Assembly (NCBI GenBank): GCA_037133395.1 | Contig: JBAXOG010000003.1 | Span: 7,644 to 71,643, forward strand | Source of the DNA: a bacterium | GTDB taxonomy: Bacteria > Verrucomicrobiota > Kiritimatiellia > RFP12 > UBA1067 | Direction of reading: 5' to 3' | Length of the DNA stretch: 64,000 nucleotides | Shown: positions 1 to 64,000 of the stretch, piece by piece | Numbering within the stretch: position 1 is the first letter of the stretch | Layout of the letters: each line of letters begins with the position of its first letter | The notes under the pieces: model-generated | Told to the model about the DNA's origin: nothing | Database searches by the model: none | The model's input: the letters and a program-made list of their open reading frames with translations, nothing else | Program-made: the position numbers and the translations under genes

Positions 1-413
1 TCCCGCAGCGAACAACGAAATAGGTGTGCCGCTCCGACTGGCACGGTCGCGAAACTGCCCACTGCATCCCAACCGTGACGGGCAACCACCCACAGCATGA
101 CTTCCGCAGGTTTGTCCCCGCAGTTCCGTATCTCCATCTCAACCGCTTCTCGCGTGTTCAGTTTCCAGCCGACCGCAGGCGCTGGCACATCCACCCAGGA
201 ATATACGTTACTGCTCGGCTTCACCTGCAGGCGCAACACCCGTTGAGCACCAACCCCGTCGAACGAAGCGCTCACATCGCGCAACTCGCCCAAATCATCA
301 ACTGTCCGGATATGAGACCAGAGCGGTTCACAGGTTCTGTCGACGGCCACATCGCCCGTCCCTGCTCCGGAGGTTAAGGCCAAAACACAGCAGATCTTGA
401 CGGCTATACTCAC
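1..413 (-). CDS. hypothetical secreted protein, N-terminal part only (gene runs off the left edge)
   Basis: The minus-strand frame stays open from GTG at 411-413 down to base 1 (about 137 codons). It is absent from the ORF track because no stop lies in the window. An AAGGA Shine-Dalgarno-like motif sits a few nt upstream. The predicted N-terminus MSIAVKICCVLALTSGAGTG looks like a signal peptide. The start lies 8 nt after the stop of the upstream esterase gene, which fits operon continuation. Confidence 0.45.
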   Translation of the reverse strand, partial: MSIAVKICCVLALTSGAGTGDVAVDRTCEPLWSHIRTVDDLGELRDVSASFDGVGAQRVLRLQVKPSSNVYSWVDVPAPAVGWKLNTREAVEMEIRNCGDKPAEVMLWVVARHGWDAVGSFATVPVGAAHLFRCSLR

Positions 414-421
414 GGGGTCCT

Positions 422-1978
422 TCACTGGCCGCCCCTCTTTTCCACCTGCCACTGAAACGGTGCCGCAGGCAGACCTGCGGAGTTAAACAGCGTAGCGCAG
501 GGGCTATCCTTCCAAGCATAGCGTACGACCCGTGGCTCGTGGATGGTAGAAACAGTAAGGGTGATCGCATTCTCCTGTGCCATGGCATTTACCGTCACGA
601 ATTTTCCGTCCGCTCCGGCGACCTCAAACCCGCTGTCAGAACTCGGCTTGAACGCGAGACGTTGTTCCTTGTTCCCTGGATCGAAGCGCAAGATTATTTT
701 TTCGCCTGCACACGTCACGCTGACAAGCTTGGGCCCCTTGTCCACGATGTCCTTACCATAGACCTGCTTAAGCGCAACCAGTGCCAGCCGCCGCCCCACC
801 TCCTGCTTGTTCTTCGGATGAATGTTCTTGGGCTCGCCAATATCAATGCCGACCGCCAAACCCGTGTTCGGCACGGTGTCGGCCACAGCCTGCTGCGCGG
901 CGCGAAGAGCCGGCCAGTTGCCGGACCCAGATCCGTAGTTCACCAACTGCATAATTAGGAATGGGAAATCGCCTTGTCCCCAGCCCCTGCGCCAGCCGCC
1001 GATGAGCTGGGTCATCAACTCGGCGTACTCCACCGCCCTCTCGGCATTACTCTCGCCCTGATACCAGATCGCGCCCTTGATGGTCATGGCGGTAAGCGGC
1101 TTGATGCGCGAGAGGTAGCCGGCGCCCACCTTATCGATATGAATCGCGGGCCGAACCCGTTCCTCCTGCGCCGCAGTCAACTTCGGCGTCGGCAGCACCG
1201 GAGCGGGTTGGCCGTTCCGCTTCGCTTCGGCAAAGGCCTTCCGCCATTCCAGCACCGCATGACGATCCGCCTCATATTGCGATTGGAATTCCTGAAGCAC
1301 CTTCTTCGCCGACTCCCGCGCCGCCGCGTATCCGGCCCAGGCTTCGCGCGCTTCCCGAGGCGTCCAGAACTCCGCGGGTGTCCCGCCCGCCGCAGCCACC
1401 ACCAGTCCGACGGGCACATCCAACTGCCGCTGCAACTCCCTGCCAAAGAAATAGCCGACCGCCGAGAAGTCCTTCGTTGTTTCCGGCGAACATGGCAACC
1501 ACGGCTTCTTGCTGAGGGCGGTGAACAATCGGAGGCGTGGATGATTCGCCGCCAGCAATTCCCGTTCACCGTTCATCACGCCGTCCCACCGGCACCATTC
1601 CATGTTCGACTGCCCCGAACAAATCCACACATCGCCCGCCAGAAGATTGGTTAACGTAACGCTGTTCTTTCCCTCGATGGTCAGATCGGGAATGGCACCC
1701 GCCTTGAACACCGGCAGCGTCACGCTCCAGGCATTCGTCCCCGCGCCGACGGTTTTGCCGACAACTTGATTACCGAGTTTAACCACCACGGCCTCGCCCG
1801 CATCGGCCCAGCCTGCGATCTTCGCGGGAACGTCGCGCTGCAAGACCATGTCGCTGCTGAAACAGGGCATCAGGCGGACCTCGCCGAAAGCATTGTCCAG
1901 CGTGACCAGCGACGTCAGCAACAGGGCGACGATCAGGGTATCAGGGCATCGCCCGAATGTTTTATGTTTGTCGTTCAT
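422..1978 (-). CDS. sialate O-acetylesterase family (SASA/DUF303) carbohydrate esterase
   Basis: 518-aa ORF with a hydrophobic N-terminal segment (TLIVALLLTSLVTL). It carries the SASA blocks DVWICSGQSNMEW and AIWYQGESN. A 4-nt overlap with the upstream gene indicates an operon. Confidence 0.85.
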   Translation of the reverse strand: MNDKHKTFGRCPDTLIVALLLTSLVTLDNAFGEVRLMPCFSSDMVLQRDVPAKIAGWADAGEAVVVKLGNQVVGKTVGAGTNAWSVTLPVFKAGAIPDLTIEGKNSVTLTNLLAGDVWICSGQSNMEWCRWDGVMNGERELLAANHPRLRLFTALSKKPWLPCSPETTKDFSAVGYFFGRELQRQLDVPVGLVVAAAGGTPAEFWTPREAREAWAGYAAARESAKKVLQEFQSQYEADRHAVLEWRKAFAEAKRNGQPAPVLPTPKLTAAQEERVRPAIHIDKVGAGYLSRIKPLTAMTIKGAIWYQGESNAERAVEYAELMTQLIGGWRRGWGQGDFPFLIMQLVNYGSGSGNWPALRAAQQAVADTVPNTGLAVGIDIGEPKNIHPKNKQEVGRRLALVALKQVYGKDIVDKGPKLVSVTCAGEKIILRFDPGNKEQRLAFKPSSDSGFEVAGADGKFVTVNAMAQENAITLTVSTIHEPRVVRYAWKDSPCATLFNSAGLPAAPFQWQVEKRGGQ

Positions 1979-3228
1979 AGTTGCACACTCAGATTCTTGA
2001 TGGGAATCACGGCCAGTTCTGCGCTGTTGTTATTCATTTGTTGTGTGCCAGAGCCGACACGACCCACCTTGCCGCCACTGTTGGAGTAGCCGACATAGAG
2101 ATAGCCGTTGTGTTCAACGGCATCTGGATACGAGAGGTAGACCTGGGGGTGCGATTCTCCGGGACCTTCTGGAAACAGCGAGGGACGAATCATAAAAACG
2201 CTTTTGAACACGGTCTCCCCTGGTCGGGTCACCGCGATGGTCAAGGGCGTCCGTGCATGGTTGCTGTCAGCGCTGGTGGTGCAGATGAGATAGTTCTGTC
2301 CTGTACTCAAGGTGCCCGCGCAGGGCTTGCTGGTAGCCATGGGAAGATTCGAAGGACGCGATTCCGTCCAGGTCCGGCCAGCATCTTCGCTCCGAGCCAT
2401 GAGCGCCTTTGCCTCCGCTCCATAACGAGCGATATTGATTACCTGCTTGCCGTTAACGATGACGGCAGACTCACCCCATATCTCTGCACCAGACGAAACA
2501 GGAATCATGACCAGGTCCCACTTCATGAAATCATCGCCATGACTAATGGCCACTGCAGGCGGATTGATTCCTTTCTTCCGGTATTTCTCCAGTCGAACGC
2601 CAGACATAATCCAGTTCCCGTCCAGCATTTTGATGGGAGCCTGAAGCGCCCAGAATCCTCCCCCGATGACGATTCCCCTTGCTTCCCAGGTGCCGTCATC
2701 ATTATAGGTGTACGCCCGCGTGGCAGTATCGACATATCCCCGGCGATAGCTCCCGTTGAATGACCACAGCTTGCCTTGATGAACCGCGAAAACACCGTGG
2801 CTAACGCCAATGCCGTCTTTTCCCGAATCAATCGTACGGACCTCGCCCCACGTTTTCCCGTCATCCGTGCTGATGCGATAGCGGGCTTCCTCCGCTGGAG
2901 TATTTTCACCTTCCCTGTTGTGCCCAAACGAAGCAAAGAGTTGCTCCTTGTACCACGCTACCGCCACGCCATGCAAAAATCGATACCCATCTTTCTGAAA
3001 TTCATAAGGCTTGATGATGGAAAAGCGCACGCCAGGAATCAATAGCAACTCGGACCGCTTAGGAACGGGCTTAGACGGATCCCACAACGGTCCGGGCTCT
3101 CCTGCGGTCTGTGTCGCAATCACTGGGCGATTCGGATCCTTTGCCTTCGCTGGATCCTCGGCACGCAATAATTCCGCGTAGCCCAAAACTAATGTTACCG
3201 AAAACATGAGATACAGATTTCTTTTCAT
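1975..3228 (-). CDS. BNR/Asp-box repeat sialidase-like glycosidase
   Basis: The ORF track gives 1975..3393. I prefer the internal ATG at 3228, which begins MKRNLYLMFSVTLVLGY (signal peptide). Asp-box motifs STDDGKTW and SEDAGRTW are present. I did not see a canonical FRIP motif, so true sialidase activity is not assured. Confidence 0.7.
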   Translation of the reverse strand: MKRNLYLMFSVTLVLGYAELLRAEDPAKAKDPNRPVIATQTAGEPGPLWDPSKPVPKRSELLLIPGVRFSIIKPYEFQKDGYRFLHGVAVAWYKEQLFASFGHNREGENTPAEEARYRISTDDGKTWGEVRTIDSGKDGIGVSHGVFAVHQGKLWSFNGSYRRGYVDTATRAYTYNDDGTWEARGIVIGGGFWALQAPIKMLDGNWIMSGVRLEKYRKKGINPPAVAISHGDDFMKWDLVMIPVSSGAEIWGESAVIVNGKQVINIARYGAEAKALMARSEDAGRTWTESRPSNLPMATSKPCAGTLSTGQNYLICTTSADSNHARTPLTIAVTRPGETVFKSVFMIRPSLFPEGPGESHPQVYLSYPDAVEHNGYLYVGYSNSGGKVGRVGSGTQQMNNNSAELAVIPIKNLSVQL

Positions 3229-3245
3229 ACTTATTTTTTCCTCTC

Positions 3246-4631
3246 TTACTTCCGCAACCGACACAACGTGAACGTATGAGGCTTCGGTTGCGCCGCTAGC
3301 CGAGCAGCATTCACGGCGTCCAGCATTTCGCGACGCAAATCCGCCTCGTGCGATTTGCTCTGCAGATAGTTCTTCCGCAACATCGCAGCCCATGAGCTAT
3401 TTGTGCCGGCGATCTTTGGCAGTGCCAAATCCAGCTCCGCGGATGCCCGTGCCGCGTCAAGCGGACGTTTCGCGTCAGGCCATGCGTTGTGCTCGATGAA
3501 GGCAATCGAGCGTAGTTTGGATTCCGCCTGCCATTTTTTTGCGAACGCCGCCTTGACTGCCAACGACTGTTGGAACTGCGGTGTCTCCACCTCGCCCGCT
3601 AGGTTCACGCCTTCCGCGAGTTGCGCGGCCGTGAACGAGCGGATCTTTTTGCTGTCGATGCTCAACTCATAATCGCCCTGGGACAACCCGCGGACTATTA
3701 GCGTCTCTTGGTTGAACTCCTGCGTAAAAGGCACAAAATCCAACGCCGCCCTGGCGCTCGTCTCGACTGGAAATGGCAGTGCCTTCTCAATGCAGGTGAA
3801 GGAGATTCCATTTGGCAGTTTGCGAACGCCCGTCACATCGCAGTTCTCGTTGGCATCCGCCTGGGTGGCGGCGACATCGACGCTGATGCGGGAGACCACG
3901 CCGGACAGCTTCTGCGCACGGAGCAACTCATAGGCCATGACCATGTGGCCTGGCTGAGTTGGATGCACCCTGTCAGGGCCGACGATACTGAAATGCGGAT
4001 CCCGCTTCTGCTGTTCGGCATTGATCGCCGACATCGATCCGTTGAAGTCAACGGTTGCCAGTTTAAATTCCTCGGCGATGGCCTGCATACGGGCGGCATA
4101 TCCCGCCAACGCTGCGCCGCAGCCTGGAAGATTAGGGGTTGTCAGATCGGCCGTGTCGTCGAAAATGGAAGGTTTGATGAGAATCACCTTCGCGCCGGAA
4201 TCGAGCAACGACTTCGTCAATGTGCGTAGGGAATGATCATAGGTTTCGGCGCGCTCTTTGCACTTTTTGTCAAAATCCTGACTGTCTTGATATTTATAAA
4301 AACTCCGCCCCACGTCGTTCATGCCCAGCATCACCGAGACGACCGTCGGCTTTGCCTCCAAACAATCCCATTGCAGTCGTCTCAGTGCGCCTGGTGCGGT
4401 CTCTCCCCTGATACCGCAATCGACGACCTCCAGTTGTTGCGTGGGAAACCGCGTGTAGTAAAACAGCTCGACGTAACGATGATAATAGCCGCCCTCCGTG
4501 ATGCTGTCACCCAGCACACACCAGCGGTCGCCGGTTTGAAAGGGTGTGACCGCGACAGCCACGTGCAAGACGGCCAGAGGCGCCAAGAGCGATACGGCGA
4601 TCATTTGTTTCTTAATACGTTGATTTATCAC
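3246..4631 (-). CDS. SGNH/GDSL-family hydrolase (putative carbohydrate esterase) with extra C-terminal domain
   Basis: 461-aa ORF with a signal peptide. It carries SGNH block I (VLGDSITEG), MLGMNDV, and a block V-like DRVHPT (D-x-x-H). Confidence 0.8.
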   Translation of the reverse strand: MINQRIKKQMIAVSLLAPLAVLHVAVAVTPFQTGDRWCVLGDSITEGGYYHRYVELFYYTRFPTQQLEVVDCGIRGETAPGALRRLQWDCLEAKPTVVSVMLGMNDVGRSFYKYQDSQDFDKKCKERAETYDHSLRTLTKSLLDSGAKVILIKPSIFDDTADLTTPNLPGCGAALAGYAARMQAIAEEFKLATVDFNGSMSAINAEQQKRDPHFSIVGPDRVHPTQPGHMVMAYELLRAQKLSGVVSRISVDVAATQADANENCDVTGVRKLPNGISFTCIEKALPFPVETSARAALDFVPFTQEFNQETLIVRGLSQGDYELSIDSKKIRSFTAAQLAEGVNLAGEVETPQFQQSLAVKAAFAKKWQAESKLRSIAFIEHNAWPDAKRPLDAARASAELDLALPKIAGTNSSWAAMLRKNYLQSKSHEADLRREMLDAVNAARLAAQPKPHTFTLCRLRK

Positions 4632-4709
4632 AGGTCACTTTCCGGTCTGCTTTATGGTACTTTTTTTGACGACAGCGAGTTGCTCCTCAATATCGTATTT
4701 CATAACGGG

Positions 4710-6509
4710 TTATTTCAGGGAACTGAGCGGTATCCGCACGTTGAAGGCGCCTTCACCCTTGTCATCTGGAGTTGTAGCAAATAGCAGCACGGCAGGACGA
4801 TTGTTGTCAAAGAACAGTTGAGGCCGTTCCAGTGCCTTCATTTTCTGCCTCTGCCCATCCGCCCACACGATCTCGGTCGTTGCCACCAATGGGTGCTTGG
4901 CCAGCCGCCAGTCAATGCCATCGTCGGATTGCCAGAGCGCCGTGGACCGGCCCGCGCCAGTAAAGAAACCGGCATTGTCTTTGACAATCGCCCAGTAACG
5001 CTGGCCATCGCACCAGATAAACGGATCCTCGGCAGCGAAATGCACCCCCTCTTTCACGAAGACTGGGTTCGGATATTTTGTGAAAGGTCCCGTCGGGCTG
5101 TCGCTTGTCGCCACACAGTGTAACACTGGACCATAAAACGGTGGCTTACCTTTGTCCCCGACCGCCTTATAGGCCATCAAGTAACCGCCGCCAGGGCGTG
5201 CGGCCACGCTCGGGTTGTTGCAACACGTCGCGTCGTAAAACCCGGGCGTCGGCGCCACCAGCGGTTTGTCAAACCGCGTCCACGGTCCGTCGGGCGAATC
5301 CGCTACAGCCACGCCGATGCGCTGGTGGTTGCGATGAACCCAGTTCAATCCCTTCGTCTGTTCACGGTCACCGACATTGCCCATGTAGTAGAGGTAAAAC
5401 TTCTTCCCGAAGCGCTGCACGGTCGGATTGTGCGTGCAGTGGCCGTCCCAGAACGCTTTGCCCCGCTCCGGCAACGCCACATCCTTGTGTTTGAACGGCC
5501 CCAGCGGCGTATCGCCCACCGCGTGCGCGACTTCCGAGTGCGTGACCCAAGCGTTGAACCCGAGTTTGTGCGGCCAGCGCGAGTAGAACAGGTGGCATTT
5601 GCCATCATCACCGCGCACCATGGTTCCACACCAGACGTAGTAATCAGGATCACTGAACTTCGACGTGGCCGGTACTGGCTGGATCATTGCGGCGAAATCG
5701 TAATCGGGCGACGTGCTGCTGGCTGCCAGCAACGTCTGGATGCTTTTCGCGACCTGTTTTCCCAGCACCTCGGAACCCACGGCCTGAAAATGGACGTTTC
5801 GCGGAATCTGCAACTTGTCCAACTGCGGCATGACCGTTGCCCACAGGTCGTTGACGGGTATCTTCTCCTCGGCCATGACCCTGCGGGCCGCGTCGTTGTA
5901 AGCAACCTCGCTGCCCTTCACATACTTTTCAGCCTGACTGTCGGGAATCGGCGTTGTGGTGGCGAAGATCAGTTTCGCACCGGTCTGCCTCAGTCGCGCC
6001 ACGATCAGACGCAGGTTCTTCTCATACTGGTCGAGCGGCACGTTGGGTTTGGCACCGTTGAGCGGACTAGCATAGTTACCTTTCGCATCTTTGTCCGAGC
6101 CGTCCGCAAAACGGTAGCTGGCGTCATGCAGGCCATGATTAAAATGAATCACATCCCATTTTGCATTCCCGCCCGCCAGCCAACGCTCCAGCCCATAAGA
6201 ACCGAGTGCCGTTTTGGTGGAGCCTCCATTGCCCAGAACGCGGTGAACATTGGCCTTGCCGGCCAATTCCTTTCGAACAACCATCGTGTACGCAATGGAA
6301 ACAGAATCACCAATCAGCAAAACCCGGGGCAGTTTAGGGTCATCCACGACCGGGACCATCGCGGGATCCACATTAGCAGGTTTGGCAGCCGCAATCGGCG
6401 ATCTCGTATCCTTGGCTGATTGCGCATGTAGCGTTCCCGCCATGGCCATGACAATACTGACGGCCGCAGCTCCAGCGAACCAAGAAACGTTTATCCTTTT
6501 CGCGTTCAT
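4710..6509 (-). CDS. fusion of SGNH esterase domain and GH43/GH117-like beta-propeller domain
   Basis: 599-aa ORF with a signal peptide (AAAVSIVMAMAGTLHA). The N-terminal half has SGNH block I (LLIGDSVSI). The C-terminal ~310 aa has blade-like repeats (CHLFYSRW, KKFYLYYMG, GGYLMAYKA, QRYWAIVKD) typical of five-bladed propeller glycosidases. The family assignment of the C-terminal half is tentative. Confidence 0.65.
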   Translation of the reverse strand: MNAKRINVSWFAGAAAVSIVMAMAGTLHAQSAKDTRSPIAAAKPANVDPAMVPVVDDPKLPRVLLIGDSVSIAYTMVVRKELAGKANVHRVLGNGGSTKTALGSYGLERWLAGGNAKWDVIHFNHGLHDASYRFADGSDKDAKGNYASPLNGAKPNVPLDQYEKNLRLIVARLRQTGAKLIFATTTPIPDSQAEKYVKGSEVAYNDAARRVMAEEKIPVNDLWATVMPQLDKLQIPRNVHFQAVGSEVLGKQVAKSIQTLLAASSTSPDYDFAAMIQPVPATSKFSDPDYYVWCGTMVRGDDGKCHLFYSRWPHKLGFNAWVTHSEVAHAVGDTPLGPFKHKDVALPERGKAFWDGHCTHNPTVQRFGKKFYLYYMGNVGDREQTKGLNWVHRNHQRIGVAVADSPDGPWTRFDKPLVAPTPGFYDATCCNNPSVAARPGGGYLMAYKAVGDKGKPPFYGPVLHCVATSDSPTGPFTKYPNPVFVKEGVHFAAEDPFIWCDGQRYWAIVKDNAGFFTGAGRSTALWQSDDGIDWRLAKHPLVATTEIVWADGQRQKMKALERPQLFFDNNRPAVLLFATTPDDKGEGAFNVRIPLSSLK

Positions 6510-6552
6510 CTTCTTCCCCTTTGGTTATTGACTGTGTTTGATATTTTCTAAA

Positions 6553-9500
6553 TTACTCGACGATCTCCACTTCCACCGCGCCATCCGCATGCGACAGAGC
6601 CAACGTAAGCGTACGTGTCGCCGCATCCCATGTATTGACCTTGGCGGCTGTGGCCGGTGTGATCGTCACCTTGGGCTGTGCCTTACACGTTAAACGGATC
6701 TCGGTATCACGTTCAGGATATTCGGTATTCGCCTGAAGCCAGAGCCGCGTGTTAACGCCTTCGAACTTGCCCATCAGATAGGCGTGCGGTGCGATCTTGC
6801 CGGCCATCGACTGGAAGAGGCCTCTCCCTTTCAGCGGCACTGAGTATGTTTCCGTCACGTCCTGGTTCTCGTGGCTGTTGAGCACCGCCAGCGTGTCACC
6901 TACGAGCGTCACCAGGGCGTCGCCCGCATAGAACAAAGGGTAGGCCTGGTCAAAACGCGCCTTGACCTTTGCGGCGCCATCCAGTTGCGAGAGCGGCAGT
7001 GTCTGGATGCCATGACCGAGATCCATTTTGCCTTGCGGAAAGACAGGGAAGTAGTAGTAGCGGCCGGTGTTGGGGAAGAACTCCATCAGTGTGCCGGGGA
7101 TGACGCCAACATCACGGAAGCCATACGTCCCGCGATAGAGTGCCTCCCATTCGTAGTAGTACGGATCGCTGTTTTTCGTTTGGGGGACACCGTCGTTGTA
7201 GACCGCCAGACGGATCTGCTCCCGCACTTGGTCCTTGGTGGGGATCAATTGATGTTTAATCAAGCCGCGCAGGAAGGGCTCCATGAAGCGGTAAAACGCT
7301 GGCGTCAACTCGCCTTTGTTGGTCCAGTGCGCCATCGGATTATACGTCTTGGGGAATCCGTCCTTCGCGATTTTCCAGCCCGCGCGGACCGGCATCGTGC
7401 CGGTCTGCCCCTCGAAGCTGAAGACACTGCATCCGCGGCTGATACCCATCAGGAAGTTGAGATTCCAGAAGTTACGCGGCATGTCGCAGGCCTCGCCGCC
7501 ACGCTGACCGCAAATCTCACCCAACTTGCGGAAACCGGTCTGCTGCCAGTACCAGCCCCCGTCTTCCCATGCGCCCTGAGCAATGATCCCGCCCGTCAGA
7601 TACAACCCCAGCACGGAACTTTGCGAGACAAACTGGCGATGCAGGATGTTGTTCTTCTGTGCGAAGATCAGGTGGTCGGCGTACTCGTTCATCAACGCGC
7701 CTTGCTTGGCATAAAGCGCCTCCCACTTATTCTCGCCAGGGTAGGTGCCGTCCGCATCGTAGAAAATGCGCCCGTATTTTCCGCACAATTTGAGCAGGCG
7801 GTTCATGTAGACTTGGTTCGCTCCGCCGTGGTAGTGGGCGCTGAGCGTTTCCCCTCCCATGATTCCAATCACGTTGGTGTAGGTCTGGAAGACCTCCTCC
7901 ACGGCTGCCAACGGCATCCAGTAGGAGATGGGCCCGGGGCCATGGGTTCTCATAAACGTCATCTGTCCCGTGGCCTGCAAAGGCTTAAAGAACTCGATCG
8001 GCGTTGAAATGTTGTAGCAGTTGAAGGCCACATAAGGCTTCAGATCCGCTGGAATGGTGTTGGTGAAAAGCGACAGATCAGTGACCGAGTGGCCTTCGAT
8101 CGTGATGAGTGGGTGAGCAGGCGAGATGACCAACGACACGGGCCGCTTGGCATGGTCGTTGTTGACCTCGAACCGGCGCGTGGCAGACCAAGCACCCGCG
8201 CGGTCAGGCTCCCTTGCGCGTATCCGCCAGAACCAAAGGCCAACACCCGGCAACTCCTTGTCGGCTGGCATGAAGTACGGGACATCAATTTCCGAACGAA
8301 CCTTGAAAGAAACTGGCGCAGAGAACTGCTCGTCCCTCGCCACTTGCACTTCATAATCCAATGCGCCCTTCACCTGACGCCACTTGAAGAAGGTCGCAAG
8401 ATCTGTCATCTTCAACCCGTCTGAAGGGAAAATCAATTCCGGGGAAGCAAAGCCGACCGGCTCCAAGCGTACTCCCTCCAGACGCGTTCCCTCCGGCTGC
8501 TGGACTTCGAGGATGAAGGCTTGACGCTTGCCGGTCCATTGAGTCAAAGCCGTAAAATCAACGTCCTTCTCTCCTGGTTGATCGAGTGTCAGCACGTTGC
8601 GAAGCGCCTGCGCTAAACCCAGCGAGCGCACACCGATCGTGATAGGATTCTTAACAGATGCCGAAGCCGCCTTTGCGGTCAACCGATAGCCACGCTGGAA
8701 ATCCAGTTCTAACGCCGCGTACTTTTTTGTTTCGTTCCCGATCATCTTGGATGCCGCGCCGAAGGACTCCTGATAGAGGCTCACCGTGCCAGCTTGCAGC
8801 GGTTGTCCGGAGAGGAAGACTGCACAGGAGCTGTTAAGGTGCGGCACCTGCTCACGCGTGATCGCAGCATAAGTCCTGCGCGTCTGATTCCAAACCCCCG
8901 CGTCGCCACAGGACGCGACAAAGGCGAACCCCAGATCAAGCGGACGCTCCTTTGTAAATGCGTAAGGGAACTGCTCCTGCACCGGATCGATGAAGCGAAT
9001 TAAGAATCCCGAATTCGAGAAGGACCAGATGCTGTCACCCGGCAATGAACGAGTCACCTCTTTCGTCGTCAAGAAACCGATGCCATTGCCGAGTTCCGAG
9101 TCCACGCCCACCCAGCACCGTTCACTTCGCCAACCGAGACGGGTGAAACTGTTTTCTGAACCGGACAGCAGAATGCGCTTGGGTTCCCGCGGATCCTGAT
9201 ACTTGAAGCGCAGTTTCCCTTTTAGGAGATTTCCATAATCCCCAGCCATCGCCGCGCCATGTTCCACATAAGCCAGATAGCGGGTCTTGTCATCCAGCGT
9301 CCCAAAGATCGCGCGATAGGTCAAGATCGGCTGTCCGGGCAACAGCGTGTAGCTCTCCGTCCAGGTGATGTTTCCTGCAAATCCGCCGAACCCCTTGACC
9401 AATTTCAACGTGGCCGAGCCATCCGGCTCAACCTTGGCCTCCCCGCTGACAAGCCGTGCTTCGCTTAAGCTGATCAAGCCCATGGCCTTGACCTTTTCAG

Positions 9501-10056
9501 CGGGTATCCCCATCAGACGTCCTCGTCTTTCCGAATCAAGCCAGCCCTCAAGCCGCGAGCCGGTCAAAAGTTGCCGTTTCGATGTGTTAGCGATCCGTTC
9601 GACTTGGGGACCCTCATACGAAAGGGACCATTGCTTTTCCCGATACTCGAACATCAGAATACCATTGCTGAGTTTAGCCGTACCCTCCGCCGAATTGAAA
9701 ACCGCCGAACTTATTTTCAACACGTCCTCCCACTTCGGCGCGGCTTCCAACGTTAGTTCCATACGCTCGCTGGGTTTCAGCGAGAGATAAGCGCGGACCC
9801 CCTTGATGCCATTCTCAACACTCGGCAACAACGTGACCGGCTGTCCGAGTGTGGTCATCGCCTTGAGCGGCGTACCCTCCGGCAGTTTGAGACTCCCATA
9901 GAGAACCGCATCCGGTATCGTAATCGCCGTGGCATAAACCGGCTTATCGGCACAGTTGACCACGGTCAAACAATTCGAATTATTCGGATTCTCTACTGCC
10001 AATACTGCGGTCAATGGCGTCAACAACAAAGCGGCGGCAAGCATGCATTTGCGCAT
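6553..10056 (-). CDS. large secreted multidomain protein of unknown function (putative glycan-active enzyme)
   Basis: The ORF track gives 6553..10143. I prefer ATG 10056, which has an AGGAGG Shine-Dalgarno 8 nt upstream and a signal peptide (MRKCMLAAALLLTPLTAVLA). The central segment FKWRQVKGALDYEVQVARDEQFSAPV...LWFWRIRA resembles the beta-sandwich found N-terminal to heparinase II/III-like enzymes (DUF4962-like). I recognise no catalytic family. Confidence 0.7.
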   Translation of the reverse strand: MRKCMLAAALLLTPLTAVLAVENPNNSNCLTVVNCADKPVYATAITIPDAVLYGSLKLPEGTPLKAMTTLGQPVTLLPSVENGIKGVRAYLSLKPSERMELTLEAAPKWEDVLKISSAVFNSAEGTAKLSNGILMFEYREKQWSLSYEGPQVERIANTSKRQLLTGSRLEGWLDSERRGRLMGIPAEKVKAMGLISLSEARLVSGEAKVEPDGSATLKLVKGFGGFAGNITWTESYTLLPGQPILTYRAIFGTLDDKTRYLAYVEHGAAMAGDYGNLLKGKLRFKYQDPREPKRILLSGSENSFTRLGWRSERCWVGVDSELGNGIGFLTTKEVTRSLPGDSIWSFSNSGFLIRFIDPVQEQFPYAFTKERPLDLGFAFVASCGDAGVWNQTRRTYAAITREQVPHLNSSCAVFLSGQPLQAGTVSLYQESFGAASKMIGNETKKYAALELDFQRGYRLTAKAASASVKNPITIGVRSLGLAQALRNVLTLDQPGEKDVDFTALTQWTGKRQAFILEVQQPEGTRLEGVRLEPVGFASPELIFPSDGLKMTDLATFFKWRQVKGALDYEVQVARDEQFSAPVSFKVRSEIDVPYFMPADKELPGVGLWFWRIRAREPDRAGAWSATRRFEVNNDHAKRPVSLVISPAHPLITIEGHSVTDLSLFTNTIPADLKPYVAFNCYNISTPIEFFKPLQATGQMTFMRTHGPGPISYWMPLAAVEEVFQTYTNVIGIMGGETLSAHYHGGANQVYMNRLLKLCGKYGRIFYDADGTYPGENKWEALYAKQGALMNEYADHLIFAQKNNILHRQFVSQSSVLGLYLTGGIIAQGAWEDGGWYWQQTGFRKLGEICGQRGGEACDMPRNFWNLNFLMGISRGCSVFSFEGQTGTMPVRAGWKIAKDGFPKTYNPMAHWTNKGELTPAFYRFMEPFLRGLIKHQLIPTKDQVREQIRLAVYNDGVPQTKNSDPYYYEWEALYRGTYGFRDVGVIPGTLMEFFPNTGRYYYFPVFPQGKMDLGHGIQTLPLSQLDGAAKVKARFDQAYPLFYAGDALVTLVGDTLAVLNSHENQDVTETYSVPLKGRGLFQSMAGKIAPHAYLMGKFEGVNTRLWLQANTEYPERDTEIRLTCKAQPKVTITPATAAKVNTWDAATRTLTLALSHADGAVEVEIVE

Positions 10057-10078
10057 CAAAATTCCTCCTAAAAATGAT

Positions 10079-12148
10079 TTAAAAGAAGCGAATAAGCGTT
10101 CCCCTCGAATTGACAAGCAATACCTGCTTATTGGTGTCGTCAATTTTTAACGACAAGATTCCCCTGCGACTACTTGTCGTATTCAACGTCCAATTTTCTA
10201 AGCTAGGTATCGTCCCCTTTGTCCCATAAGAAAACAGCACCAGGCTGTTCGTAATCGTCCCCGAAATATTCACCGTGCCAGCAGCAGGTAGCGAGAGTGT
10301 CCCCGCCACGTTCACTCGGGTCGGATTAGCCACGTCCGTGCAGAATGAAACCCCGCCATTCACAGTCAACGACCCGCTGAAAGCTGCGACCGTGTTCGAA
10401 ACCAGAAGGCTACCCGTGTTGCCAATAGTGATGTTACCCGTGCTGATGCCTGTTCCTCCATTGACCAACTCCAGCCCGACATAGTTTCGAGGATTTCCAC
10501 TGTCTTCTATCGTGTAGGTGGTCGAGGCGTTCGCGCAAATGCCAGTCGCATTGTTAAAGCGCAGCGTGTTTTTCCCCTGCCAGTCAAAAGAACCCACGCC
10601 CGTAGTAGCCTGATTGTTCGTCAGGATCACGCCGCTCACGCCACGATAGGCGAGCACACCATTCTCCACGAGTACCTTGTTGCCGAGCGACAAGTCGTTA
10701 GAGGGCGTGTTGATCGTAATTGTCGGGGCCGCCGTAGTGAACTGCAACACCCCGCTGTTCGTACAAGCGAGGTGGTTGCCGTAATCCGTCCGTCCGGCAG
10801 TTCCAATCACGAGCGACAATGACAGCTCCATCACGCCACTCCTTGTGACAACGACACGGTTACTGTAATTGACCAGATTCGTTGCAGATGTGCCGATCGA
10901 GAGCTTGCGGCATCCGAGCATCTGCCCGCCCTCTTCGATCTGGATGCTGTTTTCATTGTTATTCCCCTTGCCGCCACCAACCATGCAATCGATATTCGGC
11001 TGAAACTGGAATAGGGAGCCGTTCCCCGTGACCAACACCCCGTTCCTATAATAATTGGTGCAGACGTAAGATGCACCATGGGCGATCCAAAGCCCACTGA
11101 TTCCCGTCATGACCCCGCCATTCTGCACCTTAATCACGTTGTTAGTACCTGCAGGTCCTTGATAACCCACATTCATAGCCCCGTTCGTGACCAAGCCTCC
11201 AGCATCGACAATCAGCAAGTTGGTGTGTGAGCCTTCCAAGCAAACGGTCACCGACCCGCCCAACAGGTCAACGGTAGAAGGCGTGCCGTTTCCGTCGCGC
11301 CCCGCGACAATCATTTGATTGTTGTACGAAGTCGCGAGATAACCAAGCGTCACATTGGATGACTTCACAAGTCCTCCGTTGGTCACTGAAAGTACATTAA
11401 AGCCATTATTGCTGGCGTAAAGACGCAGGTTGGCACATTCAAGAGTTCCTCCGGAAGTTACCGTAACATCATTCGAGTTACTCTGCATGAAAAAGAACTG
11501 CCTGCCTCCTGTAACCAGAAAGCGAGCCCGGTCGCCCATCGTGTTCGTTCCCCCAATCATCAACTTGTTGTTGTTGTTTAAAAACATTACGGCATAGTTA
11601 GCCGACGGCGTCAGTGTCACCAAGCCTCCGTTTTGCAAATAAAACGTCGCACCATAACTGGGATTTAGCGGTGTTGCACTCCCTGAAAGTGAAAAGGACG
11701 CATTGTCCACGGTCGTGGTGCTGCCATACTGCGTGAACACGTTCCCAATGAACTGGGCTCCGTCACGAATCGTGAGACGACTGCCATTCAACGCGGTGGT
11801 TCCAAACGTCGTATTGGTCGCCGTCAGCGTGGTCGTTCCCGAAAGATCCAGCTCGCCCCTTAAAGTCGTCGATGCGGAGCCCACGTTCAACTGGGCGAGA
11901 GAGGGGAGTGTCCCAAGGCTGGCAGCCGTCACCGTTTTGTTGCTCCGAATATCAGCCGTGTCTCCCGACTGCGGAGTCCCTGCGCCTCCCCATGTAGCGA
12001 AAGCATCCCACGAGCCACTTTGCGAAGTGATCCGTGTAACCGCCTGCACTTCATCGACCAACAACCCCACCAGTGCAATGCTCAGAAAAAGACCACACCG
12101 ACTTACAGTTCCATCCATCTTTCCACACTTCTTATTTTTGGTTATCAT
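10079..12148 (-). CDS. autotransporter-associated beta-strand repeat (PATR-type) surface protein
   Basis: The ORF is open from GTG 12208. ATG 12148 has an AAGGAG Shine-Dalgarno 7 nt upstream and gives MITKNKK... followed by a signal peptide. The body is Gly/Thr/Asn-rich with a periodic beta-helix-like sequence (e.g. VTNGGLV, VQNGGVM, LVNGGTG). The C-terminal tail is ...RGTLIRFF. Confidence 0.8.
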   Translation of the reverse strand: MITKNKKCGKMDGTVSRCGLFLSIALVGLLVDEVQAVTRITSQSGSWDAFATWGGAGTPQSGDTADIRSNKTVTAASLGTLPSLAQLNVGSASTTLRGELDLSGTTTLTATNTTFGTTALNGSRLTIRDGAQFIGNVFTQYGSTTTVDNASFSLSGSATPLNPSYGATFYLQNGGLVTLTPSANYAVMFLNNNNKLMIGGTNTMGDRARFLVTGGRQFFFMQSNSNDVTVTSGGTLECANLRLYASNNGFNVLSVTNGGLVKSSNVTLGYLATSYNNQMIVAGRDGNGTPSTVDLLGGSVTVCLEGSHTNLLIVDAGGLVTNGAMNVGYQGPAGTNNVIKVQNGGVMTGISGLWIAHGASYVCTNYYRNGVLVTGNGSLFQFQPNIDCMVGGGKGNNNENSIQIEEGGQMLGCRKLSIGTSATNLVNYSNRVVVTRSGVMELSLSLVIGTAGRTDYGNHLACTNSGVLQFTTAAPTITINTPSNDLSLGNKVLVENGVLAYRGVSGVILTNNQATTGVGSFDWQGKNTLRFNNATGICANASTTYTIEDSGNPRNYVGLELVNGGTGISTGNITIGNTGSLLVSNTVAAFSGSLTVNGGVSFCTDVANPTRVNVAGTLSLPAAGTVNISGTITNSLVLFSYGTKGTIPSLENWTLNTTSSRRGILSLKIDDTNKQVLLVNSRGTLIRFF

Positions 12149-12184
12149 ACGTTTACTCCTTGTTGTCAAATAACCTCTTTCAGA

Positions 12185-12292
12185 TTCATTGTGATTATCA
12201 TACTCCACCCCGTTCTTTCTGTCTATATGTGATTGCGCAAAAATTATTCAATTTTGCGACATGGCTTTTTACGCGATCGGGGGCTTGCCTAT
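12185..12292. repeat. promoter/leader cassette, copy A (homologous to 16622..16727)
   Basis: By-eye alignment shows near-identity to 16622..16727: ...tctttctgtctatatgtgat(t/c)gcgca(a/t)aaattattcaattttgcgacatggctttt...tcgggggctt(g/a)cctat. In minus orientation it contains sigma70-like TTGAAT (12246-12251) and TATAGA (12222-12227) with an 18-nt spacer. Confidence 0.85.
12236..12258. promoter_or_regulatory. CGCAA-N13-TTGCG inverted-repeat operator-like site S1
   Basis: CGCAA at 12236-12240 and TTGCG at 12254-12258 are separated by a 13-nt AT-rich spacer. The site overlaps the putative -35/-10 region of the minus-strand operon. The same architecture occurs at 16673, 57424 and, less perfectly, 63460. 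Confidence 0.4.
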
Positions 12293-12507
12293 CTTTGTTA
12301 AAGAAGGACTGACTGACGAATTGACGTCTTGACTGATTGATTCATCTGGTCAACCCAGTCAATACGTCCTCAGCAATCAACTCGTCACTCGGTCAATCAG
12401 TCAATACGTCCTCACACGGTGGCAACGGCGTCCCGCCGTTGGCCGAATCGATGGTGCAATCGGGGGCACGCGCCTGCGTGCCTTGGACGAGCAGGCGCTC
12501 GTCCCTT
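12293..12507. repeat. intergenic repeat module 2, copy A (homologous to 16942..17121)
   Basis: Shared strings are ctttgttaaagaa(g/a)gactga(c/g)tgacgaattgacgt(c/a)ttgactgattgattcatctgg and gtcaatcagtcaa..cgtcctc.cac.g(t)tggcaacggcgtcccgccgttggc.gaatcgatgg.gcaatcgggggcacgcgc. It contains the hairpin CAACGGCG-tcc-CGCCGTTG (12423-12441). Copy A has two extra GC hairpins (GGCACGC/GCGTGCC and GGACGAGC/GCTCGTCC). Confidence 0.8.
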
Positions 12508-12536
12508 CCGAGAGTGCACAAGGTGTGACCGCGTCA

Positions 12537-14306
12537 TCATTCCGGGGATATGAAAAGCATTCGGCGCATGCCGGGGGCGCCGTTTTGGCCCGTCAGCGTC
12601 AATTTCATGGCGGATGTCGTGACTGGCGCGAACGTCACCACCAGGCCACGCCCCTCTGTGACGCCCTCGGCGATCTTTTTCCATTGTCCGCCGACCTCCG
12701 ACTCCAGCGTATAGACCTGGGGAATCCGGGGAAATTTATCGAGTTCCTCCAGCCGGATTGACGAGATCACTACCGGTTTTTCGAAGCTGAAATCAAGGCT
12801 CGCCGTCACGGTGCCTTGGGGCGTGATCCATGGGCGCACCCCTTTTGTCTTGAACGAAACAATGCCGGCGGCATCCGTTTCGTTGACACTTGCCTTGACC
12901 TTGGCGATCTGATTGGGCTTAGGCCGGGCGACGGCTTCGCCGTCCAATTCCAAGACTACCACAGCGGCAACCGGATCCGGTGAGCAGGCACCCACTTTCA
13001 CTATTACCCGTTCCTCTTCCTTGATCAGTTCCAACTTCCTGTCCGTCCCCGCCAGACGTGCGCTCTTGACCCCGGACAACAACGGCACGCGCAACAGTCC
13101 GTCCTTGGGCCAGTCGAAGACGATCAGGTTGAGTTGGTTGCCCTTGCGCGTCGCGCAGCCGTAAGAGAGATACGGGAAAGGGCCGCCTTGGCAACCGTAG
13201 ATGGCTTCGCCATTCTGCTTCAGCCAGTCCCCGATCGCCTTCAATCGTTCGACATGCTCCGGCATGAAGCTTCCATCCGGTGCCGGGCCGAAACCATAGA
13301 CCAGGTTGCCGTTCTTGCTAATCGCCTCGGCCAGTGTGCGGACAAGAACCGATACGGGCTTTTGCTTGTCCACTGTTGGGGCATACGCCCATTTTGACCC
13401 CAATGTGACGCAAGCTTCCCAGTCGTCCTCCGGCGCATATGTCGGAAGCATTTGTTCCGCGCAGCCGAAGTCGGCGCGAACGCCTCCCAGCCGGCCGTTC
13501 ATGATGAGATTCTTCAACGGGCGCAGCGGTTCATAGAGGCGTTCTGCGTGCGCCTTAGTGATCCCCGATGGCGTGTCCCACCAGAAGACATCCGGCTTGT
13601 ATTGCGCCAGCTCCCGGATCTGGGGCACGGCGATGGTGTCAATATACTTATCGAAATCCCCGCCTTGGGCCGGATCCCATGGCTTGGTATTGCCTACGGA
13701 ACCGCCGGGATTCACCCAGTCCTGCGCATGGGAATAGTAGATGCCGAACCGGATTCCTTCCTTCCGGCAGGCATCGGCCAGCGGGCCGACCAGATCCTTG
13801 CCGTAGGGAGTGGCGTCGGCAATGTTCCACTTGCTGGCCTTCGATGGCCAGATGGCAAAGCCGTCGTGATGCTTCGCGATCAAGACCAGATATTTGGCGC
13901 CGGACTGCTTGAAGAGCTTAACCCATTCCTCGGCGTTGAACTTCACGGGATTGAACTGCTTGGCGAATTCCTGGTATTTCGCCACCGGCACTTGGTTCCA
14001 ACGCATCATCCACTCCCCCTGTGCCGGGATGGAAAACAGGCCGAAGGTAATCATCACCCCGAAACGCGCCTCCCGCCACCAGGCCATGCGGGCATTGAAT
14101 TCTTCCGGGGACTCCTTGGTCGGCGCGGGAATCTGCGAGGGGTCAACCGTGAAGCCCGAGGCGTTTTCGTCGTAAGCGCCGGCAATCGCCTTCGTCGCCA
14201 CCTTCGGGAAAGTTTCGACGCCCTTGCGCAGAACAGATTCATCCGCATGCAGAAGCGTACAGGCAATAGCTTGAATCAGGACGCAGTAGTAGGTTGTTCT
14301 TTTCAC
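12537..14306 (-). CDS. alpha-L-fucosidase (GH29) with C-terminal F5/8 type C (discoidin)-like domain
   Basis: 589-aa ORF with a signal peptide. GH29 blocks present: WWREARFGVMITFGLFS and AKYLVLIAKHHDGFAIWPS. The C-terminal ~130 aa is discoidin-like. Confidence 0.85.
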   Translation of the reverse strand: MKRTTYYCVLIQAIACTLLHADESVLRKGVETFPKVATKAIAGAYDENASGFTVDPSQIPAPTKESPEEFNARMAWWREARFGVMITFGLFSIPAQGEWMMRWNQVPVAKYQEFAKQFNPVKFNAEEWVKLFKQSGAKYLVLIAKHHDGFAIWPSKASKWNIADATPYGKDLVGPLADACRKEGIRFGIYYSHAQDWVNPGGSVGNTKPWDPAQGGDFDKYIDTIAVPQIRELAQYKPDVFWWDTPSGITKAHAERLYEPLRPLKNLIMNGRLGGVRADFGCAEQMLPTYAPEDDWEACVTLGSKWAYAPTVDKQKPVSVLVRTLAEAISKNGNLVYGFGPAPDGSFMPEHVERLKAIGDWLKQNGEAIYGCQGGPFPYLSYGCATRKGNQLNLIVFDWPKDGLLRVPLLSGVKSARLAGTDRKLELIKEEERVIVKVGACSPDPVAAVVVLELDGEAVARPKPNQIAKVKASVNETDAAGIVSFKTKGVRPWITPQGTVTASLDFSFEKPVVISSIRLEELDKFPRIPQVYTLESEVGGQWKKIAEGVTEGRGLVVTFAPVTTSAMKLTLTGQNGAPGMRRMLFISPE

Positions 14307-15958
14307 TTTTGTTTCTCCTTATTGATGTTTTCAATTAGTTGTTTGCCGTTCCAAGGAATCAGATCCCGTACGGCCTCCTCAGGTTGCGGCACACGATTAC
14401 TCGTCCCGCTTGGACGGGCATACCAAAAGACGCCAACAGCTTGTGAGACTTCAGTATCAGCGCAGACCCACAATTCCATGTCGAACTTCAGCGAACGACG
14501 ATACGGTATACCGTCGAGCAATCGCATTCGCGATGTCGTGGTGTAAGCGCTCCAATCAGGTTTCTTCCAACGATGGTCGTATGTGACATCTCGTTTCGGC
14601 ATTGCGATGAACGGCGAATTAAACCAGTGCGCCATTCCCCACGCGTAGCCGTAGTAATCTTCCATACCAGTGCCCAAGTGCGAGGGGAACTTCTCGCCGT
14701 CAACGTACACCCGCTCGTCGCCTTCGCCGTTCCAATGCCAATCCCGGTTGAACACCGTGAGGGTGTCCCCCACATAAACGCCCTGACCGGTCAGCTCTAC
14801 GTAATTCCAATCCTTGTAAGGCCTGGTCTTGATCGGATCCTCGTGCCGCCAGCCGGCATGAAAATACATGGAGCGATCATCCCAACGCCATGCGCTGGTG
14901 GACACCGCAAGTTTCACCGTCACCTGCACTTTGCCGAGATTCTTGACCGTGATCCGGCCATTTTTTTTGTACGGCATCACCCAGCGCGTCGCGAGCGTCC
15001 CGTTCGTCGCCACCGTGCGATTCCAATCTTGAACCGGATTCCACCGCGCCCCGCAACCGAAAAACTCGCCAATCGGACACCACACCGTTGGTTGCCCATC
15101 AAACTCTACCGCCAACACAACCGAACGGACGGTCTGCGTGTCGCTTCGCGGCTCCAGTTCCAACTGCAGGCTTCGCACGGCGTTCTCGCCTGCCGGCAAA
15201 TCCAGTGACAATGCCGCACCCGGTTGAATTTCACCCTCCCGCCGCGTTTCCTGCCCGGAAACCGCGTTGCCAAGCGACTGAAGCAATTCTGCATTCCGTT
15301 TCAAAGCGTCGGCTGCCATTTCGAAATTAGCCATCGTGAACGTCTCAACCTTTGTTCCCGTTTCGTAGGCACGATAGCCAACAATAAAGAAATAAGGTAT
15401 CTCATCCAACGTGATCTTGCAGGACTTCGCAAACGGGATCGGCAGGTAGAGATCACCGCCGAGTCCAGTAGTCGCCGCCTCATCCGAAGCAATGAACGCC
15501 AACGGCGGCTTGACAAAACCCCGTCCGGCCAGCAGTTCGTGCAACTTGACGGCAATTGCCGGCGTGGAACTACCGTCAAAATAGAAGCGGACGAGGCAGT
15601 TTTTCCTCTCCAACGGAATCCAGAATCGAACGACTGCACCGGGGCCGTCGTGCTCCATCAGCACCCACTCCTGCCGTCCTTCATTTTCCTCAATCCGGAT
15701 GAACTGTTTGTAATCTATATTAGCGTGCCAGCGATCGCCGTTTGGAATTGTTTGCCGACGGTCATAGCTGCTGGCCTGCTTGCAGGTGTACGCTGGCTGG
15801 GGCCAACGGGCAAGCGCGTCACGATTCGTCATATCCGCCAACAGCGTCTTGAGCGTGATGGCCGATTCTGCTCCATGAAGGGTTAAAGCCCCTAACAGGG
15901 TCAATGACACTACGACTGAAATTCTGGCTATGTTTCTCATCATTGTTTTTTCCCTCAT
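14303..15958 (-). CDS. DUF2961 (GH172-type) glycoside hydrolase family protein
   Basis: 551-aa ORF with a signal peptide. It carries the DUF2961 hallmark blocks GPGAVVRFWIP and WNGEGDERVYVDGEKFPSHLGTGMEDYYGYAWG. It overlaps the downstream GH29 gene by 4 nt. Confidence 0.8.
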   Translation of the reverse strand: MREKTMMRNIARISVVVSLTLLGALTLHGAESAITLKTLLADMTNRDALARWPQPAYTCKQASSYDRRQTIPNGDRWHANIDYKQFIRIEENEGRQEWVLMEHDGPGAVVRFWIPLERKNCLVRFYFDGSSTPAIAVKLHELLAGRGFVKPPLAFIASDEAATTGLGGDLYLPIPFAKSCKITLDEIPYFFIVGYRAYETGTKVETFTMANFEMAADALKRNAELLQSLGNAVSGQETRREGEIQPGAALSLDLPAGENAVRSLQLELEPRSDTQTVRSVVLAVEFDGQPTVWCPIGEFFGCGARWNPVQDWNRTVATNGTLATRWVMPYKKNGRITVKNLGKVQVTVKLAVSTSAWRWDDRSMYFHAGWRHEDPIKTRPYKDWNYVELTGQGVYVGDTLTVFNRDWHWNGEGDERVYVDGEKFPSHLGTGMEDYYGYAWGMAHWFNSPFIAMPKRDVTYDHRWKKPDWSAYTTTSRMRLLDGIPYRRSLKFDMELWVCADTEVSQAVGVFWYARPSGTSNRVPQPEEAVRDLIPWNGKQLIENINKEKQK

Positions 15959-15966
15959 CCTTCCGG

Positions 15967-16638
15967 CTATTTCGCGATTACCAACCCAAAGACAGCATCC
16001 AGTTCATGCCATTGGTCTTTGTCATCAAGGGTCAATTCCAAGCGGCCATCCGGCAGGGTCTTCATGGCAACCGGGTTTTGGGTGCACAGGTTGTACGCCG
16101 ACGTGAACGACTCAAGCGGCTTTGCCAGGACAACGCTCCGAACGTTGCCGACGGGCGGCGTCAAGACGTGGACATATTCCTCCCGTCCATCCGCACTGCG
16201 AGTGCAGGCTATGGGAAGATTCTTGCAGTCCTTGGGATATGAAGCGGGCTTGAGTTTCCAGTTCCGGCTGATGAGCGTCCCCTTGATGGATTCCAACGCG
16301 ACAGCATAGTGTTTACCGAATTCGATGAGGGAGGCACGGTCGAAGTGGACTTTGTCTCCCAGCGTATACGCAAGGAATCGTTCCTCGATCTTACAAAGAG
16401 GCCAAAAGACCTTGCCGACCATGCAAAAGCGGAGTGCGATGCCTGAGTCTGGGTGCAAGGGTCCAACACCAACTGTATGGTATCGCACGAGGAGTTTCCC
16501 GTTGTTATCATAATCCAAAATGGATGGCGCACGATGAACCACAACCCCTGCCACCCTGCAAAAACAATAGCTTCCGCTGTAAGCTACCAGAAACACTGCC
16601 AAGCTCAATCCCCGTATTCTTTTCATTGTTATCAACAT
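15967..16638 (-). CDS. small hypothetical protein with fucosidase C-terminal-like domain
   Basis: 223-aa ORF with a GAGGG Shine-Dalgarno about 8 nt upstream of ATG 16638. The N-terminus is hydrophobic. The C-terminal ~90 aa (REEYVHVLTPP...LELTLDDKDQWHELDAVFGLVI) parallels the C-terminus of the 31129..32514 protein (REYVHVLKPR...LVLTLGQDDQWDPLDTVIVLE). Confidence 0.55.
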   Translation of the reverse strand: MLITMKRIRGLSLAVFLVAYSGSYCFCRVAGVVVHRAPSILDYDNNGKLLVRYHTVGVGPLHPDSGIALRFCMVGKVFWPLCKIEERFLAYTLGDKVHFDRASLIEFGKHYAVALESIKGTLISRNWKLKPASYPKDCKNLPIACTRSADGREEYVHVLTPPVGNVRSVVLAKPLESFTSAYNLCTQNPVAMKTLPDGRLELTLDDKDQWHELDAVFGLVIAK

Positions 16639-16727
16639 ACTACAACCCTCTCTTTCTGTCTATATGTGATCGCGCATAAATTATTCAATTTTGCGACATG
16701 GCTTTTAACGGTCGGGGGCTTACCTAT
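16622..16727. repeat. promoter/leader cassette, copy B
   Basis: See copy A at 12185..12292. Here the cassette includes the start codon of the 15967..16638 gene. Confidence 0.85.
16673..16695. promoter_or_regulatory. CGCAT-N13-TTGCG operator-like site S2
   Basis: This is the homologous position to S1. It differs by one mismatch in the left half-site. Confidence 0.35.
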
Positions 16728-16742
16728 AACTTCAAAGAATTG

Positions 16743-16774
16743 CCTTATTGCCTTATTGCGTTATTGCCTTATTG
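16743..16774. repeat. 8-bp tandem array (ccttattg x3 plus cgttattg x1)
   Basis: Four contiguous 8-mers read directly from the sequence. They lie inside a ~210-bp segment present in cassette copy B but absent from copy A. Confidence 0.9.
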
Positions 16775-16941
16775 AATTCGTGTGGTTCGTGTCATTCGAT
16801 GCTAAAAAGTTACCAGTCAGTTTATTCCGGGTCTGCCCTCCGTAGCCGTATTCGCGTAGGCGGATACCCCGGGCGGTGGGCTTGTCTACTTGATTTGTTT
16901 TAACCACAAAGAACGATCGCTCAAAGATCAACTTCTAAATG

Positions 16942-17121
16942 CTTTGTTAAAGAAAGACTGAGTGACGAATTGACGTATTGACTGATTGATTCATCTGGCC
17001 TGCCCGCCGGAGACCTATTGGCGAAGGCGGGTCAATCAGTCAACCCGTCCTCGCACGTTGGCAACGGCGTCCCGCCGTTGGCGGAATCGATGGGGCAATC
17101 GGGGGCACGCGCTCGTCCCTT
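16942..17121. repeat. intergenic repeat module 2, copy B
   Basis: See 12293..12507. It contains the same CAACGGCG-tcc-CGCCGTTG hairpin (about 17062-17080). Confidence 0.8.
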
Positions 17122-17134
17122 ATTTCTCAACTTT

Positions 17135-17185
17135 AGCGTTGAGCGTTAAGCGTTTCAAACTTTTAACTCTTAACGTTTAACGTTT
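17135..17185. repeat. 7-bp periodic array of A(G/A)CGTT-type units
   Basis: The units are agcgttg agcgtta agcgttt, then a 9-nt break, then aactctt aacgttt aacgttt. The array lies immediately downstream of the GH16 stop codon. Confidence 0.8.
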
Positions 17186-17188
17186 AAC

Positions 17189-18454
17189 TTAAGGCATCCG
17201 GAGTCGCCAGACCCGCACCCATTCCACGTCCATGCTCTTGCCGTCGAGCTTGTCGGTGACGGGTCCAGCCCATGTAAAGACCGCCGTACTGAAAAGCACA
17301 GGCGACTCCCAGTGCGCCTTCGTGTTCGGCTTGCGGTCGATCTCCTGCCCATCCAAGAAGTAGATGATCTCCTTCTCGTTCCACAAACAGCCGTAGATGT
17401 GGAAATCGAGGCTCAGATCCTCCTCTGCCCGATAACTCTTGGAGAGCGAATTCGTTTTTGACTGGTGCAAGGACATGTTCACGACATTCGGCCAGTGCCC
17501 CTCGTTGAAATCAATCTCAAAACTTTCGCCGTTCTTTCGTGAAATCGTCCAGAAGGCGTTGTTCAGTCCCGGCGCGGGCGCATAGCGATAACGCGCCTCC
17601 CAATAACCATATTTCTGCTGGAACTGCCTTGACGAGATCATCGCGCTCGTCCACTCTTTGCCTCCGCGTTTTTCCTTGCGCGTGACCAGCTTCAAGAGCC
17701 CCTTTTCGACCACGCAGTTCTCGGGCCAGCGGCTTGATAATAATTTACCCCACGATTCGCTCTTCGAAATTTGCCAGACATTTGTATCCAGAACTGTACC
17801 ATTGAACTCATCGCGGAACGCGAGCTCCCACGCCCCTTTCGGCGGACCGCCCTGCACGTCTAACTGTTGTTTCGAAGGATCACGCGCCTTCAGCACATAC
17901 GAGGGGATTACCTCGTCCAGAATCAAAGTCTGCCAGATCATCTTCTCATCCGCCGGATCCAGAATCTCGAGCCGCAGCGCGCTCAACCGCAGGTGTCCCT
18001 TCCCCGCATTGCGCAACGTGACAAGCTCCTCGCCTTTGCCCCCGAATCTGTACGTCCCGATTGTTTCCCAACGCGGCGGACCGACCGTCAGATCCAGCAC
18101 CGCCGCCTTCGGCTCGCCAATCCCTGTCACCGACACCTGCGCCTGACGCGTGTTACCGGCATGGACCACCACATAGAAGGAAATGCGCACGGGGCAAATG
18201 CTCTGTACATTCGGTTTCCACACGGCCGTAGCCTGCGGATCAGACGAATAGATGCTAGCAGCACTGGCGTGATGACCGATCAAGCTCGCGTTCTTCCATT
18301 CACCTGTTGTTGCGAATACAGCGGATGACAAAAGACCAGCCTTCGACGTACGTCCTGTTGAACACGCCGCCTGAAAAACAGTCAGCAACAGGACTGCACC
18401 TACCCCGATCCCCATCGCCGACTTCCCATCCATCAAACACTTTTGCTTCATCAT
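17189..18454 (-). CDS. GH16-family glycoside hydrolase with extra N-terminal domain
   Basis: 421-aa ORF with a signal peptide. It carries the GH16 catalytic motif E-x-D-x-x-E as SFEIDFNEGHW, plus LAFRDEFNGTVLDTNVWQ. An N-terminal ~190-aa beta-rich region has unknown function. Confidence 0.8.
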   Translation of the reverse strand: MMKQKCLMDGKSAMGIGVGAVLLLTVFQAACSTGRTSKAGLLSSAVFATTGEWKNASLIGHHASAASIYSSDPQATAVWKPNVQSICPVRISFYVVVHAGNTRQAQVSVTGIGEPKAAVLDLTVGPPRWETIGTYRFGGKGEELVTLRNAGKGHLRLSALRLEILDPADEKMIWQTLILDEVIPSYVLKARDPSKQQLDVQGGPPKGAWELAFRDEFNGTVLDTNVWQISKSESWGKLLSSRWPENCVVEKGLLKLVTRKEKRGGKEWTSAMISSRQFQQKYGYWEARYRYAPAPGLNNAFWTISRKNGESFEIDFNEGHWPNVVNMSLHQSKTNSLSKSYRAEEDLSLDFHIYGCLWNEKEIIYFLDGQEIDRKPNTKAHWESPVLFSTAVFTWAGPVTDKLDGKSMDVEWVRVWRLRMP

Positions 18455-18621
18455 ACTTCAGCTCCTCTTGTGCTATCATGCTTTTTTATCACAGTCTCGT
18501 GGTGAGCGTGGGTGGATACATTGTCGCCCCAATGACGCCATTTGATAGACAAGCAGATACTTATGTCTGCTCATATCGTAACCTGAGAGCGCAGACCGTC
18601 TTGTCCGCATTGGCGCAATGT

Positions 18622-19869
18622 TCAGCAGGAACGAATCTGTTTACGGTAACGCAAGGGCGGTTGGCGCATCTCTTTGCGGAAGACGATGGCGAGGCGTTCA
18701 GCAGAACTGAAGCCTGAACCTTCAGCCACGTCCGGCATGGGAAGGTCAGTCTGTTCAAGCAGTTCACAGGCCTTTTCCACGTGGGTTCGGCGGATCTCCT
18801 GCGCAAGGGTCCGCTGCAATTGTTCCGCGAAGCGAATCTCCAGAGCTCGCCGAGAGGTGGCTGCATGTTTGACAACCTCGGTCACGCGGAGATTCCGATG
18901 CGCATTTGCGCGGATATAGCGGATGGCCTTCAGCAAGATTGCGTCTTGGATCGCCAAGGTGTCTGTCGACTGACGTTCGGTAATGCCAAGGGGTTGGAAG
19001 AGCTGAAGGGTCGACGTTTTCTTCTTGCCGCGCATCAACTTGTCGAGCAACACGGCGGCCTGATGTCCGATCTGATGCGTGGCGGGCCGGATGCCAGAGA
19101 TGGAGATATACGCAGATTTACAGAAGAGTTCATCATCCGTGCCGCTGAGGACGGCGATGTCTTCAGGTACGAGAAAGCCGGCATCGTGGGCTGCATAAAG
19201 AATTTCCCGGCTACCACTGGCGTTCCAGGTCAGGATACCGACGGGTTTGGGTAGGTTTTTCAGCCAATCAATAAGTTGCGCACGATTCAGATTCCAATCA
19301 GGTTCCGCTCCATGATGCGGAAACACAGAATAGGTCGAACAGGTCGCGCCTGCCGATTTGAGGGTGGACTCAAAGGAACGTTGATGGGATCTGACATACG
19401 ATATACCCCGGACACCGAAATACCCACCGTTTCGGAAACCGCGACGAAGGAAGAACTCTGCGGCGATTCTGGCGGCGGCTACACTGTCCGTGGTGACACG
19501 AGGAAAGTTCGCACCAGGAACGTCCACCCCTGAAATATTAACAATCGGACACTTGATATTTTTGAGTCCTGCAAGCGTTTTCGGGTTACGTACACACGCG
19601 ATAATGCCATCGCCTTTCCACCCTTTGGGGACGGCGAGCGGCTCTTCGAGTCCCCAGGGCTCAATGAAGAGATGCCAAGGACCGTTTTGTTCGCTGTAGT
19701 TAAGGATCCCGGCGACAATCTGGCGTCCCCAACTCGTAGAAGTCTCTACTAGTATTGCGATGCGGGAAATCCCTACGGTTTTCTTTTTCAACTTAAGCGT
19801 ACTCCTCTTCTGGTCTGCACAGTCTGTTGTCATTCTGAGTCGACACCACCTCAGGTATACAGGCGTCAT
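18622..19869 (-). CDS. XylR-type transcriptional regulator (sugar-binding domain plus AraC-type HTH)
   Basis: 415-aa ORF; the start is ambiguous (an alternative Met lies at 19833). The N-terminal periplasmic-binding-protein-like region (RIAILVETSTSWGRQIVAGI) matches the 57452..58648 paralog. The C-terminal AraC HTH region reads TDLPMPDVAEGSGFSSAERLAIVFRKEMRQPPLRYR. Confidence 0.8.
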   Translation of the reverse strand: MTPVYLRWCRLRMTTDCADQKRSTLKLKKKTVGISRIAILVETSTSWGRQIVAGILNYSEQNGPWHLFIEPWGLEEPLAVPKGWKGDGIIACVRNPKTLAGLKNIKCPIVNISGVDVPGANFPRVTTDSVAAARIAAEFFLRRGFRNGGYFGVRGISYVRSHQRSFESTLKSAGATCSTYSVFPHHGAEPDWNLNRAQLIDWLKNLPKPVGILTWNASGSREILYAAHDAGFLVPEDIAVLSGTDDELFCKSAYISISGIRPATHQIGHQAAVLLDKLMRGKKKTSTLQLFQPLGITERQSTDTLAIQDAILLKAIRYIRANAHRNLRVTEVVKHAATSRRALEIRFAEQLQRTLAQEIRRTHVEKACELLEQTDLPMPDVAEGSGFSSAERLAIVFRKEMRQPPLRYRKQIRSC

Positions 19870-19917
19870 ATATTAGGCGGAAAAGAACGGACAGTCAAGC
19901 ATCTACCAAAAGCAGTC

Positions 19918-19942
19918 TGCGCAAAAAGATAGAAAATAAACG
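19918..19942 (+). promoter_or_regulatory. 25-nt box TGCGCAAAAAGATAGAAAATAAACG upstream of the P1 operon
   Basis: It is identical at 22 of 25 positions to 39354..39378. Both boxes lie about 110 nt upstream of the first start codon of a plus-strand operon. Confidence 0.4.
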
Positions 19943-20028
19943 TGGATGTGCCTTGCACAAAGAGGCGTATTTCTGGAATAATGACACACATGGATGACAC
20001 GAAGCGACGCATAAAAAAGGGGAGTCAG

Positions 20029-22950
20029 ATGAACAGACAGGAACAGACGACGCAAGCGCATCCGGCGGTGGGGCGGTTTGCAGGACGGATGTTGAAGGTA
20101 GTGGTGGCTGGGGGGAGTCTTCTTGCAGGTCCAGGAGGGGCTGCGGATCTGATCAATTCGACCTATCGCATGGCGCTTCAGGACGATGGATCGGTTTTGC
20201 TGTCCTGTGCCAGCGTGCAGGCGCAGCGTTTCGAACCGCGATTCACGATCCTCTATTCAGCGACGGAACCCAAACGAGGTCTAAACTGGGGCGAGTTCAA
20301 GGACCCGCGCCTGAAAGGCATGTACAATATCGAGAACTGGTCCGCCAAGCGGGGCAAGGCGGTCCGGATCATCGTCGATCCGAACCAGCACGTTGATGAC
20401 GGATCCGATCCCCTGACGGATCGCGACGTGGAGGCCGGCATGACCTGCAACCTCTTCAAGGCCGGACGAAGCGTCACCCTCCGTGCGACTAAAGGCGTCG
20501 TTGACAACAACCGCATCCTGTGGAGTTTCCCGGAAAACAACAATTTTAAACTTAAGGCCGAGATCGAGCTCCCTCGGGGAAGCAAAGCGCCCAAACTGAC
20601 CTGGCGCTTGACCCCAACAAAGGCGGGCTGGTGGTCGGTCGGTTACACGGGCGCGCCGGAGGTCGAACCGGACAAGATGGATGAAATGTGGCAGCCCATG
20701 ATCTGGCAGGAGAAACGTTTCCCTGAGGATTGCTTCATGACGAGCGCCTTCCGCTGTCCTCTGCCGACTACTTTGGTCACTCTGAAAGGGGTCACATGCG
20801 GCGTGGTCGCCGAGCCAGACGCATTGCCTTTTCAGCCGATGCCCAAGTTAGACAACTCCCAATTCGGCGTTGCGGTGCGGAATGCAAAGGGCATGGCTCA
20901 GCCCATGCTCTTTGCGCCGGTACTAGGCGGAACGAACTCGCTGATGCAAGCGGGCGCGACGCACGTCTTTTCCTGTCGTCTCGTTGTCTGTTCGGGTGGT
21001 TGCACTGCGGCTTACGAGCAGATCGCCCGATCACTGTTCGGGTTTCGCGACCATCGCGAGAACTTCTTCTGTTCCCTCAACACGACGCTGGAGAACATGG
21101 TTTCTTACGGTATGGGCGAGTACAGCCGGTTTAATTCGGAACTCCGCGGCTGCTCATACGATACGGACATGCCCGGAAGCGTGAAGAACATCTCTTCGCT
21201 TCACCCGGTGGGGCTGGCGTTGATCATGGATGACGAGGCCATCTACAGGGAACGTGGACTCCCAATGATCGAATTCGCTCTGTCGCGTGAGAAGTTTCTT
21301 TTCACGACCAAACTGGGAGAGAAGGGTACACAGTCCGCCTCGTCAATCCTGAACGGTCCCGGCGGGCAGGTGTCTGAGTTCGCAACCCTGTATCAGATGT
21401 CGAACAGGCGCATGCCGTTTTTGCTGGATGCCGCCACGGAACTGATGGGCAAGACGCGGATTTTGAATCTGGATGCACCGGTTCCCGGCAACATCTGGCC
21501 GAACGCACTGGCCCTCTATCACGCCACCGGCGATTCCCAATGGCTAAAAAAAGCGGTCGAGGGGGCAGACCAATATCTGGCGAGACGTTTGGCCAAACCG
21601 CAGAACGATTTTCAAGATCCCGATTCGAGGGGGATGTTCTTCTGGACCAGTTATGTGCCGAACTGGTCGGAACTGCAACTGCTATATGAGGCTACGGGCG
21701 AGAAACGGTTTCTGGATGCGGCGGTGCGCGGTGCGCGACAGCACGCGCAGTGCATCTGGATGTGTCCGGCGATCCCGGACGCGAACATTCTGGTCAATGA
21801 AGGCGGCGTTGCGCCGGCCTATCGGCCTCGTGTAGAGCCCCGTATCAAGCTTCCCGAGGAGATCGTGCCAGCCTGGCGGATGTCGGAAATCGGGCTGACC
21901 CCTGAGTCCGCCCCGACCTGCAAGGGCCATCGCGGGGTTTTCCTGGCCTGTCACGCGCCGTGGATGCTGCGGTTGGGACTGCTGGCCCAGGATGCGTTCC
22001 TGCACGACATCGCCCGCTCCGCCGTCGTCGGCCGCTATGCCAATTTTCCCGGCTATCACATCAACGCCGGACGTACGACGCTCTTCGAGAAGCCCGATTT
22101 CCCCCTGCGTTCCATGAAGGAGCTCAACGGCGTTACGTCGCTCCACTACAACCATGTCTGGGCGCAGATCGGCATGGTGTTCGATTACCTCGTCTCCGAT
22201 GCATTCTACAAGAGCAAAGGCCAGATCGTTTTCCCGGGACATTACGCCGAAGGCTATGCGTATGTGCAAACCAAGGTTTATGGTGACCGGCCTGGGCGCG
22301 TCTACGACAAGAAAGACGCTTGGCTCTGGATGCCCAAAGGGTTGTTGCACTGTGACAATGTCCAAGTGAACACTGTCGCGGCGCGCGGCGCGAACGCGCT
22401 CTATCTGGTCTTGCTGAACCAGTCGCAGCAAGCCGTGACGCCGACCGTGACGCTGGATAAGACGCGGGTGAACGTTTCCGGTGAGCACGCGGTGAACGTC
22501 TGGAAACAGAATGTGAAGACGGACACCGTGCGGATGGTTGGAGGCGCGATTCAGACGTCGATCGCGGCGGAGGGGATCACCGTACTGGAGATCACCGGCC
22601 TGCGGATTGAGACGGCATTCCAGAAGAAGGTCCTCGCCGCAGCATCGGTCCCCCCGAAAAAGGGAAGCGTCGAACTGCCCTTCGGCGGCGGCAGCAAAGC
22701 GTTTCTGCTTTCGTTCGGTCCGGAACTGACCAGTGCGTACGTCTATACCAAAGCAACCTACGAGACGGTCCGCAGCATCACCCTGCATTACCGGAACGGC
22801 GACACCTGGAAGACGGTGAACGACACGGCTTATCCCTACGAATTCACGGTACCGTTGACTTCCGGGGATTCCAGTTTCCAGTTCTTTCTGGAGGCGGTGA
22901 ACCCGGCAGGGACGGTCACGAAATCAGAGACCGCCGTTCTCTTGCGTTAA
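20029..22950 (+). CDS. secreted protein of unassigned family, paralog P1 (putative glycan-cleaving enzyme)
   Basis: The ORF is open from GTG 19942. I prefer ATG 20029, which has a GGGGAG Shine-Dalgarno upstream and a hydrophobic signal-like segment ([14 protein letters not shown]). I recognise no CAZy motif. It shares blocks with P2 and P3: [36 protein letters not shown]...WLWMPKGLL. Confidence 0.75.
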
Positions 22951-22972
22951 ACGTCAAGGAGATGAATCATTC

Positions 22973-25927
22973 ATGCAATTGCAAACGAAACAATCGCTTC
23001 TTATCTTGCTCCTCTCGGCGCACAGCTTCTTGCATGGTGCGGAAGATACGTCGCTCTGGTATCGCCAGCCAGCACCCCTGACCAACTGGTGTGAAGCGTT
23101 GCCGGTGGGCAACGGGCGTCTAGGCGCGATGGTCTTCGGAGGTGTACGCGAAGAGCGTCTGCAACTGAACGAAGAGAGCATCTGGTCGGGCCAGTGGCAG
23201 GACTGCAATAAGGCAGGTGCTTATAAGGTCTTTCCTCAAATCCAGCAATTGATTTATGAAGGAAAGTATAAAGAGGCCAGCACTTTAGTCCAGAATGAAG
23301 TACTGGGTGAACGTCCGCTGGGTTGTTATCAGCCGCTCGGGGATCTTTTCCTGACTTTCGACGGACAGGACCAGCCCCAGGATTATCGGCGCGAGCTGGA
23401 TCTCGATACCGCCATTGCGAAAGTCACGTATCGAATCGGAGATGTCCAGTATACGCGAGAAGTCTTCTCCAGTGTTCCCGACCGCGTTATCGTCGTGCGG
23501 TTAACCAGCGACAAGCCTGGCCGTCTCAGCGTGTCGGCCCGACTCGGTCGCGAGGCGGATGCGGCATGTGCTTCAAAAGGCAGGCGGGGTCTGATCTTGA
23601 GCGGACAGGCCGATCGCGGAAAGCCAACCGCAGGCACGCGGTTCGTGGGTCGCGTGGAAGCAGTCCCAGAAGGGGGAACCGCCACTTCGTCTGACGGGGT
23701 CTTGCACATAGAAAAGGCTGACGCCGTGACCCTGCTTGTGAACGCGGCATCGGATTATCGTACGAGGGACTTCGAAGCCGCCTGCGAGCACGTGCTGGCG
23801 ACGGCGGCAGCGCGTCCGTATGCGGCCTTGCGCGAAGCGCACGTCAACGAGCATCAGCGCCTTTTCCGACGCGTCATGCTAAAACTTGGCGCTGCGTCCG
23901 AGCTGCCGACCGACGAACGTCTCCGTCGGGTCCGGCGCGGTGAACAGGACGTGTCCCTCCTTGCCCTCTATTTCCAATACGGACGCTATCTGCTGATCAG
24001 TTCGTCCCGTCCGGGAACGCTTCCTGCCACGTTACAGGGCATCTGGAATGAGCGACGCTCCCCACCTTGGTTTTGCGGTTGGCATTTCGATATCAATGTG
24101 CAGATGAACTACTGGCTTGCCGAGACCACGAATCTCGGCGAGTGCCACGAACCTTTCATTGAGCTGATCGACGCCCTGCGCGAGAACGGACGCAAGACGG
24201 CACAAGAGGTTTATGGTGCGAAGGGCTTCGTTTTTGCGCATCGGACCACGGCATGGCTCTTTACTGCGCCAGTCAAGGGCCTGGACATCTGGCCCATCGG
24301 CGCGGCGTGGTGTTGTCAGCATCTGTGGGAACATTACCTCTTTACCCAAGACAAGGTCTACTTGGCGAACAAGGGATATCCGGTCATGAAGGAGGCGGCG
24401 GAGTTTCTGCTTGATTGGCTTTCTCCCGATCCTGTCACGGGCAAGCTGGTCAGCGGACCTTCCATCTCCCCGGAAAACAGTTTTACCATCGGCGACGGAA
24501 AGATGGCCCAACTGGACATGGGCCCCGCAATGGATCAGCAGATTGCGGCGGAGCTATTCAATAATTGCCTAACCGCTGCGGCGCTTCTTGGAATCAGCGA
24601 TACCTTCACGGAGAAGGTGAAGCGCGCCCGTGAAAAGCTGGCCGAGCCGAAGGTGGGCAAGGACGGCCGGATGCTTGAATGGTCAACCGAGCGGCCCGAA
24701 CGGGAGCTCGGGCATCGGCACCTATCGCATTTGTATGCAGCTTATCCCGGCAACCAGATCACCCTTCGGGGCAGCCCTGCGTTAGCGGCTGCGGTCCGGA
24801 AGTCACTGGAATGTCGAATCAAGAACGGAGGTGACGCGAAGGGCAACAATGCCGCGAACACGAGCAACACGGGCTGGACGCTCGCCTGGATCGCTAATCT
24901 CTGGGCTCGGCTCGGTAATGGGCAAGAGGCCTATGTGTCGGTTCTGAATCTCCTTCGGAATGCCGCTTATCCGAATCTCATGGATACGCATCCGTCGAAA
25001 GACGGGATCGGCGTTTTTCAGATCGACGGAAATCTGGGGGGGGCTGCGGCGGTGGCGGAGATGCTGGTCCAGAGTCACGAGGAAAATGATGAATGCGGAA
25101 TGATGAATGATGAATGGAAAAAGGGGAAAGGATCGGGGAATTCCTCATTCATAAATCATAATTCCTCCTTCATAATTTTTCTTCTGCCCGCGCTTCCGAA
25201 GGAATGGCCCGAGGGAGAGGTTCGAGGGCTTCGTGCGCGCGGCGGCTTTGAAGTGGATATCGCGTGGAAATCGGGCAAGCTGATCAAGGCGACCCTCCGC
25301 AGTATCGAGGGCCGATGCGTAAAGGTTCGTTACGGCCAGAAAGAGTATGTGCTGGAGTTCAAGGCGAAGGACGACCGCCAAACGATCTCCGGCACGGTTG
25401 AGATCAAGAAAACTCCGGTTCCGAAATCCACGTTGCCTGCAAAGATGAAAAACGCCAAGACCGAGGTCGATTTTTTCGCTTACATGAAGAGTGCGTCGAA
25501 TCCGAGCATGATCGGATTTCGCAGCAACGGTCGTTGTTATCCCTATTCCACGCCTTTGGGACGGCGGATCGGTTATAAGCAAGGGGTGACGGATAAGAAA
25601 CTGTATTCCGAAGGCTGGTTGGTGGCAGACGCGGAGCAAGCCTTACGGGCAGAGCTTGAACATGTCACAGCGGCCCTGCGCAAGCGTCTGCAAGCGGAAT
25701 TGAAATGCGAGTTTGATCAATTGCCTCGTGAAGCACGTGAGATCCTGACGGACTTCGGATACACGGAGGGCGTGGAGAAACTAAAGTCGGAGTTTATTCA
25801 GCTTGTTGTGAAGCTCGACTGGAAGCGGATTCTCAAGCCCGAACACTATGTGCGGTATGAAGCAGACTGGCCGGACAGTGTCAGAAATAAGGCGTTTTAC
25901 GGTCGGTGGAGCCAGCACGTGGAATAA
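22973..25927 (+). CDS. alpha-L-fucosidase (GH95) with internal 31-aa insertion and C-terminal extension
   Basis: 984-aa ORF with an AAGGAG Shine-Dalgarno and a signal peptide. The GH95 N-terminal block is present (LWYRQPA...[17 protein letters not shown]...[11 protein letters not shown]). The late GH95 block MLVQSHEE...[10 protein letters not shown] is interrupted by an insertion. About 180 extra residues follow the usual GH95 end. Confidence 0.85.
25085..25177. repeat. 93-bp imperfect palindrome of opposed 7-bp tandem arrays, in frame within the GH95 CDS
   Basis: The left arm is TGATGAA TGCGGAA TGATGAA TGATGAA TGGAAAA (25087-25121). The right arm is TTCCTCA TTCATAA ATCATAA TTCCTCC TTCATAA (25141-25175). 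The segment is clearly more AT-rich than the flanking coding DNA. It encodes [31 protein letters not shown]. Confidence 0.75.
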
Positions 25928-25970
25928 CTCGGGCTCTCGCAAAGGAAACAAAGGCGTAAAGGGGTTTTCA

Positions 25971-28829
25971 ATGAAGATTCGAACACTCGTCTGTATTTTA
26001 TTTACGATGACGTTGTCAGCCAAGACGTTGACGAATGAGCGGTATCGCATCGAGGTCGAAAGCGACGGGATTTTGAGCGTTGTAACGGGAAGCGGTGTAC
26101 CGATGCGCCTCGCCCCTTCCTTCACGGTTCTGTTCAGCGCGAAAGATCCGGGGTATCATCGCAACAACAGCAATATCGGACTGGCGAAACGCACCTCGAT
26201 CCGTTGGACCCGATATGAGCAGCCGCTGGCTGAGCTGAATCGCTGGCTGACCGACGAGTTGAAGCTGGACGTGGTCGTCTCGGAGGATGCGAAGGGACGT
26301 CGGACGTGGAGCTACAACAAGGGTAAATCGATCCTGACAGGTCCTTATGCGCAGGGCACAACCAATCCTTTCCTGGTTGGCGAGCGGTTTGATGTGCTTC
26401 CGATCAAGACCACGCAGGTCGGGCGAATCATTCGGTGGGACTTTGCTCCGCAGCCGAAATTTGTTCTTTCTGCGCAGATGGCCTTGCCGGAGGGAGGGAA
26501 AGATCCTGAGATCAGTTACACCCTGAACGCTACGCAGGATGGATTCTATTCGGTGGCCTTCACGGGTTCACCCGGATTCGGCGAGAAGGAGTTTGTTTCT
26601 GTGCCACAATTGGCGACCGGCTATGGACGTTACTTTCATCATGTGATTGCCGAAGTGACCGAAAAACTGCCTCGGGCTCACGTGAGTGACGGAAAGCGAA
26701 ACCTTCTGCTGGCGGTTCATCCGGATGATGTTCCTTTCCTGCCCAATCTCGTTACTTTTCAGACCTCGCGCTTCGGAACCATGATCCGCAAAGAGAAGGG
26801 CTTTTTCACACCGGTCATCTTTTCGCCCTTGATGGGAACAGACCCGTCGAAGATGAAGAAGGGGGATTGTCGCCGTGTCCGCCTCTTGTTCGTTTCCAAA
26901 GATGGCGACTGGCAGGATGCCTATCGGTATGTTGCTGAAAACATTTATGGGCTGCGCGACATGCGCGACAACACGGGGTCGGGTTCGCTCTCCTCGGCCA
27001 TCGAACGTATCTTCGCCTTTCTGTCGAACGCGAACGGCAAGAATTATGCTATGTGGCATGATGAACAGAAATACTACAACTACTGGTCTGACCTGTCGGG
27101 CATCTTTAAACCCTTTTCGCCGCTGTATGGGTTGAGTGCGGCTGTTGTTCTGGATGACGAGTCATTCTATCGGTCGCGTGCCTTGCCTGCGATGGAGTTT
27201 GCGCTTTCCCGCGCTAACAATATGTTTTATCCGTATGATGTGAAAAACAACGGCATGGCCAGCCGTATCAATCGCGAATTGGGAAAGCCCTATATTCCCT
27301 TCGCGCAACTGGTGAGCGCCTGGGAGTTTTATCAGGGCAGAACCTATGCGTTCCGCTATTATGCGGAACAGTCGAAGCCCTCCGCTCAACCTTTGGATCT
27401 GGTCGCATTAGCGCGGCTGAACCCGTCGTCCGATACGCTTGCGACCGCGAAGGCAACTGGCCTTAAAGGGTGCAAGGGGCTTTCGGGCAATTATATGGAT
27501 TTCCTTGAACTGTACGAGGCCGTGCCGGATCCAAAGTTGCTGGAGGCCGCTCGGACTCGGATCTATGCGCTGCTGTCCACGGGCTTCAATCTTTTCCCGA
27601 CAGTGCCGGAACAAGAGATGGTTTTTGATGCCGGCGGCAAAGTTCCGGTTCACGCGCACTCTTTCGGCCGACACGCGGCGTGGGGTTTCCCGCCGCCCGA
27701 GGGTCTGGAAACGAAAGAGCAGAAAGCGCCAGCCTGGCGGGGCTCTGAGATCGGGCTCGAATCCTTCTCTCATCATAGGGCCGAACTTTGGCCAAACAAC
27801 CTGCCGCAAATACTCCGGGTGGCCTCTTTTTCGGATGACAACTTCCTGCGCGTGCTGGCGCGTTGGGGTCTGGTGGGCCGCTATGCGAACTACGCCGGAG
27901 ACAACCGCACGGAACGCTCGTTGGTTACGGAATTGCCAGATGCGCCGGAACACCCGATCTGGAAGCTGACCTATTCGTCGATCAACCCCGGCCATGCGTG
28001 GGAGTTCATCGGCGCAATGATTGATTTCCGCGTCACGGACTGCTTTGACCGGTCCGACAAGCAGATCGCCTTTCCAGGCAACACGATGGCAGGCAGCCCT
28101 TTCCGCGTCCGAAATTACGGGGCTGTTCCCGGACGTTTTTATGATGAGCAGAACGTGCATCTGTGGATGCCTGTAGACTTGCTGAAGAGCGATAACCCGC
28201 AGGTCGAATGGCTCGCATGCTGGGGTAACGGCAAGCTGTATTTAGCGTTCTGGAGCCAGTCTTTCAAGGAAGAGGCGGTGACGGTTCAACTGAACTCGGC
28301 GCGGGCCACGGTGCCGCGTGACGCGACGATGCGCCAGTGGCAGAATAATAAAGTTGCCGCCGAGACCGGCTATTCCGGTGAAACGCTGACCTTCCGTCTT
28401 CCGGCCAAGGGCATTCAGGCCTTTGCGATTGATCGGGTCCAGACGCGCAGGACCCTGCAGGCGAAAATGTTCGATCCCGCTTCGCCGGTATTGGGGCCGG
28501 ACAGCATGCAATCGGTGCAGGCGCCCTTTGGCAAGGTCCATGGCATGTTGCTCTCCATGGGGCGGGGGCTGACCAGCGCGTTTGTTTATACCGATGCGTT
28601 GCCGGAGCAGGTTATTACCGCCCGTCTGCGGTATCGGCAGGGCAGCGGTGAATGGAAGATTCTGCAGGATGATGTATTCCCCTTTGAGTTCTCAGTCTGG
28701 CTCGATGACCAGGCTGGTGACTTCGAGGGAATAATGGAAGTGGAGACCACGCGCCTTGAAAAACAGGAGAGCGGACGTGTGGTTTTAAGTTTTGCAAAAT
28801 CAACTATTAATCCGGCCACTAAACAGTAG
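25971..28829 (+). CDS. secreted protein of unassigned family, paralog P2
   Basis: The ORF is open from 25848, where it overlaps the GH95 end. I prefer ATG 25971, which begins MKIRTLVCILFTMTLSA (signal peptide). It shares blocks with P1 and P3: VGRYANYAG, IAFPGNT, PGRFYDEQNVHLWMPVDLL, and the N-terminal ERYRIEVESDGIL. Confidence 0.75.
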   Translation: MKIRTLVCILFTMTLSAKTLTNERYRIEVESDGILSVVTGSGVPMRLAPSFTVLFSAKDPGYHRNNSNIGLAKRTSIRWTRYEQPLAELNRWLTDELKLDVVVSEDAKGRRTWSYNKGKSILTGPYAQGTTNPFLVGERFDVLPIKTTQVGRIIRWDFAPQPKFVLSAQMALPEGGKDPEISYTLNATQDGFYSVAFTGSPGFGEKEFVSVPQLATGYGRYFHHVIAEVTEKLPRAHVSDGKRNLLLAVHPDDVPFLPNLVTFQTSRFGTMIRKEKGFFTPVIFSPLMGTDPSKMKKGDCRRVRLLFVSKDGDWQDAYRYVAENIYGLRDMRDNTGSGSLSSAIERIFAFLSNANGKNYAMWHDEQKYYNYWSDLSGIFKPFSPLYGLSAAVVLDDESFYRSRALPAMEFALSRANNMFYPYDVKNNGMASRINRELGKPYIPFAQLVSAWEFYQGRTYAFRYYAEQSKPSAQPLDLVALARLNPSSDTLATAKATGLKGCKGLSGNYMDFLELYEAVPDPKLLEAARTRIYALLSTGFNLFPTVPEQEMVFDAGGKVPVHAHSFGRHAAWGFPPPEGLETKEQKAPAWRGSEIGLESFSHHRAELWPNNLPQILRVASFSDDNFLRVLARWGLVGRYANYAGDNRTERSLVTELPDAPEHPIWKLTYSSINPGHAWEFIGAMIDFRVTDCFDRSDKQIAFPGNTMAGSPFRVRNYGAVPGRFYDEQNVHLWMPVDLLKSDNPQVEWLACWGNGKLYLAFWSQSFKEEAVTVQLNSARATVPRDATMRQWQNNKVAAETGYSGETLTFRLPAKGIQAFAIDRVQTRRTLQAKMFDPASPVLGPDSMQSVQAPFGKVHGMLLSMGRGLTSAFVYTDALPEQVITARLRYRQGSGEWKILQDDVFPFEFSVWLDDQAGDFEGIMEVETTRLEKQESGRVVLSFAKSTINPATKQ

Positions 28830-28847
28830 CGAAAATCAAGATTCACG

Positions 28848-29144
28848 CTAATCCGGAGAAGAGTTTGAACAGAAGCACGCAAAGTTCGCAAAGAAGAGAC
28901 ACTGTTGCGGCAATTATATTCGGGAGTACCCGAACAAAATTTCCGCAACGGTACTTCGGGGGAATTGGGGGCAATAAGGAAGAAACTCCAGAGCTCAGCA
29001 CCTATTCATTTCTTCAACATTCTTTACGGAGCGGTGTTTTGCGAATTTTGATCCCGCTTCAGCGGGAGCAAGATACGCGAAACATTTTCTTCCTTCGCGT
29101 CCTTCGCGAGCTTCTGTTCAAACGCCCCTCCCTCTTCGGATTAG
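28848..29144. repeat. MITE-like element / long inverted repeat (about 297 bp)
   Basis: The left end is ctaatccggagaagagtttgaacagaagc. The reverse complement of the right end is ctaatccgaagagggaggggcgtttgaacagaagc. Arm similarity continues inward (cgcaaagttcgcaaagaag versus cgcgaaggacgcgaaggaag). Internal small hairpins are present (ttgcgg...ccgcaa, tcccgc-ttca-gcggga). No coding capacity is evident. Confidence 0.6.
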
Positions 29145-29308
29145 TGGGGATCAGTGCAGATTAGTGGTGAAGTCCTTCTTCTGGGAGGTACTTGTGGGTA
29201 ACAGAAAGGCCTCGCCAGAGGTCGAGACGGGTGGTGAAGGTTTGATTTCGCGCGGAAGTCGCCACTATTTAGTGGCTGGAGTAATAAGTGAAGAAAAAGG
29301 ATGCCATA

Positions 29309-31129
29309 ATGATTAAGAAAATGTTGGGATTAGCTTTGGTTATGATTTCGTGTTCCGCGCTTGCGGCGGACCTTTCGCACGTGCCGCAGATCAGTGAGAC
29401 GCCACAGCAGCACGATGCGCGGATGCAGTGGTTCCGCGATGCCAAGTTCGGGATGTTTATCCACTGGGGACCTTCTTCGGTCGGAGCCACGGAAATCGGC
29501 TGGGGCCGCAATGCGGCCCGGCCCTGGGATATCGGCAAGCCCAACAACGCCCGCCAGCGCACCGAGGATCCGGTTTACGACAACTACAACAAGCAGTTCA
29601 ATCCAACCAACTACAACGCCGATGCATGGGTAAACTTCGCCAAGGAATGCGGCATGAAGTACATGGTGATCATCGCCAAGCATCATGACGGTTTCTCGAT
29701 GTTCGACTCGAAGGTGACCGATTACGACATCATGGCGACACCCTATAAGCGCGATATCATCAAGCTGTTTGCCGAGGCCTGCCACAAGAACGGCATAAAG
29801 CTGGGAATCTATTACTCCACCCGCGACTGGTATAACCCTGATTACCTGCAAGGCGACAACGCCAAATATGATCAGTGGTATCGCACGCAGATCCAGGAAC
29901 TGCTGAGCAACTACGGGCAAGTGGACGTGGTGTGGTTTGACAGCGTGGGCGGCAACGATTGGGGTAAGTGGAAGTTCGATGAGCTCTTCGCGATGATGTA
30001 CCGCCTTCAGCCCGGGCTGCTCATCAACAACCGGGTGAAGTTCATCGGTCCCAAGACGCCCGAAGACCGCAAGCCCGCCTCGCCGGAAATAGAGAAGATG
30101 ACCAAGGGCGATTTCGGCACGCCCGAAGGTGTCATCGGTGCCTACACCATCGATAAGGATTGGGAATCGTGCATGCGCAACGGCAGGGGCTGGAGCTATC
30201 GCGGAGAGGATGGGTTCCGGGAGCCCGACGATGCCATCCGGATGCTGGTCAGTTCTGTGACGGGTGGGGGCAATCTCCTGCTGGATTTCGCGCCGCGTCC
30301 CGACGGCACCTTTACCGTTGGAGACATGAAGGTGGGCCGGGCCGCAGGTGCTTGGCTGAAGAAATACGGGGAAGCCATCTACGGCACGCGTGGGGGGCCG
30401 TATCGGAACGGTTCATGGGGTGGCAGTTGTCACAAAGGCGGGAAGCTTTTTCTTCACCTCTTCCCAAAACGCAAGGGCGCGTGGGTCTTTGATCTGCTGC
30501 CGTGCAAGGTGCTCTCGGCCCGCGTGCTGGGGGGTGAGCCGGTCAAATTCGCTCAGAGCGACAAGGAGCTATCCTTCCAGGTGGGCGAGGGCCAATACGA
30601 TGCCCCTGTGACCGTGATTGAGCTGTCCTTGGATCAGCCTGTAAAGGACGGGACGACGGTCGGCAGCGTACACGGCGAAGACCTGTCGGAACACGGAAAG
30701 ATCCTCAGTGAGAACGCCACCTTGGAAATCAGTTCGCAATCGCGTCATGATCAGAACGACCACGAGCGGTTGTTCAAAGGTGACAAGCCCAAACACGGCA
30801 AGGCGTTCCAAACGGAACCGGAAAATAACCCCTGGGCCAAAATTGATCTTGGCGCGGTAAAAAATGTGAAGGCCGTCATAATTGAGAACCAGGCCTTGGA
30901 GCGTCGAACCGCTGGGCTGATCCTCTCTGTCTCCGCCGATGGCCAGAAGTGGGAAAAAGTGTGGAAGGCAGAGCAATGGGATTTGAGTTGGACGATCCCC
31001 TTGACCACCTTCGAGACCGGCGCGGAGGTGCCCGGGCGCAAGGTGCGCTATCTCAAGATGGAAACCAAAGGGGCCACCAACCACCCGCTGATTTTGCAAA
31101 GGTTCACTGCTTACGGAGACGATAGATAA
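29309..31129 (+). CDS. alpha-L-fucosidase (GH29) with C-terminal F5/8 type C-like domain
   Basis: The ORF is open from GTG 29288. ATG 29309 has AAGGA 8 nt upstream. A signal peptide is present. GH29 blocks: MQWFRDAKFGMFIHWGP and MKYMVIIAKHHDGFSMFDS. It is a close paralog of 35556..37418. Confidence 0.85.
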   Translation: MIKKMLGLALVMISCSALAADLSHVPQISETPQQHDARMQWFRDAKFGMFIHWGPSSVGATEIGWGRNAARPWDIGKPNNARQRTEDPVYDNYNKQFNPTNYNADAWVNFAKECGMKYMVIIAKHHDGFSMFDSKVTDYDIMATPYKRDIIKLFAEACHKNGIKLGIYYSTRDWYNPDYLQGDNAKYDQWYRTQIQELLSNYGQVDVVWFDSVGGNDWGKWKFDELFAMMYRLQPGLLINNRVKFIGPKTPEDRKPASPEIEKMTKGDFGTPEGVIGAYTIDKDWESCMRNGRGWSYRGEDGFREPDDAIRMLVSSVTGGGNLLLDFAPRPDGTFTVGDMKVGRAAGAWLKKYGEAIYGTRGGPYRNGSWGGSCHKGGKLFLHLFPKRKGAWVFDLLPCKVLSARVLGGEPVKFAQSDKELSFQVGEGQYDAPVTVIELSLDQPVKDGTTVGSVHGEDLSEHGKILSENATLEISSQSRHDQNDHERLFKGDKPKHGKAFQTEPENNPWAKIDLGAVKNVKAVIIENQALERRTAGLILSVSADGQKWEKVWKAEQWDLSWTIPLTTFETGAEVPGRKVRYLKMETKGATNHPLILQRFTAYGDDR

Positions 31130-32514
31130 TGAAGATGAAAACGATAAAACTACCTTGCATGCTTATGCTGCTCATGCTGGCCGCAGGTTGGCTCCGGGCC
31201 GGGGAACCGGCCCAGTCGAGACGAGATGCATTCAGCGCCATGCGCTATGGAATCTTCATCCACAATGTTTACAAAATAACCGGCGCACCGGTCGGGGTAA
31301 AATATGAAACCCCTGACGAGTTTGCCAACCTCTTTGATGTCCGGACGTTTGCCGACCAGATGTCGGAAATCGGTGTCGAGTATGTGATTTTCACCGCATG
31401 GCACGAGGGGATGTTCTATCTTGGTCCCAATCCGGCCATTGACAAATGGCTACCGGGGCACACGACCAAGCGGGACCTCATTGGCGACCTTGCGGATGCG
31501 CTTGCAGCGAAAAGAATCGCGCTGGTGCTCTATACCTCTCCGAATGACGCAAAGCTGTCCCCCGAGGAACAGGCCAAGGTCGGTTTCATCAAGAATGACA
31601 ATACGCACCCACCCATGCCTGTGTTCAACGACTTTATGAACGAGGTTTATGCTGAGGTTGCCGGCCGCTGCAGTAAGAAACCGAATGTGCTGGGCTTCTT
31701 TTGGGATGGCTGGGCTGACGGAGGCTTTCGCCTCGATGTGAAACGTCTGCGCACCACGCTGCGCAAGCATTTCCCGGAGTCCGTTGTCCTGTCCCAAACT
31801 CCTTGTCCGGGCATCATCGACTTTCCTTATTATGCGAAAGACTACAACCGTCCGAAGGCTGATGATGTCGATCTGATCCCCGTGCGCTCGATTGGCCAGT
31901 GCGCCACTTTCGCCGGACCTTGGTGGCGTCCCTCAGGCGGTCGGCCAGGCAAATCCAAGTTTTCCGCTGAAACCATCTTCAGGTTCACCGTGCTCAATGC
32001 CGGTGCCGACGGTCCTGGGGGCATGGGGTGGGCGGTGTCCCCTCTTGCGGATGGAAAAACCTGGGGTTCCGATGACAACGAACCCTTGCCAACCTTTCGA
32101 GTGGTCAACAATTACATCCGACCGATCCGGGAATCCATCTGCGGCGTGGCACCGAGCCGCAACTGGACGCTGCCGAACGGGAGCAAGTTCTCCACCGCAC
32201 CTGCCTATGTGGCCGCGCGAAGTCTCGACGGCAAGAGGGAATACGTGCATGTCCTGAAGCCGAGAGACGGGAAGAGCGTCACGCTCACGAAGCCCGTTGA
32301 AGAGTTTATTAGCGCCCGGCTTTTGGTCAGCGGCCACCCCGTGAAGATCGAGGCGGGAACGGACTCCCTCGTGTTGACGCTGGGTCAGGATGATCAATGG
32401 GACCCGCTCGATACGGTGATCGTGCTGGAGAAGACGCCGGCAGCCCTCTCGGCGGACAACGGAGCAGAAATTTACCCGCACAGAAAGAAGGCCAATGAAA
32501 ACAGTGATTCCTAA
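31129..32514 (+). CDS. divergent GH29-like alpha-L-fucosidase family protein
   Basis: 461-aa ORF with a signal peptide. It has GH29-like blocks (FSAMRYGIFIHNVY, VEYVIFTAWHEGMFY) in which the usual HHDG is replaced. Its start codon shares a base with the preceding stop (TAATG). Confidence 0.55.
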   Translation: MKMKTIKLPCMLMLLMLAAGWLRAGEPAQSRRDAFSAMRYGIFIHNVYKITGAPVGVKYETPDEFANLFDVRTFADQMSEIGVEYVIFTAWHEGMFYLGPNPAIDKWLPGHTTKRDLIGDLADALAAKRIALVLYTSPNDAKLSPEEQAKVGFIKNDNTHPPMPVFNDFMNEVYAEVAGRCSKKPNVLGFFWDGWADGGFRLDVKRLRTTLRKHFPESVVLSQTPCPGIIDFPYYAKDYNRPKADDVDLIPVRSIGQCATFAGPWWRPSGGRPGKSKFSAETIFRFTVLNAGADGPGGMGWAVSPLADGKTWGSDDNEPLPTFRVVNNYIRPIRESICGVAPSRNWTLPNGSKFSTAPAYVAARSLDGKREYVHVLKPRDGKSVTLTKPVEEFISARLLVSGHPVKIEAGTDSLVLTLGQDDQWDPLDTVIVLEKTPAALSADNGAEIYPHRKKANENSDS

Positions 32515-33769
32515 AGCGAAACAAAAATGGATTGCGCTGGCTGTGGTGTGTCTGGTCGGCACGGCTCAAGGTCAGGAGGCTAAAATCGAGAACAAGCTGG
32601 GCGTGGATGAAGACCGTGTAAAACATTTCAAGTCGCTCTCCACCAAAGAGAAGATCATTTTCGCTGTCCAAGACAAAGAGCTCATCGCGGCGCGCGCACA
32701 GATGGCGGACCTTTCAGGCTCGGGCGAGAATCCTTACGTCGGGGGCTTTCCCGTGCCTCGCAGCTACTCCACTCACCCAAACTACCGTACAAAGCTCGAA
32801 ACCAGAGCCGATGGGCTTTCCTACAAGCTGAAGATCTCGTATGATGAACAATTGCCCGGTTTACAGGGATTCTTAACCAACAATTTTATCCCCGCAGTGA
32901 AGAAGTATTGCGAGGGCGGGCAACTGAACGTCGATTTTGACTCCTTGAAATTCAGCATCGCGGAAAGGCCGAATACGGATGACCTGAATGTTCAAGAAGA
33001 CATCCCCTACAACATCCTTGGGAAGCGGGCCCTTGTGCTGGATCTCTACGTGCCCAAGGCGCCTCCAAAGTCCAAGGCTTACCCAGTTCTCCTTTTCTTC
33101 CATGGTGGAGGATGGCTTAGCGGGCATCACTACAGCAATCGTGCAGTAGCCATCTCCATGGCCAAGAAGGGCTTTGCCACGGTAGTTGTGGAATATCGGT
33201 TGGGTGTTGAGGCGATCTTCCCGGCTGCTGTCTGGGATGGAAAGGCTGCCGTACGATGGGTTAGGAAGAATGCGGACAAATACAAGCTGGATCCGAACAT
33301 GATCCTCGTCAGCGGCGGGTCGGCCGGGGGCAACATTGCCGGTCTTGTGGGAATGACCAACGGCGACTCGCGTTTCGAGGGCGATGGCAATCACAAGGAG
33401 TACTCCAGCGTAGTCCATGGTGTCATCGCTTACGATGGCGCCGTTCATCAGAGCAATGGACTCTGGACGGGCGGAGGCGAAGGCAGGCCTGACCCCACGA
33501 AGGCAAATCCGTGGTTCTACAATGAGTCGATTCCGCTTTTCCACATCATCAGTAAAGACGGTGGCGTGCCTATCCTCTTCGTCAAGGGGGGGAGGCCTCT
33601 GAGCATTTGGATCAAAAAGTATATCAACAATATCAAGGTGGATTGGCTGGATCATCGGTGGGTGCATGGATTTGAAGTTTTTGACCCGTCTAAAGATATC
33701 CTGGTCGAACAGCTCATGGAGTATTTCAAAAGTGACCGGTCGCTTTGGGCTGGGAAGTTGAACATCTGA
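32495..33769 (+). CDS. alpha/beta-hydrolase fold esterase (HGGG-type, Abhydrolase_3-like)
   Basis: 424-aa ORF with a signal peptide. It carries the oxyanion motif LLFFHGGGW and the nucleophile elbow VSGGSAGGN. Confidence 0.75.
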   Translation: MKTVIPKAKQKWIALAVVCLVGTAQGQEAKIENKLGVDEDRVKHFKSLSTKEKIIFAVQDKELIAARAQMADLSGSGENPYVGGFPVPRSYSTHPNYRTKLETRADGLSYKLKISYDEQLPGLQGFLTNNFIPAVKKYCEGGQLNVDFDSLKFSIAERPNTDDLNVQEDIPYNILGKRALVLDLYVPKAPPKSKAYPVLLFFHGGGWLSGHHYSNRAVAISMAKKGFATVVVEYRLGVEAIFPAAVWDGKAAVRWVRKNADKYKLDPNMILVSGGSAGGNIAGLVGMTNGDSRFEGDGNHKEYSSVVHGVIAYDGAVHQSNGLWTGGGEGRPDPTKANPWFYNESIPLFHIISKDGGVPILFVKGGRPLSIWIKKYINNIKVDWLDHRWVHGFEVFDPSKDILVEQLMEYFKSDRSLWAGKLNI

Positions 33770-33772
33770 GAA

Positions 33773-35545
33773 ATGAAAACTAGTCAAACATTGAGGGTTT
33801 CTTCAATTCTGCTCGTTTGCGCGAGCGTGGTGACGGTGACGCAGGCTAGTCCGGCGTCGCAGGTCGAGCAGTTTGCAGCCGCCAAAGGGCGCGAGTATGT
33901 CTATCAAATGGATCCGATTCCCGAGGGGCTCATCTCCGCACGGTTTCATCTCTGGATTCCCGATTCCGTCAGCAGGACCGGAAGAATCCGTGGGGTAATC
34001 GCCCAGAACGGTTACAATTACGGCCTGATGCCGGAGGTTTTCCGCGCCGCGCATTGGAGAGCGCTGGCCTCCGAGCTTGGGCTGGCGCTCTGTCTCTACC
34101 GTGTCCAGGAGTCCAACCGCAAACACGCCGGTGGCCCGGGTAGCGCCCCGGTTACGGTTGCCGCGATTGAAGGCGGACTGGAGCATTTCGCCCAAACCCT
34201 TGGCCGCCCTGAACTCAAGCATTCCGGACTGATCTTCACCGGCCTCTCGGCCTCCGGGCGTCAAGCCATCTATCTTGGGAATGAGATGGCCGCACGGACC
34301 ATTGCGGTCATCGTCTACAGTCCCGCCACCAACCTGCCTCATCCGCTGGATACAGGCGTTCCTGTGCTGATCAACATGGGCGGCCGCGATCTGAAGCATG
34401 GGAACCCGATAGGTTTAGATAAGCTGATTCTCGCGGCGAGGACCCAAGGCGCGCCATGGCTGGGCCTGTTTCAGGCCAGAGTGCCGCACAACGGACACGG
34501 CGACCCCAGCTTCGTGATGGATTGGGCCCGCTGGGCAGTCAAAGCGCGCGTACCGGAAACCATTCCCGCCGATGTTCCGGTTCAGCTTAAGTCCCTTGCG
34601 ATTGAAAAGGGATGGTTGGGTCGGCTACGTTTAAACTCCGACCTCAACGACCCGCATCCCGAAGGCCCGGACGCGGCGACGGTCAGGCCTTGTTTTGGAG
34701 GCGCGGATGCTGCGAAGACCGCTTATTGGCTTCCGACTGAAGCGCTGGCCCGGGACTGGAAGGAGTATTGTCTGCGCCCCGACGTCCGTTTTGTCAATGG
34801 CATGGGTGAGGAGCCCGTGTTGCGTAACGAATCCTTCGTCAACTCGATCGGCATGCGTCTGGTGATGATTCCTGCCGGACAGTTCATCATGGGCAGTCCG
34901 GCCGATGAGGAGAAGCGGGCCGAGGATGAAACCCAGCACCCGGTCAGAATTACAAACCCCTTCTACATGGCCGCGACTGAAGTCACTCAGGCTCAGTGGT
35001 TGAAAGTCATGACCAACAATCCCTCGGGCTTTTTGGCTGATGTCAATCCAGTGGAAAATGTCAGCTATGATGACGCCTTGGCATTCTGTAAGGCCCTCAG
35101 CCGACTCGAGGGGCGGCCCTACCGTTTACCGACCGAGGCGGAATGGGAATATGCCTGTCGGGCGGGAACGGCGACACCCTTTCATTTCGGCTGGTCGATC
35201 GACACCGACCTGGCCAACTACCGCGGCGATGTCGGCTATGGCGGCGGAACTTCCGGCATTGACCGCCGTCGGCCGGGTCCGGTGGCCCAATTTCCGGCTA
35301 ATGCCTGGGGTCTTCATGACATGCATGGGAACGTGTTCGAATGGTGCGCTGACGGGTACGGCCCGTATCCGACAGGCGCCTTTCCCGACCCCAAGGGGCC
35401 GCAGGACGGCACTCAGAGGGTTTTTCGCGGCGGGGCATGGTACACCCTGCCTCACCTCACACGCGCCGCTTTCCGGGGCATGTCCGCTCCGGGCTATAAG
35501 AGTCTGATGGTCGGCTTCCGAGTGGTTGCCGAAAAGAGGGGATAA
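33773..35545 (+). CDS. fusion protein: N-terminal unknown (hydrolase-like) domain plus C-terminal formylglycine-generating-enzyme (SUMF1/FGE) family domain
   Basis: 590-aa ORF with a signal peptide. The C-terminal ~250 aa has FGE-family blocks: MRLVMIPAGQFIMGSP, ATEVTQAQW, YRLPTEAEWEYACRAG, GLHDMHGNVFEWCAD, RVFRGGAW. Confidence 0.8.
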   Translation: MKTSQTLRVSSILLVCASVVTVTQASPASQVEQFAAAKGREYVYQMDPIPEGLISARFHLWIPDSVSRTGRIRGVIAQNGYNYGLMPEVFRAAHWRALASELGLALCLYRVQESNRKHAGGPGSAPVTVAAIEGGLEHFAQTLGRPELKHSGLIFTGLSASGRQAIYLGNEMAARTIAVIVYSPATNLPHPLDTGVPVLINMGGRDLKHGNPIGLDKLILAARTQGAPWLGLFQARVPHNGHGDPSFVMDWARWAVKARVPETIPADVPVQLKSLAIEKGWLGRLRLNSDLNDPHPEGPDAATVRPCFGGADAAKTAYWLPTEALARDWKEYCLRPDVRFVNGMGEEPVLRNESFVNSIGMRLVMIPAGQFIMGSPADEEKRAEDETQHPVRITNPFYMAATEVTQAQWLKVMTNNPSGFLADVNPVENVSYDDALAFCKALSRLEGRPYRLPTEAEWEYACRAGTATPFHFGWSIDTDLANYRGDVGYGGGTSGIDRRRPGPVAQFPANAWGLHDMHGNVFEWCADGYGPYPTGAFPDPKGPQDGTQRVFRGGAWYTLPHLTRAAFRGMSAPGYKSLMVGFRVVAEKRG

Positions 35546-35555
35546 AGAAATTAAG

Positions 35556-37418
35556 ATGAAAAACAAAACAAGAACAAACGTAACGGCATCATTGCCATTG
35601 AAACTCATTTTGACTGTCCTGCTGCTGGCGACGTTCTCCGAGGTGCACGCCGCCAAGCCGGTCGACCTCTCGCATGTGCCGCAGATCAGCGAGACGCCAC
35701 AGCAACGTGATGAGCGCCTGCAATGGTTCCGCGACGCGAAGCTCGGGATGATGATCTGTTGGGGCCCCAACTCGCTGGGCGAGTGCGAGATCGGCTGGAG
35801 CCGCAAGGCCGCCCGGCCCTGGGACATCGGCAAGCCTAACAACGACAGAAAGCGCACGGAGGATCCGGTTTACGACAACTATTACCAGCAGTTCAACCCG
35901 ACGAATTTCAATGCCGACGCCTGGGCGCAAATGGCGAAGGCGTGCGGGTTCGAATACGTGGTGGTCCTCACCAAGCATCATGACGGGTTTTCGATGTTCG
36001 ACTCGAAGGTGACCGACTACGACATCATGGCGACGCCTTACAAGCGCGACATCATCAAGCAGTTCGCGGATGCATTCCACAAGCAGGGAATACGCTTCGG
36101 ACTCTACTATTCGACCCGCGATTGGTATCACCCTGATTATCTCCAAGGCGACAACGCCAAGTATGACCAGTGGTATCGCACCCAGATCGAAGAGCTGCTC
36201 ACCCACTACGGCCCCGTGTCCGTCTTATGGTTCGACAGCGTGGGCGGCAACGACTGGGGCAAATGGAAGTTCGATGACCTGTTCTCGATGATGTATCGCT
36301 TACAGCCGGGCTTGCTTGTCAATAACCGCGTGAAATTCATCGGGCCAAAGACTCCCGAAGACCGTGGTCCCGCATCGCCCGAAATCAAGACCATGACGCA
36401 GGGCGACTTTGGCACGCCGGAAGGTGTGATCGGCGCTTTCACGATCGACAAGGACTGGGAGTCCTGTCTGCGCGTGGGCCGGGGATGGTCCTATCGGGGT
36501 GAAGAGGGACACCGGAAACCGGCTGATGTGATCCGGATGCTGGTCAGCGCGGTGACTGGCGGGGGCAACCTGCTCTTGAGCTTCGGCCCACGGCCGGACG
36601 GTTCGATCGTCGGCTTCGAAACTGAAGTCGCTCAGGCTTTGGGAAATTGGCTCAAGAAAAATGGCGAGGCGATCTACGGGACGCGCGGCGGACCGTATCG
36701 CAACGGGATATGGGGCGGCAGTTGCCACAAGGGGGACAAACTCTATTTGCATTTCTACCAGTGGCGGAAAGACGGTTGGACGTTCGATCCGCTGCCCTGT
36801 GTTGTGAAATCCGCACGCACGCTTGCGGGTGCAAAGGTGCACTTCGAGCAAACCGCCAAGGCGCTATCGCTTCGCTTCGACAAGGCGGAGTTTGCAACTC
36901 CCGCAACGGTTGTCGAACTGACACTCGATCAGCCGGTCAAGGACGGGCTGGTCGTGGGTGGCGTGCATGGGGAGGACCTCTCGGAACACGGCAAAATCCT
37001 CAGCGAGAACGCGACCCTGGAGTTGAGTTCGCAGTCGCGCCATGACAAGGGCGAACACGAGCGCTTGTTCAAAGGGCAGCGGGCCAAATACGGCGACGCC
37101 TTCCAGACTGAACCTGAGAAGAACCCTTGGGCCAGGATTGATCTCGGCGCGGTAAAGAACGTCAAGGCCGTCGTGATCGAGAACAAGCCGACGGAGCGCC
37201 GGAGCGAGGGGCTGATCCTGTCGGTTTCGACGGACGGAAAGAAATGGGCCGAAATCTGGAAGGCAGAACAATGGGATTTGAGTTGGACGGTTCCAATCAC
37301 GACCCTTGAAGCCGGCGCCGAGGTGCCGGGACGCAAGGCCCGTTATTTCAAGGTGGAAACCAAGGGCGATACAACCCGCCCGCTGATTTTGCAAAGGTTC
37401 ACCGTTTATGGGGAATGA
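35556..37418 (+). CDS. alpha-L-fucosidase (GH29) with C-terminal F5/8 type C-like domain
   Basis: The ORF is open from 35526. ATG 35556 begins MKNKTRTNVTASLPLKLILTVLLLA (signal peptide). GH29 blocks: LQWFRDAKLGMMICWGP and VVVLTKHHDGFSMFDS. It is highly similar to 29309..31129 at both protein and DNA level. Confidence 0.85.
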   Translation: MKNKTRTNVTASLPLKLILTVLLLATFSEVHAAKPVDLSHVPQISETPQQRDERLQWFRDAKLGMMICWGPNSLGECEIGWSRKAARPWDIGKPNNDRKRTEDPVYDNYYQQFNPTNFNADAWAQMAKACGFEYVVVLTKHHDGFSMFDSKVTDYDIMATPYKRDIIKQFADAFHKQGIRFGLYYSTRDWYHPDYLQGDNAKYDQWYRTQIEELLTHYGPVSVLWFDSVGGNDWGKWKFDDLFSMMYRLQPGLLVNNRVKFIGPKTPEDRGPASPEIKTMTQGDFGTPEGVIGAFTIDKDWESCLRVGRGWSYRGEEGHRKPADVIRMLVSAVTGGGNLLLSFGPRPDGSIVGFETEVAQALGNWLKKNGEAIYGTRGGPYRNGIWGGSCHKGDKLYLHFYQWRKDGWTFDPLPCVVKSARTLAGAKVHFEQTAKALSLRFDKAEFATPATVVELTLDQPVKDGLVVGGVHGEDLSEHGKILSENATLELSSQSRHDKGEHERLFKGQRAKYGDAFQTEPEKNPWARIDLGAVKNVKAVVIENKPTERRSEGLILSVSTDGKKWAEIWKAEQWDLSWTVPITTLEAGAEVPGRKARYFKVETKGDTTRPLILQRFTVYGE

Positions 37419-37431
37419 AGATGAGGAGAAT

Positions 37432-39246
37432 ATGACGACGATGAGAAAATGGGTTCAGGTTGGATTGTCTGTGTCGTGCGCCGTGGACATCTTCATAATT
37501 GGCGTAGCGGTAGCAGCGCCGGCTTCGGCTGGCGTTTTGGCGAGAGCCTCCAGCAGCGCGAGTGCGAAAAGCAGCGCTGATAAGGCCATGGATGGGGATG
37601 AGGCCACCTGGTGGTCGCCGACGCGCGAGGAGTGGACTACCAGAAGACCGACGTGGCTGGAGGTGGACCTCGGCGAAGAGCGGGAGATCGGCCATGCGTT
37701 CGTCACGGAACTGGCCGGTGGCAGTTATCCGCACATCCAGGACTTCCGGATTGAATACAAAGACGGGGATACATGGAAGTGCGTCCATGAGGGCGCGGAG
37801 ATTTTTGGACGGCGCGTTTACGACTTCAAATCTGTGAAAGCGCGCGTGTTTCGAATGACCTTCATCAAGGTGCTGAGGTATCCGCAAAGCATCAATGAGT
37901 TTCACCTGTATGCGCCTGGAAAGCTGCCGGAGGCGGCGCTGGAGGCCAAGCGTCAGGAGGCGGAAACCGCCAAGCGCCTCGAGTGGTTCAAGGCCGCCAA
38001 ATACGGGATGATGATTACTTGGGGGCCTTATGCCGTGGCCGGAGGCGAGTGGAATGGCAAACCTGTGAAGGGCATCGGTGAGTGGATTATGCGCCGGGCC
38101 AATGATGACAAGGGCATTCCCCTCAAGGAATACGAGCAACTCGCGGCGCGGTTCAACCCGACGAAGTTCAACGCCGATGAGTGGGTCCAATTGGCGGTCG
38201 ATGCGGGGATGAAATACATCGTCGCCATGCCCAAGCACCACGACGGCTTCGCGATGTTCCACTCGGCGGTGGATAAGTATAACATTTTTGATTACACCCA
38301 GTGGAAGCGGGATCCCATGAAGGAACTGGCGGCGGCCTGTGCCAAGAAAGGGATCAAGCTGGGATTCTACTACTCGCAGTCGCAGGATTGGCATCATCCA
38401 TACGGCGCGGGCAACGATCTGGAGTATCCGCCCCTCAACAAACCGATCGAGGATTTTTCAAAATACCTCAACGAAAAGGCATTGCCCCAGGTACGTGAAA
38501 TCATGACCGGGTATGGTCCCGTGGCCCTGATCTGGTTTGACACCCCAAAAAACATGCCTGCCGACTGGGCCGGAAAGTTCCGCGACGCGATCCGTGCGGT
38601 CCAGCCCGATACGCTCATCAATAGTCGCCTTGGTCCGGGAGGCTATCAGGATTACCTGTCCCGTAACGACAACGACATTCCTCCGGCTGGCCTTCCCGGC
38701 GCGTGGGAGACCGCCGCCACGCTCAATCACACATGGGGATTCAAGAAAAGTGACACGCAATGGAAGACTCCGGAGGATCTTCTCTTCAAACTCGTGGACA
38801 TCACCAGCAAGGGAGGCAACTACCTTTTGAACGTCGGTCCCGATGCCGAGGGGGTTATCCCGCAAGCCAGCCAGGACAATTTAAGGAAAGTGGGTGCCTG
38901 GCTCAAGGTCAACGGAGAAGCAGTTTATGGCACGGGTCCCACGCCGTTTGGCGCGGAGCTCGGCAGCGTCGATCCCGTTAAAAAAGACAAGGGGGGCTAT
39001 CCGCTTTTCAACCCCAACACCGCCTGGCGCTGCACGACGAAGCCCGGAAAACTTTACATCACCCTCTTCCAGTGGCCCAGTACCACGTTCGAATTGCCCG
39101 GTGTAAAAGAGAAGGTGACAAAAGCTTACTTTCTAAGCGAGCGGACCAAGCCGGTGAGCTTCTCGCAGGAAACCGATAAACTGGTGGTCCGGCTTCCACC
39201 GCAGGCACCTGATGCCATGGCCTCGGTGCTTTGTTTGGAATATTGA
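37432..39246 (+). CDS. alpha-L-fucosidase (GH29) with N-terminal F5/8 type C-like domain
   Basis: The ORF is open from 37408. ATG 37432 is preceded by GAGGAG. The N-terminus is discoidin-like (AMDGDEATWW...FRIEYKDGDTW). GH29 blocks: LEWFKAAKYGMMITWGPY and MKYIVAMPKHHDGFAMFHS. Confidence 0.85.
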   Translation: MTTMRKWVQVGLSVSCAVDIFIIGVAVAAPASAGVLARASSSASAKSSADKAMDGDEATWWSPTREEWTTRRPTWLEVDLGEEREIGHAFVTELAGGSYPHIQDFRIEYKDGDTWKCVHEGAEIFGRRVYDFKSVKARVFRMTFIKVLRYPQSINEFHLYAPGKLPEAALEAKRQEAETAKRLEWFKAAKYGMMITWGPYAVAGGEWNGKPVKGIGEWIMRRANDDKGIPLKEYEQLAARFNPTKFNADEWVQLAVDAGMKYIVAMPKHHDGFAMFHSAVDKYNIFDYTQWKRDPMKELAAACAKKGIKLGFYYSQSQDWHHPYGAGNDLEYPPLNKPIEDFSKYLNEKALPQVREIMTGYGPVALIWFDTPKNMPADWAGKFRDAIRAVQPDTLINSRLGPGGYQDYLSRNDNDIPPAGLPGAWETAATLNHTWGFKKSDTQWKTPEDLLFKLVDITSKGGNYLLNVGPDAEGVIPQASQDNLRKVGAWLKVNGEAVYGTGPTPFGAELGSVDPVKKDKGGYPLFNPNTAWRCTTKPGKLYITLFQWPSTTFELPGVKEKVTKAYFLSERTKPVSFSQETDKLVVRLPPQAPDAMASVLCLEY

Positions 39247-39353
39247 AAGCTCAAGCGGAAGCGAAACCGACGCGCTCTTCCTGGAAGTGGGTTGCGGGAA
39301 TTGCCGCTTCAAGGCGAGCTAACGTATTTGAATGGCTGGGCTTCTTTGACGTT

Positions 39354-39378
39354 TGCGCAAAAAAACAAAAAATAAACG
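39354..39378 (+). promoter_or_regulatory. 25-nt box TGCGCAAAAAAACAAAAAATAAACG upstream of the beta-strand-repeat/P3 operon
   Basis: It is identical at 22 of 25 positions to 19918..19942. It lies about 110 nt upstream of ATG 39470. Confidence 0.4.
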
Positions 39379-39469
39379 CAATAGTCTGTGGTGTTTTTTG
39401 AGCGGCTTTGCTTAAATAAGCCTATAATAAATACGTGGTTACAACAAAACGTTAAAAAGGAGAACAACG

Positions 39470-41026
39470 ATGAAAAACAAAACAGTTGTCATGAAAATGC
39501 TTTGCTTGATCCTGATCGCGCCCTTGGGCGTGATGGCGGCTGATCGTCACAAGAAGGATAACAACGACAATCTGAACACGACCACGAGCTGGGTCGAGGG
39601 GGCGGTTCCTGGTAACACGGACATCGCCATCTGGGACGCCACCGTCGCTACGCCGGCGAACTGTACGAATACTGCGAGTACAGGGTTTGGTGCTGTGAAG
39701 GGTATCGTGGTTTCCGATCCTGCATCGGATGTGAGAATCACGCAGGGAACAACCGTAGCTATCGGAACGAACGGAATCGTCTTGTCCGGAACCCGTGACC
39801 TCTATTTATCCATGGGCGGGAATATTTTTAATCTTGGGACTGGAGCACAGACGTGGAATATCGCATCGGGCCGCACGGTGACGATTGACAGCACCAAGCC
39901 CTATTTCTGGTCCGGGTCATTGCAGGGAAAGCTGACACTGACAGGCGCCGGAACTGTGGTTTTTACGAACGGCACCCCTGCCATCGGTTATAATAGCGCC
40001 ATCAAGTCCAACACGCTGGAGATTGTCGACAGCACGTTGCGCCTCTACAGCGGACTATGGGTGGCCAGTTCAGGAACCGGTGTGGTCTATCAGACGGGCG
40101 GAACAGTGGATTTGCGTAACATGTGTACACTCGGGGGCGGGAATGCGGCGGTGGCATCGTATGATCTCGCAGGGGGTCAGTTCTCAAGTACGGCAAACTT
40201 AAATCTTGGCTTGTCTTTCCCCAATACGGGCAGGAGCAATAGTATCGCGCGATTCACTGTCCGAGAGGCGGGCGCGGCGCTCGTGCGGGACATTCTGATG
40301 GGCGGCAGTAGGAATACCAACGGCACGATGACGCTGACGCTGAAGACCGGCGGCACGCTGAGCGCCAATTCAATCACGACGGACGTCACCGCGGTCGACT
40401 GTGCGCTGCTGATGGAATTTGACGGCGGGATCCTGAAACCGACAGGGAATAACGCGACTTTCTTCAACGCGATGGCACAGGCGGCGGGATCCGTCGGTAC
40501 ATCAAAGGCGACCCTTTCAGCCAATGGCGCGGTCATTGACACGGCGGGTTATAACGTCACGATCGCGCAGCCTCTGGCCGATGCGGACGGACAGGTGGGG
40601 CGCTTGGTCAAGCTGGGCGCGGGAACGTTGACGCTGACCAATGCCCATACGTTCACGGGGCCCGTGGTGGTCAGTAACGGTACATTGCGCGTGGCATCCA
40701 ACGCGACGCTGGCCAGCACGAACTGGGTCATCGCGGCCGGCGCCACGAACACGTTCGACAGCGCCGTGAGTCTGGCGGGCAAGAACGTCACGATCGATGC
40801 GGGCGGGTCGGTGAATCCCGGCCTGCTGGACGTGACGGGTACCCTTACGCTGGGTGGCAAGCTAACGGTGGTCAACACGGGCGACCGGCAGAAGATCGCC
40901 CAATGTACTGGGGTACTGTCGGGCGACTTCGATGAGGTTGTACCCAAAGGATATATCGTGCGGAAAATCGGCGACACGGAACTGTGGTTGATAAAGATCA
41001 AAGGCACCCTGATCAGCGTATTATGA
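39470..41026 (+). CDS. autotransporter-associated beta-strand repeat (PATR-type) surface protein
   Basis: 518-aa ORF with an AAGGAG Shine-Dalgarno and a signal peptide. PATR-like repeats are present (LTLTGAGTVVFTNG, KLGAGTLTLTNAHTFTGPVVVSNGTLRV). The C-terminal tail is ...KGTLISVL. Confidence 0.85.
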   Translation: MKNKTVVMKMLCLILIAPLGVMAADRHKKDNNDNLNTTTSWVEGAVPGNTDIAIWDATVATPANCTNTASTGFGAVKGIVVSDPASDVRITQGTTVAIGTNGIVLSGTRDLYLSMGGNIFNLGTGAQTWNIASGRTVTIDSTKPYFWSGSLQGKLTLTGAGTVVFTNGTPAIGYNSAIKSNTLEIVDSTLRLYSGLWVASSGTGVVYQTGGTVDLRNMCTLGGGNAAVASYDLAGGQFSSTANLNLGLSFPNTGRSNSIARFTVREAGAALVRDILMGGSRNTNGTMTLTLKTGGTLSANSITTDVTAVDCALLMEFDGGILKPTGNNATFFNAMAQAAGSVGTSKATLSANGAVIDTAGYNVTIAQPLADADGQVGRLVKLGAGTLTLTNAHTFTGPVVVSNGTLRVASNATLASTNWVIAAGATNTFDSAVSLAGKNVTIDAGGSVNPGLLDVTGTLTLGGKLTVVNTGDRQKIAQCTGVLSGDFDEVVPKGYIVRKIGDTELWLIKIKGTLISVL

Positions 41027-41095
41027 CGATGCCTGGCAATTCTGTCTGACATTGAATCGGCGGGGCGGCTTTCGGGGGAGAGCCGAAGAGGAGGA

Positions 41096-43915
41096 ATGAC
41101 CATGAGCGTGAGTACCGATTGCTGTTATGCGAGCAGCGGGGGACTGTGGATGGTGCTTGCCGTCTTTGCTGCCTTCATGCAGCCGGGCGTTTCCAGAAGC
41201 GAGAGTACGACGATTAGCCGTATGCTGGAAAATGAAGCCTATCGAATACAGGTGCTGAACAACGGAACACTGGAGCTGCTCCCGGCGGGCAGCAAGGCGG
41301 CGTTCGTTTTCCGACCTGAATTCACGGCCCTGCTTCAATTCGGAACGTTGACATTGGTCGGTGCCAAGTGCCAGGAGCCCGTCTACAATCTGGTCGGCTG
41401 GAAGATCGGCGCCAGCAAGGACACGATTCTGGATGTGTATCAAACAGGCGAGCGGAGGGTATTGGATCAGCCGGTCGTAACCGTCTTCAAGGATCATGTC
41501 GAGTGGAAATTCTCAGGCGAGGACCTTGAGGTGTCGGCCACCGTCAGGTTGCCGGAAGGGGCGGCTGATCCGGTTCTCACGTATTCCGTGGTTGCCAAAA
41601 AAAATGCGTTTTATTCGGTTGCCTATTCGGGTGCGCCTGCGGCATCGTTAAAAGATGCGGTTGAAGTGTGGCAGCCCTTGATTTGGGATGGTCGGCGTCT
41701 TCCTGTACAAAGTTATCTGATGAGTGATGTCTTCTGTTCGATTCCCGGCTGTCTGGTAGAGACCGCCCAGGGAACCTGTGGCGTGATGGCAGACCCCCTG
41801 CTGTTCCCATATGAGATGCCGAACGGGCGGAACACGCGCTTCGGCGTGGTGCTTCGGAACGCGGAGGGACGGGCGCAACCCCTTGTCTTTGCGCCGGTTC
41901 CCGGTACGGTAAACGCGAAGTTCAAGCCAGGGCAGCGGGCTGATTTCACGTTGGTTCTGGTGGCCAGAAACCGGTCGCTAAGCGCAACCTTCGAGCATGT
42001 GGCCCGCGCGATCTGCAAATTTCGCGATGTGCGTGAAAACACGCTGGCCACGTTGAATCAGGCGTTGGACAACATGATTGATTTCGCCCTGAGCGAAAAG
42101 GCGGAGTTCAGTCCAGCGGATCGCGCCTTCACGTATCACGATTCCAAGGGCACGGTGAAAAATGTCTCCGCGCTCCATCCGCTCTCTGTCGGACAGGTGA
42201 TGGATAACGAGAAGCTGTTCCACGAGCAAGGGATACCCATTTTGGAATACCTGATGTCGCGGGAAAAGTTCCTGTTCGCCTTTTCAGCGGAGGCCAGGAA
42301 TCAGACGCCCTCGCGGAACATGTCCGGCCCTGCCATGCCGATCGCGGAGTTGGCAGCGCTTCAGCGGATGACGGGAGGAGCCTCGCCGATATTTCTTGAA
42401 GAGGCGCTGCGTCTGCATGGGGTGGATCGGATGCTGAACATGGAATGGGTCAGTCCGAAGAATGCGTGGCAGAACGATCTCTGGCTGTACCGGGCAACGC
42501 GCGACATGAAGTATTTGGAAGCTTCCTGTCGTAAGGCCGATCGTTATATTGCCGAGCGGATTGACAAACAGCCGACGGATTTCAAAGAAGCGGGCGTCGG
42601 AACGTTTTTCGATTACATGACGCCGGCCTGGAAGGAATTGTACGAGCTATATGTTGAGACCCGGAACGCGAAGTATCTGGAGGCCGCACATAGAGGAGCC
42701 AGAAGATATGCGCAGTTCATCTGGTTTTTCCCTGCGGTTCCGGAGGGGGACATCGCGGTGAATCAAAGTGGCTTTGCCCCGCGCCGGGGGAGCGATCAGC
42801 CCAGCGCGATTCCCGTGCAACCCGAGACCGTTCCCGCATGGCGGGTCTCGGAGCAGGGACTGATGGCGGAAGGTAACGGTACGGCCGGCCGGCTCGGCAT
42901 CCTGCTTGCCACGCATGCGCCGTGGTTTCGCCGTATCGGGTTTGAGGCAAAAGATCCCTTCTTAAGCGACATCGCCCGTTCGGCCGTCATCGGACGATAT
43001 GCCAACTTCCCGGGTTATCATGTCAACACCGCGTATTCGACTGCCCAGGAGAAGTTCGAGTTTCCATTGCATACCTTCACCAATCTTGCGCGCGTGACCT
43101 CCTTTCACTTCAACCATGTGCTCCCCATGGCGAATCTGGCACTGGATTACCTGATGGCGGATGCGTATGCGGTGTCCAAAGGCCTGATTGATTTCCCTTC
43201 CGAATATACGGAAGGATATGCCTATCTTGCCGCCAAGGTGTATGGCGCGCCCGGACGTTTTTATGATGTTGGAAACGTGTATCCGTGGATGCCGAAGGGG
43301 CTGGTCACCACGGATACGGTTCAGTTGAACTATGTGGCCGGGCGTACGGAGGACACCTTCTGTCTGGCGTTGGTGAATCAATGTGCGCGCGAATTGAAAG
43401 ACGTTACGGTACGTTTGGATGGAAACCGTTTCGCTCAGCACGCGAAGGGAACGTTTCCAGCCCGTTGTTGGGTGGACAATCAACTGCAAAAGGATGGCAT
43501 GTCTGTTGAGAACGGCATCTGTAGAGTTTCCGTGCCGGCAAAGGGTCTTGTCGCGCTTGCCGTCAGCGGCTTGAAACCTGTTCCGACATTCCAGGACAAA
43601 GTCAGACCCGCTGCGGCAACACCTGTAATGACGCCGAGCCGTTGGCGTCTGAAGGCGCCTCAAGGTGACGATGTGGTTGCCATGGTGCTTTCCTTCGGCC
43701 CTGAACTGACCTGGCTTTATGCTTATCAGACAGGGACCTCCGGCACCGTGAAGGCTCTTGCGCTCACCGTGAAGACAACCTCCCGGAGCTGTACGCTACG
43801 CGATGAAGCGTTCCCCTTTGAATTTACTTTGCCCCTTTCCGAAAAGGAACGGATCCTTGAACTTTCGCTGGAGGCAGAGGCTGTTAACGAACAAAAAGCG
43901 CAGGCGGCTCTGTGA
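41096..43915 (+). CDS. secreted protein of unassigned family, paralog P3
   Basis: 939-aa ORF. An alternative ATG at 41102 has better spacing to GGAGGA. The N-terminus is signal-like. Blocks shared with P1: [36 protein letters not shown]...WMPKGLV, and the N-terminal EAYRIQVLNNGTL. Confidence 0.75.
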   Translation: MTMSVSTDCCYASSGGLWMVLAVFAAFMQPGVSRSESTTISRMLENEAYRIQVLNNGTLELLPAGSKAAFVFRPEFTALLQFGTLTLVGAKCQEPVYNLVGWKIGASKDTILDVYQTGERRVLDQPVVTVFKDHVEWKFSGEDLEVSATVRLPEGAADPVLTYSVVAKKNAFYSVAYSGAPAASLKDAVEVWQPLIWDGRRLPVQSYLMSDVFCSIPGCLVETAQGTCGVMADPLLFPYEMPNGRNTRFGVVLRNAEGRAQPLVFAPVPGTVNAKFKPGQRADFTLVLVARNRSLSATFEHVARAICKFRDVRENTLATLNQALDNMIDFALSEKAEFSPADRAFTYHDSKGTVKNVSALHPLSVGQVMDNEKLFHEQGIPILEYLMSREKFLFAFSAEARNQTPSRNMSGPAMPIAELAALQRMTGGASPIFLEEALRLHGVDRMLNMEWVSPKNAWQNDLWLYRATRDMKYLEASCRKADRYIAERIDKQPTDFKEAGVGTFFDYMTPAWKELYELYVETRNAKYLEAAHRGARRYAQFIWFFPAVPEGDIAVNQSGFAPRRGSDQPSAIPVQPETVPAWRVSEQGLMAEGNGTAGRLGILLATHAPWFRRIGFEAKDPFLSDIARSAVIGRYANFPGYHVNTAYSTAQEKFEFPLHTFTNLARVTSFHFNHVLPMANLALDYLMADAYAVSKGLIDFPSEYTEGYAYLAAKVYGAPGRFYDVGNVYPWMPKGLVTTDTVQLNYVAGRTEDTFCLALVNQCARELKDVTVRLDGNRFAQHAKGTFPARCWVDNQLQKDGMSVENGICRVSVPAKGLVALAVSGLKPVPTFQDKVRPAAATPVMTPSRWRLKAPQGDDVVAMVLSFGPELTWLYAYQTGTSGTVKALALTVKTTSRSCTLRDEAFPFEFTLPLSEKERILELSLEAEAVNEQKAQAAL

Positions 43916-43955
43916 TTTATGAACGACAGATGATCAATGACTCAGGAGAAGAGAC

Positions 43956-46900
43956 ATGTTTGAAAGAAGAGCAAGACAGGATTGGCAACGGACGGTTATC
44001 GGCTTGGCGACGCTGGGGCTGGTATTGGGCAAGGGCACTGCCGGCTGGGCCGTCTCCGCCGCAACGCCAAAGTCGGTGGCGATTGTCGGTTCCGTTGGGT
44101 TGGAAGAGGGTTTCGCCCGTCCCCCCGCAGAAACGAAGCCGTGGTGCTATTATTATTGGCTGAGTGGCCATATTTCAAAAGAGGGGATCACGAAAGATCT
44201 CGAAGCCATGGCGAAGTGGGGTATCGGCCGTGCATTTATCGCCGACATCAGCACTCCGGGTATTTCGCGTGGCCCAGTTGGAGCACTCGGTTCCGATGAA
44301 TTCTCCGAGATGCTCCAGCATGCAATCCGTGAGGGGGGGGCGCCTGGGCGTGGATGTCACACTATTCAACTGTGCGGGCTGGAGCCAGATGGGGGGTGTC
44401 TGGATTAAGCCAGAGGAGTCGATGCGCTACCTGGTCACAGCTGAGCAGCGGGTATCAGGGCCTTCGAAAGTTTCCGCAAAACTGCCGGAGATTCTCGTGC
44501 ATTCGCCAGCTGGCAAACTTACGCCGAGCGATCTCGTACAGGATGTGACCGTGCTGGCTTTTCCTGCCCCGCGGGAGGGACGCGACCGGCTCGCAGGAGC
44601 CGGCGTGACCATCAAGACCGAACCGCCGGTCGAGGGAGCCCGGAATTGGTTGGACAATGACCGCTTGACCTTTGCCGAGGTGCCGGTTGCCAAGGACGGA
44701 TCGCCCACGGTGATCGAGTTGACGACCGAAAAACCCTTCACCGCGCGCAGTCTGACCTTCCGCTTGCCCTGGTATGACGTGGAACGGAAGCGGGGCTCCG
44801 GAGGTTGCTTCGATGCGGATTGCGAATTGCTGGTCAAAGCGCCTGATGGAAGTTTCAGGAGCGTCAGGAAATTCGAATACAGACGCCAAAACTTTACCAT
44901 ATCCAGCGGACCGCTGATGCGAGGTCCTGTGTCAATCAGCTTTCCGGAGATCACCGGGACATGTTTCCGGATCGTCATGAACACTATCAAGAAGCATCCG
45001 TTTTACAACAAATTGCCGACTTATCTTGATGGCATCGAGCTTTCAGGAGCGCCGCGTCTGGAACGATTCGTCGAGCAGCAGTTGGGCAAGACGTATCCCG
45101 GGATCTTTCCTCCCTGGGATTATTATCTTTTTCCCGGACAAGCGGAGGCGGATGATGCCGCGCTTTGTGTCAAAGCCCAAGATATTCGAAATCTCAATGA
45201 ATATGTGAACAAGGACGGTTTGCTGACATGGGATGTCCCTGATGGCGATTGGGTTGTTCTCCGCGTCGCCATGATGCCAACGGGCAGAATGATTTCCCCC
45301 GCCGCCAAGGAGGCTACGGGTCTCGAGGTGGATAAGATGAGCCCGGTTGCGGTGAAGAAACATTTCGATGCTTACGTCGGGAAACTTCTTAAGCAGATGC
45401 CGGCGGCGGATAGAAAAGCCCTGCGCGGCGTCTCGGTTGATAGTTATGAAGCAGGTCCGCAGAATTGGACGGATGATGCGCGTGAACAGTTTATGAAGGC
45501 TTACGGCTACGATCCGCTTCCCTGGCTGACGACACTCACGGGGCGCGTCGTCGGCAGTGTTGAGCAGTCGGAACGTTTCTTATGGGATCTGCGTCGCCTG
45601 GTGGCGGATCGAATCGCCGCCACCTACGGAGCTTTTCAGGAGGTTGCCAGCGGCAATGGACTGGAATTCTGGCTGGAGCCGTATGGGCACTTCGGTTTTC
45701 CCGCAGAATTCTTGCAACTTGGCGGACGCGCCGACGGGGTTGGTGGAGAATTCTGGCTCAATCCAAAACATGGCGACATGGAGGTGCGCGCCGGCGTGTC
45801 CTCCGGTCACATCTACGGCAAGCAAAAGATCAGTTCCGAAGCGTTTACAGGGACTCCGTCTTACGGATATACCCAGGATCCATGGACCCTGAAACCGATC
45901 GGTGATCTTGCGCAGGCGTGGGGGATCAATCATTTTGTGCTGCACGTCTACATTCATCAGACCGATGACCGCAAGCCGGGGATGAATGCCTGGTTCGGAA
46001 CGGAATTTAATCGAAACAATACCTGGTTCGACAAGGGCCAGACATGGATCGACTATCTCCGGCGTTCCCATTTTCTGTTGCAGCATGGATGCGCTGTCGC
46101 GGACGTCGCCTATTTTATCGGCGAGGACGCACCCAAGATGAGCGGCATCCAGCAACCTGCCCTGCCGGAGGGTTACAGCTTCGATTATGTGAACGGCGAG
46201 GTCATTCGTGAGCGCATGAAAGAGGAGAACGGCAGGTTTGTTCTACCGGGAGGCATGTCGTATGCCCTGCTCGTGTTGCCTCCTTTGGATATGATGAGAC
46301 CTGAGCTGTTGAAAAAAATCCGCGATCTGGTAGCCGCAGGGGGTGCCGTGCTCGGAGCTCCTCCTGTCCGGTCGCCCAGTCTCCAGAACTATCCAAAGGC
46401 GGATGAGGAGGTCCGGCAGCTCGCGCGGGAGCTCTGGGGGGATTTGAACGGAAAGGAGAACACGAGCCGGAAGTTTGGCAAGGGTTGGGTTTTTCAGGGA
46501 CTTGATGTTCAGGCGTCATTGAACAAGCTGGGTGTCAAGCCGTCGATTGCCGGTTTGGAGGTGGAAGCCAAACCACGGGAAGACGGCTATAAAGATCCGC
46601 TGCCATGGACGCACCGTACCCTTCCGGACGGATCTCAACAGTTCATGGCCCTGCGCTGGCAGCATCGGAGCAGCGCAGAGGGGGAGATTTTTTATATCGC
46701 CAATCAAGCCGATAAGCGTCTGTCCGTTTCGCCGTCTTTTCGCGTAGAAGGCAAACAGCCGGAACTGTGGGATCCGGTCACTGCCGAGCATCGTTTGCTC
46801 CCGGATTTTGCGATCAAGGACGGGCGGACCGTCGTCCCGCTTGAGTTCGGGCCGCGTGAATCGTTGTTCGTCCTATTCCGCAAGTCAGCCCATGCTGCCG

Positions 46901-47409
46901 GCGGCGGAAAGAATCTCCCCTCCTACCGGACCGTTAAAGAACTGACGGGTCCATGGTCGGTGTCATTTGATCCTCAATGGGGTGGGCCGAAGTCGGTTGT
47001 GTTTGAGAAACTTGAGAACTGGCTGGACCGCAGCGAGGAGGGCATCAGAAACTACGGGGGGACTGCGGTTTATACCAAGACGTTTGACTTGCCCAAGTTG
47101 GAGCAGGGCAAAACGGTCCATTTGAATCTCGGAAACGTCAGGTCGCTGGCCAGTATCCGGCTCAATGGACGTGATCTGGGCGTGATCTGGTGTTACCCGT
47201 GGCGCTTGGAGATCACTTCGGCGGCAAAGTCCGGGCAGAACAAATTGGAAATCGAAGTGACCAATACATGGGTCAATCGCCTTCTGGCGGATACTAAACT
47301 GCCTGAAGAAAAAAGGCTCACTTATGTTGCACGGTCTGCGATCCGGGCTCAGAAACCTCAGGCTTCTGGATTGTTCGGGCCGGTGGTAATCGAGATGAAG
47401 GAGGAGTGA
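43956..47409 (+). pseudogene. GH106-like (alpha-L-rhamnosidase-type) glycoside hydrolase interrupted by a +1 frameshift in a G8 run
   Basis: Two ORFs, 43956..44408 and 44164..47409, overlap in adjacent frames. Removing one G from 44333-44340 joins ...EMLQHAIREGG to RLGVDVTLFNCAGWSQMGG.... The N-terminus (FARPPAETKPWCYYYWLSGHISKEGITKDLEAMAKWGIG) and the C-terminal jelly-roll block (LTGPWSVSFDPQWGGP...NYGGTAVYTKTFDL...LNLGNVRSLASIRLNGRDLG...LEIEVTNTWVNRLLAD) resemble this family. Confidence 0.65.
44333..44340 (+). repeat. G8 homopolymer at the frameshift point
   Basis: Read directly: gtgaGGGGGGGGcgcc. Frame A reads E G G A P G R and frame B reads R G G R L G V. Confidence 0.95.
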
Positions 47410-49778
47410 TCCACGGAGAATCTAATTTGAAGAGCTGCCAGAAACTGCTTGTTCGGATGGGCATGGCGCTTCTGCTGATGCGATGCGCATCGGCGGCTCC
47501 AAGGTCTGTCGAGATTCAGGTGGAGGTTGCGCCCGCTGCAATCGGATCGCGCGCGTCGGATGAATGTCCGGCGCGACTGGATCTGGATTTTCAACAGCTG
47601 CTCGCCAAGGCGGGCGCTCAGGGCAAGGTGGATTTTGATTCGCTGAAGGTCGTGCCGCTGGGTGCGTCTCCAGATGCGCTTAGTTTGCAGTTCCGGTGGT
47701 ATGACGCGGATATTCCCGATCCCTTCCCGGAGTTCAACGGCGTGATCAGTCGTACCAACGGCAAGCTGCGTCCAAAGCCCAGCGCTCGGTCTGGTTATTT
47801 CTACAACACCTCTGGAAGCGGCGACAAGGGATATCTGGCTTTCAGGCACAAGCAGGCGGGCGATCAGGCTTCGACCTATCAGTTGTCATTCACAGTCCTT
47901 CCGGCAGGAAGAACATCGGAAGGCAATGGGCGCAAGGGATGGCTGGGAGACGGTCAGTCGCGTTGCGGCGAAAAGGGCGAATCCACCACGGGCTCAGGTC
48001 ATTCGCGCATCACGCTGGACGATTGGAACGGAGACGGGCTCATCGACATCCTCCAAGGTGAGGAGTACGGCTGTCTGTTCCTGTATCCCAATACCGGCAC
48101 CGCGAAAGTGCCTCGTTTCGCTTACCGTAAATTTCTCCGAGATGCAGACGGCAGACCCATTGATGTCGGCACGCATGCTGCGCCACTGGTCATTGATTTC
48201 GATGGCGATGGGGTGAAAGATCTGCTGGTCGGCACCCATGTCAATCGTATCGTCTATTACAAAAATATCGGAACGAATAAAGATCGAAGACTCGGCTTCA
48301 AAGGCCTTGTGATGCACAACGGCAAGCCGGGAATCCTTCCGGCCAAGCCGATCATTGGGCGTAGCGAGGACGTCTTCAAGGAAGATTACTATCCGGTACT
48401 GGATGCGGTGGACTGGAACGGAGACGGACGCGTGGATCTACTGGCAGGCGGATATGTTACGGGTCGCGTGTATCTGCTGGAAAATCTTGGGAAGAACACG
48501 GACGGAACGCCGATTTTGTCCGACCCCAAGCCCTTGGAAGCAGATGGCAAGATCATCAACGTAGGCGACTGGTGCGCTGCACCTTGCGCCGTCGATCTGA
48601 ACGGCGATGGCAAGCTCGATCTGCTCAGCGGCAATCATCCCGGCAGCAAGGAAGCCCTCCAGGCGAATGTCTTCCTCCGTTATTACGAGGGTACGGGTTC
48701 GTCGTCTCAGCCGGCACTCGCGGAGAAGCCGATTCCTCATGATGGCGAATTTCCTCGCCCGATGCTCGCTACACCGCGTGCCGCAGATTTGAACGGCGAC
48801 GGCTTGCTCGACCTCGTTGTGTCGGGACGTCAGAACATCTACCTCTTCTACAACGTCGGGACAAAGACGGCTCCAAAGTTCAACGCGCATGAAAAGCCGC
48901 TACTGCTTGCGTGGGGATCCGATCCGATCGGCCTGCCGCAGTTCGTAGATTACAACCACGACGGTAAGCCGGATCTCTTCGACAACTATGTGATCGCGTT
49001 CAACAGCGGGGCGCCTTCACCGTTCAAGTTCGATCAGCGCAAAGCATTGCTGGCGCGCGGGGTCCGGATCGAACATCCCTCAGGCATCGGCGATGACTGG
49101 TTTTCTCCCTCTCTCTGCGATGTTGACGGCGACGGCGATTTTGATGTGCTCTTTGGCGACTGGTATGGCACGATCTGGTTTCATCGTAACAACGGCAACG
49201 ACGAAAAACCCGACTATGATGTGAAGGGGTATCGACTGAAGACAAAAGACGGTGTTGAAATCAAGGTCGGCCCGATCAGGAAAGATCCGAGCCAGGATTT
49301 CAATGCGCTTCAGGGCGCGCGAACCGTGGTGGCCGCCGGTGATGTGGATGGGGACGGGTTAACGGATCTTGTGGTCGGAGATAACTACGGTATTGTCCGG
49401 TTCTACCGCAATGCCGGGCCGAAGGACGATCCTGTTTTTGAACCTGCCGTGCAGGTAGGCGATGTGAAGATCCGCTGCAGCGTGGATCTGACCGATTGGG
49501 ATCATGACGGTAAAGTGGATATCATTGCCGGCAGTGCAGGAGGAACGGTACGCGTGTATCGAAACGTGCGGCACGACGGGAAGACGGCATTTGAAAACGG
49601 ATTCGATCCGCAACTCCCGCCGCTCAAGCAGCCGCGGGTGGCGATGGTCGATCTGAACGGCGATGGCGATGAGGATCTGTTCGTTCCGAGTCTTCAGGGG
49701 GCCGTGTGGATCGAGCGATCGTATCTTGAACGCGGTTATGCAAAGGCGAAAATCCTGAGCGTGAAGGCCTCGGAATGA
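47406..49778 (+). CDS. FG-GAP/VCBS repeat-containing secreted protein
   Basis: 790-aa ORF. GTG 47406 overlaps the previous stop (GTGA). An alternative ATG at 47457 gives MGMALLLMRCASAAP. At least nine calcium-binding-type repeats are present (DWNGDGLIDIL, DFDGDGVKDLLVG, DWNGDGRVDLL, DLNGDGKLDLL, DLNGDGLLDLVV, DVDGDGDFDVL, DVDGDGLTDLVVG, DWDHDGKVDII, DLNGDGDEDLF). Confidence 0.8.
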   Translation: MIHGESNLKSCQKLLVRMGMALLLMRCASAAPRSVEIQVEVAPAAIGSRASDECPARLDLDFQQLLAKAGAQGKVDFDSLKVVPLGASPDALSLQFRWYDADIPDPFPEFNGVISRTNGKLRPKPSARSGYFYNTSGSGDKGYLAFRHKQAGDQASTYQLSFTVLPAGRTSEGNGRKGWLGDGQSRCGEKGESTTGSGHSRITLDDWNGDGLIDILQGEEYGCLFLYPNTGTAKVPRFAYRKFLRDADGRPIDVGTHAAPLVIDFDGDGVKDLLVGTHVNRIVYYKNIGTNKDRRLGFKGLVMHNGKPGILPAKPIIGRSEDVFKEDYYPVLDAVDWNGDGRVDLLAGGYVTGRVYLLENLGKNTDGTPILSDPKPLEADGKIINVGDWCAAPCAVDLNGDGKLDLLSGNHPGSKEALQANVFLRYYEGTGSSSQPALAEKPIPHDGEFPRPMLATPRAADLNGDGLLDLVVSGRQNIYLFYNVGTKTAPKFNAHEKPLLLAWGSDPIGLPQFVDYNHDGKPDLFDNYVIAFNSGAPSPFKFDQRKALLARGVRIEHPSGIGDDWFSPSLCDVDGDGDFDVLFGDWYGTIWFHRNNGNDEKPDYDVKGYRLKTKDGVEIKVGPIRKDPSQDFNALQGARTVVAAGDVDGDGLTDLVVGDNYGIVRFYRNAGPKDDPVFEPAVQVGDVKIRCSVDLTDWDHDGKVDIIAGSAGGTVRVYRNVRHDGKTAFENGFDPQLPPLKQPRVAMVDLNGDGDEDLFVPSLQGAVWIERSYLERGYAKAKILSVKASE

Positions 49779-49854
49779 AGGAACAAGTGGAGTGATCGCA
49801 ATTATCCCCGTCATGCGAATCATACCATCCTTTTTTGCACATCCCAGTTGCTGC

Positions 49855-52185
49855 TCAGAACGTGATCGATGCTGATTGTTTGAAATAACCGTATCCGTAC
49901 GACACCGTGATCACGTCTCCCGAACGGGCCGGCATCTCGGCTGACAGAACCGCGCTGTCGGGTGTCTGTTCCGTCACCGTCACGTTGCGTTCCTGCCCGT
50001 TCACGGTCACCTGGACGGTCCCCTCTTCACGCTTGCCATAATCGAAGTTCAAGGGTGCTGTCAGCAGGATCATGATGCCGCCGGTCGTTTTCTTCAGCTC
50101 GATCACCGTGTGTTCGTATGCCAGATATGCCAGACTCAAATTGAACGGGGTGTTGAACTGAATCCAGCCTTCCGACCACCCGTAGTTCCCCTTTTCCGGA
50201 CAAAAAGGGTAGTGCCCGTTTTTCGGCGCGCCGTCGAGCACGAAACGTGCATCGGACAACTGGCCAATCCCTCCCCTGTACTGGGAAAACCATCCGTTCT
50301 CGACCCCTTCGATCTCTCGTGACGCATCATACGAGAAATGGCGTCCTACCGGATTACGTCCGAACATATTGTCAAAATGTGACCAGACCAACTGCGCCAC
50401 GCGTTGCTTTGACGCGGGATCTTTCACAAACGGCTTGACAGCCAGAAGTGCGCCAGGAAATCCCGTCACATTCCCGACCTCGTTCCACATCTGGGGCTTC
50501 GCGCCCATCGGTGTCCACTGATCCTCGCCATCGCCCAGCTTGCGGAAATCCCAGAGATTATCCGAACGCCGGAGCGCGACAACAACCCATTCGTCGAGCT
50601 TCTTCTGCAACCCCTCAGGCACGCGATCCGGATACGTCTTCATAAAATAGGATAGCCCCGTCATCGTGATGAATTCACTCATTCGTTGCCCCTTCGTGAC
50701 CTGCGAGTTATTCCAGTCCAGATTGGCGATCATCCATTCCACCTGCTGATAGGCGGCCTTAAAATAGGTTTCGACATCCGGCCGCTTCTCCCGTTGAGCC
50801 ACTTCATACAGCAGCAGATTGGGCTGGACAGTGAACCCGGGCGGATAGGCTCCTTTGGTGGAACCTGTTTTGGTCTTGAGTACAAACAGATTGTGCCCGA
50901 GACTCTCGTCGTAGGGGTAGCCATGGTCGGCCTTCTCCTCACTCCAATGTGCAAACGCATAGTCCCGCACCACACGATAGTTCTGCTCGGGAAGATAATG
51001 TTTCAACACGGGCCACGCATAGAGGAAATAGGCAAGTTGCGATTTCAGCATCTCATGCATCAGCCCTTGCGAAACAATCACATCAGCACCCCAGTGGATC
51101 AGCTTGACCAGATCGGGGATGTCCTCGCGATAGGGTTGCAGCGCGCCCCACAGATTGGTATTGCCCGGCGCCTGATACCGGATCTGCCGAGGCATACGGT
51201 CATACGCAGAGGGATTGGAAAGAAGCTGCGGAACAAGCGTGTTGAGTTCCCATCCAAAATGATGATCATCGCGCCAGCCGAACGAGCCACGACACCGGTT
51301 GGTGTAATTGCCGAGATAATGCCGGCTATCGATCATGAAATTGACTGCGTTCTGATAGGTCACACGCTCCAGCCACCAGCGCCCGATGCGGAACGGCACC
51401 GAGGTCAAGCCACTCGCCTCGACCACGTATTCAATCCCTTCCCCCGCCGCACCGTCAAATGCGGAGAAGTCGCCGATGTGTTTTTTAATCACGCCTTTGA
51501 ACGCAGCTTCCCCGCCCTTTTTGCTTCGCACCACAAAGGCTGTACCCTCCGCCAACGTCGGCGCGGTGAATCGTTTTGGCGCACCCACATTGAACCCGCT
51601 CTGATTCAGATAGAGCGACACGATCTCCGTTTGCAGAGCAACCGCCGTCGATTTGAGTGCGGGTACGTCGCCTGTGACGTCCCACACGACAAACTCCTTG
51701 ACGCGGGCTACATCCTGATGCGTCTTGCGGATCTCCAGCCGCAACCGATCCGTGACCACCTCAACCGTCTGGTCGAACAAGACGCTGACAGCCGTTGACT
51801 GGTTTCCAACGACCTCTGCAGAAGGGATCGACTGCCAGGCGTTATTTGCCCAGAAGCGTATCGTGAACGCTTCGACCACCCCTCCGTTTCCATATCCCGA
51901 ATAAAGGTGTATCCCCGCCAGCCGCTTCACGCCCTCCAGCCGGACTTCGAGCCATGCCCCGTTTTTGTCGGTCAGGCTCACCCAGCGTGATTCGTCGCTG
52001 ATCACACCGTCCGTCGCGAACCGGGCGGGGTACCCCTTCTTTTCCGAACTTGCCGTGGTTTCAATCACCTTGACCTTAGCCGCATGCACCACATTCGTGC
52101 CCGCCAGCGCGGAAAGAGCTAACAATACACCCGAGAGTGATAACGTCCCCAGCATACTCAATTGAACTATTTTTAATCTCTTCAT
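49855..52185 (-). CDS. secreted discoidin-domain protein with GH9-like (Ig-like plus alpha/alpha toroid) glycosidase region, tentative
   Basis: 776-aa ORF with a signal peptide. The N-terminus is F5/8 type C-like (GYPARFATDGVISDESRWVS). The segment LYLNQSGFNVGAPKRFTAP resembles the CelD_N Ig-like domain. FGWRDDHHFGWE and GRNPVGRHFSY...NYGWSEGWIQFNTPFN loosely resemble GH9 blocks. The CDS is confident; the family call is weak. Confidence 0.55.
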   Translation of the reverse strand: MKRLKIVQLSMLGTLSLSGVLLALSALAGTNVVHAAKVKVIETTASSEKKGYPARFATDGVISDESRWVSLTDKNGAWLEVRLEGVKRLAGIHLYSGYGNGGVVEAFTIRFWANNAWQSIPSAEVVGNQSTAVSVLFDQTVEVVTDRLRLEIRKTHQDVARVKEFVVWDVTGDVPALKSTAVALQTEIVSLYLNQSGFNVGAPKRFTAPTLAEGTAFVVRSKKGGEAAFKGVIKKHIGDFSAFDGAAGEGIEYVVEASGLTSVPFRIGRWWLERVTYQNAVNFMIDSRHYLGNYTNRCRGSFGWRDDHHFGWELNTLVPQLLSNPSAYDRMPRQIRYQAPGNTNLWGALQPYREDIPDLVKLIHWGADVIVSQGLMHEMLKSQLAYFLYAWPVLKHYLPEQNYRVVRDYAFAHWSEEKADHGYPYDESLGHNLFVLKTKTGSTKGAYPPGFTVQPNLLLYEVAQREKRPDVETYFKAAYQQVEWMIANLDWNNSQVTKGQRMSEFITMTGLSYFMKTYPDRVPEGLQKKLDEWVVVALRRSDNLWDFRKLGDGEDQWTPMGAKPQMWNEVGNVTGFPGALLAVKPFVKDPASKQRVAQLVWSHFDNMFGRNPVGRHFSYDASREIEGVENGWFSQYRGGIGQLSDARFVLDGAPKNGHYPFCPEKGNYGWSEGWIQFNTPFNLSLAYLAYEHTVIELKKTTGGIMILLTAPLNFDYGKREEGTVQVTVNGQERNVTVTEQTPDSAVLSAEMPARSGDVITVSYGYGYFKQSASITF

Positions 52186-52203
52186 ACTTTTTCTCCTCGA
52201 TGA

Positions 52204-53409
52204 TTAACTACCCAGCATGTTGAACTTTTTTTGAATCCTGTCACGGTTCGACTTTCGCACCCCGAATTTTAGCGCATAAGACGGCCAAGAACTGATCACA
52301 GATCGAACCTCGTCTATCATTTGTATGGCATCAGACTCATCAATGCCCACTCCGGCAGCCACGCGCTTGACCTGCGACAAACCTGGCGTACGCCCTTCGC
52401 CGCATACTGACGTCGTATGCTCTCCTCCAGGCCCTTCTGAAAACGTCAGATCATACCCCGGAGAAAGAGACCATCCGTCTTCGGGTTTAAATAGAAACGA
52501 GAAATTTTTAACATGGTCGTCCCGGTTATGAGCGATCACATTGAACAACATCAACCGATAAGCACGCCGAACGTCTTCCTGATTTCCTGTCAAAACACGT
52601 ACGACCTTCAGCACATCCTGATAATCACAGCAAGGCACACGGAAATCTGCGCCGATCAGATTCGCAAGACTGTGCATGTGGATACGCCGCCGCCCCACGC
52701 GGTCAAAACGTTTGACCCCGAAAAAGTCACCCTCCTTTACAGAGAACAATCGGCAGGGCGGAAACAAGATTCCAGCCGCTTGCGCCATTCCGGCATAAGC
52801 CGCTTCGACAGCACCGGTATCTGGAGAATCTGTTCGTGCAAAGAACTTCACCATCCAGGCTTCATATCCATCAGGATAGTCAAACGTGCCGGACAGAATA
52901 TCCTTGCCACAAACCCCTATTAAAACTTTCGGTCGAGCACCGCCAGGAGATCCGCCTGCTCGCATGAGTTCCGGTAACACCACCGCAGCATCTCCTTCAT
53001 ACACAGACCGTGCCTCTTTCGCCAAGCGTCCGAGATCAAACCCGGCAAGAACTTCTTCCGCCCCACGGTCCGGAGGATGAAACGAAAGCGCGCCCATTGC
53101 GCCCTCGCCAAGCCACGCCAGACGATCAAGCTCAGTCAGCGCAGAAGAGGATCGCCCCTGTTGCCGAAAAAAACGATCCATCAGTAAACGTCCCCAGCCA
53201 TCCGGGAGCGCATCGTCAAAAACACCTGGTAATCTGGCAAATGTCTGCAAGCCCGGCAACAGAGGAAGTTTAAACGGCGACAAAGCATACCCACGCGAAA
53301 GAAAGGCTTCATCGTACTCGAAAAAGAACGCACGGCCCTCTTCTGCCAACTCGCCAACAGCAATCACATCATCAGGCTGTGCGTGATATCGAACCTGAAT
53401 CCGTTTCAT
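52204..53409 (-). CDS. hipA: HipA-family serine/threonine kinase toxin (type II TA)
   Basis: 401-aa ORF. N-terminal HipA coupling region: SPFKLPLLPG...FDDALPDGWGRLLMDR. Kinase catalytic loop: IAHNRDDHVKNFSFL. It overlaps the upstream HTH gene by 4 nt. Confidence 0.85.
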   Translation of the reverse strand: MKRIQVRYHAQPDDVIAVGELAEEGRAFFFEYDEAFLSRGYALSPFKLPLLPGLQTFARLPGVFDDALPDGWGRLLMDRFFRQQGRSSSALTELDRLAWLGEGAMGALSFHPPDRGAEEVLAGFDLGRLAKEARSVYEGDAAVVLPELMRAGGSPGGARPKVLIGVCGKDILSGTFDYPDGYEAWMVKFFARTDSPDTGAVEAAYAGMAQAAGILFPPCRLFSVKEGDFFGVKRFDRVGRRRIHMHSLANLIGADFRVPCCDYQDVLKVVRVLTGNQEDVRRAYRLMLFNVIAHNRDDHVKNFSFLFKPEDGWSLSPGYDLTFSEGPGGEHTTSVCGEGRTPGLSQVKRVAAGVGIDESDAIQMIDEVRSVISSWPSYALKFGVRKSNRDRIQKKFNMLGS

Positions 53410-53711
53410 TTCAAACCCCGCTTTCGTGTCGGCTTGACCAATCGCTGCTCCAGTTCATCCATACTCCGCGCCTGTGCCGGTTTCAGCAATCCCGAAAATT
53501 CCTCGATTCGGCCCAGTGACAAAACCACTTTCAAGACCAGCAAAAAAGAAGCTTTCCCTGTATCCTCGAAACGTCTGAGCGAAGCCACAGTCACACCAGC
53601 CCGTGCCGCCAACGTCGTGCGCTTCCATCCCGCCATCAGTCGCAAGGCTTTTGTCCTCGCGCCAAATTGCACACTCAACTCCTCAGGCATCAATAGGTTC
53701 ATTAAATTCAT
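53406..53711 (-). CDS. hipB: XRE-family HTH antitoxin (HipB-like)
   Basis: 101-aa ORF with an HTH segment (TLAARAGVTVASLRRFEDTGKAS). It is translationally coupled to hipA. The start is uncertain (Met codons at 53711, 53702 and 53690) because the first ATG lies inside the operator palindrome. Confidence 0.75.
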   Translation of the reverse strand: MNLMNLLMPEELSVQFGARTKALRLMAGWKRTTLAARAGVTVASLRRFEDTGKASFLLVLKVVLSLGRIEEFSGLLKPAQARSMDELEQRLVKPTRKRGLK

Positions 53712-53733
53712 AATGATAATATATTATCATTAT
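53710..53733. promoter_or_regulatory. perfect 24-bp palindrome ATAATGATAATATATTATCATTAT (putative HipB operator 1)
   Basis: The sequence equals its own reverse complement. It lies at the 5' end of the hipB-like gene. Confidence 0.6.
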
Positions 53734-53750
53734 TTAGTATTAATGCAACG

Positions 53751-53775
53751 CTATTGATAATATATTATTCATTAT
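53751..53775. promoter_or_regulatory. second operator-like site CTATTGATAATATATTATTCATTAT
   Basis: It shares the 14-nt core TGATAATATATTAT with operator 1. The cores are about 41 nt apart. Confidence 0.5.
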
Positions 53776-53792
53776 TTCGCTACTCAATCCAT

Positions 53793-56081
53793 TTATGCAT
53801 AACAGCGCACGTCAAACAGGGCAAGCGGCACCTTTCCGTGACTCTGGAGATCTTTGATGACAAGCCGGTCTGTGACCACTGCCTTGGGTAGACGGATGAC
53901 CGCGCGGGTCTGATGATTGTCCTCGCACGTCGCAATGACCTTGCCTGCTGAATCGCAAATCGTATACCGCTTGATGCAGAACGGCACGGCGGCTTCCGGA
54001 TGCCCCCATTGCACCGACTCCATGGCATGATCGAAATCAGTATCGAAGGACAGTTCAATGCGTCGGATCTTCCGTGGCTTATTCCACGTAATCGTTACCG
54101 CGGGTGCCGGATCATCCATGGCCGCGACCCAGGCGTTGGGGCCGGTTGTCGGACGGCTGAGCCCGTTCCGGATATTCTCCGGACCGAAGCCGGCAAGGGG
54201 CGGATCAAAGGCGATCGCAAAATTCTTGCCGCCGGGCCGACGCTCGGGAATCCAGAATTCAAACGTGTCCACGCCGATTCCTACCGGCGGCTTCTGTACC
54301 GCGCTCTTGGCTACATTGCGATTCGCGCCCTGTACAAGCGACAAAATACCCGTCACTCGGCTGTCACTCAATCGGATACTCACCCCCGAACAAGGCATGA
54401 GGCAAATAAAGGCGTATTGAGCTTGCGGAATATCAACCCCGAAATCAACCGCCACCTTCTGGCCACGACCCTTAGACACAGAAAGGCGCTTACGAGACAG
54501 AATAACATCCGGCGTGAAATTACCTTCGCGGGATGCCGTACGCAATTGCACTTCCACCTTCGCGGGCCTGTCCGCATCCAGCCACAGTGTCACCACGGAC
54601 ATCCGGCCTTTCGACACGGGGACAAGCATCGCCCGTGCGGCTTCGAGTGCAACGGATGACGCGCTCGGCTTGAAGGTGTCGAGCGTGAATGAGCTTGATG
54701 CCGTCAGGGTTGCCTCGCGGACTAAATCCTGGCTGTCCTCCAACGCAATACCGGGGATATAGTGACCCGTGCCCAGTAAACGCTGTTGCAGTTTATGCAT
54801 CCGCTCTGCCGCCAGCAGATCACGCGGAAGAAGCTTTACTTCCCGGCAGAGCGCGGCGGCCATGCCGACGGCCTGCCCGTTATGCGCGCATGTGGCCATC
54901 ACACGGGTGGACCCGAAGGCAATATGACTTACGCTGATACATCTCCCGGCCAAAAACAGATTTCTGATATTCCGGCTGTACAAACACCGATACGGTATCG
55001 GGTACACCCCTTTGCTGTGCCACTGCGTACACCCGGACTTCTTGCTGTATACGCCCTTGACCGGATGCAGATCGATCGCCCAGCCGCCGAAAGATACCGC
55101 ATCCACTTGTTTTCGCTGCTCGATAATGTCCTGTTGGGTCAGCAGGAGATCACCCTCAAACCGACGGCTCTCGCGCTTGCCGGGGATGGCTCCCACCCAT
55201 TCCAGCGTGAGGTTCGCCGCTTCCGGGTAGTCGCCCGAGTTCTTGATGTGATCCCACACACCATACACCACCTTCCAAAGCTCATGCTTAATTGTTTCAC
55301 TGTCATGGAGGGTGTCCAACTCTCCGCCATACTCAAGCCACCAGTAATAACACCCTTGCCGGTTGGCGGCGATCTGTCCGAATCTCGGTATTTTCTTTGG
55401 GATGTCTTTCAGAGCAAAGGCGGGCGGCACAAAGCGGACAGGCTTTCCCGTGTCTTTGCTATAAAAAAAGATCGTGTGTCCAAGACGCTCGTCATTCGGC
55501 TGTTTCGGCGCATACTTCTCACTAAATTCGTCAGTGCCCTCGGAGCCTGTTCGAAACGCCGCGCCCGACAAGAAACCGAGAATGCCGTCTCCCGACGCAT
55601 CACAAAACAGGGGTGCCTCGACCTCGTACAGCGTGGCGTTCTGACTGCAAAAGGCTCGGACTGAACGAACGGTGTCGCGTCCGCGCTTCGATACCTCGAA
55701 CACCGCCGTGTTCAGCAACAACGTGATATTGGCTTCGCACAACACCTTTTCAAGTACGACGGTATCGAAAATCAATGGATTACCCTCGGGATTCCTATAC
55801 AGGTTCTCCACCAGAATTTCGTCGATCACACCGCCTTCACGAGCCCAGCGGTTGTTATTGCCCATGTGAGAGGTTGCCCCGAGCACCCAGAGCCGGACTT
55901 CGCTGGAGGCGTTTCCGCCCAACACCGGACGATCTTGGATTAAGACAACCTTGACCCCCTCGCGCGCTGCTGTGATCGCACAACATACCCCGGCTAGGCC
56001 GCCGCCGACCACAGCCAGGTCAGCCTTCAGGGATTCCGTCTTTAACTCACGCCTTTTCAATGCGACATATTTTTTTGTCAT
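53793..56081 (-). CDS. FAD-dependent oxidoreductase (large, PF12831-like) with C-terminal beta-rich domain
   Basis: 762-aa ORF. It has an N-terminal dinucleotide-binding motif (DLAVVGGGLAGVCCAITAAREGVKVVLIQDRPVLGGNASSE). No signal peptide is evident. Confidence 0.75.
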   Translation of the reverse strand: MTKKYVALKRRELKTESLKADLAVVGGGLAGVCCAITAAREGVKVVLIQDRPVLGGNASSEVRLWVLGATSHMGNNNRWAREGGVIDEILVENLYRNPEGNPLIFDTVVLEKVLCEANITLLLNTAVFEVSKRGRDTVRSVRAFCSQNATLYEVEAPLFCDASGDGILGFLSGAAFRTGSEGTDEFSEKYAPKQPNDERLGHTIFFYSKDTGKPVRFVPPAFALKDIPKKIPRFGQIAANRQGCYYWWLEYGGELDTLHDSETIKHELWKVVYGVWDHIKNSGDYPEAANLTLEWVGAIPGKRESRRFEGDLLLTQQDIIEQRKQVDAVSFGGWAIDLHPVKGVYSKKSGCTQWHSKGVYPIPYRCLYSRNIRNLFLAGRCISVSHIAFGSTRVMATCAHNGQAVGMAAALCREVKLLPRDLLAAERMHKLQQRLLGTGHYIPGIALEDSQDLVREATLTASSSFTLDTFKPSASSVALEAARAMLVPVSKGRMSVVTLWLDADRPAKVEVQLRTASREGNFTPDVILSRKRLSVSKGRGQKVAVDFGVDIPQAQYAFICLMPCSGVSIRLSDSRVTGILSLVQGANRNVAKSAVQKPPVGIGVDTFEFWIPERRPGGKNFAIAFDPPLAGFGPENIRNGLSRPTTGPNAWVAAMDDPAPAVTITWNKPRKIRRIELSFDTDFDHAMESVQWGHPEAAVPFCIKRYTICDSAGKVIATCEDNHQTRAVIRLPKAVVTDRLVIKDLQSHGKVPLALFDVRCYA

Positions 56082-56084
56082 TGA

Positions 56085-57374
56085 TTACTTCTCCCCTCGA
56101 ATAAATCTCGCCCTTCTGAGCACAAACCAAAAAAGCATAGGAATAACCGCAATGTGTAAACCTGCCGCCAGCAGGTACCACTGGGTATAAGCGTCCGGCT
56201 GGACTAATTTCGTGACTATATCGGGCCTCAACAACTTCGCCACCATGTTGTTCATCATAATTGCGCCCACCGAACTGCCGGCCGCCACGATACCGAATAC
56301 CGCGCCTAACGACATTCGCGGCACGACGTCTACGACCAACGCGCTGATATTCGTCAGCCATGCCAAATGAGCAAAAACAATCAGGGACGCAAAGAGAAGG
56401 GCACCAGAAGCTGTGGGAGCACGCGCCACCATTAGCGACAGCGGCATGAACGCCGCGCATCCCAGCATCACGAAAAGCCGCGCGCGCGCCGGTGCCATTC
56501 CCCGCCTGACCAGTCGCCCCGCTAGCCACCCGCCCACCAGACTGCCCAGTCCGGCGGCCATGAACATAACCCATGTGATCTTCACGTCGGCTTGCGTCAA
56601 GCCACGTGCGGTCACCAAGTATTTTGGAAACCAGTTCTGATAGAAGAACCACACGGGATCAGAGAGCATCCGTCCGACCAGCAACGCCCAAACCACAGGC
56701 TGCCCCAATGCCTCAAGCCACGTCCAGCCCCGTTCAGCAGCGTCCCCCTCTCCGCTCTCCACAGCGGACGTGATCCACTCCCGTTCCCGCTCTGCCAACA
56801 GCGGATGTGTCTTCACCTGTCGACACAGAAAGAGCCAAGGCGCAAGCCAGAGCAGCCCCAGCAATCCAGTGACCACAAAGGTCGCCTGCCAACCCCAAGC
56901 CGAGGATAGCCACACGATAAAGAGCGGCGCGAGGGTCATACCGATCGGCGTACCGGCCGTATAGATGCCGATGGCCAAGCCACGCTCTTTGGGCGGGAAC
57001 CATTCTGACACGGTCTTTGGCGACGCAGTCCAGTTGCCAGCCTCCCCGAGACCCAGAAGAAAACGAAAGGATGCCAGAGAGAGGAACGAGCGCGCCAGTG
57101 ATGTAAACATATTGGCCAGCGACCACCAACCAACAAATAACGCCAAACTCAAGCGCGGCCCCAGGCGATCCACAATCACACCCGACAGCAACAAGGCAAC
57201 CGTATACGCAATCTGAAAAGCGTTCTGGATATTGGCATAATCCTGGTCGGTCAGTCCGAGATCCTTCTGAATCGTGGGCGCAAGCAATGAAAGCGAGTTT
57301 TTATCCACGTAGTTCAGTACCGCCGCGAAAAAAAGCAACCCAACAATCCACCAACGTAAGCCATGTATTTTCAT
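56085..57374 (-). CDS. MFS transporter (ACS/hexuronate ExuT-like)
   Basis: 429-aa hydrophobic ORF with N-terminal motif LNYVDKNSLSLLAPTIQKDLGL. It is a paralog of 62186..63412. Confidence 0.8.
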   Translation of the reverse strand: MKIHGLRWWIVGLLFFAAVLNYVDKNSLSLLAPTIQKDLGLTDQDYANIQNAFQIAYTVALLLSGVIVDRLGPRLSLALFVGWWSLANMFTSLARSFLSLASFRFLLGLGEAGNWTASPKTVSEWFPPKERGLAIGIYTAGTPIGMTLAPLFIVWLSSAWGWQATFVVTGLLGLLWLAPWLFLCRQVKTHPLLAEREREWITSAVESGEGDAAERGWTWLEALGQPVVWALLVGRMLSDPVWFFYQNWFPKYLVTARGLTQADVKITWVMFMAAGLGSLVGGWLAGRLVRRGMAPARARLFVMLGCAAFMPLSLMVARAPTASGALLFASLIVFAHLAWLTNISALVVDVVPRMSLGAVFGIVAAGSSVGAIMMNNMVAKLLRPDIVTKLVQPDAYTQWYLLAAGLHIAVIPMLFWFVLRRARFIRGEK

Positions 57375-57423
57375 AACGTTTAAAAGTGTGCCATATCTTG
57401 CGGAAAAAAACTAGACACGAATG

Positions 57424-57446
57424 CGCAAATCTTCTAAGATATTGCG
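57424..57446. promoter_or_regulatory. CGCAA-N13-TTGCG operator-like site S3 in the MFS/XylR divergent region
   Basis: CGCAA lies at 57424-57428 and TTGCG at 57442-57446. The site is about 47 nt upstream of the MFS start (57374) and ends 5 nt before the regulator ATG (57452). Confidence 0.45.
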
Positions 57447-57451
57447 ACATT

Positions 57452-58648
57452 ATGAAAAGAAAGAAAATAACACGGCGCAAAAAAAAACCGGCCTTACGGA
57501 TTCCCAGAGTCGGCGTGCTGGTGGATACCTGCACCACGTGGGGACGGACGGTCTGCACGGGCATTCAAAAATATGCCGAGCGTAACGGCCCGTGGTTGGT
57601 TTTTATCGAGCCCCTGGGCGTCGAAGAGCATGTGTCCTTGCCCAAGGGTTGGCTTGTGGACGGTGTAATCGCACGCATCGGGCATCCCGCTCTTGCTCGC
57701 GAACTGCGCGCGTTAAAAACTCCCGTGGTGAATGTATCCGGCATCCAACTACCTAACGACACGTTTTCGCGCGTCTCAAGTGACTTATCGACCTCCGGGA
57801 AAATGGCCGCCCAGTATTTTCTTGATCTCGGCTACAGAAACTTCGCCTATTTCAGTCTTCAAGGTCTGACGTATGTTAAGGCTCACCAGCAGGCGTTTGC
57901 CGAAAAACTCGCTGAATCCGGCTATACCTGTGCCAGTTATTCCGTTCGTCCGAAGCATGGAGCGATCCCCGACAAGAACCTGGATCTGAAGGAACTGGGT
58001 AAATGGCTTAAGTCCCTGCCCAAGCCAGTGGCTGTGCTGAGCTGGAACGCCTCACCGAGCCGAGAGGTTCTCTTTGCCTGCCAACTGGCAGGGCTACTCG
58101 TGCCAGAGGAGGTCTCCATCCTCAGCGGGTGTGATGACGACCTCCTATGTGCCATGGCTCATATTCCTATTTCCGGCATCCAAGTTGCTGGAGAAGAAAT
58201 CGGCTACCAGGCAGCCACACTGCTGGATAGCCTCCTGCGGAAGAACGTGCAAAAGAAACAAACCATTCTCATTCCACCACCCGGAATAACCAGCAGGCGT
58301 TCTTCGGACAACCTGGCGATCTCCGACAAGGCTCTTGCGAAGGCGATCAGCTTTGTCAGGACGCATGCGGCCTACCCGATCAAGGTTGCTGACATTGCGG
58401 CCTATTCTGGACTTTCACGACGGGCGCTCGAACGGAAATTCGAGATCGTCCTTGGACGAAGTCCAGCCACTGAAATCAGGCGTGTTCATGTCGAGCGAGC
58501 CAAAGAGTTGCTGGCAACGACCGACATGCCAATCCCCGAAGTCACGGAAAAGTCCGGTTTCGGTTCACCGGAATATCTTTCGTTCGTGTTCCGTCAAGAT
58601 GTCGGACAAACGCCGTTAAAATACCGCCGCTCCATTCGTAATCGTTAA
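57452..58648 (+). CDS. XylR-type transcriptional regulator (sugar-binding domain plus AraC-type HTH)
   Basis: The ORF is open from 57386. I prefer ATG 57452 (MKRKKITRRKKKPALRIPRVGVLVDT...), which aligns with the 18622..19869 paralog. The C-terminal AraC HTH reads TDMPIPEVTEKSGFGSPEYLSFVFRQDVGQTPLKYR. Confidence 0.8.
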   Translation: MKRKKITRRKKKPALRIPRVGVLVDTCTTWGRTVCTGIQKYAERNGPWLVFIEPLGVEEHVSLPKGWLVDGVIARIGHPALARELRALKTPVVNVSGIQLPNDTFSRVSSDLSTSGKMAAQYFLDLGYRNFAYFSLQGLTYVKAHQQAFAEKLAESGYTCASYSVRPKHGAIPDKNLDLKELGKWLKSLPKPVAVLSWNASPSREVLFACQLAGLLVPEEVSILSGCDDDLLCAMAHIPISGIQVAGEEIGYQAATLLDSLLRKNVQKKQTILIPPPGITSRRSSDNLAISDKALAKAISFVRTHAAYPIKVADIAAYSGLSRRALERKFEIVLGRSPATEIRRVHVERAKELLATTDMPIPEVTEKSGFGSPEYLSFVFRQDVGQTPLKYRRSIRNR

Positions 58649-58772
58649 ACTCTCACCTTTGCCGAAGCGTAACACACACGGATTCTCATCCATCCAGTGA
58701 CCGCGCCATTCGGGACGATCCGTGCGCTTCATCACATCGGTATCAGGTATGTTTAAAATTTGTCCCTATCGA

Positions 58773-60089
58773 CTACAACGTCCACGGTGCGCGTAAGGCT
58801 GGACGACTGATCAACTTATTGGCAGCCGCGTTGCCGGAGAACGTTTCTTTGTCAGGATCCCACGCAAGCTTTTCACCGCCAAGTTTGATCGAGATGTGGG
58901 CAAGGTGACAGAGCGAGGTGGTGCGCTGTCCGACCTCCTCGTCTTCAAGTGTCCTGCCACGGGACTTGACACAATCCAAGAAATCCTGCTTTTCGTGTTT
59001 AAGCGGGAAATGGATCTCCTCCGTCCCGATGATCTCCTTGAGGATCTTCGGGTCACTGGCGATCAGACGCTCGGGGGAAAGTTTGCTGGCCATATAGTTG
59101 ACCTGAATCCAGCCCTTCTCACCTTCAAACCGGACGTGCGGCTCGCCCATCTGATAGAACATCTCCATGCCGTTGGCGAACTTGTACCAGGCTTCAAAAT
59201 TTTCCAGCACATTCCAGACTTTGCTGTTGTGAAACGTACCCGAGGCTTTCACCTCGACCGGCCCGGTGCGTTCCGTACCAGCACCCCACTGGCCGATGTC
59301 ATTCAGGTGCGTACCCCAGTTGGTGATCATGCCATCGCAGTAATCGAGGTTGCGCATCCAGCCAGGCCGTGATTTCAAATCGTGCGGGGTATGAACGCGC
59401 TTCTGCATATAATCAACCTTCGATGCCGGTCCGAGCCAGAGATCGTAATCCAGCTCGGGGGGCGGCGCCGTGAGGGTTTCTGCTTGGTCCGGGAAACCCT
59501 CCTTCGGCGAACCCGTACGGACCACCAAAAGTTTGCCGATGCGCCCGTTGCGGACCAGCTCGGCTGCACGGTGCATCGGCTCGAGCGACCTGAACTCGCT
59601 GTCCACCCGGAACACGCGCTTATGTTTGGCGACGAGGTTAGCCAGAATCCGTCCTTCGTCAATATAGCGGGTAATGGGCTTTTCCAGCGCAACGTCCTTG
59701 CCGGCCTTGACAGCCGCAATGGCAATCGGCACATGCCAGTGATCAGGCGTCGAGATCATCACCGCATCCACATTCGGATCGGCCAGCAATTCCCGGAAAT
59801 CGCGGTACCCTTTGGCTGTTTTTGCCTTGTAGTGCTTCTCCACGGCCTGCAATCCCTGGTCAAGCCGCCAGGCGTCCACGTCGCAGACAGCGGTGACTGT
59901 GCAGTCAGGCGACTTCAGGAAGGGTTGCAGATTTGAATAGTACGCCTGACGACCCATGCCAATCATCCCGATGTTAATGCGCTTGCTCGGGGCGTTTTGT
60001 CCAAAGACGCTGCTAGGCAGTATGACAGGCGCGGCAGAAGCCGCGATGATGGATTGAATAAAGGTTCGCCGATTGGTTTGCGTATGCAT
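58773..60089 (-). CDS. Tat-exported Gfo/Idh/MocA-family oxidoreductase
   Basis: I prefer ATG 60089, which has an AGGAGA Shine-Dalgarno 7 nt upstream. It has a twin-arginine motif (MHTQTNRRTFIQSIIAASAAP), Rossmann start INIGMIGMGRQ and family block DAVMISTPDHWH. Confidence 0.85.
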   Translation of the reverse strand: MHTQTNRRTFIQSIIAASAAPVILPSSVFGQNAPSKRINIGMIGMGRQAYYSNLQPFLKSPDCTVTAVCDVDAWRLDQGLQAVEKHYKAKTAKGYRDFRELLADPNVDAVMISTPDHWHVPIAIAAVKAGKDVALEKPITRYIDEGRILANLVAKHKRVFRVDSEFRSLEPMHRAAELVRNGRIGKLLVVRTGSPKEGFPDQAETLTAPPPELDYDLWLGPASKVDYMQKRVHTPHDLKSRPGWMRNLDYCDGMITNWGTHLNDIGQWGAGTERTGPVEVKASGTFHNSKVWNVLENFEAWYKFANGMEMFYQMGEPHVRFEGEKGWIQVNYMASKLSPERLIASDPKILKEIIGTEEIHFPLKHEKQDFLDCVKSRGRTLEDEEVGQRTTSLCHLAHISIKLGGEKLAWDPDKETFSGNAAANKLISRPALRAPWTL

Positions 60090-61011
60090 AGTCGTTCTCC
60101 TGTTGGGCAGATACATGACCTGCCTTAATTACTTTTCCGTCTTCGATGGGTTGCAGACTGCGCCAGGCAGTCATAGCATTTTTAAGTAGCACCTCGGGTT
60201 CGCCCTTGATGCTATAAAATTGATGGCCGACTGGACCCTGATACCCAAGCTTTTTCAGTTCAGCCAAAAAAAGCTTCAGGTCAAAATCACTCTCGGCCAG
60301 CGGAACAATGTAGCGCTTAGAGGCCATTGACACGCCATTGATGGAGACCAAGCCCGCGCTTGGCGCAACCTCACGCAAGGTCTTTAGTGCCTCTTCCTGT
60401 GTCTTGGGACCGCTCTTGGTCAAAAACTCGTGGCAGAGATTATAAGAGGGGGTCACGTTTGCATGTTTCGCCTTCTGGGTAATCCGCAATGTGTCCGTGG
60501 CCTTTTCCACATAAAAACCAACATGCGGATAAATAGAGACCTTTACCTGTTGCTCAGCCGCAAGGTCGCCAAGTTCATTCGCAATGCGCACGCAATCCTC
60601 ATCATGATCCAGTTTATCCTTTGTCTCTCGGAAGTTGATCCACAAGCATGTTGAGCGACCTTTGAGCAACTTGACCGTCTCCCGCAAATCAGCCGAAAAC
60701 TGTTTACCCTTTTCGTGACCTGGGAAGGTGGGAATATAGAGGCTACTGATTCCAAGTTTCGCCTCATCATAAATCTTTAGCCACTTCTCTAGGTCTTTAT
60801 TCGTCGTAAAATTATAGGCCATGCCATCATAGCCCAACTCCTTGAGTACGGCAGCCTGTTTTTCAGGTGTCCAGATACCCCGACCCACCCCATTATCAAA
60901 GGCATAGAAGGGCCAGAGTGTTTTCTTGACGGCTTCATCCGCGGGCCACACGCGCAAGGCAGGCAGCGTGGAAAAAGCAACACCTATTTTTAAAAAGTCT
61001 CTTCTCTTCAT
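60013..61011 (-). CDS. Tat-exported xylose-isomerase-like TIM-barrel protein (sugar phosphate isomerase/epimerase family)
   Basis: 332-aa ORF with twin-arginine motif MKRRDFLKIGVAFSTLPA and GGAGG 9 nt upstream. Family-like blocks: LKELGYDGMAYNF, VSIYPHVGFYVE, NLCHEFL. Its 3' end overlaps the downstream gene by 77 nt. Confidence 0.6.
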   Translation of the reverse strand: MKRRDFLKIGVAFSTLPALRVWPADEAVKKTLWPFYAFDNGVGRGIWTPEKQAAVLKELGYDGMAYNFTTNKDLEKWLKIYDEAKLGISSLYIPTFPGHEKGKQFSADLRETVKLLKGRSTCLWINFRETKDKLDHDEDCVRIANELGDLAAEQQVKVSIYPHVGFYVEKATDTLRITQKAKHANVTPSYNLCHEFLTKSGPKTQEEALKTLREVAPSAGLVSINGVSMASKRYIVPLAESDFDLKLFLAELKKLGYQGPVGHQFYSIKGEPEVLLKNAMTAWRSLQPIEDGKVIKAGHVSAQQENDYAYANQSANLYSIHHRGFCRACHTA

Positions 61012-61025
61012 TGGTTCAGCCTCCG

Positions 61026-61049
61026 TATTCCACTATTCCAACATTCCAT
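61026..61049. repeat. 8-bp tandem array TATTCCAC TATTCCAA CATTCCAT
   Basis: It fills the 42-nt gap between the URO-D-family stop and the TIM-barrel gene start. The first unit is identical to a unit at 63586. Confidence 0.8.
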
Positions 61050-61053
61050 TCTA

Positions 61054-62199
61054 CTATACATACGCACTCTCCTCCCAGGCTCCTTGGAGCATGGCTTTCA
61101 CATTTTCAACAGGTGTATTCTTTTCCAGAAAATCTGAACACGCAAAGAGGTAACGGCCACCTGGCTTTCCGATCCGCATAATCTCACGCGTCTTGGTCGC
61201 AACCGCTTCCGGTGTTGCCGTCTTTAAAAAACGCAGTTGATCGAGATTGCCTGATAAACAGATCCGATCCCCCAGCTCACGTTTCGCCGAGGCCAATTCA
61301 TTATCCCCCTGGGGAAGCTCAGCCACGGTCTCCCAGACCGTCATACCCAGTTCACGGTAGCAGGGCCAAAGGGTACGCGCAAAACCACAATTATGATAAA
61401 TGGTGAAAGCTCCCTGAGCATGAATCGCGTCGATGAGCCGTTTCTCATACGGAAACACATACGACATGAAATACTCAGCACTCACAGAACGCGCGTTCGC
61501 AATATGACCCTGAATGCCAATCACCTCAGCGCCTCCTTCGATTAGCCGCTGGTTATAGGCGATCATCCCTCGGGTCACACGATCCATCAACGCATGATAG
61601 AGCGTCTCGTTCATATAGGGTGCAACCATCAGATTCTCGATCCCCCAAAGATCGGCCGCCGCATTGAAGACCCCTGCCCAACCCCACGGCGCATTAACCC
61701 CTGACTCGCCGACCTGTTGACGCCAAAGCGCAGCCGTTTCTCGAAGTTCTGCTTCCGCCTCCACATCCAATTCAGGCAACCACTGAACAAAGGCCTCTAC
61801 ATCCTGATCCGTTTCCAGCAGATGTTTGCGAACACTGGACATCAACCCCGACGTGGCGACACCTGCGTCTGGCACAGCAGTCATTTGCGAAAACGTATGA
61901 TCTGGCGTCGCGATTTCTAATCGGGTTATCCAGAAATCACCCTCCTTCTGCGTCTGGCGATCTATATGCCAATTTTGATGATGCCGTTTCATGAAGGCTG
62001 GCGTCATAAAGCGGTTGGGTCGCGTCAAAAGATCGAATGGTAGTTCTTTTGCCAATTCAATCACGGTTTCCACGCGATCCAGTTTCTGATGCTTCGGATA
62101 GTACCACGCCAAATACTCCTCTTGAATAAAGGGCACCACCGGAACCCGATCCGGCAGGTCACCTCGTAAAACCGTCAAAATACGTTCACGAGAGGTCAT
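61054..62199 (-). CDS. uroporphyrinogen decarboxylase (URO-D) family protein, non-heme context
   Basis: 381-aa ORF. The N-terminal block SRERILTVLRGDLPDRVPVVPF is typical of URO-D/MtaA-like family proteins. It is embedded in a sugar-transport/redox operon. Confidence 0.65.
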   Translation of the reverse strand: MTSRERILTVLRGDLPDRVPVVPFIQEEYLAWYYPKHQKLDRVETVIELAKELPFDLLTRPNRFMTPAFMKRHHQNWHIDRQTQKEGDFWITRLEIATPDHTFSQMTAVPDAGVATSGLMSSVRKHLLETDQDVEAFVQWLPELDVEAEAELRETAALWRQQVGESGVNAPWGWAGVFNAAADLWGIENLMVAPYMNETLYHALMDRVTRGMIAYNQRLIEGGAEVIGIQGHIANARSVSAEYFMSYVFPYEKRLIDAIHAQGAFTIYHNCGFARTLWPCYRELGMTVWETVAELPQGDNELASAKRELGDRICLSGNLDQLRFLKTATPEAVATKTREIMRIGKPGGRYLFACSDFLEKNTPVENVKAMLQGAWEESAYV

Positions 62200-63412
62200 T
62201 GTTCTTCCACTCCTTTTTAGGAAGTAACGCCTGAACCGTCAACCAGGCCAACAGATAGGCGGAGGCAGAAAGAATAAACAGGGGCCAGTAACTTCCCGTC
62301 TCTTGAAGGATCCAGCCTGCCGCTTGCGCGATGAAAATGCCGCCCAAGGCACCCGCCATCGTCCCTATGCCGGTGACAGAGGCAACCGCACGTTTCGGAA
62401 AATAATCAGAGACCAACGAAAAGAGATTCGTCATCCACCCCGCGTGTCCAGCGGTCGCAAGGCCGATCAATATGACCGCCAACCAGACATGCTGCGTCCA
62501 AGCAGCAATCAGAACGGGCACAGGAAGTAAGGCACAGAGAAACATGACAGACTTACGCGCTGTGCGCACGGGATACCCCCGTGCAATCAGGCGCTTGGTC
62601 AGCCAACCCGCACCGACGCTGCCCAGAATCGTGATTGCATAAACTGTAACCAACGGAGCGCCCAATTTCGTCAACTCCACATGATGTTTGTCGTGAAGGA
62701 ATTTCGGCAACCAAAAAAGAAAGAACCACCAGATCGGATCACTCATTAGTTTACCAAAGAAAAATGCCCAGGTTGCCCGATTACGCAGAACCTCGCCAAG
62801 GGGCATAGGTCGTTCCTCGACTTCTGAAGACTCCGAAGGACGTACATCCGGACTCCTGTAAAACACCATCCAGATCAGACACCAGAGCCAGCCGAGAAGA
62901 CCGAGTGCCAAACACGTGATACCCCAACCGCTTTTCGCGTAGAACGCAAGAATCACGAGCGGAGCAAGGATGGGCCCGATCATCGATCCTGTGTTGAAGA
63001 AACCTGTGGCCAACGCCCGTTCCTCTTTCGGAAACCATTCCGCAACCGCTTTGATGGCACAGGGGAAACAACCCGACTGCGTAAAGCCTAAGGCAAAACG
63101 GACGAGAATGAAGGACATCACGGAAACCGCCCAGCCGTGAGCCGCAGTGACAAGGCTCCACAGCGCGATGAAAAGCGTAAAGCCCCATCTCGTTCCGAGT
63201 CGATCAATCACCCAGCCCGCCCCAAATACACCCAACGCATACGCCAACTGATAGGCGGTGACCATGTTGCCATAGTCCGTCTCTTTCCATTTCAGATCTT
63301 GGGTCAATTGCGGGGCAAGAATCGAGAGTGCCTGACGATCCATATACAGAATCGTCACCGCCAGAAATAGCAATGTGCACACCACCCATTTGAACTGTTG
63401 ACGTGAAAACAT
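62186..63412 (-). CDS. MFS transporter (ACS/hexuronate ExuT-like)
   Basis: The ORF is open from 63508. I prefer ATG 63412 (MFSRQQFKWVVCTLLFLAV...). It has the motif ILYMDRQALSILAPQLTQDLKW and is a paralog of 56085..57374. Confidence 0.8.
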   Translation of the reverse strand: MFSRQQFKWVVCTLLFLAVTILYMDRQALSILAPQLTQDLKWKETDYGNMVTAYQLAYALGVFGAGWVIDRLGTRWGFTLFIALWSLVTAAHGWAVSVMSFILVRFALGFTQSGCFPCAIKAVAEWFPKEERALATGFFNTGSMIGPILAPLVILAFYAKSGWGITCLALGLLGWLWCLIWMVFYRSPDVRPSESSEVEERPMPLGEVLRNRATWAFFFGKLMSDPIWWFFLFWLPKFLHDKHHVELTKLGAPLVTVYAITILGSVGAGWLTKRLIARGYPVRTARKSVMFLCALLPVPVLIAAWTQHVWLAVILIGLATAGHAGWMTNLFSLVSDYFPKRAVASVTGIGTMAGALGGIFIAQAAGWILQETGSYWPLFILSASAYLLAWLTVQALLPKKEWKNNDLS

Positions 63413-63459
63413 GTCACTAGAATGACACAAATCTCCCTCATCTGGCAAGGAACGAAATG

Positions 63460-63482
63460 CGCAAATAAAACCTAATATGCGA
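63460..63482. promoter_or_regulatory. degenerate operator-like site S4 (CGCAA-N12-ATGCG)
   Basis: The site reads aaaTGCGCAAataaaacctaatATGCGAaaa. It lies about 45 nt upstream of MFS start 63412, the same relative position as S3. Confidence 0.35.
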
Positions 63483-63528
63483 AAATACACTTGTCTATCA
63501 TGAGCCACTAAAGTATGATTATGACTTC

Positions 63529-63614
63529 AATGGAATAATGGAATACGGGAATGCTGGAATGATGGGTGGAGGAATGTGATTCCAGTATTCCACTACTCCA
63601 GTATTCCATTCTTC
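63529..63614. repeat. imperfect palindrome built from opposed 8-bp tandem arrays (TGGAATAA-type / TATTCCAC-type)
   Basis: The left array is TGGAATAA TGGAATAC GGGAATGC TGGAATGA TGGGTGGA GGAATGTG (63531-63578). The right array is TATTCCAC TACTCCAG TATTCCAT (63586-63609). It ends 1-2 nt before ATG 63616. Confidence 0.8.
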
Positions 63615-63615
63615 T

Positions 63616-64000
63616 ATGATGTCCAGAACAAGACCTACGATCGCCGTTGTCTTTCCAGCCAGTATCCCTTGGATGGCTGAAACGCTGCGTGGTATTAAAT
63701 TGACTTCTGACCGTCTAGGTGGCTGGGCCATCATCACCAGTCCGCCTTCGTTGCAGAGTACGGGTGAAAAAACAATACACATTCCCGCTCTACGAAAATG
63801 GAAAGGGGACGGCGTGATTACTGTCCTCACATCACGACGCGAAGAAACGCTGGCCAGCAAGCTTTCCATTCCTGTTGTCAATCTTTCAGGCTGGTATCCG
63901 CCGACCTCTAAAAGCATCCCGCGGGTCAACGCGGATTACCGAGCCATGGGTAAACTTGCCGCAGACCACTTTATTGCGACGGGGATCAAGCATGTTGCGT
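63616..64000 (+). CDS. XylR/LacI-like sugar-binding regulator, N-terminal part only (runs off the right edge)
   Basis: The frame is open from ATG 63616 to the window end; it is absent from the ORF track because there is no stop. It translates to MMSRTRPTIAVVFPASIPWMAETLRGIKL...IPVVNLSGWYPP...RVNADYRAMGKLAADHFIATGIKHVA. This parallels the N-terminal sensor domains of the two XylR-type paralogs (e.g. PVVNVSGIQLP, SGKMAAQYFLDLGYRNFA). Confidence 0.65.
   Translation, partial: MMSRTRPTIAVVFPASIPWMAETLRGIKLTSDRLGGWAIITSPPSLQSTGEKTIHIPALRKWKGDGVITVLTSRREETLASKLSIPVVNLSGWYPPTSKSIPRVNADYRAMGKLAADHFIATGIKHVA

Follow-up and report, generated by a model that had tools for sequence, protein, structure and literature searches.

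A widespread family of predicted six-hairpin proteins as candidate glycan-cutting enzymes in Verrucomicrobiota, Planctomycetota and Lentisphaerota

Introduction

Enzymes of families GH127 and GH146 (PF07944, DUF1680; for example, HypBA1, BT1003 and BT0349) have unusual sugars, L-configured or acidic, as their substrates; they occur in loci that also contain GH95 and GH106 genes, as in RG-II degradation. In HypBA1 and GH127, the barrel is followed by two beta-sandwiches, and Cys417 of HypBA1, the nucleophile of GH127/GH146, is located within a Cys/Glu zinc site. The L-rhamnose-alpha-1,4-D-glucuronate lyase BACCELL_00875 of family PL27, which is tied to rhamnose-capped glycans, has an (alpha/alpha)6 barrel between two beta-sandwiches. 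GH65, GH94 and GH15-type enzymes are of the 'super-sandwich + (alpha/alpha)6' type, in which a beta-sandwich precedes the (alpha/alpha)6 barrel, and the phosphorylases of GH65 and GH94 reside in the cytoplasm. GH76 alpha-1,6-mannanases consist of a single domain of ~350 aa whose catalytic pair is DD; AGE and LanC enzymes likewise have one domain only and are found in the cytoplasm.

Among the major consumers of algal and plant glycans rich in fucose and rhamnose are the Verrucomicrobiota and Planctomycetota of fresh water and soil, whereas enzyme discovery has so far been made mostly in Bacteroidota. According to a structural report on GH139, this family is more than 90% Bacteroidota and includes the 2-O-methyl-fucosidase BT0984; its first structures, of 2025, are described as GH95-like, with an N-terminal beta domain, an (alpha/alpha)6 toroid and a C-terminal beta domain, and with the catalytic pair N412/E561 (PMC12282258). 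Here, we analyzed three paralogous genes, P1, P2 and P3, in a 64-kb stretch of DNA (the window) from a bacterium of the Verrucomicrobiota, and compared them and their homologs, hereafter family X, with these systems.

Sequence and predicted structure of the three paralogs

The features of the window are listed in Table 1. P1, P2 and P3 were uninterrupted open reading frames, and BLASTP supported the original prediction that they are three full-length paralogs of which P2 is the more distant: P1 and P3 shared 38% identity over 924 aa (E=0), whereas P2 was 27% identical to P1 (E=8e-97) and 26% identical to P3 (E=8e-67). The proposal that P1 and P3 are roughly half identical holds for the C-terminal block only and not for the overall alignment. 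Five motif blocks noted before could be located. YR(I/M)x(V/L)...G and PGR(V/F)YD...WMP were common to the three proteins, the GRYAN block read VGRYANFPG in P1, VGRYANYAG in P2 and IGRYANFPG in P3 (that is, beginning with I rather than the proposed V in P3), SLHYNHV of P1 appeared as SFHFNHV in P3, and the EGYAY block was found as 11 residues in P1 and as FPSEYTEGYAY in P3. P3 departed from the P1 type at residues 635 and 682, and a P3-like ortholog with 59% identity was present in one of the related loci (L004). An N-terminal hydrophobic stretch was observed in P1, P2 and P3 and in 100 of 104 full-length homologs, in line with the signal peptides claimed for the three proteins, which were judged here by a hydropathy heuristic only; residues 16-32 of P1 formed a low-confidence helix in the AlphaFold model.

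Table 1. Features of the 64-kb window and predicted domains of P1
Feature	Position (nt)	Strand	Length or residues	Description	Basis
GH29	12537-14306				Pfam
XylR/AraC-type hybrid regulator	18622..19869	-		PBP1_XylR + Peripla_BP_3 + HTH_18; divergent from P1	Pfam
P1	20029..22950	+	973 aa	Founding paralog of family X	Translation
P1 leader			aa ~1-39		
P1 beta-rich N-domain	20146-20994		aa 40-322	Predicted	AF2
P1 (alpha/alpha)6 barrel	20995-22233		aa 323-735	Predicted	AF2
P1 beta-sandwich 1	22234-22638		aa 736-870	Predicted	AF2
P1 beta-sandwich 2	22639-22947		aa 871-973	Predicted	AF2
GH95	22973..25927	+		Alpha-L-fucosidase / alpha-L-galactosidase family; PF22124 (2.5e-161), PF14498, PF21307	Pfam
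P2	25971..28829	+	952 aa	Divergent paralog; conserved subfamily with altered putative pocket signature	
Accessory block	29288..41026	+		Between P2 and P3	Pfam
GH29+F5/8C	29288-31129	+			Pfam
GH29-like	31129-32514	+		Degenerate, partial	Pfam
BD-FAE esterase	32495-33769	+			Pfam
FGE-sulfatase-domain protein	33773-35545	+			Pfam
GH29	35526-37418	+			Pfam
GH29	37408-39246	+			Pfam
PATR-repeat protein	39470-41026	+			Pfam
P3	41096..43915	+	939 aa	Third paralog; P1-type at the putative pocket motifs	
GH106	44164..47409	+		Alpha-L-rhamnosidase family; PF17132 (2.6e-171); downstream of P3	Pfam
FAD_oxidored flavoprotein	53793-56081	-	~760 aa	PF12831; without leader	Pfam
MFS transporter	56085-57374	-			Pfam

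The AlphaFold models were confident (pLDDT 86-89): the model of full-length P1 had a pLDDT of 88.8 and a pTM of 0.90, and that of its barrel alone 86.4 and 0.88. They predicted an N-terminal beta domain, 14-16 helices and two beta-sandwiches, and together with Foldseek they agreed with the layout of sandwich, helical toroid and sandwich that had been guessed before. The helices form a central (alpha/alpha)6 barrel in the models; all significant Foldseek matches of the barrel model were (alpha/alpha)6 proteins, and such a predicted barrel is typical of carbohydrate-cutting enzymes. Thus, the AlphaFold and Foldseek check that had been suggested returned a confident six-hairpin fold, with no close solved structure among the matches listed for either the full-length or the barrel model, the best of them being generic six-hairpin folds with TM values of at most 0.52. 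The barrel model matched only six-hairpin folds, namely AGE-family isomerases (TM ~0.5), GH76, GH9, LanC-like domains and PL27, and all of these matches were weak (TM ≤0.52, E ≥5e-5). The full-length model matched GH94, GH15 and GH65 enzymes at E values of 3e-6 to 1e-4, and also a GH101 enzyme whose catalytic fold is different (E 8e-8). It should be noted that the best fold matches of the barrel include proteins that are not hydrolases, that is, LanC cyclase domains and AGE isomerases.

Family assignment and distribution

The original prediction described P1–P3 as an unrecognised family, which is also how they appeared to general resources: no match to any of the three could be found in Pfam (2025), NCBIfam (2026) or, by phmmer, PDB sequences, the sole exception being a chance-level LANC_like match in P2 (E=0.1). 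Nearly all homologs are named 'hypothetical protein', and two fragments have been named 'glycoside hydrolase family 127 protein' by NCBI. When profiles of family X were compared with the PDB, the best match was GH76 (E=1e-4), followed by the GH127-like 'six-hairpin glycosidase' 6EX6 (E=1.2e-3) and weak matches to GH88/GH105 and to HypBA1 (E=1.7), all of them confined to one ~90-residue hairpin motif. PF07944 gave no match in P1–P3 at E values up to 1; sub-threshold matches were present in 28 of 40 homologs, covering 70-115 of the 376 profile positions with 14-26 bits against a cut-off of 24.9, and one fusion protein (P0156) had a partial match slightly above it (26.4 bits). No conserved cysteine column could be identified across the 40 homologs: C243 was Cys in 34 of them and Glu in P2, C375 was Cys in 22 and Phe in 13, C579 was Cys in 21, and each of the three was replaced in P2 and/or P3. 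Thus, the Cys nucleophile and the Cys-rich zinc site of GH127 are absent, and membership in GH127/GH146 was rejected on the basis of partial profile coverage and the missing conserved cysteine.

Several other families were examined and rejected. For GH95, neither PF22124 nor PF14498 matched P1–P3, and hhalign of two family profiles (A1 and A3) against the GH95 protein of the window gave probabilities of 0.3 and 0.1, similar to 0.2 for GH106 as a negative control. For GH139, whose 2025 structures should be included in the PDB version searched, and likewise for GH95, no chain was found in the PDB profile searches (E up to 10) or among the 50 Foldseek matches listed per model. GH29 was rejected because PF01120 did not match P1–P3 and the predicted fold differs, and the toroid lyase families PL8, PL12, PL15, PL17 and PL21 were absent from the PDB sequence matches and the Foldseek matches listed, with no Pfam lyase domain in P1–P3. 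A literature search that covered GH127/GH146-like families, PL27, PL43, GH139, new families from Verrucomicrobia and the homolog accessions of Termitidicoccus mucosus revealed no characterised homolog of family X. Family X is set apart here by Pfam, NCBIfam and PDB only, and may already be classified in CAZy. A preprint on the screening of polysaccharide utilization loci describes new families named PL_New1, PL_New2, GH_New1 and GH_New2 (bioRxiv 10.64898/2026.05.19.726164).

The phylogenetic distribution, another check that had been proposed, showed that family X comprises ~1,100 clusters at 50% identity, with 446 matches in 185,579 species genomes, and that its hosts are mostly freshwater Verrucomicrobiota, Planctomycetota and Lentisphaerota. 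Two or three copies often occur in tandem, and homologs were found fused to CBM96, ricin-B, SLH, Big_2, Golvesin_C and LamG-like modules or to a T9SS sorting tail. As the predicted barrel is of the carbohydrate-enzyme kind and the family is widespread and uncharacterised, P1–P3 are promising candidates for a new family of enzymes.

Genomic neighbourhood

Pfam confirmed the neighbours named in the original prediction (GH95, GH29, GH106 and an esterase), with four GH29 genes and one degenerate partial copy. The GH95 gene lies between P1 and P2, 23 nt downstream of P1. We then counted the neighbours of family X in 79 related genomic loci, 38 of which were at least 15 kb long. The most common family was the PF12831 flavoprotein (28 of 79 loci), and GH106 was the most common known CAZyme (22-23 loci; 18 of the 38 longer ones). 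MFS transporters ranked third (16 loci), TonB receptors were found in 16 and 10 loci, GH95 in 15 and GH43 in 10. GH95 directly adjoined a family X gene 13 times, in 10 cases on the same strand. Other recurrent partners were SASA/GDSL esterases, SSF transporters and regulators, and a regulator on the opposite strand beside the family X gene recurred in several loci. The order elsewhere is typically family X, MFS, flavoprotein, whereas in the window the flavoprotein and MFS pair lies ~10 kb downstream on the opposite strand; PDB and NCBIfam matches of this flavoprotein were limited to its N-terminal FAD-binding motif. The setting of family X is clearly one of glycan degradation.

With regard to co-occurrence, recurrence could be observed for GH95 but not for GH29, which was a neighbour in only 2-3 of the 79 loci. 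In a 96%-identical relative, the regulator (minus strand), P1 (plus strand), GH95 and two Pfam-less genes of 952 and 949 aa are contiguous, with no genes of the GH29 block between the latter two on this contig. By their size, these two genes fit P2 and P3; if they are the counterparts of P2 and P3, the GH29 block is an accessory of the present genome and not the defining context of family X. No repeats that would indicate an insertion were found flanking the GH29 block, in which only an internal duplication of GH29 was detected. The previous hypothesis, in which P1–P3 form the core of a fucosidase island and are the endo-acting enzymes still missing for a fucose-rich polymer, is not supported by these data.

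Residue conservation and the P2 subfamily

Conservation was measured in 122 representatives that are 25-48% identical to P1 (P1 numbering throughout). R669 and H709 were invariant, and R343, N345, E415, S419, R420, W616, D655, D719, N797 and E938 were kept in at least 93% of sequences. Position 380 was Asp or Glu in 121 of the 122, and position 377 was Tyr or Phe in the family. Mean conservation was equal in the loops at the putative 'top' of the barrel, where the active site may lie, and in its helices. It should also be noted that Arg, His and Asn are prominent among the invariant residues, a composition that would suit a lyase, or an enzyme with an anionic substrate, no less than a hydrolase.

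P2 differs from P1 at eight positions of the putative pocket motifs (Y676D, H677N, N679R, H706N, N708G, E741A, Y743S and Y745F), whereas the core residues of the family are kept. P2-like orthologs with the same altered signature adjoin P1-like genes in at least nine other genomes. Because the core is retained and the alternative signature is itself conserved, the alignment argues for a functional enzyme subfamily with a different specificity rather than for decay.

Discussion

On balance, we consider it probable that P1–P3 belong to an unclassified family of six-hairpin glycoside hydrolases, are secreted, and act on different linkages of one glycan. Such enzymes would be located in the periplasm or outside the cell, the (alpha/alpha)6 barrel would most likely be the catalytic module according to the models, and glycoside hydrolysis would be the most likely chemistry. 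By analogy with other six-hairpin hydrolases, the putative active site would be on the barrel face that carries the long loops from outer to inner helices. E415 and D380 are candidate catalytic carboxylates, possibly assisted by D341, and R343, N345, R420, W616, R669 and H709 may bind the sugar. The motifs at residues 676-679, 706-708 and 741-745, the last of which lies where the first C-terminal sandwich begins, could set substrate specificity. These motifs switch together between a P1/P3 type and a P2 type, so that the paralogs would cut different linkages of one complex glycan. Judging from the gene neighbourhood only, this glycan would probably be acetylated and would probably contain L-fucose, L-galactose or L-rhamnose, and P1–P3 may share a regulon with GH95, GH106 and, in this genome, the additional GH29 fucosidases.

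The main rival explanation, which appears unlikely, is that family X is a toroid-type polysaccharide lyase acting by beta-elimination on a uronic-acid glycan, for instance in the manner of PL27 by removal of L-Rha- or L-Fuc-capped glucuronate, with a His/Tyr base and acid and an Arg/Asn carboxylate neutraliser. Among the Foldseek matches listed, BACCELL_00875 (5NOK/5NO8) was the best global match of the full-length model (TMq 0.27, TMt 0.36, probability 1.0), and the barrel alone gave TMq values of 0.43-0.45, but these values (0.27-0.45, with an rmsd of 8-13 Å) are low, there was no sequence similarity to PL27 or to any other PL in the PDB, and PL8, PL15, PL17 and PL21 did not appear among the matches listed. 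R343, N345, R420, R669 and H709, together with Y377 (Y/F), agree with the Arg/Asn/His/Tyr repertoire that is typical of lyases; however, the acidic E415 and D/E380 are also essentially invariant, as expected of a hydrolase. GH106, the most frequent known-CAZyme neighbour, would fit a rhamnose-capped substrate like that of PL27, but the enzymes that act downstream on unsaturated uronates, that is, a GH88/GH105 unsaturated-uronyl hydrolase and KduI/KduD-type proteins, were not found in the window or in the annotated recurrent neighbour families.

It is less probable still that P1–P3 are non-enzymes with a glycan-binding or scaffold role, or non-glycosidic six-hairpin proteins such as AGE-like isomerases/epimerases or LanC-like thiol-adding enzymes. 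The lowest E values of the barrel model were indeed obtained for LanC-type cyclase domains (E=5e-5) and its highest TM values (~0.5) for AGE-family sugar isomerases/epimerases, and the catalytic residues of family X are candidates; yet a dozen polar residues are kept in at least 93% of clusters at 25-48% identity to P1, which speaks against a non-catalytic role, and no conserved LanC-type Cys/His zinc site is present. Moreover, AGE and LanC enzymes are cytoplasmic and single-domain, whereas family X is secreted, has homologs fused to CBMs and cell-surface anchors, and occurs in tight operons with exo-glycosidases and esterases. The least probable explanation, to which we give very little credence, is a divergent GH127/GH146 branch, such as a beta-L-arabinofuranosidase, aceric-acid hydrolase or anhydrogalactosidase-type retaining enzyme. 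The two fragments so named, the recurrent PF07944 signal with P0156 above the cut-off, and the barrel followed by two beta-sandwiches would favour it, and PF07944 is the only curated model with such a signal, weak as it is. However, P1–P3 themselves lack this signal, the hairpin responsible for it in the homologs also matches GH76 and GH88, HypBA1 is hardly seen by the family profile, no cysteine is conserved, and family X has an extra N-terminal beta domain of ~280 aa.

The three-part architecture of GH95 and GH139 is that of family X, and GH95 is a recurrent member of its genomic company; however, there is no detectable sequence relationship (the hhalign probabilities against the window's GH95 being 0.1-0.3), and family X is mainly found in Planctomycetota, Verrucomicrobiota and Lentisphaerota rather than, like GH139, in Bacteroidota. 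GH65, GH94 and GH15-type enzymes combined low Foldseek E values with ~1,000 aligned columns, which can be read as a shared domain order in the models, but global TM values were only 0.14-0.20 with an rmsd above 20 Å and no sequence similarity, and GH65 and GH94 differ from family X in being cytoplasmic. GH76 reached a barrel TM of up to 0.52, with the alignment restricted to the repeated 'Y..TGD..YL..A' hairpin motif, and no counterpart of its DD pair was identified in family X.

More tentatively, family X might be an unclassified CAZy family of glycoside hydrolases or lyases that has its own catalytic apparatus and three subtypes represented by P1, P2 and P3, a reading that we regard as plausible though somewhat doubtful. 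If so, its hosts would largely be Verrucomicrobiota, Planctomycetota and Lentisphaerota of fresh water and soil, together with a few further phyla outside the Bacteroidota, and it would cleave linkages handled by no known family in acetylated, possibly acidic algal or plant glycans bearing L-fucose or L-rhamnose, working with GH95 and GH106 and feeding an uptake and oxidation step by the uncharacterised MFS transporter and the ~760-aa flavoprotein.

Family X probably accounts for a missing step in the degradation of the fucose- and rhamnose-rich glycans consumed by these bacteria. Finding a new family in a well-known enzyme fold would be an incremental discovery and not a new biological principle. 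Nevertheless, knowledge of the activity would give CAZy a further family and allow better annotation of many metagenome-assembled genomes, in which these proteins are now labelled 'hypothetical' or mislabelled GH127, and it could also reveal the role of the co-conserved flavoprotein. The question is directly testable, since the cultured bacterium Termitidicoccus mucosus carries a homolog (WP_068769470).

Three secreted paralogs without a family assignment

The original prediction described P1, P2 and P3, three secreted proteins of a sugar-degradation cluster, as paralogs of an unrecognized family. All three open reading frames were found exactly at the predicted positions, and each of the motifs that they had been reported to share could be read in the translations. 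Their relationship is full-length: P1 and P3 were 38% identical across 924 residues (E=0), and P2 was 27% identical to P1 (E=8e-97) and 26% to P3 (E=8e-67). A simple hydropathy test detected an N-terminal hydrophobic leader in each of them, which agreed with the proposed signal peptides, and also in 100 of 104 full-length homologs. No model of Pfam-A (2025) or NCBIfam (2026) matched P1-P3 at E up to 1 (LANC_like in P2 was at chance level), nor did a sequence search of the PDB give any match. The family, here called family X, was thus indeed unrecognized by these resources.

Coordinates of features in the window
Feature	Position	Strand	Remarks
1,196-aa secreted protein	6553-10143	-	Weak GH98M and DUF4962 matches
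709-aa secreted protein	10079-12208	-	No family match
223-aa secreted protein	15967-16638	-	No family match
GH16 protein	17189-18454	-	Fused to Golvesin_C
P1	20029-22950		973 aa
P2	25971-28829		952 aa
GH29/esterase/FGE/PATR block	29288-41026		12 kb, between P2 and P3
GH29+F5/8C gene	29288-31129
461-aa secreted protein	31129-32514		Weak partial GH29 (PF01120 E=4.7e-7, profile positions 91-201 of 345)
590-aa secreted protein	33773-35545		C-terminal FGE-sulfatase (SUMF1-like) domain; ~360-aa N-terminal part without family
GH29+F5/8C gene	35526-37418
Third GH29 gene	37408-39246		F5/8C module N-terminal instead
P3	41096-43915		939 aa
790-aa FG-GAP/VCBS-repeat protein	47406-49778
776-aa secreted protein	49855-52185	-	N-terminal F5/8C module only
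HipA	52204-53409	-	HipA_C and Couple_hipA
101-aa ORF	53406-53711	-	HTH-antitoxin-like; precedes HipA, 4-nt overlap
Flavoprotein–MFS pair	53793-56081 and 56085-57374	both -	Pfam
Same pair with second XylR-type regulator	53793-58648
Gfo/Idh/MocA, then xylose-isomerase-like TIM-barrel (AP_endonuc_2) gene	58773-61011	-

Fold and relationship to known families

An AlphaFold2 model of P1, run on a 40-sequence alignment (pLDDT 88.8, pTM 0.90), comprised a beta-rich region (residues 40-322), 14-16 helices (residues 323-735) and two beta-sandwiches (residues 736-870 and 871-973). When the barrel was modelled alone (residues 323-735; pLDDT 86.4, pTM 0.88), its structural matches in the PDB were exclusively (alpha/alpha)6 six-hairpin proteins, namely AGE-family sugar isomerases/epimerases (TM ~0.5), GH76, GH9, LanC-type cyclase domains and PL27, with no close relative among them (top E 5e-5, top TM 0.52). 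For the full-length model, the lowest E value was obtained with a GH101 enzyme (8e-8), followed by GH94, GH15 and GH65 enzymes (3e-6 to 1e-4). Sequence profiles of the family matched GH76 (E=1e-4) and the GH127-like PDB chain 6EX6 (E=1.2e-3), and these matches, like those to GH88/GH105 and the GH127 reference enzyme HypBA1, were restricted to a double-hairpin motif of ~90 residues ('ATGD..YL..A'). This shared motif also accounts for the sub-threshold matches of 28 of 40 homologs to PF07944, the GH127 catalytic-domain model, for one partial above-threshold match in a fusion protein, and for occasional database names such as 'GH127 protein' and 'rhamnosidase six-hairpin domain-containing protein'. 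Thus, the model, the structural matches and the motif-limited profile signals together bear out the sandwich-toroid-sandwich layout that had been guessed from the sequence. Family X belongs to the six-hairpin superfamily, but none of the families that Pfam, NCBIfam or the PDB cover could accommodate it.

By sequence, the nearest known families are GH127/GH146, at the motif level only; membership of family X in them was tested and rejected. GH127 is defined by a Cys/Zn catalytic centre (HypBA1), and no cysteine was conserved across the homologs, which excludes a centre of this type. By global superposition the nearest is PL27, whose rhamnose-glucuronate lyase gave the top global TM for full-length P1, a weak match (0.27/0.36). 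In architecture and genomic company, GH95 and GH139 are nearest (PMC12282258), although family X has no detectable sequence relationship to either. No paper describing a characterized homolog was found in the literature. Judged against Pfam, NCBIfam, the PDB and the literature, family X is a probable new CAZy family within a known enzyme fold, and only probable because CAZy also includes families that have neither a Pfam model nor a PDB entry. As a candidate new CAZy family, it is a solid finding of a familiar kind.

Distribution and modular architecture

A word-indexed search returned 697 relatives, almost all named 'hypothetical'. When 1.84 billion cluster representatives were searched exhaustively with a profile, 1,104 clusters had E values up to 1e-3, and 582 of them had E values up to 1e-30. 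Among 185,579 species (one genome each scanned), 446 encoding loci were identified. The best 80 of these 446 loci came chiefly from freshwater Opitutaceae and other Verrucomicrobiota, Planctomycetota and Lentisphaerota, with some from Hydrogenedentota, Calditrichota, Acidobacteriota and Armatimonadota and none from Bacteroidota. The finding is relevant to the way in which freshwater Verrucomicrobiota and Planctomycetota cycle carbon.

Many family-X representatives are long fusions, carrying CBM96, ricin-B, Calx-beta, PATR, beta-helix, SLH, Big_2, Golvesin_C or LamG-like modules or a T9SS sorting tail, a set of modules characteristic of extracellular enzymes that degrade glycans. Golvesin_C was found both on the GH16 protein of the window and on P0184, a 2,194-aa homolog with SLH anchors, and it may be a glycan-binding module shared for the same substrate.

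Genomic context of family X

The neighbours originally listed for P1-P3 were all present in the window. P1 and P2 flank a GH95 gene, a GH106 gene is located 3' of P3, and there are also five GH29 genes (four good, one degenerate), a BD-FAE esterase and an FGE-sulfatase-domain protein. Upstream on the opposite strand are an XylR/AraC-type regulator, GH16, DUF2961 (classed in CAZy as GH172), GH29, SASA and GDSL esterases and a GH98-like protein. The ORFs of at least 200 aa from 79 related loci (1.2 Mb) were then clustered and the recurrent clusters annotated.

Recurrent neighbours of family X in related loci
Neighbour	Loci (of 79)
~760-aa PF12831 FAD-oxidoreductase	28
GH106	23
MFS transporter	16
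TonB-dependent receptor, type 1	16
GH95	15
LacI/XylR-type regulator	15
TonB-dependent receptor, type 2	10
GH43	10
Esterase-like protein	9
Gfo/Idh/MocA	8
SASA	6
SSF transporter	6
GH31	5
GDSL	4

Two operon types recurred, regulator(-) | X – GH95 – GH106 – TonB receptor – esterase and TonB receptor – GH43 – X – MFS – flavoprotein, and tandem copies X-X(-X) were common. Homologs of the GH29 genes of the window occurred in only 2-3 of the 79 loci. A contig encoding a 96%-identical P1 carries, contiguously, a sulfatase, XylR(-), X (973 aa), GH95, a 952-aa gene and a 949-aa gene, the last two Pfam-less and of sizes that fit P2 and P3. On the basis of this gene order and the neighbour counts, the conserved functional unit is X with GH95 and GH106, optionally joined by GH43, esterases, transporters and the flavoprotein, and family X is not the core of a fucosidase island as had been proposed.

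No GH29, esterase, FGE or PATR gene separates the 952-aa and 949-aa genes of this relative. If these two genes, matched by size, are the counterparts of P2 and P3, the 12-kb block is extra in this genome and seems to have been acquired or expanded specifically in this lineage. No flanking repeats were found around it. Its two GH29+F5/8C genes (75% protein and ~77% DNA identity, spacing 6,295 nt) are recent duplicates, and the 461-aa protein may represent a fucosidase-like protein that is either degenerate or highly divergent. The annotated genes of the window include no S1 sulfatase; the sulfatase gene of the relative is located upstream of the regulator.

The commonest neighbour, a leaderless ~760-aa flavoprotein (PF12831 FAD_oxidored; 28 of 79 loci), is paired with the MFS transporter, usually in the order X-MFS-flavoprotein (L006, L053, L059, L063, L071, L072, L074, L080 and other loci). 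Beyond its N-terminal FAD-binding motif it had no match in the PDB or NCBIfam, and it therefore represents a second uncharacterized family functionally linked to family X. The window also contains such a pair, adjoined by a second XylR-type regulator.

Conserved residues and paralog subtypes

Conservation was analyzed in 122 cluster representatives that were 25-48% identical to P1 (P1 numbering). R669 and H709 were invariant, and R343, N345, E415, S419, R420, W616, D655, D719, N797 and E938 were kept in at least 93%. Position 380 was D or E in all but one representative (121/122), position 377 Y or F, and position 341 D or N.

At least nine other genomes encode P2-like proteins next to P1-like genes. 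The P2-like proteins keep the whole conserved core and share a signature of their own at 676/677/679 (Y→D, H→N, N→R), 706/708 (H→N, N→G) and 741/743/745 (E→A/P, Y→S/T, Y→F). As far as sequence can tell, this combination marks them as a functional subfamily with an altered subsite and does not have the look of decay. The motifs 676-679, 706-708 and 741-745 would then be candidate specificity determinants; two of them are in loops before the last barrel helices, and the other is located where the first C-terminal sandwich begins.

Possible chemistry and substrate

The members of family X are secreted multidomain proteins that contain a six-hairpin barrel; their polar core is strongly conserved and their glycan-degradation context obligate. 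We consider family X reasonably likely to be a glycoside hydrolase family. Hydrolases form the majority of secreted six-hairpin CAZymes, and they are usually inverting. E415 and D/E380 would be the candidate catalytic carboxylates, and the Arg, Asn, His and Trp set would bind the sugar. The three invariant or near-invariant arginines and H709 hint at an anionic target sugar (uronate, carboxylated or sulfated) or at eliminative chemistry. The latter would suit a lyase, which appears rather unlikely, given that GH88/GH105-type partners were absent from both the window and the annotated recurrent neighbour families.

The partner genes point to an acetylated glycan containing L-Fuc or L-Gal and L-Rha; among the candidates are algal/cyanobacterial exopolysaccharide, pectic RG-II-like side chains and arabinogalactan-protein caps. 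The more specific proposal of a missing endo-acting enzyme on a fucose-rich polymer was not supported, considering the rarity of GH29 in related loci. A periplasmic exo-enzyme would fit the frequent coupling to TonB receptors and exo-glycosidases no less well than an endo-enzyme.

Other genes of the window

Because of a 4-nt overlap with the GH106 stop codon, the gene of the FG-GAP/VCBS-repeat protein is probably co-translated with GH106. A Gfo/Idh/MocA oxidoreductase gene is followed by a xylose-isomerase-like TIM-barrel gene, a pairing seen in oxidative (3-keto) glycoside-cleavage pathways. Finally, a hipBA-type toxin-antitoxin pair (52204-53711, minus strand) separates the CAZyme cluster from the flavoprotein/MFS cluster.
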